A stretch of 64,000 nt of DNA from Candidatus Latescibacterota bacterium (GCA_965203175.1 OZ241867.1:5376001-5440000), one strand, 5' to 3'. Positions 1 to 64,000 are shown, numbered from the stretch's first letter. Notes: generated by a model from the sequence alone, not told the origin. Numbers and translations: made by a program.

Positions 1-1424
1 CAATACATCGAATCGAGCCGCGTGGCCTGTTCGTATTTCAGCAGCGCCAAATCGTAGCGGCCTTGTTGCAGGTAGGCATTGCCTAGGTCGTTATGCGTGG
101 CGGCCTTGCCCCGCCCATCCATCGGCGGCAGATCCCAATTCACCAACAGCACCAAGAGAGCGAAAACAGCCGTCGGCAAAAGCGCTTGGCGCAAGGGTCG
201 TTGTCGCCACAGCCAGTTCCCCCCGTACGCAGCGAATAGAATCAGCAGCGGCACAATCGGCAGGCGATAGCGCGCCGCGACAAAAAAGGAAATTACCGCG
301 AAGCTATAGCCGAGGACGAAAAGTACCGGCAGCACAAAGCCTTGCCTCCGGATGTACACTATCAGACCCAGCAGCGCGAGAGGGCTTACCAAACCAAAGG
401 GAAAAGCCACCCCCCATTTCCACAAGGTACCCGCGAGAACGCTTGAATACTTGCGCCAATAGTACATTTCCTGATTGCGCTCTATTTCATCGCCGCGCCA
501 AAATTGGGCAGTTTTTGCCGCCAGCAATCCCATGTAATCGAGAGGCGCATTCTGTATGTACTCAAGAGCCTGCCTGTAAAAGAACAGGGACTTGCCCGAA
601 GGGTGCGTGATTCCTTCCCGCAGAGGCAGAGCAACCAGCTCCTCCCACTCCCATCCCGGGCGCAAAGCGAGCGTCTGCTCGGCGTTTGCGTTGTTCCCTA
701 TGTAGAAATTCACCCCGCCGTTATAGGAGATCGGCACAAAGTCCCCACCGATGGTGTAATTTCTCAGCGTTACCGGCGCAATCGCCAGCACCGCTCCCAG
801 TAGAAAAGCAACGACTGCCGGAGCGGCGTTTTTCCGCAACCAATAGAACAGCCAGATGGCCACGCCCGGAATCAAGGCCGCGAGAATCGCCGCGGTAAGC
901 GATGCCAGCCCCAGCGCAAAACCCGCAGCCGTAAAAATGGATTTCGTCGACCGCTCGACCGCGCGCATTAACAGCAAGAGACTGACAAGGGTAAAAAAGG
1001 TGGCTAACCCAGCCGGCAATAGCCGGGCATCAAAATAGATCAGCGGCCCGTACATCGCCGCAATGAGGCCGCCGATAAAACCGACACCTGGGCCAAAAAG
1101 TCGCCGCCCGACCAAGTACAGCAACGCACAGGTAACGCTGCCAATTAGCACCTGCACAAAGCGGGATACGTAGTAAAAGGATTCTGGGAATGCGAGCTTG
1201 ATTACGCCTATAAAATAAGGATAGAGCGGGGGTTGCCAGAACGGGCCTTGGCCACGTCCCAACCAATTGCCTGAGGCTAGACTGGCCGCCTGTTCGGAAT
1301 ATGTAGCCGCGTCCACCGCCGGCATAGTAAAAAGAGGACTCGCCGACATCTGGAACGCATGCACCAAACGCAGACTCAGCGCCAGTACAAAGACGATCCC
1401 TCCCCAATGCCAGAGTCGCCTCAT
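1..1424 (-). CDS. GT-C fold (ArnT/PMT-like, GT39/GT83-like) membrane glycosyltransferase with C-terminal TPR repeats; runs off the window edge
   Basis: Absent from the ORF track because it has no stop in the window. Manual translation from ATG 1424 gives MRRLWHWGGIVFVLALSLRLVHAFQ...AVDAATYSEQA...PFWQPPLYPYFIG, several TM helices and 'VTLRNYTIGGDFVPISYNGGVNFYIGNN'. Near base 1 it reads TPR-like 'HNDLGNAYLQQGRYDLALLKYEQATRLD'. Confidence 0.8.
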   Translation of the reverse strand, partial: MRRLWHWGGIVFVLALSLRLVHAFQMSASPLFTMPAVDAATYSEQAASLASGNWLGRGQGPFWQPPLYPYFIGVIKLAFPESFYYVSRFVQVLIGSVTCALLYLVGRRLFGPGVGFIGGLIAAMYGPLIYFDARLLPAGLATFFTLVSLLLLMRAVERSTKSIFTAAGFALGLASLTAAILAALIPGVAIWLFYWLRKNAAPAVVAFLLGAVLAIAPVTLRNYTIGGDFVPISYNGGVNFYIGNNANAEQTLALRPGWEWEELVALPLREGITHPSGKSLFFYRQALEYIQNAPLDYMGLLAAKTAQFWRGDEIERNQEMYYWRKYSSVLAGTLWKWGVAFPFGLVSPLALLGLIVYIRRQGFVLPVLFVLGYSFAVISFFVAARYRLPIVPLLILFAAYGGNWLWRQRPLRQALLPTAVFALLVLLVNWDLPPMDGRGKAATHNDLGNAYLQQGRYDLALLKYEQATRLDSMY

Positions 1425-1445
1425 AGGACTCTCAGTTCGACCGTT

Positions 1446-2540
1446 TTAGCGGACGATCACGTCCCACACCTTCGACATCCGCGCCTTCCCCTCGGGGCCT
1501 TCGACGTAGAGCGTGACTGTATAGGTCGTCCCAGGCTCTGCGTACTGGTGGATGGGGTGTTGCTCGGTCGAGGTGTTGCCATCGCCGAAATCCCAACGCC
1601 ATGAGCGGATATCCCCGTAGGACAAATCCTTGAAAGCGACCAAGCGGCGTTCCATATCGAGGACGGTAAATTCCCATTGCGCCTCGACCGGGTCGCGCAA
1701 GGCTTTCTCCAGCGGCATCAGCCGGAAGCCGACCAGTTCGGAGGCGTTGCCGAACATGGTCGTCTTGTGGGATAGGTTCCAAAAGCCCTCAAACTCCTGC
1801 TGTTTGACCTCCACATCATCGTAGTCGAGGATGCACCAACTCAGGCCGATCAAGGCACCCTCTTCGAGCTTCGACTCTACGGCGCGCTCCGGTCCATCGG
1901 CGGGGGCGTAATCGAAAGGGGTGATCCAGAATTCGAGCGTGTAGTGCCCGCTGTCGCCAGGCGCAAAATCGTAGTGCGCCGCCGCATTGGCCCAAGGCAG
2001 CTCGTAAATCCACTGATTGGCACCCCAGACCATAGTCCAGGGCTTGCCGTCAGCCGGGGTCAGGACGTGGTAGTTCTGGGCGTGGACGCCGTGGAATTTG
2101 AAGTGGCCGTCGAGGCCCTCTAGCCCGTTGGTATCCTTGTCCTCGCGCAGTTGGGGGATCAAAGGACCGCCGGACAAATCGCCATCGACGACGATCTCCA
2201 AAATATCGTTGTGCAGATCGCGGTGGCTGAAATCCCAATAGTCGTCATAGGCTTCGTAGAGGAAGTAGAGCCGGTTTAGTCCCTTGACCCAGCCAACGCG
2301 CATGGTGACATCTAGATCGGTAGTATCGATCGGACTGTCGTGTACGGTGTCTTTCAACTGATCGATGCCGATGGCGTAGTCAGCAGGAACCATGCCCCAA
2401 TCGGATACATCTCCATCGACGCGAGGAATCTGATCGGCGGGGAACTGAAAAATTTTGAAGGTGGTATCCGGCCGTTCCAGTGCGGAGGCGGACAGTGCCC
2501 ACAGCACGCCAACGGTTAGGATCGCGCTGCACTTTTGCAT
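1446..2540 (-). CDS. Secreted protein: CBM9/DOMON-like N-terminal domain plus C-terminal PKD domain
   Basis: Start moved to ATG 2540 (GGAGG upstream, signal peptide MQKCSAILTVGVLWALSASA). 'PRVDGDVSDW' and 'GWVKGLNRLYF' are CBM9-like. PKD motif 'SWRWDFGDGNTSTEQHPIHQYAEPG'. Confidence 0.75.
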   Translation of the reverse strand: MQKCSAILTVGVLWALSASALERPDTTFKIFQFPADQIPRVDGDVSDWGMVPADYAIGIDQLKDTVHDSPIDTTDLDVTMRVGWVKGLNRLYFLYEAYDDYWDFSHRDLHNDILEIVVDGDLSGGPLIPQLREDKDTNGLEGLDGHFKFHGVHAQNYHVLTPADGKPWTMVWGANQWIYELPWANAAAHYDFAPGDSGHYTLEFWITPFDYAPADGPERAVESKLEEGALIGLSWCILDYDDVEVKQQEFEGFWNLSHKTTMFGNASELVGFRLMPLEKALRDPVEAQWEFTVLDMERRLVAFKDLSYGDIRSWRWDFGDGNTSTEQHPIHQYAEPGTTYTVTLYVEGPEGKARMSKVWDVIVR

Positions 2541-2556
2541 GTGCCGGTTCCTCCGG

Positions 2557-3708
2557 TCAAATCCGGTTGTCATCGATATAATCCCAGTTATAGGCCATCC
2601 CCAACCCCGGTTCCTGCGATACGAGTACGCACCCTTCATCGTCCAAGGGATCGACAATCTGATCGAGATGCGGCGGGCTCTCGTCGTAATCGCGCCCAAG
2701 CCGCAGGAGACCACGCTCGTAATAGCGGCAGGTGGCCTCGGGGGCAGCCGCGGCCAAATGCACGTGCGGGGCACCAACCCCGTGTATTTCGCACTGCACG
2801 CCGTAGAGCTGGCACAAATTGATGAGCTTCCAGCAGCCAGTGATGCCGCCGTAGTTCACATCAATGCGCAGCATGTCGCAGCCCCCCTGCAACAGCCACT
2901 CGGCCCGCGCAAAGGGACCGCCCTTGACGTGTTCGGGGGAACAGATGGCAATGGAGGTCTGCTGCGTCAAGCGGCGATAGGCCTCCACCCGCGTCTCGAC
3001 CATCGGGTGTTCCAACCAGTAGTAGTTCAACTCTTCTAATTCCCGCGCCACCCACAGCGATTCCTCCAAGGTATAGACGCCGAACGGATCGAGCATCAGC
3101 ACAATATCGTCGCCCACGGCCTCGCGCACGGCGCGACAAATCTCCACATCCTCCTTGGGAAATCCCGGCAGTTGCGGCGCTGGCTCCCGCGTGTGCGGAT
3201 TCCAGCAGATGTTGGCGTGTACTTTGAAGGCTTTATAACCGCGCGCTACGCACTCTCGCGCCAGTTCTTGATACACCTCGGGGCCACCCAAGTTCGGGTA
3301 CGTGCTGGCGTATGCTTCGACCTTGTCGCGGGTGCCGCCCAAAAGTTGGTACACGGGTATACCAGCTTTTTGCCCAGCCAGATCCCACAGCGCGCAATCG
3401 ACAATGCCGAGTTCGTGTTCGGCGAGGCTGTGGCTAAACGTGGACATTTGATCCATCCAATGCCATAACTTCTCGCGGTTGAGGGGGTCCTCGCCAACTA
3501 GGAGGTTTTTGATGGCACCTTCCATAGTCGCTTTGTTGCCGCCCAGCATGTGTCCTGTGACGCCCTCGTCGGTGGAGATTCTAGTGATCGCACTAGTGCC
3601 TTCCACTTCCTCGTCATCAATCCACACGCCATAGCCCCAGCGCGAGCTAGCACTCCGGCCGCGGTGTTTGGTGCGAAAATGAATGACTTCGACATCGGTG
3701 ATTTTCAC
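2557..3708 (-). CDS. Mandelate racemase/muconate lactonizing enzyme family (enolase superfamily), substrate unknown
   Basis: 'VDCALWDLAGQKAGIPVYQLLGG', KAFKVH, acidic metal ligands in 'MLDP', 'WLEHP', 'SPEH', and C-terminal 'PGLGM'. GTG start with AAGGAGG RBS. Confidence 0.88.
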   Translation of the reverse strand: MKITDVEVIHFRTKHRGRSASSRWGYGVWIDDEEVEGTSAITRISTDEGVTGHMLGGNKATMEGAIKNLLVGEDPLNREKLWHWMDQMSTFSHSLAEHELGIVDCALWDLAGQKAGIPVYQLLGGTRDKVEAYASTYPNLGGPEVYQELARECVARGYKAFKVHANICWNPHTREPAPQLPGFPKEDVEICRAVREAVGDDIVLMLDPFGVYTLEESLWVARELEELNYYWLEHPMVETRVEAYRRLTQQTSIAICSPEHVKGGPFARAEWLLQGGCDMLRIDVNYGGITGCWKLINLCQLYGVQCEIHGVGAPHVHLAAAAPEATCRYYERGLLRLGRDYDESPPHLDQIVDPLDDEGCVLVSQEPGLGMAYNWDYIDDNRI

Positions 3709-3950
3709 GATTTGTCCTCCTTAATTTTTTGATCAAATTTATGCCACATTTCTTTCCGAACTTCGGCTATGTCCTGAGAGGTTATTGGCTGCGCCTGCTC
3801 CCACAATCCTTCAGGATTAAAGAGCTTGTCTTGACCGGAGCCAGACGAACTTGGTATGTCTGCCATAAGAACGAGTTTAACAGCCAAACCGCTTTCCTCG
3901 ATGATAACCACTTCCTCGCCATTGGCCACTTCTTTGACCAGTGCCGCAAG
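3705..3950 (-). pseudogene. 5'-truncated Phd/YefM-like antitoxin
   Basis: The frame upstream of the GTG at 3929 reads 'LAALVKEVANGEEVVIIEESGLAVKLV', a Phd/YefM DNA-binding pattern. The natural N-terminus is replaced by restriction-gene sequence and no cognate toxin follows. Confidence 0.6.
3733..3779. repeat. Imperfect direct repeat, copy 1 (partner 5101-5147)
   Basis: TCAAATTTATGCCACATTTCTTTCCGAACTTCGGCTATGTCCTGAGA versus TCAAATTTACGCCACATTTCTTTTTTAACTTCATCTATGTCCTGCGA, 40/47 identical by manual alignment. Confidence 0.8.
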
Positions 3951-4252
3951 ACAGCTATCGGCACCCCAGCGTGAAAAGCATATTCAAATAGCTGTCTCTC
4001 TGCCCCATCACTCTGCCCCACTTGCTTAACCTCAATAAAAACCATCGGCTTTAATGCAGGATGGCATGGAGCGAAATCTACCCTTCCGCCCGGCACCGGG
4101 TATTCAGGAATGACAATTTGTGGATTAAACTGTGGCCAATCCAGGGCGTCAAGTAGGCGACGCACGATGCCCTGTGAAACTAATGCCTCACTTGTAAACT
4201 GCTTTCTTCTTAAAGCGTCGCGTATGTCGTCAATGTGCTCCTTGAGTTCCAT
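3947..4252 (-). pseudogene. 3'-truncated PD-(D/E)xK nuclease, type I restriction HsdR N-terminal-like
   Basis: ATG 4252 with AAGGAG RBS. 'EALVSQGIVRRLLDALDW...IPEYPV..GRVDF...VFIEVK...AERQLFEYAFHAGVPIAVL' stops resembling the family just before the usual 'TDG..W' motif and continues out of frame in antitoxin DNA. Confidence 0.7.
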
Positions 4253-4326
4253 TACCCATATCTCCTTTTCCCAATTGTAGTGCGATAGCACTGATTGTCG
4301 AAGTTGAACAGAATGTTGTAAACTGT

Positions 4327-4815
4327 TTAGGCTTTATCAGCCAATTCTAAAACTCTTCGTTTTAAGTCTTCGGACAACCACATTCCAGCATTTTCAAGAT
4401 CATTGAGAAAGGGGGCCACAGATGTGATCATATTTTTTTGCTTGGCAGAAGCCAATAGACCAACAGTGCCAACAACTCGGAGACCACATATTTCGGCCTG
4501 ATGTCTGGCGTTTAGATCATCCAAAATCACCCAGTCAGCATGACCGTCAAGCGCAAGAAGAATTACTTCTCGCTCACCAGCCCCAAGTGAGTCCACTGCT
4601 TCTGATACAGATCGGAGTTCTATTTGCTGAATCTCAATCCAAGGATAATCGGTAAGATCGGGGACACTGACACCTTGTGCCCTTCCCCTTGCCAACTCTG
4701 TGACCACAGCTTCAGGCACGAGTACCCTATCAAATTGGCAGCGGAGCAAAGTCAGTTGGTCTATTCGGTAAAGGTAGAGTAATGGGGATGTATCGACGCT
4801 ACAGATCTTTGGCAC
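4327..4815 (-). CDS. PIN-like nucleic-acid-binding protein, DUF3368 family (putative toxin)
   Basis: 'VDTSPLLYL', 'VLVPEAVVTEL', 'LGAGEREVILLA', 'VILDDLNAR', 'VVGTVGLL'. Overlaps the upstream UPF0175 gene. Confidence 0.82.
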   Translation of the reverse strand: MPKICSVDTSPLLYLYRIDQLTLLRCQFDRVLVPEAVVTELARGRAQGVSVPDLTDYPWIEIQQIELRSVSEAVDSLGAGEREVILLALDGHADWVILDDLNARHQAEICGLRVVGTVGLLASAKQKNMITSVAPFLNDLENAGMWLSEDLKRRVLELADKA

Positions 4816-5059
4816 GGAAAAAGTCCTTTGCCAATTCTTCAGGGGACAGATTGATGGCCGATACTTGGTAGGACTTCAAGGCATCTAAAAACACGACGCG
4901 ATCCATATCTGCAAACCGAGCAGCTTGCCCAGAAGACAGACGTCCGAGTTCAAATAGTTTGATGGCTATCAGTAGCCGTCCTTTTTCGGCGAAGCGTTCA
5001 GGCGTTTCGCTAAGGGTTTGCAGTATGTCATCTGGACATTCAAATGTAATTTTAGACAT
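4799..5059 (-). CDS. UPF0175 family HTH protein (putative antitoxin)
   Basis: 'AIKLFELGRLSSGQAARFADMDRVVFLDALKSYQV'. GGAGG RBS. Typical pairing with DUF3368. Confidence 0.85.
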   Translation of the reverse strand: MSKITFECPDDILQTLSETPERFAEKGRLLIAIKLFELGRLSSGQAARFADMDRVVFLDALKSYQVSAINLSPEELAKDFFRAKDL

Positions 5060-5100
5060 TGTGTACTCCTCCTGAAAAATCGCTTTCGGCTTCTACGATC

Positions 5101-5147
5101 TCAAATTTACGCCACATTTCTTTTTTAACTTCATCTATGTCCTGCGA
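5101..5147. repeat. Imperfect direct repeat, copy 2; remnant 3' end of a paralogous antitoxin-like gene
   Basis: Minus-strand translation SQDIDEVKKEMWRKFE versus SQDIAEVRKEMWHKFD in copy 1. Confidence 0.78.
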
Positions 5148-5174
5148 TAATAGTGATAACGTACACAGCTCTGC

Positions 5175-6881
5175 CTATTGGGGCAATAACGTCTTGATGT
5201 TGTCTTCATATACGACGATCCTATCTCCGTAGTCCCGCCGCAGCCCCATCAAAAACGCATCCGCCAAGCGGCTCTCCTCGGCGCGTTTCAATAGCGCCCG
5301 CGCCCGCTTCGCCGCCGTATCAAAAGGCTCGGGAGCACTGCCAAAATTCGACTTCAGCACCTTGAACATCGAGTAGTACTCGCCGCCCCGAGGCATGGTC
5401 TCCGGCCCGACCACTTGGGCGGCCTGTGCCGTCACCGCTAGCGGGCCGTACAACCGGCCGACCTCGGCGCTGCGCACGACGTCGATCAATTCTGGATAAA
5501 AGGACTGTTCAAAGGCGTGGATGTGAAATGTGCCCTGCGCGCCCTTGCCTGCCGTCCGCAAGGTGTATTCGTCGGCGAGTGCACCCATATCCTCCTCCGC
5601 CTCGATTCTCGCCTTAATCTCCACGGCCTCCTCCCAAGTTTGCACCATGATCTCCTGCAGCGTGACCTCCTCCGGTGCGGTGAATAACTCGGGCCGCTCG
5701 TCGTATAATTTCCTAACCGCCTCCGGCTCGATCTCGACTTGGTCCTTGACCGCCGTCTGCCTAAGTGCCAACAGCAACAATGCGTCTTTGCGGCGCTCAT
5801 ACCAGCGCACGATCTGCTCTTCGCGGTCAATCCCCCTTTCATAGGCCACGTGCAGGAATAAGGTACGGGGCAGCAACACGTCCTCGGCAAACCACCGCAC
5901 CGACTCGACAATGTCACCTGAAAAACCCATCTTCAACTCTGCGGCGTAATCCCAGAAATCGCCCACCGTGACACTACCTTCGCGAAATTGAAAGAGTACC
6001 GCTGCGCGCTCTGCCTCGGTGTACTCTCTGCGCCCTGCCGCGACCCATTGCTGTAGCTGCTGCAAGGTCTCGTCATCGGCCTGCAAGTCGATGTCGGCCC
6101 GCAGTTGCGCCAAGAATGTCTCTATCAGTTCGGTCGTCTTTTCCTCTCGCAGCTTGGCTTCCAACTCGTTGCTCGCGGTGGCAAAACTCACGGGCCGGGC
6201 GTGCATGACTTGATAGATCCCGAACTGGCCATTGGGCAGGCGGATCGGCTCGGAGTACTCGCCGACCGCAAGCGCGTTTATGTATTCTTGCAAATAGACC
6301 GGGATGCGTTTGGGAGGCAGATAGCCGTCCAGTTCCCCACCTTGTGGTGCCGTCGATTTGTGCTGCGATCGGCTGTGCGCCAGTTCGGCGAAATCCCGGC
6401 CGGCGGCAAGGCTTTGCCCGATCTCCTCGGCTTCTGCCTGGGTGTCGACGATGATCAGGCGCAGCTTGACCTCGCGCTCCTTGTCCGCGGCTTCGTAAGC
6501 CGCCCGCAACTCCTGCTCATCGACGTGGACCTTGGCGAGAAATTCGCGCTCGAACAACAAGCTCAACACCCGTTCGGCTTTTTCCTTCCGTAGCTTCTGC
6601 GCCACCTCCGGCACCTCGTCGAGTCCCCTTTTGATCGCTTCTTGGAGGAAAATCTCTTTGTCGATGACTGTCTGTAAGTAATCGCGGTAGCCGTCTAAGC
6701 CTGACTTCTTCGTCTTTAGCTGCGCCGGCAAGCGCTGTTCAAAGTCGATCAGTTGAGAAGCCGTTATCCGGCGGTCTCCCACTTCGGCCAAAACGGGATC
6801 TTCTAGTTCCTCGGCATCTTTTGCACAACCCATAAGTGCTAGGAAAACTCCACTGCAAACCAAGGACAGGTGCGCTTTCAT
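5175..6881 (-). CDS. Parvulin-type peptidyl-prolyl isomerase/chaperone lipoprotein (SurA/PrsA-like, duplicated unit)
   Basis: Likely start ATG 6881 (MKAHLSLVCSGVFLALMGC, lipobox). Two rotamase-like segments: 'VKLRLIIV...DFAELAHSRS...QGGELDGY' and 'VTLQEIMV...DMGALADEYT'. Confidence 0.82.
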   Translation of the reverse strand: MKAHLSLVCSGVFLALMGCAKDAEELEDPVLAEVGDRRITASQLIDFEQRLPAQLKTKKSGLDGYRDYLQTVIDKEIFLQEAIKRGLDEVPEVAQKLRKEKAERVLSLLFEREFLAKVHVDEQELRAAYEAADKEREVKLRLIIVDTQAEAEEIGQSLAAGRDFAELAHSRSQHKSTAPQGGELDGYLPPKRIPVYLQEYINALAVGEYSEPIRLPNGQFGIYQVMHARPVSFATASNELEAKLREEKTTELIETFLAQLRADIDLQADDETLQQLQQWVAAGRREYTEAERAAVLFQFREGSVTVGDFWDYAAELKMGFSGDIVESVRWFAEDVLLPRTLFLHVAYERGIDREEQIVRWYERRKDALLLLALRQTAVKDQVEIEPEAVRKLYDERPELFTAPEEVTLQEIMVQTWEEAVEIKARIEAEEDMGALADEYTLRTAGKGAQGTFHIHAFEQSFYPELIDVVRSAEVGRLYGPLAVTAQAAQVVGPETMPRGGEYYSMFKVLKSNFGSAPEPFDTAAKRARALLKRAEESRLADAFLMGLRRDYGDRIVVYEDNIKTLLPQ

Positions 6882-6947
6882 AGACTTAGTAAACTCACAA
6901 TTTTTTGGGTGGAATGGATTAAACTGCGGTGCGGCGACCAACAGGCG

Positions 6948-9782
6948 CTAGCGGACGCTGCCATATACCGTCACGAAGGAGAGGGCGCCCGTCTCCCGAG
7001 CGCTCGGCTGTTCAAAGCGCTCTAGGTAACGTCTGCTCACCCTTATCCCCATCAGGGTTTGCAGGGAATAGCCCAGATACGGCTTGTCGATGGAAAATTG
7101 CACGGCGAGCGAAGTTTCGTTGAAATCCCCGGTCGTATCCCCGACGCGTAAACCAGCAGTGGCCGTCTCGTCCTGGATAAAATCGCGGAAGATCAGGTGC
7201 TCAATGCCCAACTGCAGCGACACGTGGTTCAAAAAGGAACGCCGCAGCAAGAGCGAGGAGATCCCGCTCCAGTCTTGGCGCTCGGCGGTCGAGGCGCTGG
7301 TTAGGCGGCCGATATTGTAGGGGGTGTCGTCCATGAAGAGTTCGTGCTTGAAGCGCGGTTGCACTGTCAGCCGGCCCAGCGAAAATTGGTAATCTATGCG
7401 GTTGATCAGCCCCAGCCGCCGCGTGTTGCGGGCGATCTCGCGGCCAGCCCGGTCGCGGGCATTGGCGTCGCGCTGCCGAATGAATTCGTGGATGAACTTG
7501 CCTTCGCTATGGATACCCTTGTAGGTCTTGCCAGTGAAGCCAGCCCACAGCCGATTGACTATGGCGTTGCGCATCGCCAGCGGATCCATAACCGGCTGCA
7601 TCGCCCCTGGCGAGTCCAGCGGCCGACCCAGCTCGGGCCGCGCTGTCACCCACTGGACCACGTCGTCGGCGATGTCATCCTGTACCAGCTTAAACATGTT
7701 GTAAAAGGCAACATTTCCCATCGTCGAGAAATTGCGCTCATAGGCCAACAGAGCATAGCGAGTCAGATTCTTTGCGTCGGTGGACAAGCGCTGCACTTGC
7801 TCTTGCCCCACCATCCACTTCAGCTCCGGCGTCAGCCACGCCCCTAAGTAGGCGTTGTACCCGCGCCGGTCGCGCTTATAGGGATAATCCGGCTCGTCGT
7901 CGTTTTCAAAGCGCTCGCCCCAACCATTGTTGTTCAAGTCGATAGCGAAGACGAATTCCGGCCGATCGACGTAGTGACGCAGGAACTGCTCTTCGTAGTC
8001 GGGCATGAAATTGGGGCGCACTGGAGTGTTGTTCTGGTTGAAATCGGAAATAAAGTCGTTGTTTTCGTCGAGACCGGGAAACACCGCTCCGTCAGCTAGC
8101 CCCTCCTTGTCGCGCCGCTGGTCGAGGCGGATGTCGTTGTCGTCGTTGTCATCTACCAAGTCGTAGAGAAACTCCGACCGCGCCTCTTCGTCGTCGCTGT
8201 AATTGATTCGCCCACCCTGATCGACGAGGAACGACGTGGTGTTGTACTCGGCATCCATGCTGAACGCCTCGCCGAACAGGAAGAAGGGGTAGAATTCTCT
8301 GGCGACGTTGACCATCCAACCCGTCGCCGACTCATCCCCCAACACGCCGGACGCGCTGTGGTGCGTCTGCCGAGCGATGTTGGGGTACTGCCGGAACTGG
8401 TGGTTGACATTGTACTCGCCGTACATCCGAAAGCCCGCCCAATCGCTGACCTCGAAGCTAAAGCCGAAGACCTGGGTCGCTGTCGGCAGGCCGTAGTCGA
8501 AAACAACCCACCGCTGATTGGAATTGTCTTGGACATTGCCGTCTGCCCGCACCACGTTTAAAAACTTGGATTGGGCACCCAACGGTTCATTGTCGGTCTG
8601 GACGTCCGAGGTGATATCGATCCGGTAGTCGTTGTTGAGTAGGAAGCGGAACTTCACCGCGGTGATATTGTTGACCAAGTCGGCATCGTCGATGATGTCT
8701 TCCAGCGCCATCACCGCCGGGTCTTCAGAAGAGAAATTGTACCGATAGGTAATCTCGCCCTCGCTGCCAACTCCTTCGGCAACGGGAAAACCATTGCGCG
8801 TGGTGCCACCCTCTATCTGCGGCAGAAAACCAAGCTGGCTGCCGACCAGCACGGTGTCGCGACCGCCGATTTGAGTATGCACCTCAATATCTTGGTTGAA
8901 AACCGTAGGGCCGCCCACGCCGTCCTCGGGTGAGTCGTCTGTTATGCGGACGATGATCCAGTTGATGCGATTTTCTAGTTGGCCGTTAGTCAGCTTGCCC
9001 TTGAAGGGATTGCCGCCGCGGTCGGATTGCGATCGGTCGTTGTGGGCGTTGACAAAGGTCGCGCCCAAGCGCACGGCGTTGAGGACTTTCCACTCGCCCC
9101 TGATGCCCAGCAAGTTGGTAAAGTTCTCGGTGACGATGGGGACGCGCACGCCCGGGGCGATCTGATGCACAGGCAGACTAATCCGCGACATCAGCACCGT
9201 AGCGGCCAAGCGGTCGGCAGCATAGTCAAATTGCACTCCGTTGAACCTAGTTTTGCGGAACGTCATCGGCGTCAGCGTAGTGTTGATCAGGTCGCCGATG
9301 GTCACCCCCAAATAGTGCTGGCCCTTGGTATCGGTGGCGATGAGCAGGTTGCTAAACCACGAGTCGTAGCGCCCGGACGGCTTGAGCAGTCCCGAGCCTC
9401 CCGAGCTGGTCGGCTGCCGCTGCCGCCAGTCGTACACCAGCCAACCCTTGGTCAAATAGCGCCCGTACAGGTCGTAGAAATAGTCGCCTTCCTGCCCGGG
9501 AGAAAAGTAGCGCCGGTAGGGATCCCTAGCGTAATTGGTGTACTCCCACTGCCAGCGGTATTCGGAGACGATTTCCTGCGGCATGTACCAGCGCTTCAAC
9601 GCGGGAACAAACGCCGCCTGCTGCATGAGTGGGCCGGAGGCATAATAGGAAACCCGGTCCTCCTCGTTGGTCCCCAAACGGTTGCCGTAGTCGGGTTGGG
9701 CACTCGCCGGCACCAGCCCGGCCAGCAAGCAAACCGCCGCCCACCGCATGCACGTCCCCATTGTTAGATCGCGTCGCATCAT
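6948..9782 (-). CDS. Large exported hypothetical protein, predicted outer-membrane beta-barrel with Asp/Asn-rich Ca-binding loops (paralog 2)
   Basis: 944 aa with signal peptide (..CLLAGLVPASA-Q), many alternating amphipathic strands, and motifs DDNDDND, DENNDFISDFNQN, DLNNNGWGERFENDDEPDYPY. Colinear similarity to 9779-12571. The CDS is secure; the fold is inferred. Confidence 0.65.
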   Translation of the reverse strand: MMRRDLTMGTCMRWAAVCLLAGLVPASAQPDYGNRLGTNEEDRVSYYASGPLMQQAAFVPALKRWYMPQEIVSEYRWQWEYTNYARDPYRRYFSPGQEGDYFYDLYGRYLTKGWLVYDWRQRQPTSSGGSGLLKPSGRYDSWFSNLLIATDTKGQHYLGVTIGDLINTTLTPMTFRKTRFNGVQFDYAADRLAATVLMSRISLPVHQIAPGVRVPIVTENFTNLLGIRGEWKVLNAVRLGATFVNAHNDRSQSDRGGNPFKGKLTNGQLENRINWIIVRITDDSPEDGVGGPTVFNQDIEVHTQIGGRDTVLVGSQLGFLPQIEGGTTRNGFPVAEGVGSEGEITYRYNFSSEDPAVMALEDIIDDADLVNNITAVKFRFLLNNDYRIDITSDVQTDNEPLGAQSKFLNVVRADGNVQDNSNQRWVVFDYGLPTATQVFGFSFEVSDWAGFRMYGEYNVNHQFRQYPNIARQTHHSASGVLGDESATGWMVNVAREFYPFFLFGEAFSMDAEYNTTSFLVDQGGRINYSDDEEARSEFLYDLVDDNDDNDIRLDQRRDKEGLADGAVFPGLDENNDFISDFNQNNTPVRPNFMPDYEEQFLRHYVDRPEFVFAIDLNNNGWGERFENDDEPDYPYKRDRRGYNAYLGAWLTPELKWMVGQEQVQRLSTDAKNLTRYALLAYERNFSTMGNVAFYNMFKLVQDDIADDVVQWVTARPELGRPLDSPGAMQPVMDPLAMRNAIVNRLWAGFTGKTYKGIHSEGKFIHEFIRQRDANARDRAGREIARNTRRLGLINRIDYQFSLGRLTVQPRFKHELFMDDTPYNIGRLTSASTAERQDWSGISSLLLRRSFLNHVSLQLGIEHLIFRDFIQDETATAGLRVGDTTGDFNETSLAVQFSIDKPYLGYSLQTLMGIRVSRRYLERFEQPSARETGALSFVTVYGSVR

Positions 9783-12571
9783 TCTACGCCAGCGTACACC
9801 GAGATAAAGCTAGTGCCGAAGGAGCGACTCTCGCTCTGTTTCACAAGGCCATCGTCACTCAACACCACGGCCTCGTCCCACCGCTTGGTATAGCTAACGC
9901 CAAACTGCGTGGTGAGCTTGTAGCCGAGATAGTGTCCGAGGGTCGTCCACTGCACGGCCAAGACCAAGTTGCGGAAATCACCCGTGTCTTGAGTCGGACC
10001 ATCGTCCAGCAAGGCGTCTTCGTCTAAGACCAGCTCGCGGAAAACCGAATACTCCACTCCGCTTTCGAGAAAGGAGTTGTTCAACACAGGCAGCCGCGCC
10101 TGTAAAATGCCGATCCCCATCCACTCCTTGCGGTCGGGATCGGCCTGTAAAAAGGCCGTCTGATTGAGGTATTCGCTTTTCACCTTGGGTTGCAGCACGA
10201 ACTGGCCGATCTTGCGGGTGTAATCCGCCTTATTGATCAAACCCAGAAACTGCGAGCTTTCATTGAGAATGGGCGCATCGCCGCTTTTGAAAGCCTGACC
10301 GCGCTGACTGAATAGGCTGTATTTGAATTTGTTGATCACATTCAGCTTTTTGAGCGGTTCGTAATCGAATTGCACGTAGCTGTCATTGACCCAGGTGTCT
10401 CTGGCCGGCAGGATGTCCTCAACAAGGGCCAGCGAGACTGTTTGCAGGTATAGCGTCGGCTCGCGGCGCACGTCGGGGATATTGTCCGCGACCTTTTTCA
10501 GCGAATTGAAAAACCGCAAGCGGCCCCATTGCGGGTGGTCGCGGTCGTACGCGAAAACGCCGTAGGTCGCGTGGCTGCGGCGATTGGAGGATATCTCGTC
10601 CTCGCGCAGTCTCCCCACTGTCAATCGCGCCTCCGGCGTCAGGTGTTGGCCAACGTAGACATTGTAGCCCCGGTGATTCCTGCGGTAGGGGTAGTCGGGC
10701 AAGTCGTCGTTTTCAAACCGATCGATCCAGTTGTTGTTGTTGAGGTCAATGCCAAAGAGAAATTCTGGCCGATCGACGTTGTAGCGGAAAAACGGCTCCT
10801 CGTAGTCCGGGATGCGATTGCTCAGCGAGATGTTGTCGTTTTGGTTGAAATCCGAGACGAAGTCGTTGTTTTCGTCCCAACCGGGGAAGACGATCGGGTC
10901 GGGGCCACCTTGACCCCTGCGGCTCCAATCAGGCGTGCGATCTTGGTCGTCGTTGTCATCGACAAACTCATACATTGAGGTGCGTTCGTCGTCGTAGTAC
11001 ACGTTGCCGCCTGAATCGACGATAAACGCCGTCGTCGAGTAATCGGGATCCATGCTGAAGGCTTCGCCAAACAAGAAAAACGGATAGGCCTGCTTGGAAA
11101 CGTTGACCATCCAAGCCGCGGCGTCGCGGGCGTGGGTGCTCAGGTTGCGGTCCGCGTTGGCGAGCGTGAGATTGGGGTACTGGGTGTAGTCGCGATTAAT
11201 GTCGTACTCGGCATAGGCGTCAAAGCCCATCAACTGCAACACTTCCATGGTGAATCCGAACACCATGTTGGCCGATGGCAGCCCGTAGTCAAAGACGACG
11301 CGCTGCTGATTTGAATTGTCTGTCACATTGCCTGCGGCGCTGCGGACATCGAACAGCACGGCACCCGCCTGCGCCAAGTCCAAACCCGTAAGCGGCGGGC
11401 TGGGCAAGCTGCCGCGCCCGATCTGGCGATCCGACCACACCTGGATCTTGTAGTCGTTGGCCACCACGAGATCGAACTGGATATCGACGATCTCCGTCGG
11501 CCGCGGGCCAATGTACGCTAGGTCTGTGAAGTCGTAGTTGATGACGATCTGTTCTTCTCCGTCGGCAGCCAGAAACCCCTCCCGGGGAAAGCCGCCGGTA
11601 ATCACCGGCCATTTGGTCGGATCGACTACCACCTCCCGCAAGCGGAATTTCGTGCGCTTCTTGGTGTCAAAATCCTCGGCGGTAATGATGATGTCGTGGG
11701 CAAACAACGCGGCACCGCCTTGGCCGTCTTCTGGGGAATCGTCGCTCAGCACCACAGCGAGGACCCGGATCGGGTCGCTGCCTTGTCCGGCCCCCAAGGA
11801 ACCGATGAACGGGTTGCGTTCAAACGCCTCGGCTAGCGTCTGCGAGTGGTGGGCATTGACCATAGTCGCGCCGACCTTAACAAAATCCCCCACCTGCACC
11901 GTCGCCCGCCCCCCCATCATATTGGTCGCGTTGGTCGAGACGTTGGGCTGGCGCTCGGGGGTGGTGCCGAGGATCGCCTCGCTGGCGCGGGAGAACAACA
12001 GCGTCGCCTCGTATTTGTTCGCGGCAAAATCCATCTGGATGCCGTTGAAACGCGGCTTCGAAAAGGTTAGCGGGGTCAGGGCGGTGCGGATGCGCTCGCC
12101 GATGGTGATCGCCAAGTAATACTGATCGCGCGAGTCAGAGGAGACCGTGACGGCGTTGAACCACGAATTGAACTTGGGGTCTTTGTAGATCGACGAACCG
12201 AATTGGCCCGGTTGTGTCTGGTTCCAGTCGAAAACCAGCCAGCCCCAAGTCTGATAATTCCCATACAGGTCGTAAAACGGCCCGCCTTGGCGGTTGGTGT
12301 TGACGTAGCGCTGGTATAAGTCTCTGGCGTAATTCGAGTACTCCCACTGGCGAAAGCCGTAATCGACGTATAACTCCTGCGGCACGTACCATTTCTTGAG
12401 CGCCGGATCGAGCGCATCGAAGAGGACGCCCGGGCCGCGCGGCTCAAAGGTGAGTTGGGCTCCGCGCTGGGTCCCGAAACGACGGTCCAACGACTGGCCG
12501 GTCACCTCAGTCGCCAGCAATACCAGTGCAAAGAGGACCAGCCACGCAGGCATCCCCCTAGTTCTGCCCAT
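9779..12571 (-). CDS. Large exported hypothetical protein, predicted outer-membrane beta-barrel with Ca-binding loops (paralog 1)
   Basis: 930 aa with signal peptide and GGAGG RBS. Shares 'PALKxWYxPQE', 'FYDLYG.Y.T.GWLV.DW', 'TIG..I.T.LTP.TF.K.RFNG.Q.D', 'DDSPEDG.GG' and 'PFFLFGEAFSMD' with the downstream paralog. Confidence 0.65.
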   Translation of the reverse strand: MGRTRGMPAWLVLFALVLLATEVTGQSLDRRFGTQRGAQLTFEPRGPGVLFDALDPALKKWYVPQELYVDYGFRQWEYSNYARDLYQRYVNTNRQGGPFYDLYGNYQTWGWLVFDWNQTQPGQFGSSIYKDPKFNSWFNAVTVSSDSRDQYYLAITIGERIRTALTPLTFSKPRFNGIQMDFAANKYEATLLFSRASEAILGTTPERQPNVSTNATNMMGGRATVQVGDFVKVGATMVNAHHSQTLAEAFERNPFIGSLGAGQGSDPIRVLAVVLSDDSPEDGQGGAALFAHDIIITAEDFDTKKRTKFRLREVVVDPTKWPVITGGFPREGFLAADGEEQIVINYDFTDLAYIGPRPTEIVDIQFDLVVANDYKIQVWSDRQIGRGSLPSPPLTGLDLAQAGAVLFDVRSAAGNVTDNSNQQRVVFDYGLPSANMVFGFTMEVLQLMGFDAYAEYDINRDYTQYPNLTLANADRNLSTHARDAAAWMVNVSKQAYPFFLFGEAFSMDPDYSTTAFIVDSGGNVYYDDERTSMYEFVDDNDDQDRTPDWSRRGQGGPDPIVFPGWDENNDFVSDFNQNDNISLSNRIPDYEEPFFRYNVDRPEFLFGIDLNNNNWIDRFENDDLPDYPYRRNHRGYNVYVGQHLTPEARLTVGRLREDEISSNRRSHATYGVFAYDRDHPQWGRLRFFNSLKKVADNIPDVRREPTLYLQTVSLALVEDILPARDTWVNDSYVQFDYEPLKKLNVINKFKYSLFSQRGQAFKSGDAPILNESSQFLGLINKADYTRKIGQFVLQPKVKSEYLNQTAFLQADPDRKEWMGIGILQARLPVLNNSFLESGVEYSVFRELVLDEDALLDDGPTQDTGDFRNLVLAVQWTTLGHYLGYKLTTQFGVSYTKRWDEAVVLSDDGLVKQSESRSFGTSFISVYAGVE

Positions 12572-12603
12572 TAAATCCCTCCGTTAGAAAACAAATCTTC
12601 TTA

Positions 12604-12629
12604 GTCATGCTGAGCGCAGCGAAGCATCT
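12604..12629. repeat. Solitary REP-like intergenic motif GTCATGCTGAGCGCAGCGAAGCATCT
   Basis: Matches, from memory, a widespread short-repeat type 'GTCAT(C/G)CTGAGCG(A/C)AGCGAAG(G/C)ATCT'. Internal ATGCT...AGCAT inverted arms. Lies in a 72-bp intergenic gap; only one copy seen. Confidence 0.55.
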
Positions 12630-12643
12630 CATACCCACATGCG

Positions 12644-14842
12644 TTAATAAACCATCTCGACGATACCCACCACCGCATCCTCTTTGGCATCGGTGGCCAA
12701 ATGGACACGGAAGAGGTAAATACCCGGAGGCATCTGTTGTCCGGCAGCATTCGTGCCGTCCCACTGCGCGGAGAAACTCCCACCTCCTTGCTCGCCTGCA
12801 AAGAGCGTGCGGACGAGGTGTCCGGCTAGATCGAACACGCGCACAGTAAGCGGCGCGGCATCGACCAACCGCACCAAATCGCAGTGTATCCGCGTTTCGT
12901 CATTGATCCCATCTCCGTTGGGACTGAAGATACGCGGTTGGGCCGCGACGTTGATCATGAGGCGGCCTCCTGCCAGCGGCACTCTTACCGCTAAGTCGTT
13001 CGGGTCGGCGGCCCCGATAGGTATTAGATCGTCGTCCGCCTCCCCCAGATCGGCCGCATTGCCGCCGATGACCCGCTGGCCAAGGTCGTCGGTAGCACTG
13101 TTCCAAGCGGTGCCGGTAAAGGTCGTGCCAAACCTCAGCACGCGGCACTTGAAGCGAATTTTGACCAGCGCCGCCCGGCCCTTGGCCAAATCGCTTTCCG
13201 TGATTGCGGGAAAGCGCACCCGCAGATGCCGCTCGGCCACCGATTCCACGGCAAAAAGACCGCTGTCGTCTTGCACGGGTAGATTAGTCAGGTCCACGCC
13301 CGTGAAATCCGCTGTTTGCACTTGGCCGTCTGCGTGTACCACTTCGATAGTCTCAACCTCTTCAGAGCGCACGGGCGTGGCGATCTCAAAAACATCGAAA
13401 CCTATATCGACGCCCTGGCGCATCTTGGTCGGCAGGACGGCATACGTAAACGACACCGGAACGCCCAGTTCGACTTGGCGCGGGACGACCTCGCTGATGA
13501 TCCGCTCCGTCAGCGGCGGGTTGGACACTGTAAAGGCGAGCGCACCCAACACCCGGGCGGATTCCAAGTTTTGGCTGTTGAATTCAGCCTTCAACTGGAA
13601 ATAACGACGCGGGCCGGGCGAGAGGATGGGTACGCCCTGTGCGTCGTCGCCGATGTTTGCGGCGTTTACAGTACCCGCAGTTAGCTTATAGGGCGGCGAC
13701 CAGCGGCTCCAAGCGACTAAGTCGTCGCGCACGTCGCCCTTATCCGCCTTTTTCAAATCGTCGTACTCGTCCTGCGTCAACGCCACCCGGCTGCGCTCGT
13801 CAATGGGCAGGGCGTTGAAGAAGTCGAGGGCTTCTTCAACATCGTCAACCGCGTCTAAGTCAATCGCATCGCCTGTCGCCGTATTCGCAACCGCTCCTTC
13901 CCGCCACGGCACCTCTTCACCGCTGCCTGGATGCAGGCGAGTGAATTCCAACGGCGTATCGTCCCAGCCGCTGCGCGAACTGATCAGCAAGCGCGACAGG
14001 CGTTCTGTACCAAAGTGCTCCTCCTCCCAGCGGATGCGTCCCCACAGCGCCAATTCCTCGCCAAAATCGAAGATGTTGGAAAGGTAGTCGGCGCGGGGCA
14101 CAAACCCGGAGCCAAAGACGCGGAATTCCGCAACCTCAAACCCCACGGTGGTCTGCGATTTCAGGCGGATATAGCGGACGTATTGCGGCGGGATGGTCAG
14201 TTCGACGACCGGCTGTTCGTTTTCCGTCTCCAGTTCGACGGTGGTCAGCACCGGCTGATTGGCCACCTGCGTTTCTTCGCTGCCGTCGTTGAGCAGCAGT
14301 TCAAAGCCGCGCAGGAAATCGTTCTGGAACGGGAAATCGGGGGCGGGAAAATCGGGGTGCGCGTTGCGGGGGAAAAACTGGATTCGCTCGACGCCGAACC
14401 GCGCGCCGAGATCGAAGTCCATGATTACCCCAAGTGAGTTGACCTGGCTCGCCCCGCGGGCTGTCTTGCGCTCAAAGGCGGTCGTGGGATCGTCGTCGAT
14501 CATAAAAATTAGCTGGTCTTTTATGACCTGCGACAATATGGTCGGCGCGCCGAGGCGACCGCCGCGGTCGAGGAGGTCCAAAGCGATATTTACGGTCTCA
14601 TCCGCCTGTTGCGGCGACAACCAGCCCACCCGGCCGTCGGCATCAAACTCGAGCACATTGCCCGGGGTATTGCTAACCTCGACCTCGGTCGGACCGGTTT
14701 GTATTAAGGCCGCGATAGTCCCACCGCCGCTCGCCCACTCCAACCCATCCTCGCCACCCATGACAATAGTGCGGCGCTCCGCCCCTAGATTTTGAACCGC
14801 CAACAATACCAGCACCAGCGCCTGCGCGCGCGGATACAACAC
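12644..14842 (-). CDS. Secreted protein: discoidin/F5-8C-like domain, beta-sandwich region and C-terminal CHU_C/FlgD-Ig (T9SS-CTD-like) module (paralog 3)
   Basis: Signal peptide. 'DFDLGARFGVERIQFFPR', 'WSRWSPPY', and tail 'IFSPNGDGINDE...VRVFDLAGHLVRTL...WDGTNAAGQQMPPGIYLFRV...VEMVY'. Confidence 0.78.
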   Translation of the reverse strand: MLYPRAQALVLVLLAVQNLGAERRTIVMGGEDGLEWASGGGTIAALIQTGPTEVEVSNTPGNVLEFDADGRVGWLSPQQADETVNIALDLLDRGGRLGAPTILSQVIKDQLIFMIDDDPTTAFERKTARGASQVNSLGVIMDFDLGARFGVERIQFFPRNAHPDFPAPDFPFQNDFLRGFELLLNDGSEETQVANQPVLTTVELETENEQPVVELTIPPQYVRYIRLKSQTTVGFEVAEFRVFGSGFVPRADYLSNIFDFGEELALWGRIRWEEEHFGTERLSRLLISSRSGWDDTPLEFTRLHPGSGEEVPWREGAVANTATGDAIDLDAVDDVEEALDFFNALPIDERSRVALTQDEYDDLKKADKGDVRDDLVAWSRWSPPYKLTAGTVNAANIGDDAQGVPILSPGPRRYFQLKAEFNSQNLESARVLGALAFTVSNPPLTERIISEVVPRQVELGVPVSFTYAVLPTKMRQGVDIGFDVFEIATPVRSEEVETIEVVHADGQVQTADFTGVDLTNLPVQDDSGLFAVESVAERHLRVRFPAITESDLAKGRAALVKIRFKCRVLRFGTTFTGTAWNSATDDLGQRVIGGNAADLGEADDDLIPIGAADPNDLAVRVPLAGGRLMINVAAQPRIFSPNGDGINDETRIHCDLVRLVDAAPLTVRVFDLAGHLVRTLFAGEQGGGSFSAQWDGTNAAGQQMPPGIYLFRVHLATDAKEDAVVGIVEMVY

Positions 14843-14867
14843 AGCCGACTATCTCCTCATAGGTTGG

Positions 14868-17441
14868 TCAATACGCCACGTGCAGCAGGCGCTGCACTCC
14901 CGTTTGCCGCACTCCGCGATGCGAATCCGCGTCAATGTCGATGCGCAAGATGTAAATCCCAGGCGGCACCAGCCGTCCCTGCTGGTCATCGGCCACCCAG
15001 TCGAGCACGTATTTCCCCGCCACTAAGGACTTCTGAGCATCAAGTCGGCGCACCAACCGCCCGCCTAGATCGTAGATTCGCACTTTGACCGGGCGCACGC
15101 CGCTCAACCGACGTACAGTAAAATCAATGGTTAGCGCGTCGTTGACCCCGTCGCCGTTGGGAGTCACTACTTCCGGCTGGATGCCTAGGTCGCCGAGCAC
15201 GTTGTTGTCCTGCACCGAAGCTAGGATCTGCAGCCCCTGACTCTGGGCCAATTCGGTCACGTCCGCCGGATCGACCCGTTGCCACGAGTTGGCCAACGAC
15301 GAATTGCCCATCGCCGCTTGGAGCACTGCTCCGGGGGAAAACAGAGCCGTCGTAAACCGCACCTCGATCAGATCGACCTGTCCGCCCTGCTTTACCAGCC
15401 GGTCGAGGCGCAACCAGAGTGAGTCGGAGCGCGTCTCCATCACCTGCACATTGGCCAGCTCTTCGGCTTGGCCGCTTTCCCATTGTGCCGTGCTGCCCAA
15501 GCGCAATGCGCCGAATTCGAGCGACATGTCTGGCGGGGTGCGCACTAGGATCTCGTCGAAGCCCAAATCCTGCGACGTGAAGATCGGCTTGACAAATAGC
15601 GAAACCTCCTGCGGCGCGCCCAAGCGCGCAAAGACCCCCGCGTCCAGTTCGCCTTGCAGTTGTTTCGCTACCGGCGGGTTGAAGTTCAAGCGAATGGAGT
15701 GCAGACTGGCTGCATCCAGGGGATCTGGGGTCGTCAACCGGGCGCGCAATAGCAGGTATTGGCGCGGGCTAGGCGAAGCAATCGGATCGCCGGACCGCGC
15801 GTAGGGCGCACTCCAGTTGCTCCAGTCGGACCCAGCCACCTGTAGGGTGTCGATCCGGCCCTTTTTAAAAAAGCCCAACTTCGCGTATTTGCCCTCCGAG
15901 ACTTCCGTGCCACCACTGTCGTAGTACCGGTATGCTTCGGCGACCTCATTACCGGTGCGGGTCTGGATTTGCACGGACGTGCCTGGAGGCGTGTCCGCCT
16001 CCCATTCAATCGATATCAAATTCTTCGCACTGCCCAGCGGAATCAGACCCGAAACCAGTTCCACCTCCGGGTGGTAGCCTTCGCCGTACAACTGGACTTC
16101 GCGGATCCGCGCTTTGGTTCCCTCGCCGCGCACCGACTTATCGATGAAGGGATAGGAAACGCGCACGAAGCGGGCGGGCATAGGTTGAAACCTGTTGGTT
16201 TCGGTATCCCTGCCTATGCCGCGCACCTGTTCGGGTGCGGTCCATATTAGACCGCCGCCCGCCGCCGGCGTGCCGTCCGAAATCTGAATTTCGTATATGT
16301 TGAAGCTGGCCCCGGAAAGCCGCCCACCGCCTGCGAAGAGATTGTACCACATCTGTACGGTATCCAGCCAGAACGACACTCCCAAGTCGAACTCCAAGAA
16401 TCGCTCCCCGAATGTGACACTCCCAGAGGCAAATGCCGCGAGGTTGAAGGTCAAGTAGGTTCCTTCGCCGTCGAGCAGGTTGGCCGCCGACCCCTCGTGG
16501 GAACTCTCCGCGCTACCCTTGCGATCCGCGATCAACCCTTGGGAGATATTCCGGCCCACTTCATAGACTTCTAACTCGGCTAAGCGCGGCCGCTCGCGGC
16601 GATAATAGCGGACGGTGCCGCGCACTTGGGGATCGATTACCTCGTAGATCTCCGGCTCGATCTCAACTTCCCCTTCTCCCACCCTCTTGTAGTAAACCAC
16701 ATCCCCTCGATTGGCCTCTGTGAGTGTCTCGTACTCCCCTTCCGATACCTCTTGTCCCCTCATACCATTGCTCTCGGTCACCACAACCTGCACAAAGCGC
16801 ACCATATCGCCTTCAAAATCTCGGCCCGGCACCATGTGAACCAACTCCCCGCCGTCCAGATCTACCACGAATAAACGCTGGCTCTTGTTGTCACTGGGAG
16901 TCCGGAAAACCTGTTTAGTGGGGACTATGCCCGCGATCTGGGCACCCTTGTCGGCGTTGTCGGCGGTCAGCACTACAAATTGCAGAAAGGGGTCGCCCTC
17001 CCCTTCGGGTACGAACTTCAGTCCGATCCGAGTGGCGTTGATCAAGCGACCCATATCGACCTCGAACCACCAATCCTGCAACGGGCTATCCGGGTCGGGT
17101 TCCCAGTAGGTTGTCTCGTCCCCATCGAAGAGATTGGGGATATCCTCCTCGTTGGAACCCGCTTTTATAGCATCGAGGATGGTCACGCTCTCGGGTTTTC
17201 CAGCGGAGCGCAGCAGATGTTCGAGAATGTCCGTCACGGCGTTGTGGTCCTTGGGGACAAAGGCCGGGCGAACCTCGCCGCTGGGAGCAATAGCCAGCGT
17301 CCCCGGGACGAACGTCCAATGGCTCCAGTGGCTCTGGGTGTTCACCACCACTTGGTTGGATCCCAGACTGTGATCCTGTCCCCAAACGAAATTGCACAAC
17401 CCGAGGCTCATCCCCAGTAAGACCATGATCCTTCTGCTCAT
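14868..17441 (-). CDS. Secreted protein: two discoidin-like domains and C-terminal CHU_C/FlgD-Ig module (paralog 2)
   Basis: Signal peptide. 'NLFDGDETTYWEP..WWFEVDMGR' and a second 'NLLDG..LEFDLGVSFWLD'. Tail 'VVTPNGDGVNDA...IYDLGGRLVRRL...GRLVPPGIYILRI...LHVAY'. Confidence 0.78.
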   Translation of the reverse strand: MSRRIMVLLGMSLGLCNFVWGQDHSLGSNQVVVNTQSHWSHWTFVPGTLAIAPSGEVRPAFVPKDHNAVTDILEHLLRSAGKPESVTILDAIKAGSNEEDIPNLFDGDETTYWEPDPDSPLQDWWFEVDMGRLINATRIGLKFVPEGEGDPFLQFVVLTADNADKGAQIAGIVPTKQVFRTPSDNKSQRLFVVDLDGGELVHMVPGRDFEGDMVRFVQVVVTESNGMRGQEVSEGEYETLTEANRGDVVYYKRVGEGEVEIEPEIYEVIDPQVRGTVRYYRRERPRLAELEVYEVGRNISQGLIADRKGSAESSHEGSAANLLDGEGTYLTFNLAAFASGSVTFGERFLEFDLGVSFWLDTVQMWYNLFAGGGRLSGASFNIYEIQISDGTPAAGGGLIWTAPEQVRGIGRDTETNRFQPMPARFVRVSYPFIDKSVRGEGTKARIREVQLYGEGYHPEVELVSGLIPLGSAKNLISIEWEADTPPGTSVQIQTRTGNEVAEAYRYYDSGGTEVSEGKYAKLGFFKKGRIDTLQVAGSDWSNWSAPYARSGDPIASPSPRQYLLLRARLTTPDPLDAASLHSIRLNFNPPVAKQLQGELDAGVFARLGAPQEVSLFVKPIFTSQDLGFDEILVRTPPDMSLEFGALRLGSTAQWESGQAEELANVQVMETRSDSLWLRLDRLVKQGGQVDLIEVRFTTALFSPGAVLQAAMGNSSLANSWQRVDPADVTELAQSQGLQILASVQDNNVLGDLGIQPEVVTPNGDGVNDALTIDFTVRRLSGVRPVKVRIYDLGGRLVRRLDAQKSLVAGKYVLDWVADDQQGRLVPPGIYILRIDIDADSHRGVRQTGVQRLLHVAY

Positions 17442-17463
17442 CGCACCTATCTCCTGAACACCC

Positions 17464-19494
17464 TCAATAGACGACCGATACGACCCCAGATTTTGTCTCC
17501 CGTCCCTCCTCGGTAGAAGCTTCCACCCGGCAGATGTAGAGCCCCGGGCTTACCTTTTGTCCGCTCCCATCCATCCCGTCCCACCGCTGCACGTGCCGCC
17601 CCGCAGTATCGAGACCATTGTATACCTCCCGCACCCGCCGTCCCGCTAGATCCCGGACCTCCACGATCACCGGCGAGGGTGCTGTCAGCTTGAGCAGGTC
17701 ATAGGAGATGTCCAACCCATCGTTGACGCCGTCCCCATTAGGTGTGAAGATTCCTAAGCTCAGCGACAGCGAGCCTAAAAGCTGACCACCCAGCGACAAC
17801 GACTGGACCGATAGGGTGTTGCCATCGAGGAGCGCCGTAGAGTTACCGGGCTGGATCGGCTGCCGGATATCCTGCGGCATCTCGCTATTGAACACCCGGC
17901 CCGCGAAGATCGCCCCGAAGCGGAATATCTCGCCGTTGAACACCACTTCTATCAACTCCTCGGTCCGATTGAAATCGACCTTCGGCATCGCTACTACTAG
18001 GCGGTCCTCCCCCACTTCCAACTCGGTGAAAGCCACTTCTTCCCCACCGATCCGCACCGCGTCAACGTCCGCCAACCGCCCTCCGTCAACGGATATCTCT
18101 AAGCGGTCAAAACCCGGGGAGTCCAACCCGATTGTGGGCCGGATAGCATAGGTAAACCGAGTCAGTTTGGCGGTCTCCACCTGCCAAGGTTCGATCTCAC
18201 CCACCAGTTCCGCTGCCGCCGGCGGCGACGCGGCGAACTCCACATAGCGCAACTCACTGCCCGCAGCGGCATCCGATTCAAAATCCACTTGGAATTGGAT
18301 GAACTGGCGCGGCCTAGCCGCCGTCAGCGGCACGCCTAGACTGTCGGCGAAGTCGTAGGGGATGGACCACAGATCCCAATTTTCCGCGTCGCGAGTGATC
18401 TTGCCTTGCTCGGATAGTTCCAGCCGCCGGTACGCCCCTCGGGTCAGCGGCCGGCCCCGATCGTTGTAGTTTACCTGTTCGTCGCCCCGGAACGTCTTGC
18501 GCCAGTAGATATTGGGATTGGCGTCGCTCCCGCTCTGGCTGCGGATGGCAACTTTGGCCGCAGCGTCTTTGTGCCCCGACCAGCGGACCCAACCCAGCAC
18601 CATTTCCTCCTCTAGATCGAGGATATTGGACGCGTAAGAGGCCGTGGGCACATAGCCTGGGGCGAAAATTTCGAACTCTGCGATTTCCCAGTCTCGGTTT
18701 TGTGACGACACGAAGAGCGCCAAGCGACGGATGTACTCCCCCGATAGCTCCACATCGACGGTAGGCTTAGTATTTTCCGTGACCTTCCGTTCGGCGTGGA
18801 ACAGCAGATCCTTGCGAAAGAAAAGATCTGCATGCGCCCTGTTGACAAGGCCCACACAGTTGCCGAGATGTCCCGCTCCGCTCGTCGAACACAGATCTGC
18901 GAAGCCGATTCCTAGTTCGGTGTTGGTCGCCGTATTGGTCCATACTTGGAAAGCCTCGATGTAATTTTCTTGGTTTTCGGTTCGCGTGAAAAATCGAATC
19001 TTATTCACGGCAAAGAGACCACCCAAGTCGAACAGAAAGGTCTTCCCGACCGTCAGATATTCCCCCACATTCGACCCACAGCCAACGCGTATCTCGCGCC
19101 TGCAATCAGCGCCTTGCAAGCCGACGTACGCCGTTTCTCTGTCGAGGTCGGTGATCTGCTGTATATCGTCCGCTTCGACCCAAGCTTGGAAGCCCTGAGT
19201 TTGCAAATAGCCGCCCCGCTCCCATACCGTCGGAGCAATGTTCTCCTCTGCGGTAAAGAACAACGGTGAAATCGCGTCGGCTCCGATGATCAGGGACTCG
19301 CCGGACCCGAGTCGAGCCGCCTCGATATCGGCCCAGCTAAACTGGCGCAAGTCGGCTTCACCGCGTTCGACCTCCGGCGGCGGCGGTAGATTCTCACCAC
19401 CCAGCCGATAGATCGTCAATCCCGCGACCGGGACGCCCATCGCTAAGGTCATAAACAGCGCGACTAAGAAGCGACACAAAGGCATTTTGGCCAT
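17464..19494 (-). CDS. Secreted protein: discoidin-like domain and C-terminal CHU_C/FlgD-Ig module (paralog 1)
   Basis: Start moved to ATG 19494 (GGAGGT RBS, signal peptide MAKMPLCRFLVALFMTLAMGVPVAG). Tail 'IFTPNGDGVNDG...VRDLAGRRVREV...WDGMDGSGQKVSPGLYICRV...VSVVY'. Confidence 0.78.
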   Translation of the reverse strand: MAKMPLCRFLVALFMTLAMGVPVAGLTIYRLGGENLPPPPEVERGEADLRQFSWADIEAARLGSGESLIIGADAISPLFFTAEENIAPTVWERGGYLQTQGFQAWVEADDIQQITDLDRETAYVGLQGADCRREIRVGCGSNVGEYLTVGKTFLFDLGGLFAVNKIRFFTRTENQENYIEAFQVWTNTATNTELGIGFADLCSTSGAGHLGNCVGLVNRAHADLFFRKDLLFHAERKVTENTKPTVDVELSGEYIRRLALFVSSQNRDWEIAEFEIFAPGYVPTASYASNILDLEEEMVLGWVRWSGHKDAAAKVAIRSQSGSDANPNIYWRKTFRGDEQVNYNDRGRPLTRGAYRRLELSEQGKITRDAENWDLWSIPYDFADSLGVPLTAARPRQFIQFQVDFESDAAAGSELRYVEFAASPPAAAELVGEIEPWQVETAKLTRFTYAIRPTIGLDSPGFDRLEISVDGGRLADVDAVRIGGEEVAFTELEVGEDRLVVAMPKVDFNRTEELIEVVFNGEIFRFGAIFAGRVFNSEMPQDIRQPIQPGNSTALLDGNTLSVQSLSLGGQLLGSLSLSLGIFTPNGDGVNDGLDISYDLLKLTAPSPVIVEVRDLAGRRVREVYNGLDTAGRHVQRWDGMDGSGQKVSPGLYICRVEASTEEGRETKSGVVSVVY

Positions 19495-19541
19495 GGCTAC
19501 ACCTCCCCAAGGGATTTCGGAGAGTCTAAAAGGGCGGCACT

Positions 19542-19584
19542 TAAATCCAAAGGGGAGATGTGGCCACATCTCCCCTTGGATTTA
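19542..19584. terminator. 43-bp near-perfect palindrome; intra-operon stem-loop (terminator, attenuator or mRNA stabiliser)
   Basis: TAAATCCAAAGGGGAGATGTGG|CCACATCTCCCCTTGGATTTA. The arms are complementary except for one bulged A. It lies 28 bp after the stop of 19613-20563, with no long U-tract on the coding strand. Confidence 0.7.
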
Positions 19585-19612
19585 TGCTGTTTCCCAATGA
19601 CTTGGGATCGGG

Positions 19613-20563
19613 CTACTGCTGAATATAAGCGGCCTTGATGCGACCCCAGCTTTCTTCCTCGACCGCCGTCCCCGTCACCATTTGGCTGAAGTCCACGCGT
19701 GGGTCAGTCGGCGCGAGAAGGAAGTCCGAGCAGTTACCGCAATCGAACCACATCTGGATGTTGGGGTTGATACCCCAGCCGCCAGTGCTGCCGGAATTGT
19801 CTTCGGCATCATTGTCCATATCGTGGACCACCCAACCGAGGCCGATAGTATTGCCTTCGACGAAGGTGTGCTCCGGCTCGCTTTCTGTGGGGCCTACCCA
19901 GTGAAAATCATCCCAAGCGGCCGACATGATCTCGATGCGGGCAGTAACTTCGCCGGCGTTCGACTCCCCGTCTAGCTGGAAGCCGTAATCGCCCCACGGC
20001 GGGACGTCATGCCAAGTCGACTTGCTTTGGAACCACCACTTCCAGCCAAAAGGCTCCAGCGGCGGAAAACGGCAGTGGGCGTTTTGTGCGTAACGGCCCT
20101 GGTTGCGCTGGTGCTCCTCTTCGCTTTCGAAATCGCCGGCCGCGTACCAATGCTGGTCGCCGCCGTGGTCGGAGTCAATCATAATCTCCCAGCTATCGTC
20201 GCCGCCGGCGACCGCGCCGACGCCATTGCGATCCCAGTAGTTGTCGAAGCGCTCCATCATGAAATAGAGGCGATTAGTGCCTTGGCTCCAACCGGCAACG
20301 ACCCTGAAGGACAGATTGCTCTCGTCATTTTCGTGTCCCAACCCAAGATAGTATTCGAAGTGGGACTCAAAGGGCACGTAATAATCCTCAGGGACGATAT
20401 CCCATTCGGACAAGTCGCCATCCAGCGTGGGTTCCATACCAGCAGGGAACTGGAACAGGGTACCGGATTCAATGCCAACGATGTCGACATGAGCCGATAC
20501 CGCGCTGGCCTGTAGCATGATGCCTAAGGCCAAAATACTCGCGATGCTCAAAATCTTCTTCAT
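19613..20563 (-). CDS. Secreted CBM9/DOMON-like protein with short C-terminal 'TAVEEESWGRIK' motif
   Basis: ATG 20563 with GAGGTG RBS and signal peptide MKKILSIASILALGIMLQASAVSA. 'PTLDGDLSEWD', 'GWSQGTNRLYF', 'GNTIGLGWVVHDMD'. Homologous to 1446-2540. Confidence 0.72.
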   Translation of the reverse strand: MKKILSIASILALGIMLQASAVSAHVDIVGIESGTLFQFPAGMEPTLDGDLSEWDIVPEDYYVPFESHFEYYLGLGHENDESNLSFRVVAGWSQGTNRLYFMMERFDNYWDRNGVGAVAGGDDSWEIMIDSDHGGDQHWYAAGDFESEEEHQRNQGRYAQNAHCRFPPLEPFGWKWWFQSKSTWHDVPPWGDYGFQLDGESNAGEVTARIEIMSAAWDDFHWVGPTESEPEHTFVEGNTIGLGWVVHDMDNDAEDNSGSTGGWGINPNIQMWFDCGNCSDFLLAPTDPRVDFSQMVTGTAVEEESWGRIKAAYIQQ

Positions 20564-20692
20564 AACGCAATTCACCTCATGGGTTCGTGGTTTGAATATT
20601 CGTCAAAAAAACGAAAAGTGAGCTTCTAATGCCTAAAACGGCCTCTCTTTACCTCCTTTCAACAGCTCTTAATAGTTGCTAAATATCGGCAC

Positions 20693-20722
20693 AATATAAA
20701 TAAAGAGGAGAGCAAAAGACAA
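20693..20722 (-). promoter_or_regulatory. Candidate sigma70-type promoter for the envelope cassette
   Basis: Minus strand TTGTCT-N18-TATATT within the AT-rich intergenic region 20564-20728. Confidence 0.35.
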
Positions 20723-20728
20723 CTACCT

Positions 20729-22720
20729 CTATTTTTCGCCTCCTTCCTCCAAATACCAAGTCTCCGGATAGTACGGCCACGTCCAGCGCGAATCCCAACC
20801 CCAATAGCCCTGGGGCGGCACATTGCGCAGCTTGCGACTGACCACGACCGGATGCGGCCCCAAGCCAATGACGCCAAGTGCCCACAGGTTCTCAGCTTGG
20901 CTGCGGAGGATCTTCTTGCCCATCGCAATGCGTTCGTCCTCGTCCGTGGTGCGGCGCAGTATCTCCCACCAGCCGATCAGCTCCTTGATCTGCGCCGGCG
21001 GCTCCCACCCAAGCGCGCCGTCGGAGAAGTACCACCGCGTCCACTTGGACCATTGACTCTGCTCCCAGCCGCCATTGGTCGGCACATACCAGTACGGCTC
21101 AATGGGGAAGAGGATATCCGCATTGCGGTCGGCGTGCCAGATGGTCATGTCCATCAAACCCGCCCTAGCGCGGATCCGCTGCAGCGTGCCGCTGATCTGT
21201 TTGAGATTGACGTTTACCCCCACCTCGCGCCAGTAAGCCGAAACCAAGTCTAGGGTAACCTGCTTGGGCGTCTCGCCGATCATGTACTCCAAGGTGATTT
21301 GCAATGGCTTGCCGTCGAACCGCTCGCGCCGGCCATCTCCATCGCGATCGACAAGTCCCATTTCGTCGAACAGGGCACGCGCTCGCACCGGGTCAAACTC
21401 TGCCCAAGCCGTGGCAAATTCTGGCTCGAAGTAGCGACTTGCAGACACTACCGTAAGTTGACGCGGCACCCCATAACCAAAGTAAACGATGTCGTTGATT
21501 TCCTCCCGATTGATGGCCAGCGACATCGCCCGGCGGAAGCGCACGTCTTGGAAAATCCGCCGCAGCCCCTCGTCGGGATGATTCAAATTGAACTGCAACA
21601 CCACGTCCGAGCCGTACGGCCGCGGCCAGACGTACGTGGAATAGTCGTTGTGCTGCTCAAAGCGCTTAAACAGCGGAATATCGGCTGTCATAAATTGCCG
21701 TCCGGCAAAGTCAACCTGTCCGGTCGAGGCTTTGGCCGCCATAATCTCGGGGCTATCGACCCGCTGTACCTCCAGATAGTCGATGTAGGGCAACTGGTTG
21801 CCTGCGGGATCCACCTTGAAATAGTAGGGATTGCGGCGCAATAGGGCGCGCGTCGAGGTCCGGCTGACTAGTACGTACGCCGTCAGCACGGGGCGGTTGA
21901 AGTGAATCAGATCAGTCGTGCTGTTGACCGCCACGAAATAGGTGAGCCAATCCTGCAAACCCAGCTCTTCGGCTTCGCGCTCCAACTGCGCGGGATCGGT
22001 AAACGCCGGGTGGTAGCGGCGCATGAAGTGCGCAGGCATCACCAAGCGCGAACTGTTGTGGGCGAGATGGTTGACAAACAGCGGCATCGGCTGGGGAAAG
22101 TGATAACTAAAACTGTGCGCATCGTGCTTTTCGATTCGCGCGCCCTTGAACCGAGGCTCTACCACCGGCGTGAGTTCCTCGTTCATCAGCACGTGGTCGA
22201 ACCAGAACGCGTAGTCGTCAGCCGTTACGGGATGGCCGTCGGACCACTTGTGGCCGGGGCGCAGAGTAATCCGCAAGGTCCGCGCACCGTTGAGGTATTC
22301 GGCCTTTGCCGCAAAATTCGGCAGATTCAACCGCATTTGCGGCCCCGGACGCAGCACTCCCTCGGGCACGTTGATCAGACTTTCACCCGCGAAAAACAGC
22401 CGGGCCGTGCCTCCGTAGCGGCCAATCTCGCCGAAAGGTTGGACCACCACAGGGTCGTCGGGCAGGCGCTCGGCGACCGGCGGCAATTCACCGGCAGCCA
22501 CCAATTCATCGAGCGCGGGCGATTGGCGAAAGGTCTGCAATCCCACTGCCGAAGCCGTGGCCGGCGGCCGGAACCAAGCCTCTGGCCACGCACTCTGCGG
22601 GATGTCGCCCGTCGTCGACGCCTCAGCCGCGATCGGACGCTCCGCTTCGACCGGAATACAACCCAACCACGCAACTGCGCCGATACTCCACACCATCTTG
22701 CCCCATCCAATCACCTGCAT
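20729..22720 (-). CDS. ABC transporter substrate-binding protein, family 5 (oligopeptide/oligosaccharide type)
   Basis: 'SPALDELVAAGELPPVAERLPDDPVVV..IGRYGGT', 'LRPGHKWSDGHPVTADD', 'RNPYYFKVDPAGNQLPYID', 'DVRFRRAMSLAINREEI'. Likely start ATG 22720. Confidence 0.88.
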   Translation of the reverse strand: MQVIGWGKMVWSIGAVAWLGCIPVEAERPIAAEASTTGDIPQSAWPEAWFRPPATASAVGLQTFRQSPALDELVAAGELPPVAERLPDDPVVVQPFGEIGRYGGTARLFFAGESLINVPEGVLRPGPQMRLNLPNFAAKAEYLNGARTLRITLRPGHKWSDGHPVTADDYAFWFDHVLMNEELTPVVEPRFKGARIEKHDAHSFSYHFPQPMPLFVNHLAHNSSRLVMPAHFMRRYHPAFTDPAQLEREAEELGLQDWLTYFVAVNSTTDLIHFNRPVLTAYVLVSRTSTRALLRRNPYYFKVDPAGNQLPYIDYLEVQRVDSPEIMAAKASTGQVDFAGRQFMTADIPLFKRFEQHNDYSTYVWPRPYGSDVVLQFNLNHPDEGLRRIFQDVRFRRAMSLAINREEINDIVYFGYGVPRQLTVVSASRYFEPEFATAWAEFDPVRARALFDEMGLVDRDGDGRRERFDGKPLQITLEYMIGETPKQVTLDLVSAYWREVGVNVNLKQISGTLQRIRARAGLMDMTIWHADRNADILFPIEPYWYVPTNGGWEQSQWSKWTRWYFSDGALGWEPPAQIKELIGWWEILRRTTDEDERIAMGKKILRSQAENLWALGVIGLGPHPVVVSRKLRNVPPQGYWGWDSRWTWPYYPETWYLEEGGEK

Positions 22721-22835
22721 GACCTCTCTCCTTTTCCCATCTTCTTGACGAGTTGGACGAAGTTTAATAATCTGTACCCCACCAACACAAAGCGTCCCCC
22801 TTGCGCAACTAATTGTGCCACCAGGAAAAACCGCC

Positions 22836-24086
22836 ATGACCGTGACCGCACAGCCCCAATTACAACAAGAGCAAGAGCAAGCCCCGCCCCCTCAGCCTCA
22901 ATGTACGGCTGCCCGCCTGATCCACGCCGCCCTCGCCGACATCCCCATCCCCTGTCAGTTTACCTTTGCACAAGGTGAGACCTTGCGCTTAGGACCAGCG
23001 GGCGAACCGGCCTTTAGCGTCGTCTTCCACTCCGACGAGGTGCTCGGCAAAAGACTCGACGAATACGCCATCGGTCGCGCTTACGTCGAGGGCCAGATCG
23101 AAATCGAGGGCGATGTGCTCTCCTTCCTAGATCTGCGCCAGTACGCCAAGGGCAAGGTCAGCCCCGGCTTCCTGCTGCGGGCCTATCTACAACTCCTCTG
23201 GAGCAACCGCATCCGCCTCAATCGCGCTGCCATCGCGCACCACTATAACTTCGGCGACGATTTCTACTTGGCGTTCGTCGATCGCCAGTACCATCTCTAC
23301 TCACACTGCCTCTTTCACGACGATGACGAAACACTGGAGCAGGCCGCCGAGCACAAATTTGCCACTATGGCCCAAGCCCTGCGCCTGCAAGCGGGCGACC
23401 GCCTGCTCGACATCGGCGCGGGCTGGGGCGCAGTTACCCGCTACGCCGGCCCGCGCGGCATCCACAGCACGGCCCTGACCATTGCCGAGGACTCGCACCG
23501 ACTGCACCGAGAACTCATCGCCGAACAAGGGCTGACGAACTGCCAAATCCTCCTTGAAGATTTCCTCGAGCACGACCCGCCCGAACCGTACGACGCTATC
23601 GTCATCTTCGGCGTCATTGAGCATATCCCACACTACCGCGACTTTGCCGCGCAAGTGTGGAAATGCCTCAAACCCGGAGGGCGCATCTATTTGGACGCCT
23701 CGGCCACGCTTGAGAAATACAAGGTGAGCAACTTCGTGCGTCGCTATATCTACCCCGGCACTCACACGTACCTGTGCCTACCCGACCTGCTGCAAGAGTT
23801 CCTCATGCACGGCTTCAAGGTGGAGGAAGTGGTAGATGAAACTCACGAGTACGCCCTGACGCTGGAGCACTGGGCCTCTCGCTTTGAGGCCAACCGCCAG
23901 ACCATGGTTGAACGCTGGGGCGAAGCGGTTTTCCGCGCCTTCCGCCTGTACTTGTGGGGCGGGTCCCACGCCATGCACAACCACCAACTCCAAGCCTACC
24001 ACGTGGTGGCCCAACGCACCGAGGACCCCGGCATCCGGCCAAGTTTTTTCAAGCGCCTGCTCTACTTCATCCGCAGTCTCAAATAG
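22836..24086 (+). CDS. Cyclopropane-fatty-acyl-phospholipid synthase family SAM methyltransferase
   Basis: 'IAHHYNFGDDFY', 'YSHCLF...TLEQA', SAM motif 'LLDIGAGWG', 'GVIEHI', 'RYIYPG', 'YALTLEHW', 'FRLYL'. Likely start ATG 22836. Confidence 0.85.
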   Translation: MTVTAQPQLQQEQEQAPPPQPQCTAARLIHAALADIPIPCQFTFAQGETLRLGPAGEPAFSVVFHSDEVLGKRLDEYAIGRAYVEGQIEIEGDVLSFLDLRQYAKGKVSPGFLLRAYLQLLWSNRIRLNRAAIAHHYNFGDDFYLAFVDRQYHLYSHCLFHDDDETLEQAAEHKFATMAQALRLQAGDRLLDIGAGWGAVTRYAGPRGIHSTALTIAEDSHRLHRELIAEQGLTNCQILLEDFLEHDPPEPYDAIVIFGVIEHIPHYRDFAAQVWKCLKPGGRIYLDASATLEKYKVSNFVRRYIYPGTHTYLCLPDLLQEFLMHGFKVEEVVDETHEYALTLEHWASRFEANRQTMVERWGEAVFRAFRLYLWGGSHAMHNHQLQAYHVVAQRTEDPGIRPSFFKRLLYFIRSLK

Positions 24087-24090
24087 GCGG

Positions 24091-26034
24091 TTCCCCACGT
24101 CCCGCACCACCCCTCTACCCTCTTTCTCTCTGCGCGCCGTCCTCACGGGTTTGCTCCTCGTGGGGGCGATCAGCGTGCTGAGTCCTTGGGGCATTCTCAT
24201 AGTCAAGGGCTCGCAGATTACCAGCAATGCCATCCCCTTAATCGCCGTCCTTTTTCTTTTTCTGCTGACAGCCGTAGCCCTGCCCCTGCTCAAGCTGCTA
24301 GGCCGCACGTGGGCCTTTTCCCGCACCGAACTCATCGCCGTGTACGCCATGATGCTGGTCGGCGCGGTCGTGGTTACCACCGGCTTCACCGGCAGCTTCC
24401 TGTCGGTCATCACCGGGGCCGCGTACTACGCCACGCCGGAGAATGCCTGGCAGGAACTCTTCGTCGAATACATCCATCCCTGGCTGGTTCCCGCCGATAC
24501 CGAGGCCGTGCGCCTGTTCTACGAAGGGCTGCCCCAGGGCAGCGCCATACCATGGGCCGCCTGGAGCCGCCCACTATTCGCCTGGATATGCTTTATCTTC
24601 GTCTTCTACTGGGTCCTCTTTTGCCTCGGCGTGTTGCTCAGAGGCCAGTGGATCGCCAACGAGCGGCTTGTCTTTCCCCTCACCCGCCTGCCTCTCGCCA
24701 TGCTCGAAGACGCAGACTCCGCGCCCCTCTTCAGCGGCCTGTTTAAAAACCGCCTGCTGTGGCTGGGCTTTGCCGTGCCGCTCCTCCTCCACTCGTGGAA
24801 CTCGCTCAACTACTACCACGACGCCTTCCAGCCTATAGCCCTGAACGGCAGATTGTCCCTGCTCCAAGGCAGCGTCAGCCTGCCCTGGCTGATCAACCTG
24901 CCGATCCTGGGCCTAGCTTACCTGATGGCGCTCAGCGTCTCCTTCAGCATTTGGTTTTTCTTTTTGTTCTACACCCTAGAAAAAGTCGTCTTCGCCCGCA
25001 TCGGCCTCGTAATCGGCGGAGGCGATATTTGGACCTCGGGCGGTGGCTCAGTCCCCATCTCTCACCAGCAGGCCGGCGGCCTCTTGGTGCTGACCCTCTT
25101 CGTGTTGTGGACCGCCCGCACTCATCTGCGCCGCCTGTGGAGCCAAGCGTTAAAAGGCGAGCCAGCCCCCGGCGAACTCATGGCCCCGCGCACGGCCTTT
25201 GGCGGCCTAGCAGCCGGCGTGGCGTTCATGGTTGCCTGGCTGACCCTCACTGGCCTCTCCCTGTACGCGGCGGTGCTGCTGGTGGTAGGGGCGCTCATCG
25301 TCTTTATCGGTCTGTCGCGCATCGTCTGTGAGGCTGGTATCCCCGGCTGCCAGACGCCGATGGCACCACAGGCCTTCATCACCCGAGGTATTGGCCCCGA
25401 GACCCTCGGCCTTGGCAACATGACCGGCTTGGGTCTGAGCACGGTGTGGATGGGCGAGACCGCGGCCAACATGATGAACGCCATCATGCACAGCCTCAAG
25501 CTCACCTCCGGCGACTCGCCCGCGCCGCGCTGGCTGCCTTGGGCCTTGTTTGCCGCCATCGCCGTGGGGCTACTCGGCTCCATCTGGTTTACCATGACCC
25601 TAGCCTATACCTATGGCGGCATCAACCTGCACGGCTGGTACTTTAGCGGCGCGCCGCGCTGGCCCTTTACCTATATGGCGTCAGTGTACAACGCGCCCGA
25701 GCCGTCATTTGCCCCGCGCCTCGCCTTCACCGCCAGCGGGAGCTTTGTCATGGCAGCCCTGCTCTTTTTGCGCCACCGCTTCACGTGGTGGCCACTGCAT
25801 CCTTTGGGTTTTCCCATCGCCTCCACCTTCACCATTGTTTACTATGGCTGGTTGTCCATCTTTTTGGCCTGGTTACTCAAGGCGACCATCCTGCGTTACG
25901 GCGGGGTGCGCACCTACCGCGCCCTGCTGCCGTTCTTTTTGGGCCTGATCCTCGGCGACTTCACCACAGCTTGCCTGTGGCTCTTCATCGACGGGGCCTA
26001 CGGCGTCGAGGGCAACATGATCTTCAACTTCTGA
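24091..26034 (+). CDS. Polytopic membrane protein, DUF6785/DUF6784-like (putative transporter); start codon unresolved
   Basis: 'YYATPENAW', 'IPWAAW', 'QWIANERLVFPL', 'SRIVCEAG', 'WWPLHPLGF', 'WLLKATILRYGG'. Homologous to 30351-32312 and 32577-34541. No in-frame ATG/GTG/TTG between the cfa stop and the first TM helix. Confidence 0.72.
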   Translation, partial: FPTSRTTPLPSFSLRAVLTGLLLVGAISVLSPWGILIVKGSQITSNAIPLIAVLFLFLLTAVALPLLKLLGRTWAFSRTELIAVYAMMLVGAVVVTTGFTGSFLSVITGAAYYATPENAWQELFVEYIHPWLVPADTEAVRLFYEGLPQGSAIPWAAWSRPLFAWICFIFVFYWVLFCLGVLLRGQWIANERLVFPLTRLPLAMLEDADSAPLFSGLFKNRLLWLGFAVPLLLHSWNSLNYYHDAFQPIALNGRLSLLQGSVSLPWLINLPILGLAYLMALSVSFSIWFFFLFYTLEKVVFARIGLVIGGGDIWTSGGGSVPISHQQAGGLLVLTLFVLWTARTHLRRLWSQALKGEPAPGELMAPRTAFGGLAAGVAFMVAWLTLTGLSLYAAVLLVVGALIVFIGLSRIVCEAGIPGCQTPMAPQAFITRGIGPETLGLGNMTGLGLSTVWMGETAANMMNAIMHSLKLTSGDSPAPRWLPWALFAAIAVGLLGSIWFTMTLAYTYGGINLHGWYFSGAPRWPFTYMASVYNAPEPSFAPRLAFTASGSFVMAALLFLRHRFTWWPLHPLGFPIASTFTIVYYGWLSIFLAWLLKATILRYGGVRTYRALLPFFLGLILGDFTTACLWLFIDGAYGVEGNMIFNF

Positions 26035-26127
26035 AGTCTGCTTTTGACACGTAATACACGCTCAATTTGACTCAGCGGACTAAATGCCAGACACTTGGCA
26101 CAACCTAAAGAAAAGGAGCAAACGGCC

Positions 26128-26442
26128 ATGATTCGCAAAGCCTTTGTCATGCAAGTCAATCCCGACCAACACGCCGAATACGAAGCGCGCCACAACCCCA
26201 TCTGGCCCGAGTTGGAGCAGACCCTCAAAGAACACGGCGTCCACAACTATTCCATCTTCCTCGACGCAGACACCCATCAGCTTTTTGCCTACGTGGAGCT
26301 CGAAGACGAAGAGCGCTGGAATAGCATTGCCGAGACGCCGAATTGCCGCCGGTGGTGGACCTACATGAAGGACATCATGGCCACCAACCCCGACGACAGC
26401 CCCCGTGCCAAGGACCTGCGCGAGGTCTTCCACATCGACTGA
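26128..26442 (+). CDS. rhaM: L-rhamnose mutarotase
   Basis: '[29 protein letters not shown]...GVHNYSIFL...LFAYVE...[12 protein letters not shown]...LREVFHID'. AAGGAG RBS. Confidence 0.93.
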
Positions 26443-26512
26443 GTTAGCGTTGGCAGCACATCGTCCTTAGCTTCTGTACTCTAACTTCGCTGCGGAATTT
26501 GCCTGAAAAACC

Positions 26513-27856
26513 ATGCACATTTTGGTCATAGGTGCCGGAGCTATCGGTTTCCAGTTGAGCAAGCAACTGAGCCAAGACGGGCACGACATTACCCAGATCG
26601 ACACCGATCCCAGCCGCGTCAAGCGCGTCAGCGAACAGCTCGACATCATCGTTGCCGAGGGCAATGGCACCAGTTTGCAGGACTTGCGCGGGCTCGGCAT
26701 CGAAAAGGTAGATCTCGTCGCCGCCATGACCACCAACGACGAGGTCAACCTGCTCGCCTGTAGAATGGCCAAGAAGCTAGGCGTCCAATCGGCCATCGCC
26801 CGCATCCGCAATCCCGAATTCACCGCGCCCGATTTTATCTTCAGTCCTCAAGAACTCGGAGTCGATCAGTTCATCCACCCCGAGAAGGAAACCGCCGACG
26901 CCATCGTCCGCCTCATCCGCCAGTCCAGTGCCACCGACTTAGTCGAATTTGCCGAGGGCAAGCTCGTCTTGCTCGGCATGCGCCTCGATCACCAGTCCTC
27001 CCTGCTCCACGCTCCTTTGACCGAATTGGGGCGGCAGTTTGCCGACATTCCCATGCGCATCGTCGCCATCCAGCGCAAGCAGCAGACCTTGATCCCCCGC
27101 GGCAACACCACGCTGCTGCCAGAGGACCGGATCTTCGTCATCAGCGATCCCGACTTCATCCCTTCAGTGGTCAGCTTGACCGGCCTTGCCGACCACCGCA
27201 TCGAGGATATTGCGATCCTCGGCGGCGGCCTCATCGGCCAGTTCGTCGCCCAGGAGCTTTCCTCGCAGATGCGCGTCAGGCTCATCGAAAGCCGCGCCGA
27301 TCGGTCCCGGCAAATCGCCGACCAACTCGCCAACGTGCTGGTCATCCAAGGCGACGGCACAGACTACGATCTGTTAGCAGTCGAAGGCTTAGCCGACATG
27401 GACGCCTTTATCGCCGTTACTGGCAACGACGAAGTCAACATCATCTCGACGCTGGTCGCCAAGCACCTCGAAGTGCCGCGCGCCATCGCCTTGGTCAACA
27501 ACGTCGATTACATGCCCATCACTCCAGCCATCGGCCTCGATTCGGTATTGAGCAAACAGCTCCTGACCGTCAACGCCGTCCAGCGCTACGTGCGACACCA
27601 GCGCATCGCTTCCATCGCCGGCCTGCCCGGCCTCGACGTGGAAGCGATCGAATACATCGCCCACGACGGCAGCAAAATCACCCAAAAACCCCTGGTCTCC
27701 ATCCGCCTACCCAAGGATTCGATCATCGGCGCCGTCGTCCATGGCGATCGCGTAATCATCCCCCGTGGAGATACGCGCATCCAGTCCGGCGACAAAGCCG
27801 TGGTCTTCGCCCGGCACTACGTCCATGAGGAAGTGAGAAAGAGCTTCGGGGGCTAG
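26513..27856 (+). CDS. trkA: Trk potassium uptake system, NAD-binding RCK subunit
   Basis: Two TrkA-N/TrkA-C units (GAGAIG; GGGLIG), 'NDEVNL', 'IPRG' repeats; 447 aa. Confidence 0.95.
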   Translation: MHILVIGAGAIGFQLSKQLSQDGHDITQIDTDPSRVKRVSEQLDIIVAEGNGTSLQDLRGLGIEKVDLVAAMTTNDEVNLLACRMAKKLGVQSAIARIRNPEFTAPDFIFSPQELGVDQFIHPEKETADAIVRLIRQSSATDLVEFAEGKLVLLGMRLDHQSSLLHAPLTELGRQFADIPMRIVAIQRKQQTLIPRGNTTLLPEDRIFVISDPDFIPSVVSLTGLADHRIEDIAILGGGLIGQFVAQELSSQMRVRLIESRADRSRQIADQLANVLVIQGDGTDYDLLAVEGLADMDAFIAVTGNDEVNIISTLVAKHLEVPRAIALVNNVDYMPITPAIGLDSVLSKQLLTVNAVQRYVRHQRIASIAGLPGLDVEAIEYIAHDGSKITQKPLVSIRLPKDSIIGAVVHGDRVIIPRGDTRIQSGDKAVVFARHYVHEEVRKSFGG

Positions 27857-27862
27857 GAACGC

Positions 27863-29311
27863 ATGCGCGCCGCAGTTGTATTTCGGGTCCTAGGCGTTCT
27901 GCTGACGCTGTTTAGCGTCAGCATGTTAGTGCCCGTCGGCGTATCCCTCCTCTACCGCGACGGAGCGGCAACCGCCTTTCTGTTGGCCTTTGCCATTACG
28001 CTCGTCACTGGACTTGCGTGCTGGTTGCCCACGCGCAAGCAGCGCGCCGAGTTGCGGATCCGGGACGGCTTTTTGGTAACAGTCTTGTTCTGGGCCGTCT
28101 TGGGCCTTTACGGCTCCTTTCCGCTGATGTTGTCTCACCAGCCCGAACTGAGCATTACTGACGCCGTATTCGAGTCCCTCTCTGGCTTGACCACGACCGG
28201 TGCCACCGTCATCCAAGGCCTAGACGACCTGCCCCGCTCTATCCTGTTATACCGCCAGCAGCTCCAGTGGTTGGGTGGCATGGGCATCATCGTCCTCGCC
28301 ATCGCCGTGTTGCCGATGCTCGGCATTGGTGGTATGCAGCTTTTTCGCGCTGAGATCACCGGCCCCATTAAGGATTCAAAGCTGACGCCTCGGATTACCC
28401 AGACCGCCAAAGCCCTTTGGTATATCTACTTGAGTTTGACTGTGGCCTGTGCCCTGGCCTATTGGCTGGCCGGCATGGAACCGTTCGACGCCATCGCCCA
28501 CAGCTTTTCAACGGTTGCCATCGGTGGTTTCTCAACCCACGACGCCAGCATCGGCTTTTTTAACAGCCAAGCCATCGAGCTGGTTGCCGTCTTTTTTATC
28601 GTGCTGTCGGGCATCAACTTCACGTTGCACTTCTACGCCTTCCGCCAGCGGTCGCTGCATCCGTATCGCATTGACCCGGAATGCCGCACCTACCTAGTTC
28701 TCTTACTAATCACCGCCCTAATCGCTTGGCTGATCCTCTTTACCCACAACGAGCACGACGCTCTCGCGTCCCTGCGCTACGGCCTCTTCGCCACTGTATC
28801 CATTGTAACCACCACGGGATTTAGCATTGCGGACCATTCGGTCTGGCCCAGCGTGCTGCCGTTTTTGTTGTTCCTCGGCTCGTTTACCGGTGGCTGCGCC
28901 GGCTCAACGGCAGGGGGCATAAAAGTGATGCGCCTGCTGCTCATTCTAAAGCAGGGTAACCGAGAGATTATGCGCCTGATCCATCCCAACGCCGTCCTCC
29001 CCATCAAGGTGGGGCTGCGGGCTGTCCCCGATCGGGTCATGGAAGCGGTGTGGGGATTTTTCTCGGTGTACGTACTGACGTTCACGATCATGTTCATCGC
29101 CGTGCTCGCCACCGATTTGGATCTGACTACGTCTTTTTCAGCGGTAGCCGCCTGCATCAACAACTTGGGACCGGGCTTGGGGGAAGTCGTCCACCATTAC
29201 GGCGACATCAATTCGGTCGCCAAGTGGATCCTCTGCTTTGCTATGCTGATTGGGAGACTGGAGGTTTTTACGCTCTTGGTGCTGTTCAGTCCGGCGTTTT
29301 GGCGCAAGTAA
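27863..29311 (+). CDS. trkH: Trk potassium uptake system, membrane subunit
   Basis: 'FESLSGLTTTGAT', 'QWLGGMGIIV', 'FSTVAIGGFS', 'GGCAGSTAGGIK', 'NNLGPGLG', 'GRLEVFT'. Confidence 0.95.
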   Translation: MRAAVVFRVLGVLLTLFSVSMLVPVGVSLLYRDGAATAFLLAFAITLVTGLACWLPTRKQRAELRIRDGFLVTVLFWAVLGLYGSFPLMLSHQPELSITDAVFESLSGLTTTGATVIQGLDDLPRSILLYRQQLQWLGGMGIIVLAIAVLPMLGIGGMQLFRAEITGPIKDSKLTPRITQTAKALWYIYLSLTVACALAYWLAGMEPFDAIAHSFSTVAIGGFSTHDASIGFFNSQAIELVAVFFIVLSGINFTLHFYAFRQRSLHPYRIDPECRTYLVLLLITALIAWLILFTHNEHDALASLRYGLFATVSIVTTTGFSIADHSVWPSVLPFLLFLGSFTGGCAGSTAGGIKVMRLLLILKQGNREIMRLIHPNAVLPIKVGLRAVPDRVMEAVWGFFSVYVLTFTIMFIAVLATDLDLTTSFSAVAACINNLGPGLGEVVHHYGDINSVAKWILCFAMLIGRLEVFTLLVLFSPAFWRK

Positions 29312-29858
29312 TATCCGCGGCAATGGCCGCGAGTGCTTCCCACAGATAGGCCGCCAAGCTGTAATCGACCCACAGGCGGTACGCGCGCTGCCCATCCTCG
29401 CCGCGCGGCAACACCCCGCAAGCCGCCCCAGCCACCTGCGTGTACACCATCCGCTCTGCTGGCTCACGAGCCAAATCCACCGCGCAAGCCTGCGCCAAAA
29501 TGCCCTCGGCATCATTTCCTTGCACCACCAAGGTCACCGACTGCTGCTCCACCCGATAGACCCCGTCCTCCACAGCTTTCAACGCCGCGTCCAGACGCGC
29601 CCATAGCTCATCTTCGGGCTGGCACTCCAAGATCAGTTCGCCCGCGCCCACCCGCGCCAAAACCCCATCCGCTCCCACGGGCCGCGTGTCGTAGATCCGC
29701 TCCGGCAATGCGAGCGCGTGCTGCTCGGCCCACTCGACCAAGCGCGGACCTTTGGCCCCGAGCTTGACCATATCAACCGGATGATGCAAAGCGGCCTGCA
29801 CCGGAGCGGGTGCGTCGGCGACGAGATGGGCGATGGGGCTTTTGCGCGTCGTGGTCAT
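29286..29858 (-). CDS. mgdD: N-methylglutamate dehydrogenase/sarcosine oxidase gamma subunit
   Basis: SoxG-like: 'KLGAKGP...W', 'LARVGAGELIL', 'ILAQACAVDL', 'TQVAG', 'YRLWVDYSLAAYLWEAL'. Start at 29858 or 29936. The 3' end overlaps the convergent trkH by 26 bp. Confidence 0.75.
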   Translation of the reverse strand: MTTTRKSPIAHLVADAPAPVQAALHHPVDMVKLGAKGPRLVEWAEQHALALPERIYDTRPVGADGVLARVGAGELILECQPEDELWARLDAALKAVEDGVYRVEQQSVTLVVQGNDAEGILAQACAVDLAREPAERMVYTQVAGAACGVLPRGEDGQRAYRLWVDYSLAAYLWEALAAIAADITCAKTPD

Positions 29859-29939
29859 AGGGTTGGCCCCGTTGTCGGTCTGCTCGCGCTCTGTGTTGGA
29901 AGGTGTCCGTCGCGTTGTAGTCATTGTGTTTCGCATTCT

Positions 29940-30245
29940 CTACGCCATTATCCGCCGAGGTTTAACGCGCTCGGCGATGCGCTGGCCCACCTCGATCTCG
30001 GCTCGGCGCAACTCATAGGTCTTCTGCAAATTCAACCAGACCTGCGGCGTCGTCCCGAAATAGCGCGCTAGCCTGAGCGCTATTTCGGCGGTTACATCAC
30101 GCTGACCGTTAAGGATCGCAGTAATGCAGTCCGGCGACACATCCAGCGCCTCAGCCAACTCGTTAGCCGACAAGCCGAGCGTCTCAAGTTCCTCGCACAA
30201 TATCTCACCCGGATGCACCGGTCTCATACCGTTTTTTACGCTCAT
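29940..30245 (-). CDS. higA: HigA family addiction-module antitoxin (XRE HTH)
   Basis: 'MRPVHPGEIL.EEL..LGLSANELAEALDV...ITAILNGQRDVTAEIALRLARYFGTTPQVWLNLQKTYEL'. Confidence 0.92.
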   Translation of the reverse strand: MSVKNGMRPVHPGEILCEELETLGLSANELAEALDVSPDCITAILNGQRDVTAEIALRLARYFGTTPQVWLNLQKTYELRRAEIEVGQRIAERVKPRRIMA

Positions 30246-30259
30246 GTCCTTACTCCCAG

Positions 30260-30340
30260 TTAGTGATAATCCACGATCTCTACGTCAAAAGGCTCATTAT
30301 CCTTCCAGCGGAAGCATATTCGCCATTGCCGATTGATCCG
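30260..30340 (-). pseudogene. higB: C-terminal remnant (26 codons) of a HigB/RelE toxin
   Basis: Manual translation RINRQWRICFRWKDNEPFDVEIVDYH*, the canonical HigB C-terminus, directly upstream of higA. The 5' part is replaced by the DUF6785-like gene. Confidence 0.88.
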
Positions 30341-30350
30341 ATAACAAAAA

Positions 30351-32312
30351 TTAATACACCGGCAGACGATTGCCCACCATCCCCGTGAACCCATCGACGA
30401 TGAGCCAGATCCCCGCAGTAACGATCTGGCCGAGAGCTATGCCGAGGAAGAAGGGCACGGTCTTGTGATAGAGCGCCGCGCCCCCAAAGCGGAGCACCAA
30501 AGTCTTGAAGAACCAAGCGAGAAAAATCGCGAACCAGATATGGTTCATGACCCAAGCCATACTCGCGGCAAAGCCCAAAGGATGCAGCGGCCACCAAGCC
30601 CAGTGGTTGCGCGCACCAATCAACGCACTCATCAGCAGCGCACCACCGCCGGTCCACAGCCAGCCGACGGCGTCCGGGCCGGTGGGATGGAGTAGTTGCT
30701 GCGCGGCGAACTTGGACGGCTCGGCGGCAAAGGTGGAAAAATACTGCTGGTGGAGGTTGACGGCTCCGTGCGTATAGGCCAAGCGCAGCGTGTACCAAGT
30801 CGATAGCATAAGGCTGATGAACATGGCCGCGGCCAAGCCCCACAGCAACCGGCGGCGATCCCCCGCCAATTCGCTGCCCAAACGCAGACTATTGGCCAAA
30901 GGAGCGGTCATAAAAACCAACAGGTCGCCGACCCAGACCAAGGTATAGCCCAGCGCCACCACGCCCGGCGCACCCAAGGCTGGCACACCGACGGTACTGA
31001 TGGTAAATCCAGCGGGAATCATGCCCGAAGTAATAGTTGGAGTACCAGCCTCGGCGATGATGCGCGTCAGCGCGACCAAAAGACCCAGTGCCACCACCAC
31101 CACCAACGCGGCGACCCACACCGGTAACCCACTCTGCCACAGCCACAGCACCATGCCCGCCGTGCCCAAAACCAAGCCGACGACGGAGAAGCGATAGGAC
31201 GCCATTTCCCCTTCGTCTTGCCTAGGGCGCAAAAAGCGGCGTCCAACCTCGGTTAGATGGGCGCGGGCCGTCCACAAGCTATAAGCGACGAGCACGGCGC
31301 AGGCCCCTATCATCTGGTGCCCCATCCCCGGATCGGACCACGGCAATTCGGCGGTATGCTGCAAATGCAGACTGTGCAACAGGCCCTCTTGCAGGGCATG
31401 GATCAGATAGAAAACCCAAAGGCTAAAGGAGAGCTGAACGCCGATGAGATAGGCGAAGCCAAGCATCAGGAAGTTGACGTCGAGGCGCAGGACCACGATC
31501 TGCCGCAGCAGCGACAGCCGCGTATCCAGCACGGGCGAAGGCATGGCGGGGAAATAGTGATGCAGGGCCCCTAAGCTGCCGAGGAAAAAGGGAATAGCCA
31601 AGCCCAGCCAAACGAGGCGTTGGCGGAAAAAGGGCGCGAGCCTGCTTTCCTCCGCACCTTGAATCATAGCCAGCGGCACTTGCGCTAAAGGATAGGCCAG
31701 TCGCTCGTTATCGACCCACTGGCGGCGCAGGATATTCATCAGACATATCAGAGACAGATAGAACGCCGCGTAGAAGGCCAGCCAACGCCCCAAGGGCACC
31801 AACCAAGCGTCCCAAGGGATCGGCGCATCGCGGCCCACGCCCTCGTAAAAGTCCCGGATAGCCTCTATGTCCGCGACGACCATCCAGTCGGCCAAATGGG
31901 GATGGATCAACTCGGCCCACTGGTTTTCTGGAGTAGCGTAGTAGAAGGTGCCGGTGATCATCGGCAGGAGCAGCCCCACCACGCCGCGCGTGGGAATGGC
32001 CGTGGCCACTGCCATCATCGCAAAGATCGTCACCAATTCGCCGCGGCCAAACGCCCACTCCCGCCGCACCGCCCCCAAGCCCACCTGCACGGTCACCAAT
32101 AGCACAAACAACAAGAAAAACGCCGCGGGCGTCGCCGACGAAAGCCCCAGTCGCGACCCTTGTATCACCATGCCCCCATAGGGCACGCCGATGGCGATAA
32201 GAGCCGCCAAGAGGCCGCCGGTGAGTAGGGCGCGCCCCGTAGCACCCCGGCCCGTGGTCTGGTCTCGGCGCACTACGCGGCGACGATAGACAGCCGGTAT
32301 TTGTCGGAGCAA
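30351..32312 (-). CDS. DUF6785/DUF6784-like polytopic membrane protein, tandem copy B
   Basis: 653 aa, TTG start after AGGAAAGGA. Motifs 'FYYATPENQW', 'RRQWVDNERLAYPL', 'TRIIAEAG', 'WWPLHPLGF'. Confidence 0.8.
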   Translation of the reverse strand: MLRQIPAVYRRRVVRRDQTTGRGATGRALLTGGLLAALIAIGVPYGGMVIQGSRLGLSSATPAAFFLLFVLLVTVQVGLGAVRREWAFGRGELVTIFAMMAVATAIPTRGVVGLLLPMITGTFYYATPENQWAELIHPHLADWMVVADIEAIRDFYEGVGRDAPIPWDAWLVPLGRWLAFYAAFYLSLICLMNILRRQWVDNERLAYPLAQVPLAMIQGAEESRLAPFFRQRLVWLGLAIPFFLGSLGALHHYFPAMPSPVLDTRLSLLRQIVVLRLDVNFLMLGFAYLIGVQLSFSLWVFYLIHALQEGLLHSLHLQHTAELPWSDPGMGHQMIGACAVLVAYSLWTARAHLTEVGRRFLRPRQDEGEMASYRFSVVGLVLGTAGMVLWLWQSGLPVWVAALVVVVALGLLVALTRIIAEAGTPTITSGMIPAGFTISTVGVPALGAPGVVALGYTLVWVGDLLVFMTAPLANSLRLGSELAGDRRRLLWGLAAAMFISLMLSTWYTLRLAYTHGAVNLHQQYFSTFAAEPSKFAAQQLLHPTGPDAVGWLWTGGGALLMSALIGARNHWAWWPLHPLGFAASMAWVMNHIWFAIFLAWFFKTLVLRFGGAALYHKTVPFFLGIALGQIVTAGIWLIVDGFTGMVGNRLPVY

Positions 32313-32433
32313 GACCAGTCCTTTCCTAGCGCCGCCCCGACAATGTCTGATACGCTACCAAGGCCCTGTGGACATTCAACGAAGGTCTCTTACCGCACAG
32401 GTCGAGGCTTCGGTCAGTGAGGGCGGCTTCTAG

Positions 32434-32577
32434 GATATCTGCGGCAATGGCGGCGAGCGCTTCCCACAGATAGGCCGCTAAGCTATAATCGACCCACAGA
32501 CGATACGCGCGCTGCCCATCCTCGCCGCGCGGCAACACTCCGCAAGCCGCTCCAGCCACCTGCGTGTACACCATCAT
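32434..32577 (-). pseudogene. Duplicated 3' fragment (47 codons) of mgdD/soxG
   Basis: 32434-32574 aligns to 29310-29450 and encodes the identical peptide MVYTQ...AIAADI. Confidence 0.9.
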
Positions 32578-34541
32578 TAATACACCGGCAGGCTATTGCC
32601 CACCGTCCCAATGAACCCATCTACGACGAGCCAGATCCCCGCAGTAACGATCTGGCCGAGAGCTATGCTGAGGAAGAAAGGCACGGTCTTTTGGTAGAGC
32701 GCCGCGCCCCCAAAGCGGAGCACTAAGGTCTTGACGAACCAAGCGAGAAAAATCGCGAACCAGATATGATCCATGACCCAGGCCATGCTCGCGGCAAAGC
32801 CCAAAGGATGCAGCGGCCACCAAGCCCAGTGGTTGCGCGCACCAATCAGCGCACTCATCAGCAGCGCACCGCCGCCGGTCCACAGCCAGCCAATGGCATC
32901 CGGGCCGGTGGGATGGAGTAGTTTTTGCGCGGCGAACTTGGACGGCGCGGCGGCAAAGGTGGAAAAGTACTGTTGGTGGAGGTTGACGGCTCCGTGCGTA
33001 TAGGCCAAGCGCAGCGTGTACCAAGTCGACAGCACAAGGCTGATGAGCATGGCCGCGGCCAAACCCCACAGCAACCGGCGGCGATCCCCCGCCAACTCGC
33101 TGCCCAAGCGCAGACTATTGGCCAAGGGAGCGGTCATAAAAACCAGCAGATCGTTGAACCAGACAAAGGTATAGCCCAGCGCCACCACGCCCGGCGCACC
33201 CAAGGCCGGCACACCGACAGCACTGACGGTAAATCCAGCGGGAATCATACCCGAAGTAATAGTGGGAGTACCAGCCTCGGCGATGATGCGCGTCAGCGCG
33301 ACCAAAAGACCCAGTGCCACCACCACCACCAACGCGGCGGTCCACATTGGCAACCCGCTCTGCCACAGCCACAGCACCATGCCCGCCGTGCCCAAGACCA
33401 AACCGACGACGGAGAAGCGATAGGACGCCATTTCTCCTTCGTCTTTCCCAGGGTGCAAAAAGCGGCGTCCGACCTCGGCCAGATGAGCGCGGGCCGTCCA
33501 CAAACCATAAACGACGAGCACGGCGCAGGCCCCTATCATCTGGTGCCCCATCCCCGCCTCGGACCAGTACCCCAACTCGTCGGTGTGGTGCAAATGCAGG
33601 CTCTCGAGCAGGCCCTCTTGCAGGGCGTGGATCAGATAGAAAACCCAAAGGCTAAAGGAGAGTTGAACGCCAATGAGGTAGGCGAAACCGAGCATCAGGA
33701 AGTTGATGTTGAGGCGCAAGACAACCATCTCTCGCAGCAGCGACAGCTGCGTCCTCAGCACGGGCGAAGGTATGGCGGGGAAGTAGTGATGCAGGGCATC
33801 TAAACTGCCGAGGACAAAGGGAATGGCTAATCCCAGCCAGACGAGGCGCTGGCGGAAAAAGGGCGCGATCCGGCTTTCCTCTGCGCCTTGGACCATGGCC
33901 AGCGGCACTTGCGCTAAAGGATAGGCTAGCCGCTCGTTATCGACCCACTGGCGGCGCAGGATATTCATCAGGCATATCAAAGCCAGATAGAACGCCGTGT
34001 AGAACGCTAGCCAGCGCCCCAAGGGCACTAACCAGGCATCCCAAGGGATCGGCGCATCGCGTCCTGCACCCTCGTAGAAGGTCTTGATGGCGTCTATGTC
34101 TGCAACGACCATCCAGTCGGCCAAGTGGGGATGGATCAGCTCGGCCCATTGGTTTTCCGGGGTGGCGTAGTAGAAGGTGCCGGTAATCATCGGCAGCAGC
34201 ATCCCCACCACGCCGCGCGTGGGAATGGCCGTGGCCACCGCCATCATCGCAAAGATCGTCAGCAACTCGCCACGGCCAAACGCCCACTCCCGCCGCACCG
34301 CCCCCAAGCCCACCTGCACGGTCAGCAGCAGCACGAACAACAAGAAAAACGCCGCTGGCGTCGCCGACGAAAGCCCCAGCCGCGACCCTTGCATCACCAT
34401 GCCCCCATAGGGCACGCCGATGGCAATGAGAGCTGCCAAGAGGCCGCCTGTGAGCAGAGCGCGTCCCGTAGCACCCCGGCCCGTGGTCTGGTCGCGGCGC
34501 ACTACGCGCTGGCGATAGACAGCCGGTATTTGTCGGAGCAA
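32577..34541 (-). CDS. DUF6785/DUF6784-like polytopic membrane protein, tandem copy A
   Basis: 654 aa, near-identical to copy B, with the same TTG start context. Confidence 0.8.
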   Translation of the reverse strand: MLRQIPAVYRQRVVRRDQTTGRGATGRALLTGGLLAALIAIGVPYGGMVMQGSRLGLSSATPAAFFLLFVLLLTVQVGLGAVRREWAFGRGELLTIFAMMAVATAIPTRGVVGMLLPMITGTFYYATPENQWAELIHPHLADWMVVADIDAIKTFYEGAGRDAPIPWDAWLVPLGRWLAFYTAFYLALICLMNILRRQWVDNERLAYPLAQVPLAMVQGAEESRIAPFFRQRLVWLGLAIPFVLGSLDALHHYFPAIPSPVLRTQLSLLREMVVLRLNINFLMLGFAYLIGVQLSFSLWVFYLIHALQEGLLESLHLHHTDELGYWSEAGMGHQMIGACAVLVVYGLWTARAHLAEVGRRFLHPGKDEGEMASYRFSVVGLVLGTAGMVLWLWQSGLPMWTAALVVVVALGLLVALTRIIAEAGTPTITSGMIPAGFTVSAVGVPALGAPGVVALGYTFVWFNDLLVFMTAPLANSLRLGSELAGDRRRLLWGLAAAMLISLVLSTWYTLRLAYTHGAVNLHQQYFSTFAAAPSKFAAQKLLHPTGPDAIGWLWTGGGALLMSALIGARNHWAWWPLHPLGFAASMAWVMDHIWFAIFLAWFVKTLVLRFGGAALYQKTVPFFLSIALGQIVTAGIWLVVDGFIGTVGNSLPVY

Positions 34542-34810
34542 GACCAGTCCTTTCCTAGCGCCGCCCCAACAACGCCTGATACGCCACCAAGGCCCTGACT
34601 ACGTGGACATTCCGCGAAGGTCTCTTACCGTACATCGGGAGTTGGGGTCGGGGCTTCGGTCGGCGGCGAGGGGATCGGCGCGGTAGCTAAAGAAGAGCAA
34701 TACAGCGCAGCGAGGATGGGTTTGGGTAAGGATAGGAAGGGCGGAAGAGAGAGGCAAATAGGGAGTGCGCGTTTGGAACCTTTGCCTATACTGTTTAGTC
34801 ATTTCAACGT

Positions 34811-37333
34811 ATGTTCCCACCAATAGTAATAGTCTGGTTCGCCTTCTTTCTCTTGGGATACTGCGCGGCTGATTCCCAGGCCGAGGTCGTGGTACAGGGC
34901 ATAGTGCTCGATGCGGAGACAGGCGAAACCCTGCCGCGGGCCAACATCGAGGTGGTGGGCCAAGCGTGGGGAACTATCGGCGATGGCAAGGGGGCCTTTC
35001 GGCTGGTGGTAGATGCGTTGCCGGTGACGCTCAGGGCGACGCACATAGGATACGCGCCCGTCGAGTTGCTGGTGGCCGAGGCCGGCCCTCTAGAATTCCG
35101 TTTGCAGCCGATACCCTTCGAGATAGAGGGCCTGATTATCAACGGCGGCGACCCAGCGGTGCGCATCATGCGCGAAGTGATCCGCCGCAAACGCGCGTGG
35201 GCACCGCTTGCGCACCGCTACCGGGTCGAGGCGCATACGCGGCAGGTCCTCTACAGCAATCAGTACATCGCGGCGATCCGCGAGAGCCTAGCCGAGCTGT
35301 ATCGAGATCGAGACAAAGGACTGCGCGAGCAGTTAAAGGCCAAAAAGCACACGGCCAACGTGAGCACTTCAATGCAGGTCTTTGCAGCGTCGAAGTATCT
35401 GTTCAACCTCTACGACGACGAAATCGCGCTCCACGGGCAGATTTTCACAGGGCCGACGCACCCGCAGGCACTGGAGCACTACTCTTTCCAACTAGTCGGC
35501 CACAAGGACGACCACTACTTCATCTCGATACAGCCAAAAACCAATGCCTTGCCCGGATGGACGGGCGCGCTGGTCGTCCAAGACGGCGAGTATGCCCTAG
35601 TGGAGGCACAGCTTTGGCCGAACCGCCGACTTCATCCGGTCGGTTTCTCAACGGAGAACGGGCTTGGCTACCGGCTCAAGCAGCACTTTGCCCGCTTCGC
35701 GCATGGAGCTTGGTTGCCGGTGGAGACCGAATACGAGATCGAAGGACGGTTGGGCACGACAACCGGCGGCGAACGCATCCGTCGCCTCCGCAGCGCGCCC
35801 ACGCCGCAGGCGCGGTTGCGCGGCTGGACCTGGCTCAAAGGCTATGAGTTCGACGCGCCGTCGGTCGATTATGCGTTCGCTATAGAACAAGCGCTCTTGG
35901 TCGAGCCGCACTCGCCGACCTGGGACAAGTTTCTAGACAAACGGCGAGCGGAGCGGCCCTTGACCCGCCGAGAAGCGCAGGCTTTTGCGGACTTACAACA
36001 AGGGTTCAAGCCGCTGGCCGAGCAGGCGGTCGCCGCACTCTACCGGCTCCACGAACAGCAGGTGGACGAGGAGGTGCCCGCCGCGATCAAGGAGGATCCG
36101 CTGGCGCGAAAAAGCTTGATCAACGACGAGCTCTTGCGCTATGTCGTCGCCGGGGCGACCGGGATCCACCTCGACACGAGCTTGACGTTCTTCGGCCAGC
36201 ACGTAGTAGAAATCCCAGCCGCGGTCAGGGGCAAGCTCACGCCGGAATTGTGGGTCAACCGCGTCGATGCACTGCATTTCGGCGCGCGCTGGCGCGGCAC
36301 CAACCTGCTCGGCCAGCGCACGGGGATCTACTTCAAGGGGGGCTACAACACCGGGCACGGGCGCTTCTTTGCCGGCGTGGGGTCAAAGCGGATCTGGGGT
36401 GCGGATGGCCGCAGCTTCACGGGCCTGTCCTATCAGCGCGGCACCGTTCCGCGCTATCCTTCGTCGCTCTATACACTCGCCGACAACAGCTATCCCTTTC
36501 TGCTCAGTCTCGACGACTACTTCGACTTCTACTGGCGGACCCGCTGGCGCGCCGAGGCGGGCTATCGCTTGGCGCAGCACAGCGTCCTGACACTGGCGTT
36601 CAATAGGGAACGGCATAGCAGCTTGCGCAAGGAGACAGACTTCAGCTTCTGCCGCACGCAGTCCAAAGGCAGTTATGTATATAAGTACCTCTGCGCCGAC
36701 CGGGACCTGACCTACAGGGATAATCCCCCAATCCGCGCGGGGCGCATGACGTCGCTGGAGCTAGTGCTCGACCTAGGGGGACTCGACCCCAAGGCGTGGC
36801 ATCGCACCCGGCTCGCGGCCGAGTACAGCGACGAATGGCTGGGGAGCTTTGCCCGTTTTGTTCGCCTAGATGCCCGGCTCGACTGGCACGTCGAGCCAGC
36901 GCAGGGCAGGCTCTGGCCGGCCGAGTCCAACTATCGGCTCCAGGCCGGTGCGGGTCTTGGTCAGGTGCCGATTCAGCGCTACGGGACCCTAGATGCTGGT
37001 CTGGTGATCGTCGCCCCCTTTGGCACATTTAAAACCCTGCGCAACCGCCCATACACAGGCCAGCACTATGCGGGATTTTTCTGGGAACAGCGCTGGCGAA
37101 CCGGCCTCTTCGAGCGGTTGGGGCTAGGGTGGCGCGCCCAGCGCTGGGGATTAGGTTGGGCACTGCACGGGGCTGCGGGCCGAGTTTGGGACCTTGCCGA
37201 GGACCCACCTACACGCCTCCACCACGAACTCGGCTTATCGCTGACCCTGCTCGATTATCTCAATGTAGAATACACCCGCAGACTAGATCGCCAAGGGAAG
37301 TACTGGAGTCTGAGCGCGAAGAAGGCATTTTGA
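34811..37333 (+). CDS. Outer-membrane protein with N-terminal carboxypeptidase-regulatory-like domain (DUF5686-like architecture)
   Basis: 'VQGIVLDAETGETLPRANIEV...GTIGDGKGAFRL...THIGY', 'DPAVRIMREVIRRK', 'GPTHPQALEHYSFQL', 'NRVDALHFG'. C-terminal beta-strands end in F. Confidence 0.7.
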   Translation: MFPPIVIVWFAFFLLGYCAADSQAEVVVQGIVLDAETGETLPRANIEVVGQAWGTIGDGKGAFRLVVDALPVTLRATHIGYAPVELLVAEAGPLEFRLQPIPFEIEGLIINGGDPAVRIMREVIRRKRAWAPLAHRYRVEAHTRQVLYSNQYIAAIRESLAELYRDRDKGLREQLKAKKHTANVSTSMQVFAASKYLFNLYDDEIALHGQIFTGPTHPQALEHYSFQLVGHKDDHYFISIQPKTNALPGWTGALVVQDGEYALVEAQLWPNRRLHPVGFSTENGLGYRLKQHFARFAHGAWLPVETEYEIEGRLGTTTGGERIRRLRSAPTPQARLRGWTWLKGYEFDAPSVDYAFAIEQALLVEPHSPTWDKFLDKRRAERPLTRREAQAFADLQQGFKPLAEQAVAALYRLHEQQVDEEVPAAIKEDPLARKSLINDELLRYVVAGATGIHLDTSLTFFGQHVVEIPAAVRGKLTPELWVNRVDALHFGARWRGTNLLGQRTGIYFKGGYNTGHGRFFAGVGSKRIWGADGRSFTGLSYQRGTVPRYPSSLYTLADNSYPFLLSLDDYFDFYWRTRWRAEAGYRLAQHSVLTLAFNRERHSSLRKETDFSFCRTQSKGSYVYKYLCADRDLTYRDNPPIRAGRMTSLELVLDLGGLDPKAWHRTRLAAEYSDEWLGSFARFVRLDARLDWHVEPAQGRLWPAESNYRLQAGAGLGQVPIQRYGTLDAGLVIVAPFGTFKTLRNRPYTGQHYAGFFWEQRWRTGLFERLGLGWRAQRWGLGWALHGAAGRVWDLAEDPPTRLHHELGLSLTLLDYLNVEYTRRLDRQGKYWSLSAKKAF

Positions 37334-37413
37334 GAGGGCCAGTTGTACTGACTAACGACAGAGTCTTTACTTTTTGTGGACGCGCTTGCTAATATCGAAG
37401 AGTATCTAGCCTC

Positions 37414-40290
37414 TCACAGCTTCTGCCGCTCGTCCTCGGGGTCGTAAAAGGGCAGCGCAGTCACCTCCGCTACACTCGTCGAGCCGTCGTCCAAGCGCAC
37501 TTCTACCCGCGAGCCGGGCGCAGCCATATCCGCTTCGACGAAGGCCAAGCCCAGCGGATAACCCAGCGTCGAGACCGGGGCGATGCTCGTTATGCGGCCG
37601 GCGATCCACCCGTTCCGCATGATCAAGTTGCACTCCTCGGGCAGCTTGCCGGCAAAATTAGCGGGCCACCGCACGCCGACGAGCGTGCGCCGAACTGGGC
37701 GCGCGGCGTAGGTTTGCAGGCTGCGCTGGCCGACGAAGAAGCGCTTGTTCTTGCCAATGGCCCACGCCAACCCCGCCTCTTGGGGATACGTCAGCGCGTC
37801 CGTGTCGTGGCCGACGATCAGGTGCCCTTTTTCCAAGCGCAACAGGCGCTGCGCCTCCACCCCAAAGGGCCGCGCACCGGCTTCCACCAGCGTCCGCCAT
37901 ACGTGCTCTCCCTCCCAAGCCGGCACGTGAATCTCATACCCCAGTTCGCCGACAAAACCCACCCGCATCACCAACGCCCGCACCCCGGCTACCTCGCCCT
38001 CGCGCACCCGCAGATAGGAGAAAGGTCCCGACCTCAGATCGATGTCTGTCAACTCCGCCAGCGCGTCGCGGCTTTCCGGACCAGCTAAATTGAACGCCGC
38101 CAGTTGACCCGTGACATTGCTCAAGGTCACGTCCAAGCCCCAGATTGCGGCCCAGCGCAGCATCTCGCGGTAAAAGGCCGCCGCGCCGCTGCTAGTCGTG
38201 GTCGCATAGAAGCGGTCTTCGGCCAACCGCGCAATCACCCCGTCCTCAATCACGACCCCGCTCTCGTCGAGCGCCACGCCATAGCGACAGCGGCCGACCG
38301 CCAGCTTCTTAAAGCGGCCAGTATAGAGACGCTCAAGTAGCTCGACAGCGTCCGGGCCGCTGACCTGCAATTTGCCCAGCGTGCTCACGTCGATGATCCC
38401 CAGACCAGCCCGCACCTGTTGCGCCTCCTGCACAATGCGCTCGTCGCGGCTGGCATTGCCGAGAGCATAGTATTCGGGCCGATACCAGTCGCCAGCGTGG
38501 GCAAAGACCGCGCCGTGCTCGCAATGCCAATCGTGGATCGGCGTCCGACGCATCGGGTGGAAGCGCCGGCCGGCCAAATGCCCCAGCGGCACCGACTGGT
38601 AGAAGGGACGGGCGGTCGTCGAGCCGGTCGCGGCAATGGTATCGCCGTTGAGTTTGGCCAAGATCCGCATCGCGTTCATGTTGGACAGCTTGCCTTGGCT
38701 CGGCCCCATCCCCACGGTGCTGTAGCGCTTGAGCAGTTCGACGCTGTCATAGCCCTCTTGGTGCGCATTGACAAAATCCGTCAAATGCAAATCCTCGTCG
38801 AAATCCACGAAATTCTTTTTGCTCGGATGGGCAAAAATCGGATAGCTGTGGCTGGGGGCTTCTCTCCCAAGCAGCGGAGGCGCGGGCACTTCGCCGTCGC
38901 CGTGGCCGGCGTAGTGCGCGGCCCTAAGCCCGGCGACCCGCCCGTCTTCCCGCTGCGCGTCTAGGTCGTACACCCCGCGACCGCGCCCAGCGACAAAGAC
39001 CCCGTCTGGACACGATTGCGGCACGAGTTGCTCCAGCGCCTCGTCGTACGCGAATTGCACTCCCGCTTGACTGGGCAGCGCGGCATTGGGCATCCAGCCA
39101 ACCGACGCGACAAGGCCGTCGCAGGCGATCTCGGTGCCGCGCTGGGCATCTATGGTGCCGTCTGCGGCTAGCGGGGCCACCACTGCGCCGCGCAGGCCAT
39201 TCTTCTGCCTATTCGGCATGGCCGCATAGATCGCGCAGCTGCTGTGGATCGGCACCCCGGCAGCAGCGATTTTTTTCGCTAGGGCCGACGGAGTCGCATC
39301 GGGACGCAAATCGGCAATAGCCGCCACCTCGACCCCTGCGTCGAGCATGTCCAACGCCACCCCGTACGCATCGCTATTGGCCGCTAGCACCACCATGCGG
39401 TCGCAAGGTTTGACTGCGTACAACTTCACCAACCGCTGGGCCGCCGACCCGAGCAGCACGCCCGGCAGGTCGTTGTGCCCAAAGACGGCGGGCTGCTCGA
39501 TCGCGCCGTTGGCATAGACGACAGCCGCAGCGCGCACCTTGGTCATCCGCACCGCGTCGAACAGGGCGACCCATCCGTCGGCGTAATGGCCACCGGCCAC
39601 CGTCCCACAGCGGATCTCCACACGGGGCAACTCAGCGAGCACCTCGACCAGCTCGTCGCAGTCCCCACCGTGCTGCCACGCCCAACTCCCCCCCAGACGC
39701 GCCTGTTCTTCGACCAACAAGACCCTAGCACCTGCTTCTCCCGCAGTCCTAGCCGCCTCCAACCCAGCCGCACCGCCACCCACAACCAGCACGTCACACC
39801 AAGCGTATTCCTTAGGGCTAGCCGTGGCCGCTTGGTCGCGATTGATCTGACCCAAGCCCGCTATCTGGCGAATGATCCGCTCGTGGAAAGGGAAAAGCCA
39901 CTGGGGGTGGTGAAATGTCTTGTAGTAAAAACCCACCGGCATGAAGCGGCCCAAAATCTCCAGCCACTTGAGCAGATCGCCTTTCAGCCCGCCGATGGTG
40001 TTGACGGCCCGCAGGTCCATGCCCGCGGCCAACGGCTCGCTATCGCCGCGCAGATGCGTGCGCTCGCCGTCTGTAAACAGCGCGTTGGCATCGTGACCAG
40101 CCAAGCTGTACGGCCCGCGCGGCCGGTGGTACTTGAAGCTGCGCCCCATCGTCTGCACACCATTGGCCAAGAGCGCAGTGGCGATCACATCGCCGGCAAA
40201 GCCGCTGAACTTTTCGCCCTCAAAGCGAAATTCAAGCGGCTGCGTCCGGTCAATCCACTCCCCAGGCTGTGCGGACAGGCGGCGCTTCAC
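37414..40290 (-). CDS. mgdC: N-methylglutamate dehydrogenase/sarcosine oxidase alpha subunit
   Basis: 'GRSFKYHRPRG', 'GFYYKTF', 'VELLKRYSTVGMGPSQGKLSN', 'TTARP', and GcvT-like C-terminus 'RVGFVGELGYEI', 'LRLEKGH'. GTG 40290 overlaps the stop of the delta subunit. Confidence 0.88.
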   Translation of the reverse strand: MKRRLSAQPGEWIDRTQPLEFRFEGEKFSGFAGDVIATALLANGVQTMGRSFKYHRPRGPYSLAGHDANALFTDGERTHLRGDSEPLAAGMDLRAVNTIGGLKGDLLKWLEILGRFMPVGFYYKTFHHPQWLFPFHERIIRQIAGLGQINRDQAATASPKEYAWCDVLVVGGGAAGLEAARTAGEAGARVLLVEEQARLGGSWAWQHGGDCDELVEVLAELPRVEIRCGTVAGGHYADGWVALFDAVRMTKVRAAAVVYANGAIEQPAVFGHNDLPGVLLGSAAQRLVKLYAVKPCDRMVVLAANSDAYGVALDMLDAGVEVAAIADLRPDATPSALAKKIAAAGVPIHSSCAIYAAMPNRQKNGLRGAVVAPLAADGTIDAQRGTEIACDGLVASVGWMPNAALPSQAGVQFAYDEALEQLVPQSCPDGVFVAGRGRGVYDLDAQREDGRVAGLRAAHYAGHGDGEVPAPPLLGREAPSHSYPIFAHPSKKNFVDFDEDLHLTDFVNAHQEGYDSVELLKRYSTVGMGPSQGKLSNMNAMRILAKLNGDTIAATGSTTARPFYQSVPLGHLAGRRFHPMRRTPIHDWHCEHGAVFAHAGDWYRPEYYALGNASRDERIVQEAQQVRAGLGIIDVSTLGKLQVSGPDAVELLERLYTGRFKKLAVGRCRYGVALDESGVVIEDGVIARLAEDRFYATTTSSGAAAFYREMLRWAAIWGLDVTLSNVTGQLAAFNLAGPESRDALAELTDIDLRSGPFSYLRVREGEVAGVRALVMRVGFVGELGYEIHVPAWEGEHVWRTLVEAGARPFGVEAQRLLRLEKGHLIVGHDTDALTYPQEAGLAWAIGKNKRFFVGQRSLQTYAARPVRRTLVGVRWPANFAGKLPEECNLIMRNGWIAGRITSIAPVSTLGYPLGLAFVEADMAAPGSRVEVRLDDGSTSVAEVTALPFYDPEDERQKL

Positions 40291-40550
40291 GCTTGGTCCT
40301 CCTCGCCCCACAAATAGGTGCGGACGATCTCGTCGCTAGCCGTGTCGCGCTCGGCGATAAACCAAGTGCTGCTAGCGCTGTGGTACCACCACTCGCGCTG
40401 GATGCCTGGCTCGCCGCAGCGGTTGAACACGTAGTCGGCCCACGCAGCGTCATCCGCTTTCTTAGGATCGGGCATGGGGCGCACCTCGCCGCCGAAGACG
40501 AATTCTGAGAGTGGGCGCGGCCCGTTGATTGGGCAGATGAGGATTTTCAC
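40287..40550 (-). CDS. mgdB: N-methylglutamate dehydrogenase/sarcosine oxidase delta subunit
   Basis: 'CPINGPRPLSEFVFGGE...WADYVF...EWWYH....WFIAERDT.SDEI'. Confidence 0.85.
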   Translation of the reverse strand: MKILICPINGPRPLSEFVFGGEVRPMPDPKKADDAAWADYVFNRCGEPGIQREWWYHSASSTWFIAERDTASDEIVRTYLWGEEDQA

Positions 40551-40568
40551 AGTCGTCCCCTTGCGTCA

Positions 40569-41813
40569 TTAGTGGCCAACGGACGCCGCTCCCTTCTCCC
40601 CGACCAACTCAAACGCACCAAAGCGCGACAGATTAAAAGCGCGGATCAGCGGATGATCCTCGTCGTGGGCGATGGTATGGGCCATGGTGTAACCGCAGAC
40701 CGGCGAGGCCTTAAAGCCCCAGGTGCCCCAACCCGCGTCGATGTAAAAGCCCACAATCGGCGTCGTGCCCATGATCGGCGAGAAGTCCGGGGTCATGTCG
40801 CACAATCCAGCCCATTGGCGCAGCACCTTGACGTCGCTCAAGCAGGGAAAGAGGTCGAGCATGTGCCCGGCCAACCCCTCGGCAAAGTCGAGCGTCGAGC
40901 GCATGGACGTCAGCTCGTAGGGATCCAAAGAGGCACCAGCGACCAACTCGCCGCGCGAGGATTGGCTGACGTACGTGTGCAGGCTGGCCGATACGACAAT
41001 CGCGTCGAGCCACGGCTTGAACGGCTCGGTGACAAACGCCTGCAGTGGATGTACCACCAGCGGCGAGCGCAAGCCGACCATCTGCTGTATCTGCGGCGTC
41101 CAGCCCGCCACCGCGCTGAGCACCTTGCGCGTCTGGATAAAACCGCGATCCGTGTGTACGCCCGCGACCCGACCGTCCTCAACTTCAATGTCGGTGACAC
41201 TGGTCTGCTGGTGGATTTCAACGCCGTTGCTGTCGGCCCCGCGCGCATAGGCCCACGCCACGGCATCGTGGCGGGCAATGGCCCCCGGCGGATGGTAGAG
41301 CGCGCCGACGATGGGCGGCTGGTGCCCGCCGCAGTTCAGGTCGATCTCGGGGATGGTCTTCTTGATGAACTCCGGGCCGACGACCTCGGAGTTGATGCCG
41401 AGGTGCTTGTTGACCTCGGCGCGCCAGCGCTGGGTGCGCAGCGCGGCCGGCGTGTGCGCCAAAGTGAAGTGGCCGCGCTCGGAATAGAACAGATTGTAGT
41501 CGAGCTTCCGCGACAAATCGCGGTACAGATCCACGCTGAATTGGTAAAAGCGCGCACCCTCTTCCGTCAGGTAATTCGAGCGGATGATGGCGGTATTGCG
41601 GCCGGTCCCGCCGTGGCCGATGTAGCGCTGTTCTAGCACGGCCACATCGCGGATGCCGTGCTCGTGGGCGAGATAGTGCGCCGCAGCTAGCCCGTGGCCG
41701 CCGCCGCCGATGATCACTACTTCATAGCTATCGCGCAACCGCTCGGGCGAGCGGAACATGCGCGGCTCAGAGTAATCCTTCTCGAAACCGTATTTGAGCA
41801 ACCGATAAGGCAT
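40569..41813 (-). CDS. mgdA: N-methylglutamate dehydrogenase/sarcosine oxidase beta subunit (FAD oxidoreductase)
   Basis: 'IIGGGGHGLAAAHYLA', 'GTGRNTAIIRSNY', 'ARHDAVAWAYA', 'QWAGLCDMTPDFSPIMG', 'GWGTWGFKA', 'EKGAASVGH'. Confidence 0.88.
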   Translation of the reverse strand: MPYRLLKYGFEKDYSEPRMFRSPERLRDSYEVVIIGGGGHGLAAAHYLAHEHGIRDVAVLEQRYIGHGGTGRNTAIIRSNYLTEEGARFYQFSVDLYRDLSRKLDYNLFYSERGHFTLAHTPAALRTQRWRAEVNKHLGINSEVVGPEFIKKTIPEIDLNCGGHQPPIVGALYHPPGAIARHDAVAWAYARGADSNGVEIHQQTSVTDIEVEDGRVAGVHTDRGFIQTRKVLSAVAGWTPQIQQMVGLRSPLVVHPLQAFVTEPFKPWLDAIVVSASLHTYVSQSSRGELVAGASLDPYELTSMRSTLDFAEGLAGHMLDLFPCLSDVKVLRQWAGLCDMTPDFSPIMGTTPIVGFYIDAGWGTWGFKASPVCGYTMAHTIAHDEDHPLIRAFNLSRFGAFELVGEKGAASVGH

Positions 41814-41817
41814 AGCC

Positions 41818-43176
41818 TCAGCACGAGGTCAAATACCGGTCGATCTCCCAGCGGCTGACTTGGCTGTCGTACTCGGCCCACTCGTCGGCTTTTATCTTGA
41901 GGAATTCGTCGGCGATGGGGCCTAGTGCGCTCTGCACCACTTCATCCTCGCCCAGCTCGTCGAGCGCCTCGGCCAGCGACTGGGGCAAAAGCTGTATCCC
42001 TTCCGCTTGGATCTCATCGAGAGAGCGCTCGTACATGTTGCCTAGGTTTGGCTCGCCCGGCTCCAAGCCGCGCTCAATGCCGTCGAGTCCGGCAACTAGA
42101 TAGGCAGCCAGAGCCAGATAGGGATTGGCCGCGGCGCTGATCGTGCGGTCTTCAAAATGTCCTTCTCCGGCCGTGCGGATCATCTGCGTGCGGTTGTTGT
42201 CACCGTAGGTAATAAATGCCGGCGTCCAAGTAAAACCCGAACGGCTCGAATAAATTCCAGCGCCGAGTTGCAGGCGCTTGTAGCAGTTCACCGTCGGGCT
42301 GGAGACCGCGCACAGGGCGCGTGCGTGGTGCAAAATGCCGCCGAGGAAGTGATAGGCCAGCTCAGAGCAGCCCAAGCCCCGCTTGTCTCCCTCGTCCAAA
42401 AAAAGATTCTCGCCCGACTCGGCGTCGGCCAGATGGTAGTGCGCGTGCAAGCCGCTGCCCGTGCGGTCGGCAAACGGCTTGGGCATGTGCGAGGCGATCG
42501 CGCCGTGCTTCTTGGCGATCTGCGAGGTGGCCATCTTGAAGAAAATGATGCGGTCCGACGTCGTCAGCGCGTCGGCATAGTCAAAGTTCACCTCGAACTG
42601 ACCGTTGGCGTCCTCGTGGTCGCACTGGTACACGCCCCAACCCAAGCTGTTGAGCGACAGCGTCAACTCCTGCAAGTACGCCATGGCTGGCGACATGGAG
42701 CGGAAGTCATAGCAGGGCTTGGCCAGCGAGTCCACCCCGTCTGGGTCCCAAGGCCGGATCGAGCCGTCGTCATTGCGCGCGAGGAGAAAATGCTCCGGCT
42801 CCATGCCCACGTTGAAGACATAGCCCTGTTGCCGGGCGTCGGCGAGCACCCGCTGGAGGTTGGTGCGCGAGCAATAGGGATAGGACTCCCCATCGACGAA
42901 CAGGTCGCTGGCAAAGCGCACGGTATTGGGCTGCCAAGACAGCCGCGCGTACGAATCGAGGTCGATCCGCGCCAGCATATCGTGCGAGTGCGGCCCCTGC
43001 CCCAAACCCCAAATAGACGCGCCGGCAAAGCCCGCGCCTTCGTCAAGCGCGTCGTCGAACGACGTCACCGGCACCATCTTCACTTTGGGCGCGCCGGTCA
43101 TATCGACGAACTGTACGAGTAGGAATTCAATGCCCTCTTGGGCGAGGCGTTCTTCGATCTCAGTGCGTTCAGTCAC
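41818..43176 (-). CDS. gmaS: Gamma-glutamylmethylamide synthetase (GlnT/type III glutamine synthetase-like)
   Basis: 'GAGFAG', 'YQCDHEDANGQFEVNFDYADAL', 'MPKPFADRTGSGLH', 'PTVNCYKRL', 'ITYGDNNRTQMIR'. GTG 43176 with AAGGAG RBS. Located between mgs and mgd genes. Confidence 0.85.
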   Translation of the reverse strand: MTERTEIEERLAQEGIEFLLVQFVDMTGAPKVKMVPVTSFDDALDEGAGFAGASIWGLGQGPHSHDMLARIDLDSYARLSWQPNTVRFASDLFVDGESYPYCSRTNLQRVLADARQQGYVFNVGMEPEHFLLARNDDGSIRPWDPDGVDSLAKPCYDFRSMSPAMAYLQELTLSLNSLGWGVYQCDHEDANGQFEVNFDYADALTTSDRIIFFKMATSQIAKKHGAIASHMPKPFADRTGSGLHAHYHLADAESGENLFLDEGDKRGLGCSELAYHFLGGILHHARALCAVSSPTVNCYKRLQLGAGIYSSRSGFTWTPAFITYGDNNRTQMIRTAGEGHFEDRTISAAANPYLALAAYLVAGLDGIERGLEPGEPNLGNMYERSLDEIQAEGIQLLPQSLAEALDELGEDEVVQSALGPIADEFLKIKADEWAEYDSQVSRWEIDRYLTSC

Positions 43177-44521
43177 AACAAGCTCCTTTATTAGTTGGCG
43201 TATTTCCAGGAATCCAATCCGTCCCGGCCAAAGGGATCTTGGCCATGGCCGCCGCCTCAATGGTCAGCGCCGCCAAATCCTCTGGCTCCAGATTGTGAAC
43301 GTGCGATTTGCCGCAGGCGCGGGCAATGGTCTGGCACTCCATGGTCATTACTCGCAGATAGTTGGCAAGCAGGCGTCCTCCCACCACCGGGTCGAGGCGC
43401 TGGGCCAATGTGTCGCTCTGGGTCGAGATGCCAGCCGGGTCTTGGCCGTCCTGCAAGTCGTCGTAAAAGCCAGCGGCCGTGCCGATTTTGCGGTACTCGG
43501 GATCCAAATTCGGACTGTTGTCGCCCAGCGCAATCAGCGCGGCCGTGCCAATCGAACAGGCATCCGCCCCCATCGCCAGGGCCTTGGCCACATCCGCGCC
43601 GCTGCGGATGCCGCCAGACACAACGAGCTGCACCTTGCGATGCATGTCCAACTCGTCGAGCGCCTCCACAGCTTGGCGCACGGCTGGCAGGGTCGGGATT
43701 CCCACGTGCTCGATGAATACCTCCTGGGTCGCACCCGTGCCACCCTGCATCCCGTCGAGCACCACCACGTCGGCTCCAGCCTTGATCGCCAAGAGCGTGT
43801 CGTAGTAGGTCCGCGTCGCGCCGATTTTGACGTAGATCGGCACCTGCCAATCAGTAATCTCGCGCAGTTCGATTATTTTGATCGCCAAATCGTCCGGGCC
43901 GGTCCAATCGGGATGGCGGCAGGCCGAGCGCTGGTCGATGTCCTTGGGCAAGGTCCGCATCTGGGCGACGCGGTCGCTGATCTTCTGACCCAAGAGCATT
44001 CCGCCACCGCCGGGCTTGGCCCCCTGGCCGAGCACCACCTCAATGGCGTCGGCCTTCCGCAGGTCGTCGGGATTCATGCCGTAGCGCGAGGGCAAAAGCT
44101 GGTACACCAAAATCCGCGACTGTTCGCGCTCCTCCGGCGTCATCCCGCCGTCGCCAGTCGTGGTACTCGTGCCCACTTCGCTGGCACCGCGGCCGAGCGC
44201 CTCTTTGGCCTGCGCCGACAGCGAGCCAAAGCTCATCCCCGCGATGGTAATGGGAATGTCGAGGTGGATCGGGTTTTTGGCGTAGCGCGTGCCCAGCACC
44301 ACATCGGTGTCGCAGCGCTCGCGGTAGCCTTCCAGCGGATAGCGCGACATGCTCGCGCCCAAAAAGACCAAGTCGTCAAAATGGGGCACCCGGCGCTTGG
44401 CCCCCCAGCCGCGGATATCGTAGATCCCGGTCTGCGCAGCGCGCTGGATCTCGTAGATGACGTCGCGGCCAAAGGTCGCCGATTCGCGCAGGCCCTCTGG
44501 GCTGTAGTGTGATTGCATCAT
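43169..44521 (-). CDS. mgsC: N-methylglutamate synthase FMN-binding subunit (GlxD-like)
   Basis: 'LRESATF...IYEIQRAAQTGIYDIRG.GAKRRVPHFDDL.FLGAS.SRYPLEGYRE', 'GQGAKPGGGGMLLGQK', 'RSACRHPDWTGPDDL'. Confidence 0.9.
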   Translation of the reverse strand: MMQSHYSPEGLRESATFGRDVIYEIQRAAQTGIYDIRGWGAKRRVPHFDDLVFLGASMSRYPLEGYRERCDTDVVLGTRYAKNPIHLDIPITIAGMSFGSLSAQAKEALGRGASEVGTSTTTGDGGMTPEEREQSRILVYQLLPSRYGMNPDDLRKADAIEVVLGQGAKPGGGGMLLGQKISDRVAQMRTLPKDIDQRSACRHPDWTGPDDLAIKIIELREITDWQVPIYVKIGATRTYYDTLLAIKAGADVVVLDGMQGGTGATQEVFIEHVGIPTLPAVRQAVEALDELDMHRKVQLVVSGGIRSGADVAKALAMGADACSIGTAALIALGDNSPNLDPEYRKIGTAAGFYDDLQDGQDPAGISTQSDTLAQRLDPVVGGRLLANYLRVMTMECQTIARACGKSHVHNLEPEDLAALTIEAAAMAKIPLAGTDWIPGNTPTNKGACCD

Positions 44522-44528
44522 AGAGCGT

Positions 44529-45221
44529 CTAGTACTGGGATGCGTTGTCCACCTTGAAGTTGTAAAGCTGGCGCGCCGACCCGTAGCGGCGAAACTCTTC
44601 CGGGCGCACATCGGGCAAATCCGCCCGCGCCAGCAGCTCGGCCAACGCGCTCAAATGCTCGTCGCGCATGGGCTTTTCAATGCAGTCGGCCCCCAAGCCC
44701 GCGACCCGGCCACGCACGAAAATCCGTGCCTCGTACAGCGAGTCGCCCAACGCCTCGTCAGCATCGCCGCAGACGACTAAGTTGCCGGCTTGGGCCATAA
44801 AGCAACTGCTGTGGCCGACCGAACCGCCGACCACAATATCGATCCCCTTCATCGAAATCCCGCAGCGGCTCGACGCGTCGCCCTCAATGACCAGCAGACC
44901 GCCGTGTCCGGTGGCCCCAGCGCACTGGCTGGCGTGGCCTTTCACCCTTACCACCCCCGACATCATGTTCTCGGCCACCCCGACCCCGACCATCCCGTGG
45001 ACAGTGATGTAAGCGCGCTGATTCATGCCAGCGCAATAATAGCCAACGTGGCCTTCGATATCGATTTCCACCGGCACATCGACTCCGGCGGCTACTGCGT
45101 GCGCACCCCGAGGATGTAAAATCCGCCACGGCGTCTTGGCCGTCTCCTCGGTCAGGTCGTGCAGGCGCTGGTTGAGCTGGCGCAACTCTCCGGTCGCCAA
45201 GTCGAAAACCTCCGCACCCAT
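44529..45221 (-). CDS. mgsB: N-methylglutamate synthase GXGXG subunit (GlxC-like)
   Basis: 'GHVGYYCAGMN', 'GVAENMMSG', 'RCGISMKGIDIVVGG', 'LGDSLYEA', 'RYGSARQLYNF'. TGATG coupling to mgsA. Confidence 0.9.
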   Translation of the reverse strand: MGAEVFDLATGELRQLNQRLHDLTEETAKTPWRILHPRGAHAVAAGVDVPVEIDIEGHVGYYCAGMNQRAYITVHGMVGVGVAENMMSGVVRVKGHASQCAGATGHGGLLVIEGDASSRCGISMKGIDIVVGGSVGHSSCFMAQAGNLVVCGDADEALGDSLYEARIFVRGRVAGLGADCIEKPMRDEHLSALAELLARADLPDVRPEEFRRYGSARQLYNFKVDNASQY

Positions 45222-46123
45222 CAATCGGCTCCTCCCCAGGTGTACACCCGCGCCGGCTTGGGCTCCCACACCTCTGCATCGTCGATCCCCGGCAAGCTCG
45301 ATAGCGCCTGGAACTCGCTGGCCATCGCCACGTACTCATCCGTCTCGGCCAGCACCGCCGGCTTGCAGGCGATCGGGTCGCGCAAAACCGCAAAGCCATC
45401 AGCCGTGCCAATGGCAAAGGTATAAAAGCCGTCGAGATCGTCGAGCGCCTCTTGCAGGGCCGCTTGCAAGGTATCCCCCTGCTGCATCCGCCACATCAAG
45501 TAGCCAGCGGCCACCTCCGAGTCGTTTTCCGTGCGAATTTCGATTCCGTTGCGCTCCAAGCGCGTGCGCAGCCGGTTGTGATTGCTCAGCGACCCGTTGT
45601 GTACGAGGCAGAGGTCCATGCCTGTGGAAAAGGGATGAGAGCCGTCGGTGGTCACCGCGCTCTCGGTGGCCATGCGCGTGTGGCCGATGATGTGCGTACC
45701 GTGCATCTTGCGCACGCCAAAGCGATCGACGATTTCAGCGGGCGCGCCGATCTCTTTGAGGATCTCAATGCTGCGGCCGATGCTCATCACCGTCAGGCCA
45801 GAGTCTGAGTCAGCTAGCGCTCGCCCCAGCGAGTCGGCGTCGGCACACACCGCGATAACCGCGTAGTTGGCGTTGACGCGCAGGCTAGCCTCGCAGCTAA
45901 AGCGCGTGCCGAGTTGGTCGGCCAGCCCAGGCCAGTCGTAGTCGTCGGCCGCGTGCCGCAAGGTGACTTTGATAAAGCCTTCCGGCGGCTCATTGCCATA
46001 GAGCGCTAACCCCGCGCTATCGGGGCCGCGGTCGCTCATGCATATCAGCATCTCGGCGAACAGCGCGCCGAGTTGGTCAGCCAAGTCGTGTTTTTTTACG
46101 TATAGCCCAACAATACCGCACAT
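45221..46123 (-). CDS. mgsA: N-methylglutamate synthase class II amidotransferase subunit (GlxB-like)
   Basis: N-terminal MCGIVG, 'RGPDSAG', 'GHTRMATESAVTTDGSHPF', 'HNGSLSNHN', 'RDPIACKPAV'. Confidence 0.9.
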   Translation of the reverse strand: MCGIVGLYVKKHDLADQLGALFAEMLICMSDRGPDSAGLALYGNEPPEGFIKVTLRHAADDYDWPGLADQLGTRFSCEASLRVNANYAVIAVCADADSLGRALADSDSGLTVMSIGRSIEILKEIGAPAEIVDRFGVRKMHGTHIIGHTRMATESAVTTDGSHPFSTGMDLCLVHNGSLSNHNRLRTRLERNGIEIRTENDSEVAAGYLMWRMQQGDTLQAALQEALDDLDGFYTFAIGTADGFAVLRDPIACKPAVLAETDEYVAMASEFQALSSLPGIDDAEVWEPKPARVYTWGGAD

Positions 46124-46217
46124 TGCATACTAGTCATTTTAGGACGATTTTTTCGCTCGCGGATAGAGTAAACTACACAATCGCTTAATGCGCAACAAAC
46201 ACAGCGAGGCAAATGAT

Positions 46218-46913
46218 ATGGCCAAATTTCCAGCAGTACAAGCCCTCACTTTCGACCTGTTCGGCACCGTCCTCGACTTGGGCGGCAGCCTGACCCCGGC
46301 CATCGCGTCCTATCTGCGCGATAAAGGGTCTTCAGTCCCGCCCGAGCACCTGTGGAACCAATGGCGGGCGCGCCAGCGCCTGGAGCAATATCAGGACAAT
46401 ATCCTCCTGCTAGGCCACAGCGGCTATTTGGAAACGGTGCGGCGGGCCTTGATTTACGTCTTGGCATTGGAGGGAATAGACCCAGACGAAGAGGATGTCC
46501 CCCGTCTCATGAAAGCCTGGCAGCACCTTAACCCCTTCGCCGATGTGAGGGCGGCGCTCGAAAAGCTACAGGGGCGCTACCGCCTAGTCGCACTGTCCAA
46601 TGGCGAAGCGGACTTTTTGGCCCATCTAGCGACCAACCGCATTGGCTGGGACTTCGACCGCATTATCTCAGTCGAAGAAGTAGGTGCCTTCAAACCACAC
46701 CCTGGGGTGTATCGCCGAGCCGCGACCTTGCTGGACTTGGAAGTGGGACAGTGCATGATGGTTTCGGCCAATTCCTTCGACGTGCTGGGGGCGCGGGCCT
46801 GCGGCATGAGAGCAGCCTTCGTCAACCGCAACGTCCTGCCCTACGAAGAAACGCCGTACCGGCCCGATGTGGAGGTGGGAAATTTTACCGAGCTAACCGA
46901 GGCGCTGTTGTGA
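46218..46913 (+). CDS. Haloacid dehalogenase type II-like HAD hydrolase
   Basis: 'FDLFGTVLD', 'WRARQ', 'LSNG', 'FKPHPGVY', 'MVSANSFDVLGARACG'. Likely start ATG 46218. Confidence 0.87.
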   Translation: MAKFPAVQALTFDLFGTVLDLGGSLTPAIASYLRDKGSSVPPEHLWNQWRARQRLEQYQDNILLLGHSGYLETVRRALIYVLALEGIDPDEEDVPRLMKAWQHLNPFADVRAALEKLQGRYRLVALSNGEADFLAHLATNRIGWDFDRIISVEEVGAFKPHPGVYRRAATLLDLEVGQCMMVSANSFDVLGARACGMRAAFVNRNVLPYEETPYRPDVEVGNFTELTEALL

Positions 46914-46980
46914 AGAAACAGGGAAGAAGCGAAAAAGTTGCAAGAGCGAGCCAGAAGATCGAAACTAGGCGGTTGATGAC

Positions 46981-47859
46981 ATGAGAGACAACTTAACAGG
47001 GAAGAAAGGCAGAGAGCCGGTGGTTATTTCCCTTACCAAGAAGGAAACAGGATCTCGGCGCATAAGCCCCAGACGGCTCAAACAGGCGGTAGAGGGGATC
47101 AGGCAGGACGGATATGTCGTCATCGAAAACGCGGTCCCCCATGAACCGCTCGATATGCTCCGGGAGAAGATGGATCGGGATTCCAAGGTCTTGATCGATC
47201 GGGAGCAGTGGGGCGGCGCCGGACAGCTCAAAGGTCACCTGCAACAGGGACCGCCTCCGTTCGCTCCCTTTGTTTTTCGCGAGATTGTCGCCAATCCGTT
47301 TGTGATTCAGGTCAACACCGCCCTCCTCGGCGAGGGAATCTTCAACAACTTTTACAGCGGCAACACCAATTGTCCCGGCAGCGGCACCCAGCCGCTGCAC
47401 CGGGACGGGTCTCATCTATGGCCGGGTCACGAACCTCCTCACCCCACCGCCAGCGTGGCGGTAAATATCTCTCCGCACGATGTGACTGAAGAGAACGGAG
47501 CAGTGGAGCTGTGGCCGGGCACGCATCTGCACCCCTTCCCGGAAACGGTAATCGACAAGGAAACCGAAGAGGCGCAAAGGAAGGTTTCTCCCCCCATGAG
47601 CGGGTGCGCGAAAAAGGGCAGCGTGCTGATCAGAGATATGCGGCTCTGGCATAGAGGCGTGCCGAATCGGTCGGATCGACCGCGGCATATGACTGCTCAG
47701 GTCCACTGTATCCGCTGGTACAGGAATCGCGGACCGCTGATGTTCAACACCGGTTGTGAAAAGGTTTTTCCCGCTGATTGCGGTCTGGACCACAATGCGG
47801 AATTCACTGAGGAGCCGATTAACTATCTGTTGCTCAATCCGCCAGAAAACAAAAAGTAG
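46981..47859 (+). CDS. Phytanoyl-CoA dioxygenase (PhyH) family Fe(II)/2-oxoglutarate enzyme
   Basis: 'DGYVVIENAV', 'PGSGTQPLHRD' (HxD), 'ENGAVELWPGTH', 'GSVLIRDMRLWHRG.PN.S..PR'. Confidence 0.87.
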   Translation: MRDNLTGKKGREPVVISLTKKETGSRRISPRRLKQAVEGIRQDGYVVIENAVPHEPLDMLREKMDRDSKVLIDREQWGGAGQLKGHLQQGPPPFAPFVFREIVANPFVIQVNTALLGEGIFNNFYSGNTNCPGSGTQPLHRDGSHLWPGHEPPHPTASVAVNISPHDVTEENGAVELWPGTHLHPFPETVIDKETEEAQRKVSPPMSGCAKKGSVLIRDMRLWHRGVPNRSDRPRHMTAQVHCIRWYRNRGPLMFNTGCEKVFPADCGLDHNAEFTEEPINYLLLNPPENKK

Positions 47860-47893
47860 AGAATGAAGGGGTAAGCACTGTCCCCTCTTAAAT

Positions 47894-47938
47894 ACGACAC
47901 GGGGCCGTCCAAACTGGTATTGGACGGCCCCATGTCGT
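47894..47938. terminator. Stem-loop between convergent phyH and TonB-receptor genes (probable bidirectional terminator)
   Basis: ACGACACGGGGCCGTCCAA-ACTGGTA-TTGGACGGCCCCATGTCGT, a 19-bp stem with one mismatch. Confidence 0.78.
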
Positions 47939-47958
47939 TAAACTGCTGTTGCCCGGCT

Positions 47959-50900
47959 TCAACCGCCAAAATTACAGGACAAGGCCAGCTTCAACCGCCG
48001 TCCCTTGGGGTCGTGTGTAAAGCCATCGTACGCTTGCTCGATGTTGACCAGCGGCGGCATCGTGTCGAGCAGGTTCATCCCCGACAGCGCGATACTGACG
48101 CCCTCGGACAAGTCCCACAAGAAGCTCACATCCCAAGTGACGAACGAGTCAATGGTACCGAATACTTCTTTAATGTCATCATTACCGGAGTTCATCGATC
48201 CCCGGTCCTCGTACGACGAAATGTAATTCAAGAAGCTTACGAGGCGGTAGGCTCCCCAGTAATAGCCCGCTGACACCTGCCCCTTCAACTTCGGTAGCGA
48301 GGTTGCAATGGGATTGCCAAAGTTAAGATACCCGGCCGCGTCTGCCTCATCTTGCAGTACCAAGTCGCCGAGCGTCAGGGCCTTCGTCTGGTATTCCAGC
48401 GTGTACGTAGCGTCCAAGTTGAGCGAAAGTTCCCCGGCTCCGGCATCGGTGTGCCCGCCCAGATGCAAATCAATCCCCGAGGTCTTGACCCCTGGCCAAT
48501 TGACGATATCAACTCGCACCCGCTCAAGTTCGGAGGCCGCGCAGTTGCCAGTTGGCCCGTCCGGGCAGATAATGAACTGCTTAAGGGCCTCATTATTCGC
48601 TTCATCGGCATATAAGGCAGTTATGGCCCCGTGCGGCATGGCACCGATGACATCCTTGAAATCGTAGCTCCAGTAGTCAAACGTCGCATCAAAGCCCTCC
48701 TCGGTGACTAAGACGAAGCCCGCATTATAGGTAAAAGCCTGTTCGGGCTTGAGGTCTTTGCTGCCGATTCGGTCCACCGTTTGATAGGCACCCGTCTCAT
48801 TGATCCACTCGAGCGTCGAAAGCGGGTTTTCATTTACGTCGTCCAGCGATGGTGTGCGAAACGTCGTCTGCACCGAGCCGCGCAGAAACACGGATTGGGT
48901 CGGGGATTCCACTAACTGATAGCGCCAGCCAAACTTGGGGTCGAAACTGCTCGCCACATCGTGGAACTCGTAGTTGGCGGCGAGTTGGGTGTCAAAGCGC
49001 GACCCCAAGCTCAGGGGAATCTCGGCAAAGAAGCGATGCACGGTCTGCGATTCATCATACGGCCGATTCACATTGGTAAACGCATAGGGACCGAACTTGT
49101 CCTCCTCTGTGCAGGTATCATCGCCCACAACCGGGCAGGGGTTGATGGTAAAGTCGCCCTCGTCGTTGGGATCGCCGCTGGCATTGAGCAGGCGGAACTG
49201 GTAGCCAGCCGCGTAACTAGCGACGTCCTCAATCCAAGTGCCGCTCAGCGTCGCATCGGCGACCAGCAGATCCGCGGCGCTCTGTAGATCGACTTCATTA
49301 TTTGCCAGCCAGTGCCGCAACTCGGGGCTGTTGGCAAGGTTGGCGCGGTAATCGGGATTCGCTTGGGTTGCAAACTCCGCGCCATATTGATCCGCGAACT
49401 CGATGGCATTGCCGAAGGGGTTGTAGTACTGGCAGTCGCCCTGACCCGCCTCTTGGCCGTTGAGCGGGCCGAGCCGCATCCCAGCAAGGGACGAGAGATC
49501 CGCCTCCACGCCAACGCCGCAATCGGGTCCGCCAAACCCGCGGAAGCCGAGGAATATCCGCTCGATGTACACCCCCGGCAGGTTGTAGTTGCCCTCGGTG
49601 CGGGAATAGGAGAGACCTAAATCAAAATGGGCATTTTGACTAAGGTCGCCATTGGCGGAAGCCGCCACGCGCCACGTGCGAGAGTCGCGGCCCAATATGC
49701 GCCCAGGACCCGAATTGCCAAATGGACGGCCGTTAAAATACCAGTTCTCGCCGCCTTGGCATTCGTTGTAGTACAGGTCGCCTTCCTCAGCACCGTAGTC
49801 CGCACAGAACGCCTCCCGGCCTGGATGGTTGGGCGCGACCTCCATGATGCTCGTGTCTGTCAGAGGGAAGGGAGGATACGAAGGCGTGGTGTACCATTCG
49901 GGAATTTCCGCTTCGGCCAACAGGCCCTCGAAATGATACTCTATGCCATTGTCCAACGCGCCGTTGATCTCGGCAAAAGCGCGCATATGGCTCATGTCCT
50001 CAATCAGATTCTCGTACTGCTGATAGCGGAAGCGGCAGGTCCAAGACTCCCGGAAGCCGCCAAACTGCTCACAACGCGGGGCGTGGATGGCAGCAGTCCA
50101 AGGGGCCGGAGCGCCAACGGCGAAGGTGCCTGGGTTCCCCAAGCTCGACCAGCCGAGGCGCTGCCCACCGCCGTGCCACGGCTGCAGCAGGTAGTCTCTT
50201 TCGGAGGCCGGTAGCGCCTGACGCCCTCTCCATTCCCCAGCAACAACCGCATGAGCCTCACCGATCTTCCCACCCCAGATCGCGCCGACATTGCTATCGC
50301 CCGCGCCAGCGATATACTCGTGCGCGGCCGAGACCTCAAATCCCTCAAAGTCGGAGCGGGTCAAAAAATTGGCGACACCAGCCACCGCATCCGAACCATA
50401 GATGGCCGAGGCCCCTTCCTTGAGCACCTCGACCCGATCCACGGCGATAGAAGGGATGGCATTTACATCGACAAAGCGCCCGCCGATCAAGCGCGCTGGC
50501 ACATAGGTCTGGCGGCTGCTGTTGATCAACACCAGCGTCCGCGAGGCTCCCAATCCGCGCAGATTGACGTTGGCAATGCTCTCGGAAAGGGTCGCGGCTT
50601 GGTTAGCGTTGTACCAACTGCTGCGCTCGCCGATCACTCCGTGGCTAGCGCTCAAGTTCTTAAAGAAATCAACCGCCTGCGGTGACCCTTGCTCGGCCAT
50701 CTTTTCTCGACCGGTCACCGCGACGGCGTAGGTCAAGCTGATGGGAGATTCCTTAACCGCGGTGCCGGTCACCACCACTTCCTCCAATTCGACCGCACTA
50801 GCCATCAGTTCCAGCTCGACGGTCACAACCTCGCCAGCGACAACCACGACGGTTTCGGTTGCACTCTCGTAGCCGATCAATTCGGCAGTGATCCGGTATT

Positions 50901-51117
50901 CGCCAGCGGGGACCTTGGCCATGGTGAAACGGCCGTCCTCGCTCCATTCCGCGCTCCTGTTTAACTCCGCGATATAGACTTGGGCCAGATCCTGCACCGT
51001 CCCTTTCTCAGCATCGACGACTGTGCCCACAATGGTACCCGTTGATTCGGCCTGAGCTTGGGCGGCAGGCAAGGCCAAAAGTAGGGTTATAAAAATGCAC
51101 TTGCTCCAGAGTCGCAT
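47959..51117 (-). CDS. TonB-dependent receptor with N-terminal carboxypeptidase-regulatory-like domain
   Basis: Signal peptide, TonB-box-like 'LEEVVVTGT', plug 'NVNLRGLGASRTLVLIN...DRVEVLKEGASAIYGSDAVAGVANF', barrel 'FRTPSL', 'LKPEQA', 'NLLDTMPP'. Confidence 0.92.
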   Translation of the reverse strand: MRLWSKCIFITLLLALPAAQAQAESTGTIVGTVVDAEKGTVQDLAQVYIAELNRSAEWSEDGRFTMAKVPAGEYRITAELIGYESATETVVVVAGEVVTVELELMASAVELEEVVVTGTAVKESPISLTYAVAVTGREKMAEQGSPQAVDFFKNLSASHGVIGERSSWYNANQAATLSESIANVNLRGLGASRTLVLINSSRQTYVPARLIGGRFVDVNAIPSIAVDRVEVLKEGASAIYGSDAVAGVANFLTRSDFEGFEVSAAHEYIAGAGDSNVGAIWGGKIGEAHAVVAGEWRGRQALPASERDYLLQPWHGGGQRLGWSSLGNPGTFAVGAPAPWTAAIHAPRCEQFGGFRESWTCRFRYQQYENLIEDMSHMRAFAEINGALDNGIEYHFEGLLAEAEIPEWYTTPSYPPFPLTDTSIMEVAPNHPGREAFCADYGAEEGDLYYNECQGGENWYFNGRPFGNSGPGRILGRDSRTWRVAASANGDLSQNAHFDLGLSYSRTEGNYNLPGVYIERIFLGFRGFGGPDCGVGVEADLSSLAGMRLGPLNGQEAGQGDCQYYNPFGNAIEFADQYGAEFATQANPDYRANLANSPELRHWLANNEVDLQSAADLLVADATLSGTWIEDVASYAAGYQFRLLNASGDPNDEGDFTINPCPVVGDDTCTEEDKFGPYAFTNVNRPYDESQTVHRFFAEIPLSLGSRFDTQLAANYEFHDVASSFDPKFGWRYQLVESPTQSVFLRGSVQTTFRTPSLDDVNENPLSTLEWINETGAYQTVDRIGSKDLKPEQAFTYNAGFVLVTEEGFDATFDYWSYDFKDVIGAMPHGAITALYADEANNEALKQFIICPDGPTGNCAASELERVRVDIVNWPGVKTSGIDLHLGGHTDAGAGELSLNLDATYTLEYQTKALTLGDLVLQDEADAAGYLNFGNPIATSLPKLKGQVSAGYYWGAYRLVSFLNYISSYEDRGSMNSGNDDIKEVFGTIDSFVTWDVSFLWDLSEGVSIALSGMNLLDTMPPLVNIEQAYDGFTHDPKGRRLKLALSCNFGG

Positions 51118-51180
51118 ATGACCTCTCCTTTTGGGGGGGGATGAGAGGTGAAAAAACTAGCGTTCAATCGCTATACTATA

Positions 51181-51333
51181 CTACGGCCCAGTCGCTCTGT
51201 CCAATGGCGAGGCGGATTTTTGGCCCATTTGGCAGCCAACCGCATTGGCTGGAACTTCGGCCGCATTGTCCCGGTTGAAGAAGTAGGTACCTTCAAGCCG
51301 CACCTCGTCACCGAGCTAACTGAAACTGTGAAG
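51181..51333 (+). pseudogene. Decayed duplicate of the 3' part of the HAD gene
   Basis: 51181-51306 aligns to 46577-46703 (one 1-bp deletion and several substitutions), then jumps to ACCGAGCTAAC...TGTGAAG, matching the HAD stop region at about 46887-46915. Confidence 0.85.
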
Positions 51334-51366
51334 TTGTCCATCTATAATTATTAGAAAGTGGGCGTT

Positions 51367-53352
51367 ATGAGATCGATAATCGGATGTCTCATGGGACTAA
51401 TATTGGGCATCAGTGCCAGTGCCGAGTCACTCGTCGAAGGGCGGGTGCGGCTAGCTTCGGGGCAACCGGTCGGCGGCGCACAAGTGCGGCTGTTTGCTGC
51501 GACCGACCTGGGCCGCTCGATTCGCACTACCACCGATGAGACCGGCTATTTTGCCTTGTCCCTAGCGGCATTGAGTACGAACGTCTTGGCGGAACAAACC
51601 GTCCTGCCGCAACAATTTTACTTAGGACAGAATTACCCCAACCCGTTCAACCCTTCTACAATCATTCCCTATCGCCTGCCGATCTCGACTAGGGTGCGGC
51701 TAGAAGTGCTCAACGTCTTGGGGCAGCGCCTAGCGACGTTGGTGGATGCGGAGCAGCCAGCGGGCTTTCACACAGCGACGTGGGATGGCACGGATGCGTC
51801 GGGACGGGGCGTCGCCGCAGGGGTATATCTGTATCGGCTAGTGGGCAATGAAGTGCGTTTAACTCGGTCGATGGTCCTGCTCGACGGAGCGGTTGGGAGC
51901 ACCTCTGCGGGTCCGGTGGGCAAGGAACTAGTGGGAGCGACGCAGGTTTATGGATTGACCGTCTCAGGCCAGGGCTTGATCCCCTACGTGGATCCGGCCT
52001 TTCGGGCAGGAGCCGATGCTGTCAATATTGTGGTCGAAGTACTCGACAGTGTTTCCCAAGATAAAGGGGCCGTGAATAGGTTGTTAGGCGACCTCGATAA
52101 CAACGGTCGCGTCGATTGGGCCGATGCGCTGCTAGCCGTCCTGTACAGCGAAGATTCCTCCATCGCTCTGCCCAACAACGGCGATATCTCCTTGGGCGAT
52201 GTCAGCCGAGACGGGCATATCGACCTAGCCGACGCCCAGCTTATCGAGGCGTATAGCATCGATCCGTTCCACCCGTTGCTGCCTGGGTGGATCGGCAAGC
52301 CGGTGGACCCGCCGCCACTCGAAGACCCGCGCCTGACGCAGATCGAGCTGCCGGAAGGGTTCCACATCCGCGTATACGCCAAAGGGGTACCCGGTGCTCG
52401 CTCGCTGAGCCTCAGCCCAGATGGCACCCTATTCGTCGGCACCCGGTCCCCCGGCCGCGTGTACGCACTGCGCGACGAAGACGGCGACCACAAGGCAGAG
52501 CGAGTCATCATCCTCGCCAAGGGACTGAATAGACCCAACGGCGTCGCCTTCAAGGACGGCGACCTGTACGTAGCCGAAATCAGCCGTATCCTGCGCTATC
52601 GCAACATTGAAGCGCACCTCGACAACCCGCCGCAACCGGAGATCGTCAACGACGCTTTCCCAACAGACCGCGCCCACGGCTGGAAGTTCATCCGCTTTGG
52701 CCCCGACGGTTTGCTGTACGTGCCGGTCGGTGCACCGTGCAACATCTGCGCTTCCCCCGATCCGTACGCGTCAATCGGCAGGTTGGACCCCGCCACGGGC
52801 GACTTCGAGGTCGTGTCCCGGGGCGTGCGCAATTCCGTTGGCTTCGACTGGCACCCGGAAACAGGGGAAATGTGGTTCACGGAAAACGGCAGAGACTGGA
52901 TGGGAGACGACATGCCGCCAGACGAACTGAACCGAGTAACCGCCGATGGGCAGCACTTCGGCTATCCCTACTGCCACGGCACCGACATCGCCGATCCAGC
53001 TTTCGGCGCTCAGCGTGGCTGCGGCGAGTTCGTTCCACCAGTCCAAGAACTCGGCCCGCACGTAGCCGCCCTTGGGATGCGCTTTTACACTGGCAACATG
53101 TTTCCGGCGGAATACCGCAATCATATCTTCATCGCCGAACACGGCTCTTGGAACCGCAGCCGCAAGATCGGCTACCGCCTCACCCTAGTGCGTTTGGCCA
53201 CCGACGGGGCGGTCAGTTACGAGCCGTTCGCGGAAGGCTGGCTACAGGGAGAATCGAACTGGGGCCGGCCGGTTGACGTTCTCGTGATGCCCGATGGTTC
53301 ACTGCTGGTCTCGGACGATCAGGCCGGTCTAATCTATCGAATCAGTCACTGA
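51367..53352 (+). CDS. Mosaic exported protein: carboxypeptidase-regulatory-like, internal FlgD-Ig/T9SS-CTD-like, dockerin-like EF-hand pair, and glucose/sorbosone dehydrogenase beta-propeller
   Basis: 'LGQNYPNPFNPSTII...WDGTDASGRGVAAGVYLYRL'; 'GDLDNNGRVDWADALL' and 'GDVSRDGHIDLADAQL'; 'HGWKFIRFGPDGLLYVPVGAPCNIC', 'GVRNSVGFDWHP', 'NGRDWMGDDMPPDELN', 'HGSWNR', 'GRPVDV'. Confidence 0.85.
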   Translation: MRSIIGCLMGLILGISASAESLVEGRVRLASGQPVGGAQVRLFAATDLGRSIRTTTDETGYFALSLAALSTNVLAEQTVLPQQFYLGQNYPNPFNPSTIIPYRLPISTRVRLEVLNVLGQRLATLVDAEQPAGFHTATWDGTDASGRGVAAGVYLYRLVGNEVRLTRSMVLLDGAVGSTSAGPVGKELVGATQVYGLTVSGQGLIPYVDPAFRAGADAVNIVVEVLDSVSQDKGAVNRLLGDLDNNGRVDWADALLAVLYSEDSSIALPNNGDISLGDVSRDGHIDLADAQLIEAYSIDPFHPLLPGWIGKPVDPPPLEDPRLTQIELPEGFHIRVYAKGVPGARSLSLSPDGTLFVGTRSPGRVYALRDEDGDHKAERVIILAKGLNRPNGVAFKDGDLYVAEISRILRYRNIEAHLDNPPQPEIVNDAFPTDRAHGWKFIRFGPDGLLYVPVGAPCNICASPDPYASIGRLDPATGDFEVVSRGVRNSVGFDWHPETGEMWFTENGRDWMGDDMPPDELNRVTADGQHFGYPYCHGTDIADPAFGAQRGCGEFVPPVQELGPHVAALGMRFYTGNMFPAEYRNHIFIAEHGSWNRSRKIGYRLTLVRLATDGAVSYEPFAEGWLQGESNWGRPVDVLVMPDGSLLVSDDQAGLIYRISH

Positions 53353-54149
53353 GGCCGCGTATACAACGCTTCAAACCGGTCCTTGGCCTCCCAGCCCAAG
53401 AGCCGCTTGGCCTTGTCGGGCCGGTACTTGTCGTGCGGCAGCTGCGCACAGATAAAGAAATCCTCGTACGGCGATGGCATCTCGGGTGCCCGCAACCCAT
53501 ACAAGAACGCCTCCCCGGTGTCCTCCCACGAGGTCGAGTATGGATACACGCCCTGCCCATGTTCCTCGGGCAGGACTTCCCTCGGCCGAAAATGCGTATA
53601 GACAAAGGTGAGCACCTCCAAGCCCTCGCGCTCGGCAAACACGCGCGTAATGTGCCCCCCGAGATACTTGCTCACTGCGTAGAGATCCTTGCCTGGATGC
53701 AGCGGGATGTCTGCTTCCACTTGGAAGTCGTTCCAATAGTCGGCATTGTGGCCCAGTGAGGTGTGAAAAGGCCCAGTGTGGATCAGCCTTTTTATCCCGC
53801 AGGCCACGCAGGCTTTGGCCACGTTGTACGCGCCGACCATGTTGACTTGGAAGGCCAGTACTGGATGCGGCCGGACGACGGACACATTGATCGCCGCGTC
53901 CATGCCCTCGCAGGCCGCCAACACTTGCGCGTAGTCGGTAATATCGACAACCCGATTTTCGTGCGGCGATCCCAACACCTCCGGAATCGGTGCCCGGGGA
54001 TTTTGCGGCGACGCGGCCGCTACTTCCGTCATTGGCCGGAGATCGGTCACCCGCAACGTGTAGTGATCTTTGAGTGCGGCAATCGCCGTAGCGCCGACCG
54101 GACCACCCGCTCCAAACAACACCACCTTGCCTTCGTTCACCGTTGCCAT
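53346..54149 (-). CDS. NAD-dependent epimerase/dehydratase (extended SDR, uronate-dehydrogenase-like)
   Basis: 'LFGAGGPVG', 'VDITDYAQV', 'VNMVGAYNV', catalytic 'YAVSK', 'AKRLLGWE'. Confidence 0.8.
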   Translation of the reverse strand: MATVNEGKVVLFGAGGPVGATAIAALKDHYTLRVTDLRPMTEVAAASPQNPRAPIPEVLGSPHENRVVDITDYAQVLAACEGMDAAINVSVVRPHPVLAFQVNMVGAYNVAKACVACGIKRLIHTGPFHTSLGHNADYWNDFQVEADIPLHPGKDLYAVSKYLGGHITRVFAEREGLEVLTFVYTHFRPREVLPEEHGQGVYPYSTSWEDTGEAFLYGLRAPEMPSPYEDFFICAQLPHDKYRPDKAKRLLGWEAKDRFEALYTRPQ

Positions 54150-54159
54150 AATGCCCCCT

Positions 54160-54759
54160 TTAGGCGAAGCGCCCGCTCGACGCTACGTGCGCCAGCGACC
54201 AGTGGTGCCCTTTGCGCTCGGCGGTTAGGGCTTGGCGCACCGCTTCCACAGCGTCGTCGGTCGTGGTCTCCTCATCCAATTCACCGAAGCGTAAACAGCG
54301 CACCTCAATCTGACCAGTGCGGGCGGTCTCGCGGCCGACTAATTCGGCCATAAGCGGTGCCAGCGACCCGGCTTCCGCCTTCGGCAAGGCATTCCACTGC
54401 GGATCGACTAGATATTCCTCCGGGTAGTCGCGCACCAAATCGAGGCGACTCAACAGCACCGCTTTCTCAATGCCCACGGCACAGGCCGCCGTCAACGCCA
54501 CGTAGGTTCCCCGCGCCGCAGTATCGAGCACGGCCCCTTCGTCGTCGCCAGCCGGGTCGCCGCCCGCCGCGTGGACAATGGCCCCCACGCCTGCCAGCGC
54601 CGGATCTAATACCTCGCGCTGAAGCAAATCGACCTGCCGGTAGCCAGCTAGGTCGCTCGTCTCCTCTGCACCGAGCGACACCACTTCAAAATCCGCGCCC
54701 AACTCAGCCGCCAGTAGCGCTCCCCAAGGGCGGTCCGCGCCGATTATCGCCACGCGCAT
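54160..54759 (-). CDS. Degenerate NAD(P)-binding SDR-like protein
   Basis: Rossmann-like 'VAIIGADRPWG', 'VDLL...GVGAIVHAA', 'RGTYVAL.AA', 'EVRCLRFG'. No YxxxK motif. Confidence 0.65.
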   Translation of the reverse strand: MRVAIIGADRPWGALLAAELGADFEVVSLGAEETSDLAGYRQVDLLQREVLDPALAGVGAIVHAAGGDPAGDDEGAVLDTAARGTYVALTAACAVGIEKAVLLSRLDLVRDYPEEYLVDPQWNALPKAEAGSLAPLMAELVGRETARTGQIEVRCLRFGELDEETTTDDAVEAVRQALTAERKGHHWSLAHVASSGRFA

Positions 54760-54769
54760 AACATCTCCT

Positions 54770-55570
54770 CTACCAAGAAAGTTTCTCAGACAAATTGTGA
54801 AAAAAGTAATTATCGTCGAGGTATATCAACCGCGCCGTGTGCGCAGCTTGACCGACGTACACTTCCTGCTCGGGGGCTAAGCTGCATATCTCGTAACCAT
54901 CGGCAATGAGCGCCACCTGACTGTCTACGGTCTCAGGGCTGACGCGCAGCCGCACTCGTTTTTCAGCCGGCAGGATCAAGGTCCGCGACGTGAAGTTGTA
55001 TTCGTTGATGCCGTCGAGCAGCATGCAGCGCACTTCGGGCATGACCAGCGGCGCGCCCATCGACAACAACAGCCCGGTGCTGCCCGTTGGCGTGCCGACG
55101 ACCACGCCATCGCCGCGAATGGTGCGAATTTTGGCATCGTCAACGAATACGTCCGTCGAGAGCATCTTGTGATGTGCCCGCAAGGTCACCTCGTTGAAGA
55201 CCAACCCCTCGCCGCAGGGATGGCGGCAAGAGAGCACCAAGCGTTCGCTGACGAAGTACTGGCCATCAACTAAGAGCTCGACTATGCGCGCCAAATCCTT
55301 GCGGTCCCCAGCGGTCAAAAAGCCGACGGTGCCGAAATTGATCGCCAGCACTGGCCGCTGCGGGAAGCGCGCAAAGGCGCGGAGCACTGTGCCATCGCCT
55401 CCAAGCGCAATAACCAAATCTAGGTCGTCCGGACGCTCATCGCTCTCGATAAAGCGCACCTGAATCCCATGCGGATCAAACAGGTCGCGCACCTCGGAGA
55501 CCAGATAGTCCAAATCCTGGTCACGCGGCAGGACCCCGACCTTTTTCAGTTCGAGTTGCACCGACGCCAA
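54770..55570 (-). CDS. nadK: NAD(+) kinase
   Basis: 'IALGGDGTVLRA', 'INFGTVGFLT', 'FNEV', 'GDGVVVGTPTGSTG', 'GAPLV.P'. Confidence 0.88.
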   Translation of the reverse strand: MASVQLELKKVGVLPRDQDLDYLVSEVRDLFDPHGIQVRFIESDERPDDLDLVIALGGDGTVLRAFARFPQRPVLAINFGTVGFLTAGDRKDLARIVELLVDGQYFVSERLVLSCRHPCGEGLVFNEVTLRAHHKMLSTDVFVDDAKIRTIRGDGVVVGTPTGSTGLLLSMGAPLVMPEVRCMLLDGINEYNFTSRTLILPAEKRVRLRVSPETVDSQVALIADGYEICSLAPEQEVYVGQAAHTARLIYLDDNYFFHNLSEKLSW

Positions 55571-55580
55571 CCTCGGGGGG

Positions 55581-56492
55581 CTACTCGGCCCGCGCTTGTC
55601 TGTCGGCTTGGGCCTCGTAGGCCTTGATCAGCGCCTGAGTCCCCTCTTCGGCGCAACCAGCGCGCTCGACGATGTTGAAAAACTGGTGGGCTATGCTCAC
55701 GGCCGGCAGAGCCAGCTTGACATCGTTGGCCGCCTGCAACACCAACCGCAGGTCCTTTTGCTGCAAATAGACCATAAAGCCTGGGTCAAAATCGCCAGCG
55801 GCAATGCGCGGACCTAAATTGCTCAACTGCCAAGAGCCAGCCGCTCCGCCGCTGATGGCGTCGATGACCTTTTGCACGTCCAAGTCGGAGGTCGCCGCCA
55901 GCATCAGGGCCTCGGCCATCGCCATGTTGTTGACCGAAACCGCGATCTGATTGCAGAGCTTGGTGGTCTGTCCAGCGCCGTTGGAACCAATCAAGTTGAT
56001 GTTGGTACCCATCGCCTCAAAGACCGGTAGGCACTGATTAAAAACGGCCTCGTCGCCGCCGACCATGATCGACAGAGTGCCATTGATCGCGCCCACATCC
56101 CCGCCGCTGACGGGTGCATCGAGCATGGCCACGCCCCGCTCCTGCAAGGCCGCGGCCACTTCGCGGGTAACTTTGGGCGACACCGTGCTCATATCGATGA
56201 CAACTGCGCCCTCTTTGGCCCCGTGGATCGCGCCCTCCTCGCCCACGAGCACGGCCTCCATATCGGGCGTGTCCGTGACGATACTGATAATGACATCCGC
56301 ACCCGTCGCCGCCGCCTTGGGCGAACCGACGCGCACTCCACCCGCGGCGACGACCTCGTCAACGCGCGACCGGTCGCTGCGGTTGTATGCGTTGAGTTGA
56401 TAGCCGGCTTTGAGCAGGTTCTTGGCCATGGGCGCGCCCATGATCCCCAAGCCGATAAAGCCGATTTGCGTTTGCCCCGGTGCTGCTGACAT
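55581..56492 (-). CDS. Beta-hydroxyacid dehydrogenase (2-hydroxy-3-oxopropionate reductase/3-hydroxyisobutyrate dehydrogenase family)
   Basis: 'IGFIGLGIMGAPMAKNL', 'DAPVSGGDVGA..GTLSIMVGG', 'GQTTKLCNQI', 'F.PGF....QKDL'. Confidence 0.88.
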   Translation of the reverse strand: MSAAPGQTQIGFIGLGIMGAPMAKNLLKAGYQLNAYNRSDRSRVDEVVAAGGVRVGSPKAAATGADVIISIVTDTPDMEAVLVGEEGAIHGAKEGAVVIDMSTVSPKVTREVAAALQERGVAMLDAPVSGGDVGAINGTLSIMVGGDEAVFNQCLPVFEAMGTNINLIGSNGAGQTTKLCNQIAVSVNNMAMAEALMLAATSDLDVQKVIDAISGGAAGSWQLSNLGPRIAAGDFDPGFMVYLQQKDLRLVLQAANDVKLALPAVSIAHQFFNIVERAGCAEEGTQALIKAYEAQADRQARAE

Positions 56493-56506
56493 GATTCCTC
56501 TCCAAT

Positions 56507-58327
56507 CTAAAACGTGAAAAAGCGATGTCTGTTGTCCTCGATCTCGGCTGTCTCGTACAGGTGCATAAACCAGTTCTGCACGGCCTCCTGCTCGCGCTGG
56601 GTCTGCAGTTGAGCGACGACCTGCTCGCGCTGCGCGGCGAATTGCTCCTCATCCACCGGTGTCTTCTCCAGCAGTTTCAGCAAGTAAGCACCTCGATTGC
56701 TACCTTCGGCGACCTCGATCACTTCGCTGAGCCGGCCCTCTTCCAAGCGGAAGGCCGCGCCGATCACTGCGTTAGCACGACCTAGACCCTCCACCGATTC
56801 GGTGCGCGCAAAAGCCTCGGGAGTGTGAAACTCCACCCCGGAATTTTGCGCCGCTTGAGCCAAGGTGGCCCCGGCTCCTACTTCCCGCCGCACGGCCTCC
56901 AGTTGGGCCGCGGCGCGGGCGGCCTTTTTGCGCGCGCGCACCAACGGCTCAAGTCGGTCCGTTAGCTCGTCTAAGGGTGCTACGCCCTCAGGCCGCTTGG
57001 CCACTAACTGCGCCACCCACAGCCCCGAGTCGTCCTCGACGACCTGACTAACGGTCCCAGGCTCCTGTTCAAAAAACCAGTTGACGAGCCACGTCGTGTT
57101 CGCACTGATGCCCGGCATAGCTTGGCTCTTGCGCAGGAAATTCGTAGTCGTCGCCTCGGTGCCAGAGGCTGAGAGCGTGGCCGCAAAGCCCTCGGCTGTG
57201 GCCTGCTCCTGGAACACCTCAGCCCGGCTGCGCAGACTATCTTCAGTCGTGCGCGAGGGCTGGTACCTGAGCAGGATGTGGCGGGCGTGCACCCTCTCCC
57301 CGCTGCTTTCCTCCAAGCGTTCTTCCACCTTGATCAGATGCCAGCCATAGCGCGTCTGCACTGGCTCGGAAAGCTCGCCGGGTGCCAAGGCAAAGGCCGC
57401 TTCCTCAAAGGGCGCAACCATCTGACCGCGACCAAAAAAACCGAGGTCGCCGCCTCGGGCAGCTGAACCTTCGTCATCGGAGACCACTCCAGCCAACTCG
57501 GCGAAATCTGCGCCGGCCTCGATCTCTTGGCGAATTCGCTCAATTTCCTCTTTGATCTCCAGCGAATCCTCAGCGCTGGCCACCTTGGGGAAGGACACGT
57601 ATTCCAGCTTTACCTGATCGGGGTGCTCGTAGTCGGCTGCGTTCTCTTGGTAGTAGGCAGCTAAATCATCGTCGGAGACCTCAATCTCGTCGTCCGCAGC
57701 GTCGCTGGGGGCGAACGCGTATTCGACGCGTACCTTTTCGTTGACCTCAGCAAAGTACTGGCGCGCCTCGCTGGGGCTCACCTGCGCGGTGCCCCGCAAC
57801 ATCCGCTGTAGTCTGTAATCGAGCAATTGCCGCTTAATCATACTCTCGATCCCCAAGACTAAGGCTTGGTTGTTGGGGTCGCTGAGATTGGCCGGATTGC
57901 CGATGAACTGGGCGTACTTGTCCATATCGAACGCGCCGTCGGTTTGAAAGGTCTCGAATTCGCGCACGGCCTGCGGGGGGTTACTCCGCGTGTAATAGGC
58001 GATTTCCCCGTCAGTTATCTCAAAGCCCAAGCGCTCGTACTCTTGGGTTAGGATGATCTCGCGGACGTAGTAGTCCCATACCTGCTGCACGAGCAGGGCT
58101 TGGTCGGCGCGCTGCTCCTGCGGCATCTGGCGCGCCAGCCGCCGCAACGCGTCTTGGAACTCCTGGAGCGAAATGGTCTCGCCATTGATCACGCCGACCG
58201 TATCGCCGGCGGCGTTGGGGCGCGCGCCCGAGTAGTCAGCCCCCCATTCAACGACGATCAAGCCGATGAAGGCGAATATCACAAACCACAGAACGAGCAC
58301 CGTCTTTTGGCGCAACAAAGTCATCAT
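56507..58327 (-). CDS. PpiD/SurA-like membrane-anchored peptidyl-prolyl isomerase
   Basis: N-terminal TM helix, SurA-N '[10 protein letters not shown]', 'FQTDGAFD', rotamase '[45 protein letters not shown]', 'HARHILL'. Confidence 0.87.
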
Positions 58328-58344
58328 AAGCTATAGTTCTCCTG

Positions 58345-59373
58345 CTATCTTGCGTTTTTTTCTTTGGCCTCGGCAACCAGCCGATTTTTTAGCTCCGCGG
58401 GATAGCGAAGCAGACAAGCCGTACAGTGGCCGCCGCCCAGATCGACGAGGCGTGGCACCACGCGAGTGCATATCTCTTCGCGCTCTGGGCAGCGCGGATG
58501 AAAGGCGCATCCCGAGGGTACGGCCGCCGGATTGGGCGCGTCGCCCTCCAAGAGGACGCGCTGCCGCTTAGTCCGCGGGTCGGGCGCGGGCACGGCCGCC
58601 AGCAGCGCGCTCGTATAGGGATGGGACGGCTGGCGGTAAAGCTGATCGCGAGCCGCCACTTCGACTATGCGTCCCAAGTACATCACGGCCACCCGGTCCG
58701 AAATGTGGCGCACCACACTCAAGTCGTGGGCAATAAACATATACGTTAGGCCCAAATCGCGCTGTAGGTCTTGCAGCAAGTTGATAATCTGGGCCTGCAC
58801 CGAAACGTCCAGCGCAGACACGGGCTCATCGGCGACGATAAATTGCGGTCGCACTGCCAAGGCGCGAGCAATGCCAATGCGCTGGCGCTGGCCGCCGGAA
58901 AACTCGTGCGGGTAGCGCCGCGCGCCGTCCGCCGGCAACCCAACCATCTCCAGTAACTCCCCTATCCGCTCGGCCAACTCGGCGCGCTCGGCCAGCCCGT
59001 GGACCTTCAGGGCCTCGCCGATGATGCCGCCCACCGTCATCCGCGGATTGAGCGACGCATAGGGGTCTTGGAAGATGATCTGCATGTCCCGCCGCTGCCG
59101 CCGCATGGCTTCTTTGCCCAACCCCAACAGGTCAACCCCGGCAAAACGCACCTGCCCAGCCGTGGCCTCGACGAGCCGCAGCATGATCCTACCCAGCGTG
59201 GTCTTGCCGCAACCGCTCTCGCCGACTACGCCCAAGGTCTCGCCGCGCTCAATCGCCAGATCAACTCCATCGACGGCCTTGACATGGGCCTGTACCCGAC
59301 CCCAAAACCCCCGGCGCACGGGAAAGTGTTTTTTGAGTCCCTCCACCTCGACCAAGGGCGCGGCTTCGCTCAT
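58345..59373 (-). CDS. Oligopeptide/dipeptide ABC transporter ATP-binding protein (OppF/DppF-like)
   Basis: Walker A GESGCGKT, '[12 protein letters not shown]', '[14 protein letters not shown]', 'HPYT', C-terminal Cys cluster. ATGA coupling. Confidence 0.92.
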
Positions 59374-60350
59374 GCGTCCCCCGCTTTCCAACAGCTCGCC
59401 CAGTGCGCGGGCTCAATTTCCTCTAGCGCTGGCACTTCCGCCCGACAGTGATCGTCGGCCAGCGGGCAACGCGGGGCAAAGCGACACCCTTGTGGGAAAG
59501 CGCGGGCGTCGGGCACCACGCCCGGGATGATGTCCAATCGCTCCTGCTCGGCGTCCAGCCGAGGGATCGAGCGCAGCAAACCGCGCGTATAAGGGTGCCG
59601 CGGGCGAGCAAAGAGCGATTGCGTTTCCGCGTATTCGACTATTCGGCCAGCGTACATGACTGCCACTTGATCGGCGGTCTCGGCGATCACGCCGAGGTCG
59701 TGGGTGATCATCACAATCGCCATTTGCAGGGACTCTTGCAGCGACTCCAACAGCGCGAGGATCTGCGCTTGAATCGTCACGTCAAGGGCCGTGGTCGGCT
59801 CGTCGGCAATCAGCACGTCTGGATTGCACGACAGCGCCATGGCGATCATCACCCGCTGGCGCATTCCGCCCGATAGCTGGTGGGGGTATTCGTCGATCCG
59901 CTGTTCGGGCGCTGGAATCCCCACCAGTTGCAGCATCTCGATCGCTCGGGTGCGTGCTTCCTGCATGGGAACCTGCTGGTGCAGGACCACGGCCTCGGCG
60001 ATCTGGAACCCGCAGGTCAGCACCGGATTGAGACTCGTCATCGGCTCTTGAAAAATCATCGCGATGTCGTCACCACGCACTCGGCTCATCTCTTCCTCGT
60101 CCAGCGCGAGCAAGTCGCGCCCCTTGAGCAGGATCTGCCCAGCCTCAATGCGGCCCGGCGGATCGGGCACCAAGCGCATAATCGAGAAGGCACTGACGCT
60201 CTTGCCACAGCCGCTTTCGCCGACCAGCCCCAGCGTCTGGCCCCGCCCCACCGCAAACGACACCCCATCGACGGCGCGGGCGACGCCCTCTTCCGTGTGG
60301 AAGTAGGTCCGCAAGTCGCGAACTTCTAACACGAGATCCTGCGCGATCAT
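59370..60350 (-). CDS. Oligopeptide/dipeptide ABC transporter ATP-binding protein (OppD/DppD-like)
   Basis: GESGCGKS, '[11 protein letters not shown]', '[12 protein letters not shown]', '[14 protein letters not shown]', 'HPYT'. Confidence 0.92.
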
Positions 60351-61126
60351 GCGCGATCCTTTTCCCAGGTACCAGCCCGGCACACCTCATCGGCGGCCAG
60401 CGCGCCCCAGTGCATTTTTGCGCCGAGTTGACGACTGAAGCCCTCGACTAGGCAATCGATCAATTCGGCCCGGTCGATGGGCCGACCCATGCAGGACTGC
60501 AAATCCGTACTGTGCGCTCGTACCTGCCGGGTCCATTTTTGCCGCGTGTCCTCGTCAATCCGAACAAGTTGGGGCAAGCGCTCGTGCGCCCGGCCGAGCA
60601 AAATCGACCCGTGTTGCAGCAAGCGACGTCCGTAGCGCCGCTGCGCACTGCCGACCAACTTGCGCTGCTGGCACTTGAGCTCCCAGCGCGCCGTGCTACC
60701 AAAGCAAGGACCCGATCGCAAGTCTCCAACGCAGCGACCAGCCCTTTCCAACTCTACGGGGGCCCCGAAAAGCCGCAGCCCCTCGGCCAAGCACGCACCA
60801 ATCTTGCGATGCGTAGCTCCTATCCCGCCACCGGAGACCAATACCTCCGCAGTGCAAGCGACGCTGTAGGTCAATTCCTCCCAGTGCAGCACTGCGCGCC
60901 CGCCGGTGGGCCGGCGCACCACGTCAATGCCCAGCGCGCGGCAGGCTTCTACATTAGCCTCGCGCTCGGGCTGCTGGTTCCATCCGCAGGAAACAGCCGG
61001 CGGATCCCAGTCGTAGAACCGCAGCACGGGGCCTTGGGCCGCGTCCGCGGCGAGGACCTGATCGACGCCCATGTTGTACGCGCCACAGTTCGCACCCGTA
61101 TCGACGACGCGCCAGGCAAGGCCCAT
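60347..61126 (-). CDS. Lipoate-protein ligase/octanoyltransferase (LplA/LipM family)
   Basis: 'NMGVDQ', 'VLRFYDW.PPAVS.G..Q', '[18 protein letters not shown]', 'KLVGSAQRR', 'LQHGSI'. Start ATG 61126 overlaps the rnc stop. Confidence 0.88.
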
Positions 61127-61884
61127 TAGAGCGCGTCCAAACCCTCGAGGGCGTCCTTGGCTGCCATCTGTTGGGCCTCCTTCTTGCTCCGCCCCTGGCC
61201 CCAACCCATGCGCTGGCCAGTGATGCACACTTCGACGCTGAAAAGCTTGTCGTGGTCTGGCCCATGCTCTGCATGAACCAAGTAGCGGGGGTGGCCATTG
61301 CCCATGCTCTGCGAGTATTCGAGCAACCTGCTCTTGAAGTTGAAGTTCGCGTCCGGTTGAACTATTTGATGAAAATCCGCCAGCACCGCACGCCGAACAC
61401 AGGAGCGGGCAGCCTCTAAACCACCGTCGAGATAGATCGCCCCAATCAGTGACTCCAAGGTGTCGCAGAGGATTGACGGCCGCTGTCCGCCGTTGGATCC
61501 GCGCTCGTCCTCACTCAGCAACACAAAGGCCCCCAGCCCAAGACGGTCCGCTTGGCGCGCCAGCGCCTTGCGGCTGACTAATTGCGACTTCATCTGGGTC
61601 AACTCACCCTCTCCCTTGTCCTCAAAGCGGCGATAGAGGTAGTCGGTGACCAACAACTCCAGCACGGCGTCGCCGAGAAATTCGAGCCGCTCGTTCGACT
61701 CGATGCGGTCGCGGCCCTCCTCCGCATACACATACGATCGATGCTTGAGGGCCTTGACCAACAAATCCCTGTTCTTAAAATGGTAGCCCAACAGCTCTTC
61801 GAGAGCATGCCGCGAATCCGCGGTGCGATCTTCTGGGACACTCGCCGGCTTGCGGCGATTCCAAAGAGTTGCAATCCAGCTCAT
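61126..61884 (-). CDS. rnc: Ribonuclease III
   Basis: 'ALKHRS', 'NERLEFLGDAVL', 'ESLIGAIYLDGG', dsRBD 'GPDHDKLF...GQGRSKKEAQQMAA'. Confidence 0.96.
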   Translation of the reverse strand: MSWIATLWNRRKPASVPEDRTADSRHALEELLGYHFKNRDLLVKALKHRSYVYAEEGRDRIESNERLEFLGDAVLELLVTDYLYRRFEDKGEGELTQMKSQLVSRKALARQADRLGLGAFVLLSEDERGSNGGQRPSILCDTLESLIGAIYLDGGLEAARSCVRRAVLADFHQIVQPDANFNFKSRLLEYSQSMGNGHPRYLVHAEHGPDHDKLFSVEVCITGQRMGWGQGRSKKEAQQMAAKDALEGLDAL

Positions 61885-61950
61885 CAGCTTAATACCCGAT
61901 TAAAAACCTCGTTTGTACGGGGAGTGCTCGGGGGATGCTGGGGAAGTGCG

Positions 61951-63210
61951 TCAGCCGGTGAAGCTACCAAACACCAGCGCCACGTTGTGGCCGCCAAAGC
62001 CAAAGGAATTGTTGAGGGCGTAGTTTACCTGCACGCGGCGCGCCTCGTTGGGCACGTAGTCGAGGTCGCAGTCGGGGTCGGGGTTTTCGTAGTTGATCGT
62101 CGGCGGCAGGATCCCGCTTTTGAGTGCCATGATGCAGGCGATGCTCTCGATGGCCCCGGCTGCGCCCAATAGATGCCCAGTCATCGACTTGGTCGAACTT
62201 ACGGCCATGCTGTCGGTGTGGCCGGCGAAGACCGTCTTGAGCGCCGCGGTCTCCTGCTGGTCGCCCATGGGCGTCGAGGTGCCATGGGCATTGACGTATC
62301 CGATGTCGCTCGGGTCCAAACCCCCATCCTGCAGCGCAATGCGCATGGCCCGCGCACCGCCCTCAGCCTCTGGCGCCATCGCCGTCTGGTGATAGGCGTC
62401 GGCGGTAAAACCGAGCCCGAGGAATTCGCCGTAGATCTCGGCACCGCGCCTTTGCGCGTGCTCCAATTCCTCCAAAATGACGGCCCCGGCTCCTTCGCCA
62501 AGCACGAAGCCATCGCGCTCGGAGTCAAAGGGCCGGCTGGCCCGCTCGGGCTCGTCGTTGCGCGTCGATAGGGCCTTGGCCGAGGAAAAGCCGGCCATGG
62601 AAATAGGCGTAACGGCCGCTTCCGAGCCGCCAGTCACCATCACGTCAGCTTCCCCGTACTGGATCTTGCGCGCCGACTCGCCGAGCGCGTGGGCAGCCGA
62701 CGAACAAGCCGACACCGTGCCGTAGTTAGGCCCTTTGGCTCCTAAATCCATGGAGATCATGCCTGGGGCCATGTCGGAAATCATCATGGGCACGTAGAAC
62801 GGACTGATGCGCCTGGGGCCTTTCTCCAACAGGATAGTGTGCTGTTGTTCGTGGGTCTGGATTCCGCCAATACCCGAGCCCCAGATGACACCTACGCGCT
62901 CGGGGTCAACCGCTTCCATGTCGAGCCGGGCGCGGCTAGCCGCCTCCCTGGCCACGCACATCGCGTAGTGGGTGAAGGCGTCGTTGCGGCGCACATCCTT
63001 GCGGTCCATAACCGCCCCTGGGTCGAAATCCTTGACCTCGGCGGCGATCGTAGTCCGGTGCTGGGAAGTGTCGAACCTAGTGATCGGCCCAACCCCAGAG
63101 CGACCGGCTAGGAGCGCGTCCCAGAACGTCGGCAGGTCATTGCCATTGGGTGCTAAGACCCCCAAGCCCGTGACGACGGCTCTGCGCTTCTGCACTGGAC
63201 TGCCACTCAC
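61951..63210 (-). CDS. fabF: 3-oxoacyl-ACP synthase II
   Basis: 'VVTGLG', 'SACSSAAH', '[17 protein letters not shown]', '[11 protein letters not shown]', '[14 protein letters not shown]', 'NSFGFGGHN'. Confidence 0.95.
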
Positions 63211-63446
63211 GCCTTGCTGTTCTCTTCTAAATATTTAATCGCGTCGGCTACGACCATTATCTTCTCGGCGTCCTCGTCCGGGATGTCGATCCCGAATTCC
63301 TCCTCAAAGGCCATGACCAGCTCGACGGTATCGAGTGAGTCGGCACCCAAGTCGTCGATGAAAGATGCTTGGGGATTTACTTGATCCTGACTCACGCCGA
63401 GCTGTTCGACGACTAGATCTCTCACGCGCTCTTCAATAGAAGCCAT
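63207..63446 (-). CDS. acpP: Acyl carrier protein
   Basis: '[32 protein letters not shown]'. Confidence 0.97.
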
Positions 63447-63553
63447 GGTGCATTCCTCTTGGGATAAGAGTGAACAATTTTACCGCTGCGGCCAATAGCC
63501 TGCGGTCTTAAAATTAGAGTCTAAATATAGGCGATGGGCAAATTCTTTTAGTC

Positions 63554-64000
63554 TTATATGGCCATGCCGCCATCCACGGACAAGACCTGACCGGTGATAT
63601 AGGCAGCTTGATCTGACGCGAGGAACGCCACAGCGTGCGCCACGTCTTCCGGCGTCCCCGCCCGGCCCAGCGGCACCGTAGCAATCATCTGCTCCTGCTG
63701 CTGTTCCGTCAACCCGTCCGTCATGCCCGTTTCCGGCACCAACCCCGGGGCCACGGCATTGGCGGTGATCCCGCGCGAGGCCAACTCCCGCGCCAAGCTC
63801 TTGGTCAGGCCGATCAATCCAGCCTTGGACGCGGCGTAGTTGGCTTGCCCGGCATTGCCCAGCAATCCCACGACCGAAGTGATGTTGACGATCCGCCCAC
63901 CGCGGGCTTTGAGCATGGGGCGCACCGCCGCGCGGACACAGTTAAAAGCGCCTTTGAGGTTGATCGTCAAAACCTCGTCCCAATCCTCTTCCTTCATCCG
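63554..64000 (-). CDS. fabG: 3-oxoacyl-ACP reductase (5' part outside the window)
   Basis: '[35 protein letters not shown]', '[13 protein letters not shown]'. Upstream of acpP. Confidence 0.93.

Follow-up and report, generated by a model that had tools for sequence, protein, structure and literature searches.

What kind of machinery would combine, in one operon, a small secreted protein, three paralogous proteins with a common C-terminal tail, two giant paralogs and a parvulin-type lipoprotein, all of them annotated as hypothetical? The question is raised by seven co-oriented minus-strand genes at positions 5175-20575 of the window, i.e., of the whole stretch of 64,000 nucleotides from a Candidatus Latescibacterota genome that was analysed. 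An earlier sequence-only reading had described seven co-oriented genes, and their coordinates confirm it. The genes, here named A to G, and three further features are as follows.

Gene A: 19613..20575, minus strand, 320 aa; secreted CBM9-like protein, first gene of the unit, without T9SS tail and without lipobox.
Gene B: ORF 17464-19569, 701 aa, likely coding sequence 17464..19494, minus strand; beta-sandwich paralog with tail.
Gene C: 14868..17441, minus strand, 857 aa; F5/8 type C (discoidin) domain and tail.
Gene D: 12644..14842, minus strand, 732 aa; lectin-like paralog, immediately upstream of barrel E.
Gene E: 9779..12571, minus strand, 930 aa; outer-membrane barrel by model, of a family without Pfam model.
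Gene F: 6948..9782, minus strand, 944 aa; paralog of E, with a 4-nt overlap between its start and the stop of E.
Gene G: 5175..6941, minus strand, 588 aa; parvulin-type lipoprotein, SurA/PpiD-like, likely start ATG at about 6881.
Palindrome: 19550..19577, minus strand; perfect, 28 nt, readable as a 12-bp stem with a 4-nt loop or as 14-nt arms, between A and B.
Promoter-like hexamers (weak): 20693..20722, minus strand; upstream of A.
DUF6785/DUF6784 polytopic membrane protein: 23884..26034, plus strand; outside the operon, Pfam 407.6 bits.

The intergenic gaps amount to 43 (A-B), 22 (B-C), 25 (C-D), 72 (D-E), -4 (E-F) and 6 nt (F-G). With the candidate start of B at the ATG at 19494, which is preceded by GGAGG, the A-B gap extends to about 118 nt. 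The stem-loop that had been noticed between these two genes is the perfect palindrome listed above, starting 36 nt past the stop codon of A. The putative signal peptides, and the lipobox LMGC of G, were assigned by eye only. The region upstream of A holds five sigma-70-like sites versus 6.7 expected from shuffles, and thus the site at 20693..20722 alone is no evidence for a promoter.

RNA contigs map to the operon in four runs of two metatranscriptome studies (sponge and marine), whose libraries can also contain DNA. They cover six of the seven genes and, sparsely, G; stretches without contigs, namely the larger part of G and 20582-21188 ahead of A, were left out of the evidence. A is represented by a contig of its own of approximately 925 nt in three of the four runs; in the remaining run it is split into pieces of 697 and 299 nt. 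Its word depth is the highest of the operon in all four, e.g., 167 in run X15 compared to 34 for B, 20.5 for C and 6.8-10.9 for D-F, contig depth being a poor measure of expression. The A contigs end at 19595-19612 and those of B begin at 19530/19531 (both P8 runs) or at 19503 (X18), a separation that the palindrome itself can produce by breaking k-mer assembly.

Aligned end to end, E and F share 39% identity (595 bits), which bears out the pair of paralogous proteins of about 930 aa. Neither they nor A reveal a Pfam match (E <= 0.1) or an NCBIfam match. Beginning at residue 151, the predicted structure of E (pLDDT 72, pTM 0.72) displays about 22 long strands. Its structural matches, none of them close, are outer-membrane barrels in each of the 50 VIA rows and throughout the leading Foldseek rows. 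The model of E is thus a barrel of the outer-membrane type with about 22 strands, not a soluble enzyme, in line with the giant barrels proposed from the sequence. In searches against PDB sequences, the profiles of the E family and of a divergent barrel subfamily retrieved nothing relevant, and SlpA was absent from both; the best matches were a restriction-enzyme subunit (E 0.05) and parvalbumin (E 0.8). At 50% identity, the barrel family comprises 966 clusters within 1.84 billion proteins.

The best structural neighbour of E is SlpA, a barrel of 30 strands as opposed to the approximately 22 counted for E. SlpA chains take Foldseek ranks 1, 2 and 4 (TM 0.16-0.24) and VIA rank 4 (7zgx_A; Z 11.8, rmsd 9.0 A, 410 aligned). 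SlpA_C (PF21620) is also the sole Pfam family touched by relatives of E, with sub-threshold matches in 5 of 18 divergent ones (16.8-30.2 bits, cut-off 35). In contrast to SlpA, neither E nor F shows an SlpA_C match or an SLH domain in Pfam, E has no coiled coil, and copy number and gene neighbourhood differ.

Further identities of E and F were considered and rejected. Plug and TonB_dep_Rec are absent from both in Pfam, which argues against TonB-dependent receptors or SusC; the same library places Plug over its cut-off in 31 other ORFs of the genome, i.e., in conventional TonB-dependent receptors, and a Plug match is also found in the window ORF 47959-51117. The acidic loop of E (538-632) as a dockerin-like or EF-hand element had rested on a DxNxD spacing read by eye, and Pfam yields no Dockerin or TSP_3 match in E or F at E <= 0.1.

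The three proteins encoded upstream of the barrels are pairwise 25-33% identical. Conservation peaks in their last ~100 residues, including the motif PNGDGxND, which is invariant across B, C and D. Such a motif at the start of the tail is a hallmark of the type-B tails of type IX secretion (T9SS). In Pfam, FlgD_ig and CHU_C match B with 37.2 and 26.9 bits and C with 24.7 and 35.2 bits, respectively, and CHU_C matches D with 36.8 bits; at a cut-off of 27, CHU_C is exceeded by C and D, while FlgD_ig is over its cut-off in B and D. TIGR04131, the curated type-B model of NCBIfam, gives 27.4 bits for D and 20.0 for C with a cut-off of 35. A genome-wide count of PNGDGxND-like motifs placed about 90 residues ahead of the C-terminus gives 122 ORFs, 121 of which belong to the B/C/D family (40 of 64 B-type, 56 of 71 C-type and 25 of 32 D-type paralogs), and the single remaining ORF sits inside a barrel locus. 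The sequence-only reading of these genes as paralogs with a FlgD-type tail therefore holds, and the Pfam matches, together with the restriction of the motif to the family, support its comparison with T9SS type-B tails. The search with PorU flagged 231 candidate stretches by a first-look filter; 51 of these were scored, and 50 proved to be matches of PorU C-terminal-domain type in other ORFs. Thus, such tails are common in the genome, and PNGDGxND marks one class only.

Ahead of its tail, C contains an F5_F8_type_C domain (PF00754; 32.9 bits, cut-off 28.2). In the predicted structure of D (pLDDT 89.1, pTM 0.79), residues 81-248 adopt a CBM32 fold (4a42_B; Z 15.2, rmsd 2.0 A, 123 aligned) and residues 494-732 resemble PorU C-terminal domains (6za2_B; Z 12.0, rmsd 2.5 A, 100 aligned); the SusE-like BT2857 is among the structural matches, too (Z 11.5, rmsd 3.6 A, 142 aligned). 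According to this high-confidence model, D would be composed of a CBM32/discoidin lectin, Ig-like domains and a secretion tail. C and D carry a discoidin/CBM32 domain, for which sugar binding is putative.

For the first and the last gene, the earlier labels stand in part. A itself does not match CBM9_1 (PF06452), neither by hmmscan at E <= 0.1 nor in the genome search at E <= 0.01, but paralogs of A in barrel loci, e.g., at genome positions 6097730, 3053365 and 2791716, reach the CBM9_1 cut-off, and an Atlas lead to CBM9_1-bearing clusters (0.97) also supports the label. Of the two parvulin domains ascribed to G, one is recovered as a Rotamase domain (Rotamase_2 51.6 bits, cut-off 27; Rotamase 46.5 bits, cut-off 21.7), whereas the second is weak, with 18% identity in the alignment; residues 290-588 reveal no Pfam match at 1e-6. 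Over the parvulin domain, G shares 38% identity with the PpiD-like protein of the window, a likeness to SurA and PpiD, from which G differs by a lipoprotein signal, a lacking SurA_N match in Pfam, the degenerate second domain and 36 locus-linked copies. Its parvulin domains may serve as chaperone only.

Outside the operon, the DUF6785 protein at 23884-26034 contains 10 or more hydrophobic segments and is, by loose linkage, a candidate for a partner in the inner membrane. Of 56 DUF6785 genes genome-wide, 35 are found within 10 kb of a barrel locus versus 11.9 expected. No PDB sequence matches the copy at 30351-32312, and neither this nor the former copy has an NCBIfam match. The flanks of barrel loci contain sulfatases, ABC permeases, enolase-superfamily genes and other catabolic genes, and discoidin, FG-GAP/ASPIC and TPR genes recur around them.

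The idea of a self-contained machine finds no support in this form: the operon is one of 40 paralogous loci. These contain 62 barrels and occupy 627 kb, i.e., 9.5% of the 6.58-Mb genome. Paralogs of the remaining genes amount to 167 tail-bearing (64 B-type, 71 C-type, 32 D-type), 36 parvulin and 24 CBM9-like ones. A tail gene directly precedes 42 of the 62 barrels and another barrel precedes 14 more, summing up to 56. Within 10 kb of a barrel lie 30 of the 32 D-type, 22 of the 24 A-type and 32 of the 36 G-type genes. More than 10 kb from any barrel lie 21 of the 64 B-type and 25 of the 71 C-type genes, and B/C pairs without barrels exist. Thus, the pairing of cargo and barrel is not obligate.

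Synteny, which the sequence-only reading had recommended to inspect, is preserved in other genomes. All four gene classes occur in 44 of 80 related loci, D is the direct upstream neighbour of E in almost every one of them, and the gene order is kept in 24 loci (L010-L033), the short loci L021 and L026 conforming over their length. Beside the barrels of distant families, neither G nor A was detected, and in genome G003 BLAST found no nearby tail gene. The literature searched, including passages of PMC12993501 and PMC4454575, yielded no description of the module, which agrees with the view that no named system has this composition. Neither scattered homologs, nor models as soluble enzymes, nor a match to a characterised system, the outcomes feared for the proposal, occurred.

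With regard to an export route, the search for core T9SS genes in the genome gave PorU (632 bits, over its cut-off), an adjoining PorV-like gene (147 bits, under the cut-off of 250) and SprA_N (82 bits). GldL and GldM were not found, and no control genome exceeded the cut-off either; the single GldM_1st match among the controls, in Caulobacter, is below it. Most likely, the operon depends on this single PorU/PorV/SprA system encoded elsewhere in the genome. Among 121 Latescibacterota genomes, barrels are present in 72 and PorU over its cut-off in 71. Both co-occur across the phylum: barrels are restricted to families that also have a true PorU, and in the two families without barrels (f2, 0 of 29; f3, 0 of 13) all PorU matches listed are below the cut-off. 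This is the pattern expected if the barrels need the general T9SS.

In Bacteroidota, type-B cargo binds cognate PorP/SprF-like barrels encoded adjacently, as stated in PMC9143113 and PMC12618676. The operon resembles these pairs (SprB-SprF, PG1035-PorP) in that a gene with a type-B-like tail (CHU_C, PNGDGxND) lies directly upstream of a barrel gene, the tail class is limited to the cargo, many cognate pairs occur per genome, and PorU, a PorV-like gene and SprA are present. It differs by its phylum, the Latescibacterota, by barrels of about 930 aa and 22 strands with a beta-sandwich insert, an acidic loop and no PorP_SprF signature, by loci that often comprise two barrels and three cargo proteins plus a parvulin lipoprotein and a CBM9-like protein, and by its copy number, 62 barrels per genome compared to the 12 type-B substrates given for F. 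johnsoniae in PMC12618676. PorP_SprF (PF11751) does not match E or F at E <= 0.1; genome-wide it finds nothing, and the control is silent as well. PorP/SprF reaches about a third of the size of E and F, and its model does not match them, so that a shuttle or anchor role is ascribed to E and F by analogy only. When E (40-930) was modelled together with the tail of D (625-732), without controls, the complex scored 0.00 versus a mark of 0.32, which speaks neither for nor against docking.

The SusCD polysaccharide utilisation loci offer a second comparison. Tens of paralogous loci, a barrel together with surface proteins of carbohydrate-binding type, and frequently flanking transport and catabolic genes are common to both. 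Unlike SusCD, the module has no Plug or TonB-receptor domain, no SusD-like Pfam match and no glycoside hydrolase in the core operon, and its binding proteins would be T9SS cargo instead of lipoproteins. The missing receptor domains in E and F, the missing hydrolase and the presence of conventional TonB-dependent receptors in the genome are observations that speak against import.

The explanation that we tentatively prefer, while granting it slightly less than an even chance, is that the operon is one of many copies of a modular surface complex, in which type-B-like lectins secreted by the T9SS are held on cognate giant barrels for glycan capture similar to that of polysaccharide utilisation loci. 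The lectin-like proteins B, C and D (CBM32/discoidin and Ig-like domains) would leave the cell via the single T9SS of the genome by means of their type-B-like C-terminal domain. E and F would hold them at the surface, taking the role that small PorP/SprF proteins have for type-B cargo of Bacteroidota. We infer this docking of tails on barrels, as well as the binding of ligand. G, as SurA/PpiD-like lipoprotein, might chaperone the periplasmic assembly of the giant barrels or their cargo, and it may fold the tail-bearing subunits. The soluble, CBM9-like A may be made in excess from the first, hairpin-bounded cistron, and, as in polysaccharide utilisation loci, the glycan recognised would differ between the approximately 40 loci. 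Finally, captured ligand might cross the barrel to the inner-membrane DUF6785 or an ABC transporter, which is the least certain of these steps. Very large barrels paired with sugar-binding-like, tail-carrying proteins suggest that the module probably captures, and perhaps imports, specific glycans.

A rather unlikely alternative, and the one that competes best, is pure adhesin display. The barrels would then be anchors and nothing else, the discoidin/Ig proteins adhesins or eukaryote-like surface proteins by which a sponge symbiont binds host matrix or particles or avoids being eaten, and nothing would be imported. Barrels without plug or TonB signature agree with this, as does the operon DNA, which occurs in sponge and marine metagenomes of 11 studies, and so do the recurrent discoidin, FG-GAP/ASPIC and TPR genes; a precedent is SprB/SprF, an adhesin with its anchor according to PMC9143113. 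However, a barrel of 22 strands with conserved acidic loops far exceeds the needs of an anchor, the enrichment of the transporter-like DUF6785 and the flanking catabolic genes argue against pure display, and the family is also found in MAGs not labelled as sponge-derived, e.g., in the deep-lake MAG L071.

E and F might also be locus-specific secretion pores, usher-like or two-partner-like translocons which export B, C and D independently of SprA with G as dedicated chaperone. We consider this improbable. The ushers PapC and FimD as well as SprA are indeed among the Foldseek matches of E, one chaperone-like gene per locus recalls chaperone-usher systems, and the GldL/GldM motor was not detected, in a search that brought no control over the cut-off either. 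Yet the TM values to ushers and SprA are as low as 0.15-0.23, E and F have no Usher or POTRA match in Pfam, and Usher and PapD-like chaperone domains are absent from all seven proteins, so that the identity of E and F as ushers was rejected. Moreover, the tails resemble T9SS signals, barrels are confined to families with a true PorU, and B/C pairs occur without barrels. Very improbable, finally, is the reading of E and F as distant relatives of Deinococcus-Thermus SlpA, abundant structural porins or tethers whose neighbours form a surface layer: the leading structural ranks of SlpA and the sub-threshold SlpA_C matches (at best 30.2 bits) stand against low TM values, no SlpA_C or SLH domain in E and F, PDB profile searches without SlpA, and 62 diverged copies per genome beside lectins, which ill suit a housekeeping tether.

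Returning to the surface complex for glycan capture, its boldest form would make the module a TonB-independent counterpart of SusCD that evolved in the Latescibacterota. About 40 glycan-specific import gates would exist, in which T9SS-anchored CBM32 lectins feed a plug-less barrel, related to SlpA if to anything, and pass the ligand on to the abundant CBM9-like protein and then to the DUF6785 transporter. We regard this as decidedly unlikely; if true, it would add a third to the general designs by which large nutrients are taken up selectively across an outer membrane.

The operon defines a new family of giant outer-membrane barrels, as far as the model of E holds. In the preferred reading, the logic of type-B cargo and shuttle known from type IX secretion would be extended outside the Bacteroidota, and DUF6785 would gain its first functional context. 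The module accounts for nearly a tenth of the genome in a widespread uncultured sponge-associated lineage, and it is a testable candidate for how Latescibacterota may select glycans from their host or from sea water.

The sequence-only reading had described a seven-gene unit, and its observation was borne out by seven minus-strand ORFs, a palindrome, the expected domains, and paralogy between E and F and among B, C and D:

19613-20575, minus strand: gene A, ORF of 320 aa
19550-19577: perfect 28-nt palindrome, 36 nt past the stop codon of A
17464-19569, minus strand: gene B, ORF of 701 aa
14868-17441, minus strand: gene C, ORF of 857 aa
12644-14842, minus strand: gene D, ORF of 732 aa
9779-12571, minus strand: gene E, ORF of 930 aa
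6948-9782, minus strand: gene F, ORF of 944 aa
5175-6941, minus strand: gene G, ORF of 588 aa

Only short gaps separate the genes of the unit, with a 4-nt overlap between E and F. Since the ORF of B opens within the palindrome, the ATG at 19494, preceded by GGAGG, is probably its true start; the A-B spacer then measures about 118 nt, as originally described. Pfam and NCBIfam assigned FlgD_ig and CHU_C to the C-termini of B, C and D (the tail), an F5/8 type C domain to C and a parvulin (Rotamase) domain to G, and gave no match for A, E and F. Without a direct family match of its own, A leads via the Atlas to clusters bearing CBM9_1, and several of its paralogs in barrel loci, i.e., gene clusters with an E/F-type barrel, reach the CBM9_1 cut-off. 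E and F share 39% identity over their full length, while B, C and D share 25-33%, best conserved in the C-terminal ~100 residues. A double-parvulin architecture had been proposed for G; its first domain stands, with 38% identity to that of the window's PpiD-like protein, while the second is weak. The N-terminal signal peptides of the operon proteins and the LMGC lipobox of G are putative, as read by eye.

The model of E, derived from a 58-sequence alignment (pLDDT 72, pTM 0.72), contains about 22 long antiparallel strands, which begin at residue 151 and continue to the C-terminus, and a beta-sandwich insert at residues 244-422. Two strongly conserved regions are unmodelled, the aromatic-rich N-terminal region (27-150) and an acidic Asp/Asn-rich loop (538-632). 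The top Foldseek matches in the PDB are exclusively outer-membrane barrels (SlpA, LptD, MtrB, SprA, ushers; TM-scores 0.15-0.27), and a Foldseek-independent structure search returned 50 barrels of outer membranes or organelle outer membranes (Z 8.7-12.6). The agreement of both searches points to E as a predicted large outer-membrane barrel with no close solved relative; profile searches of PDB sequences with the barrel family gave no relevant match. The model of D (pLDDT 89.1, pTM 0.79) has a predicted CBM32/discoidin fold at residues 81-248 (4a42_B: Z 15.2, rmsd 2.0 Å, 123 aligned), followed in the ranking by many further CBM32 modules (Z 11-14), and a region at 494-732 that models similarly to PorU C-terminal domains (6za2_B: Z 12.0, rmsd 2.5 Å, 100 aligned). 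The rest consists of Ig/Fn3-like sandwiches, and structure searches of this model found no enzyme fold.

The window genome, a single 6.58-Mb contig whose marker genes indicate 93% completeness and 6.5% contamination, was searched with all seven operon proteins. It encodes 62 E/F-type barrels, 167 tail-bearing proteins of the B, C and D types (64 + 71 + 32), 36 G-type parvulin proteins and 24 A-type CBM9-like proteins. Clustering yielded 40 barrel-containing loci that together take up 9.5% of the genome (626,885 bp). The seven-gene order recurs at two further loci (genome positions 901723 and 3656844). A tail-bearing gene directly precedes a barrel gene (same strand, within 400 bp) in 42 cases, and 14 further barrels follow another barrel. 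Most D-type (30 of 32), A-type (22 of 24) and G-type (32 of 36) genes have a barrel within 10 kb, as against only 43 of 64 for the B type and 46 of 71 for the C type; thus, B-C pairs and arrays also exist without barrels. Such arrays, with up to seven genes in a row, occur at 5505519-5521029 of the genome, and about ten B-C pairs lie elsewhere.

The sequence-only reading had raised the question of type IX secretion (T9SS) genes, and the genome encodes PorU (632 bits, above cut-off), directly downstream of it a PorV-like protein that scores 147 bits, and an ORF of 2133 aa that carries SprA_N. PorP_SprF, GldM and GldL had no match in the window genome, but control genomes likewise had none above cut-off, which makes this negative uninformative. 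In this genome, 122 ORFs have a PNGDGxND-like motif about 90 residues before the C-terminus, 121 of them B/C/D-type; the sole other one sits within a barrel locus. The PorU search gave 231 first-look candidates, of which 51 were scored and 50 were further matches to its C-terminal domain. Hence, such tails are common in this genome and the motif marks one class only, which argues for the B/C/D tail as a distinct, type-B-like class rather than a general signal.

Across the phylum, barrels were found in 72 of 121 sampled genomes and PorU above cut-off in 71. All 40 sampled genomes of the window's own family and all 13 of one distant family carry the barrel, which is absent from two sister families (0/29 and 0/13 genomes); there, the PorU matches listed are partial and sub-cut-off, in ORFs of ~1900 aa. 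One family has PorU with barrels mostly absent (1/5). From this distribution, barrels appear to occur where a true T9SS occurs, yet outside its core, with few independent contrasts at most, as the 121 genomes are related by descent.

Searched with a profile of the barrel family, 1.84 billion representative proteins yielded 966 clusters at E <= 1e-3, 345 of them at E <= 1e-30, which indicates a real yet restricted family. Named relatives of E are all 'hypothetical proteins' from MAGs of Latescibacterota or labelled Gemmatimonadota, and carry no precomputed Pfam domains. Among the best 80 loci, taken from one genome per species, 44 contain all four gene classes, D lies immediately upstream of E in nearly all, and 24 (L010-L033) keep the order A-B-C-D-E-F-G, the short L021 and L026 as far as they reach. 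In five distant genomes, the barrel genes are arranged as tandem pairs or triplets; four of ten loci have a tail-bearing or C-like gene upstream, and G and A were not detectable at barrel loci by BLAST; in one of the five, BLAST found no partner gene. Barrel(s) plus a tail-bearing protein therefore make up the stable core, and the seven-gene form is a trait of the window's family. Tandem triplets occur in L161, L165, L169 and L170 (distant families), and an unassigned ORF of about 1100 aa follows the barrels in L165, L166 and L169.

A Pfam scan covered 313 other ORFs within the 40 loci or up to 5 kb away. Recurrent neighbours are TPR proteins (in certain cases joined to a PMT_2 glycosyltransferase-like domain, and in a subset of loci placed between the barrel and D-type genes), FG-GAP/UnbV_ASPIC and DUF6785/DUF6784 proteins, ABC permeases, sulfatases, PhyH, enolase-superfamily and other catabolic enzymes. 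DUF6785 is a family of polytopic membrane proteins whose hydrophobic segments number at least 10. The window copy at 30351-32312 gave no PDB match by sequence, neither it nor the copy at 23884-26034 matched NCBIfam, and a literature search found no paper on the family. Of 56 DUF6785/DUF6784 copies in the genome, 22 are no more than 5 kb from a barrel locus against 8.7 expected (binomial P 1.6e-5) and 35 no more than 10 kb away against 11.9 (P 3e-11); 27 of 40 loci have a copy at the latter distance or closer. The window holds three copies:

23884-26034, plus strand: DUF6785/DUF6784, 3.3 kb upstream of A, the nearest copy
30351-32312, minus strand: DUF6785/DUF6784
32577-34541, minus strand: DUF6785/DUF6784

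Further minus-strand genes surround the operon. PMT_2 (glycosyltransferase-39-like) and TPR membrane proteins, encoded at 3-1424 and next to or inside a subset of the other barrel loci (e.g., L110:9029-11248, L105:11508-13787, L107:11813-13756), could serve periplasmic glycosylation of envelope proteins. UnbV_ASPIC was found in 24 of the 313 ORFs (8 + 9 + 7 over three scan batches), and FG-GAP/UnbV_ASPIC (CRTAC1-like) gene pairs accompany TPR genes around, e.g., L093, L094, L099, L103, L104 and L113. Downstream of the operon, 1446-2777 encodes a second CBM9-like protein (27% identity to A) fused to a PKD domain, in the same place in several orthologous loci. Directly upstream of A, a SBP_bac_5 solute-binding protein gene (20729-22837), with no adjoining permease gene, is kept in six orthologous loci (L010, L011, L013, L015, L016, L020). 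Two small ORFs (3782-4291, 4327-4815) lie between G and an enolase-superfamily gene; the one with DUF3368 may belong to a toxin-antitoxin-like pair, and GC content falls to 0.51 at 4001-6000. Genes at 37414-46123 (sarcosine-oxidase-alpha-like/GCV_T, DAO, glutamine-synthetase-like, glutamate-synthase-domain, GATase) presumably resemble the N-methylglutamate route for methylamine use. Since the window also encodes a conventional SusC-like TonB-dependent receptor (47959-51117; CarboxypepD_reg, Plug, barrel) and a canonical PpiD/SurA-like protein (56507-58327; SurA_N, Rotamase), the barrels and parvulins of the loci are additional to housekeeping ones.

DNA runs with a sponge or marine metagenome label, drawn from 11 studies, contain the stretch, as do six metatranscriptome runs. 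RNA contigs of four runs from two studies were aligned to 4800-23000; in run X15 they cover 7689-20522 almost gaplessly. In three runs A forms a separate contig of ~925 nt, while in the fourth, X18, it is split into pieces of 697 and 299 nt. The contigs of A stop at 19595-19612, just ahead of the palindrome, and those of B start just past it at 19530/19531 in both runs of study P8, and at 19503 in X18, although a perfect palindrome can by itself break k-mer assembly at this boundary. Word depth was 167, 114, 17.7 and 23.6 for A in the four runs, 34 and 23.9 for B in the first two, and in the first (X15) 20.5 for C, with D to F at 6.8-10.9. Contig depth reflects expression poorly and RNA libraries may contain DNA; as a hint only, the pattern fits one transcription unit with its first cistron in excess via the hairpin.

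The most economical explanation for the locus is a modular surface complex. Type-B-like lectins (B, C, D) would be exported by T9SS and kept on cognate giant barrels, the SurA-like lipoprotein G would aid assembly, and the soluble CBM9-like protein A would be produced in excess. As in polysaccharide utilisation loci (PULs), the binding domains would have diverged while this design was multiplied about 40-fold. Ligand may also move inward through the barrel to A and on to DUF6785 or an ABC system, a conduction suggested by barrel size, neighbourhood statistics and operon design: in binding-protein operons a hairpin follows the first gene, and the window operon is alike, with its hairpin after A. 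No plug or TonB signature in E/F supports import, and the 31 ORFs above the Plug cut-off in this genome are conventional TonB-dependent receptors. A rival explanation is that barrels and lectins serve adhesin display only, which the enrichment of DUF6785 near the loci speaks against. Alternatively, E and F may be locus-specific secretion pores. Last, they may be SlpA-like structural porins: a Pfam scan of 18 divergent family members gave sub-threshold SlpA_C matches in five (best 30.2 bits against a cut-off of 35).

Regarding the modular surface complex, literature searches covering the phylum, sponge symbionts, the outer membrane and DUF6785 turned up no account of the module, nor did the accessible portions of the Latescibacteria genome papers PMC12993501 and PMC4454575, the latter (from 2015) assuming non-specific porins; no paper joining type IX secretion with Latescibacter was found. 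According to the available parts of two reports, cognate PorP/SprF-like barrels of Bacteroidota bind type-B cargo and are often encoded next to it (PMC9143113, PMC12618676). By analogy, the window module would share this cargo and anchor-barrel logic, whereas its barrels come from another family, and its organisation is similar to that of PULs. Already known, then, are the type-B cargo with its anchor-barrel logic and the PUL-like organisation; new is a barrel family without a described member. If the barrels are anchors, the barrel-less B/C arrays would be orphan cargo sharing a barrel encoded elsewhere.
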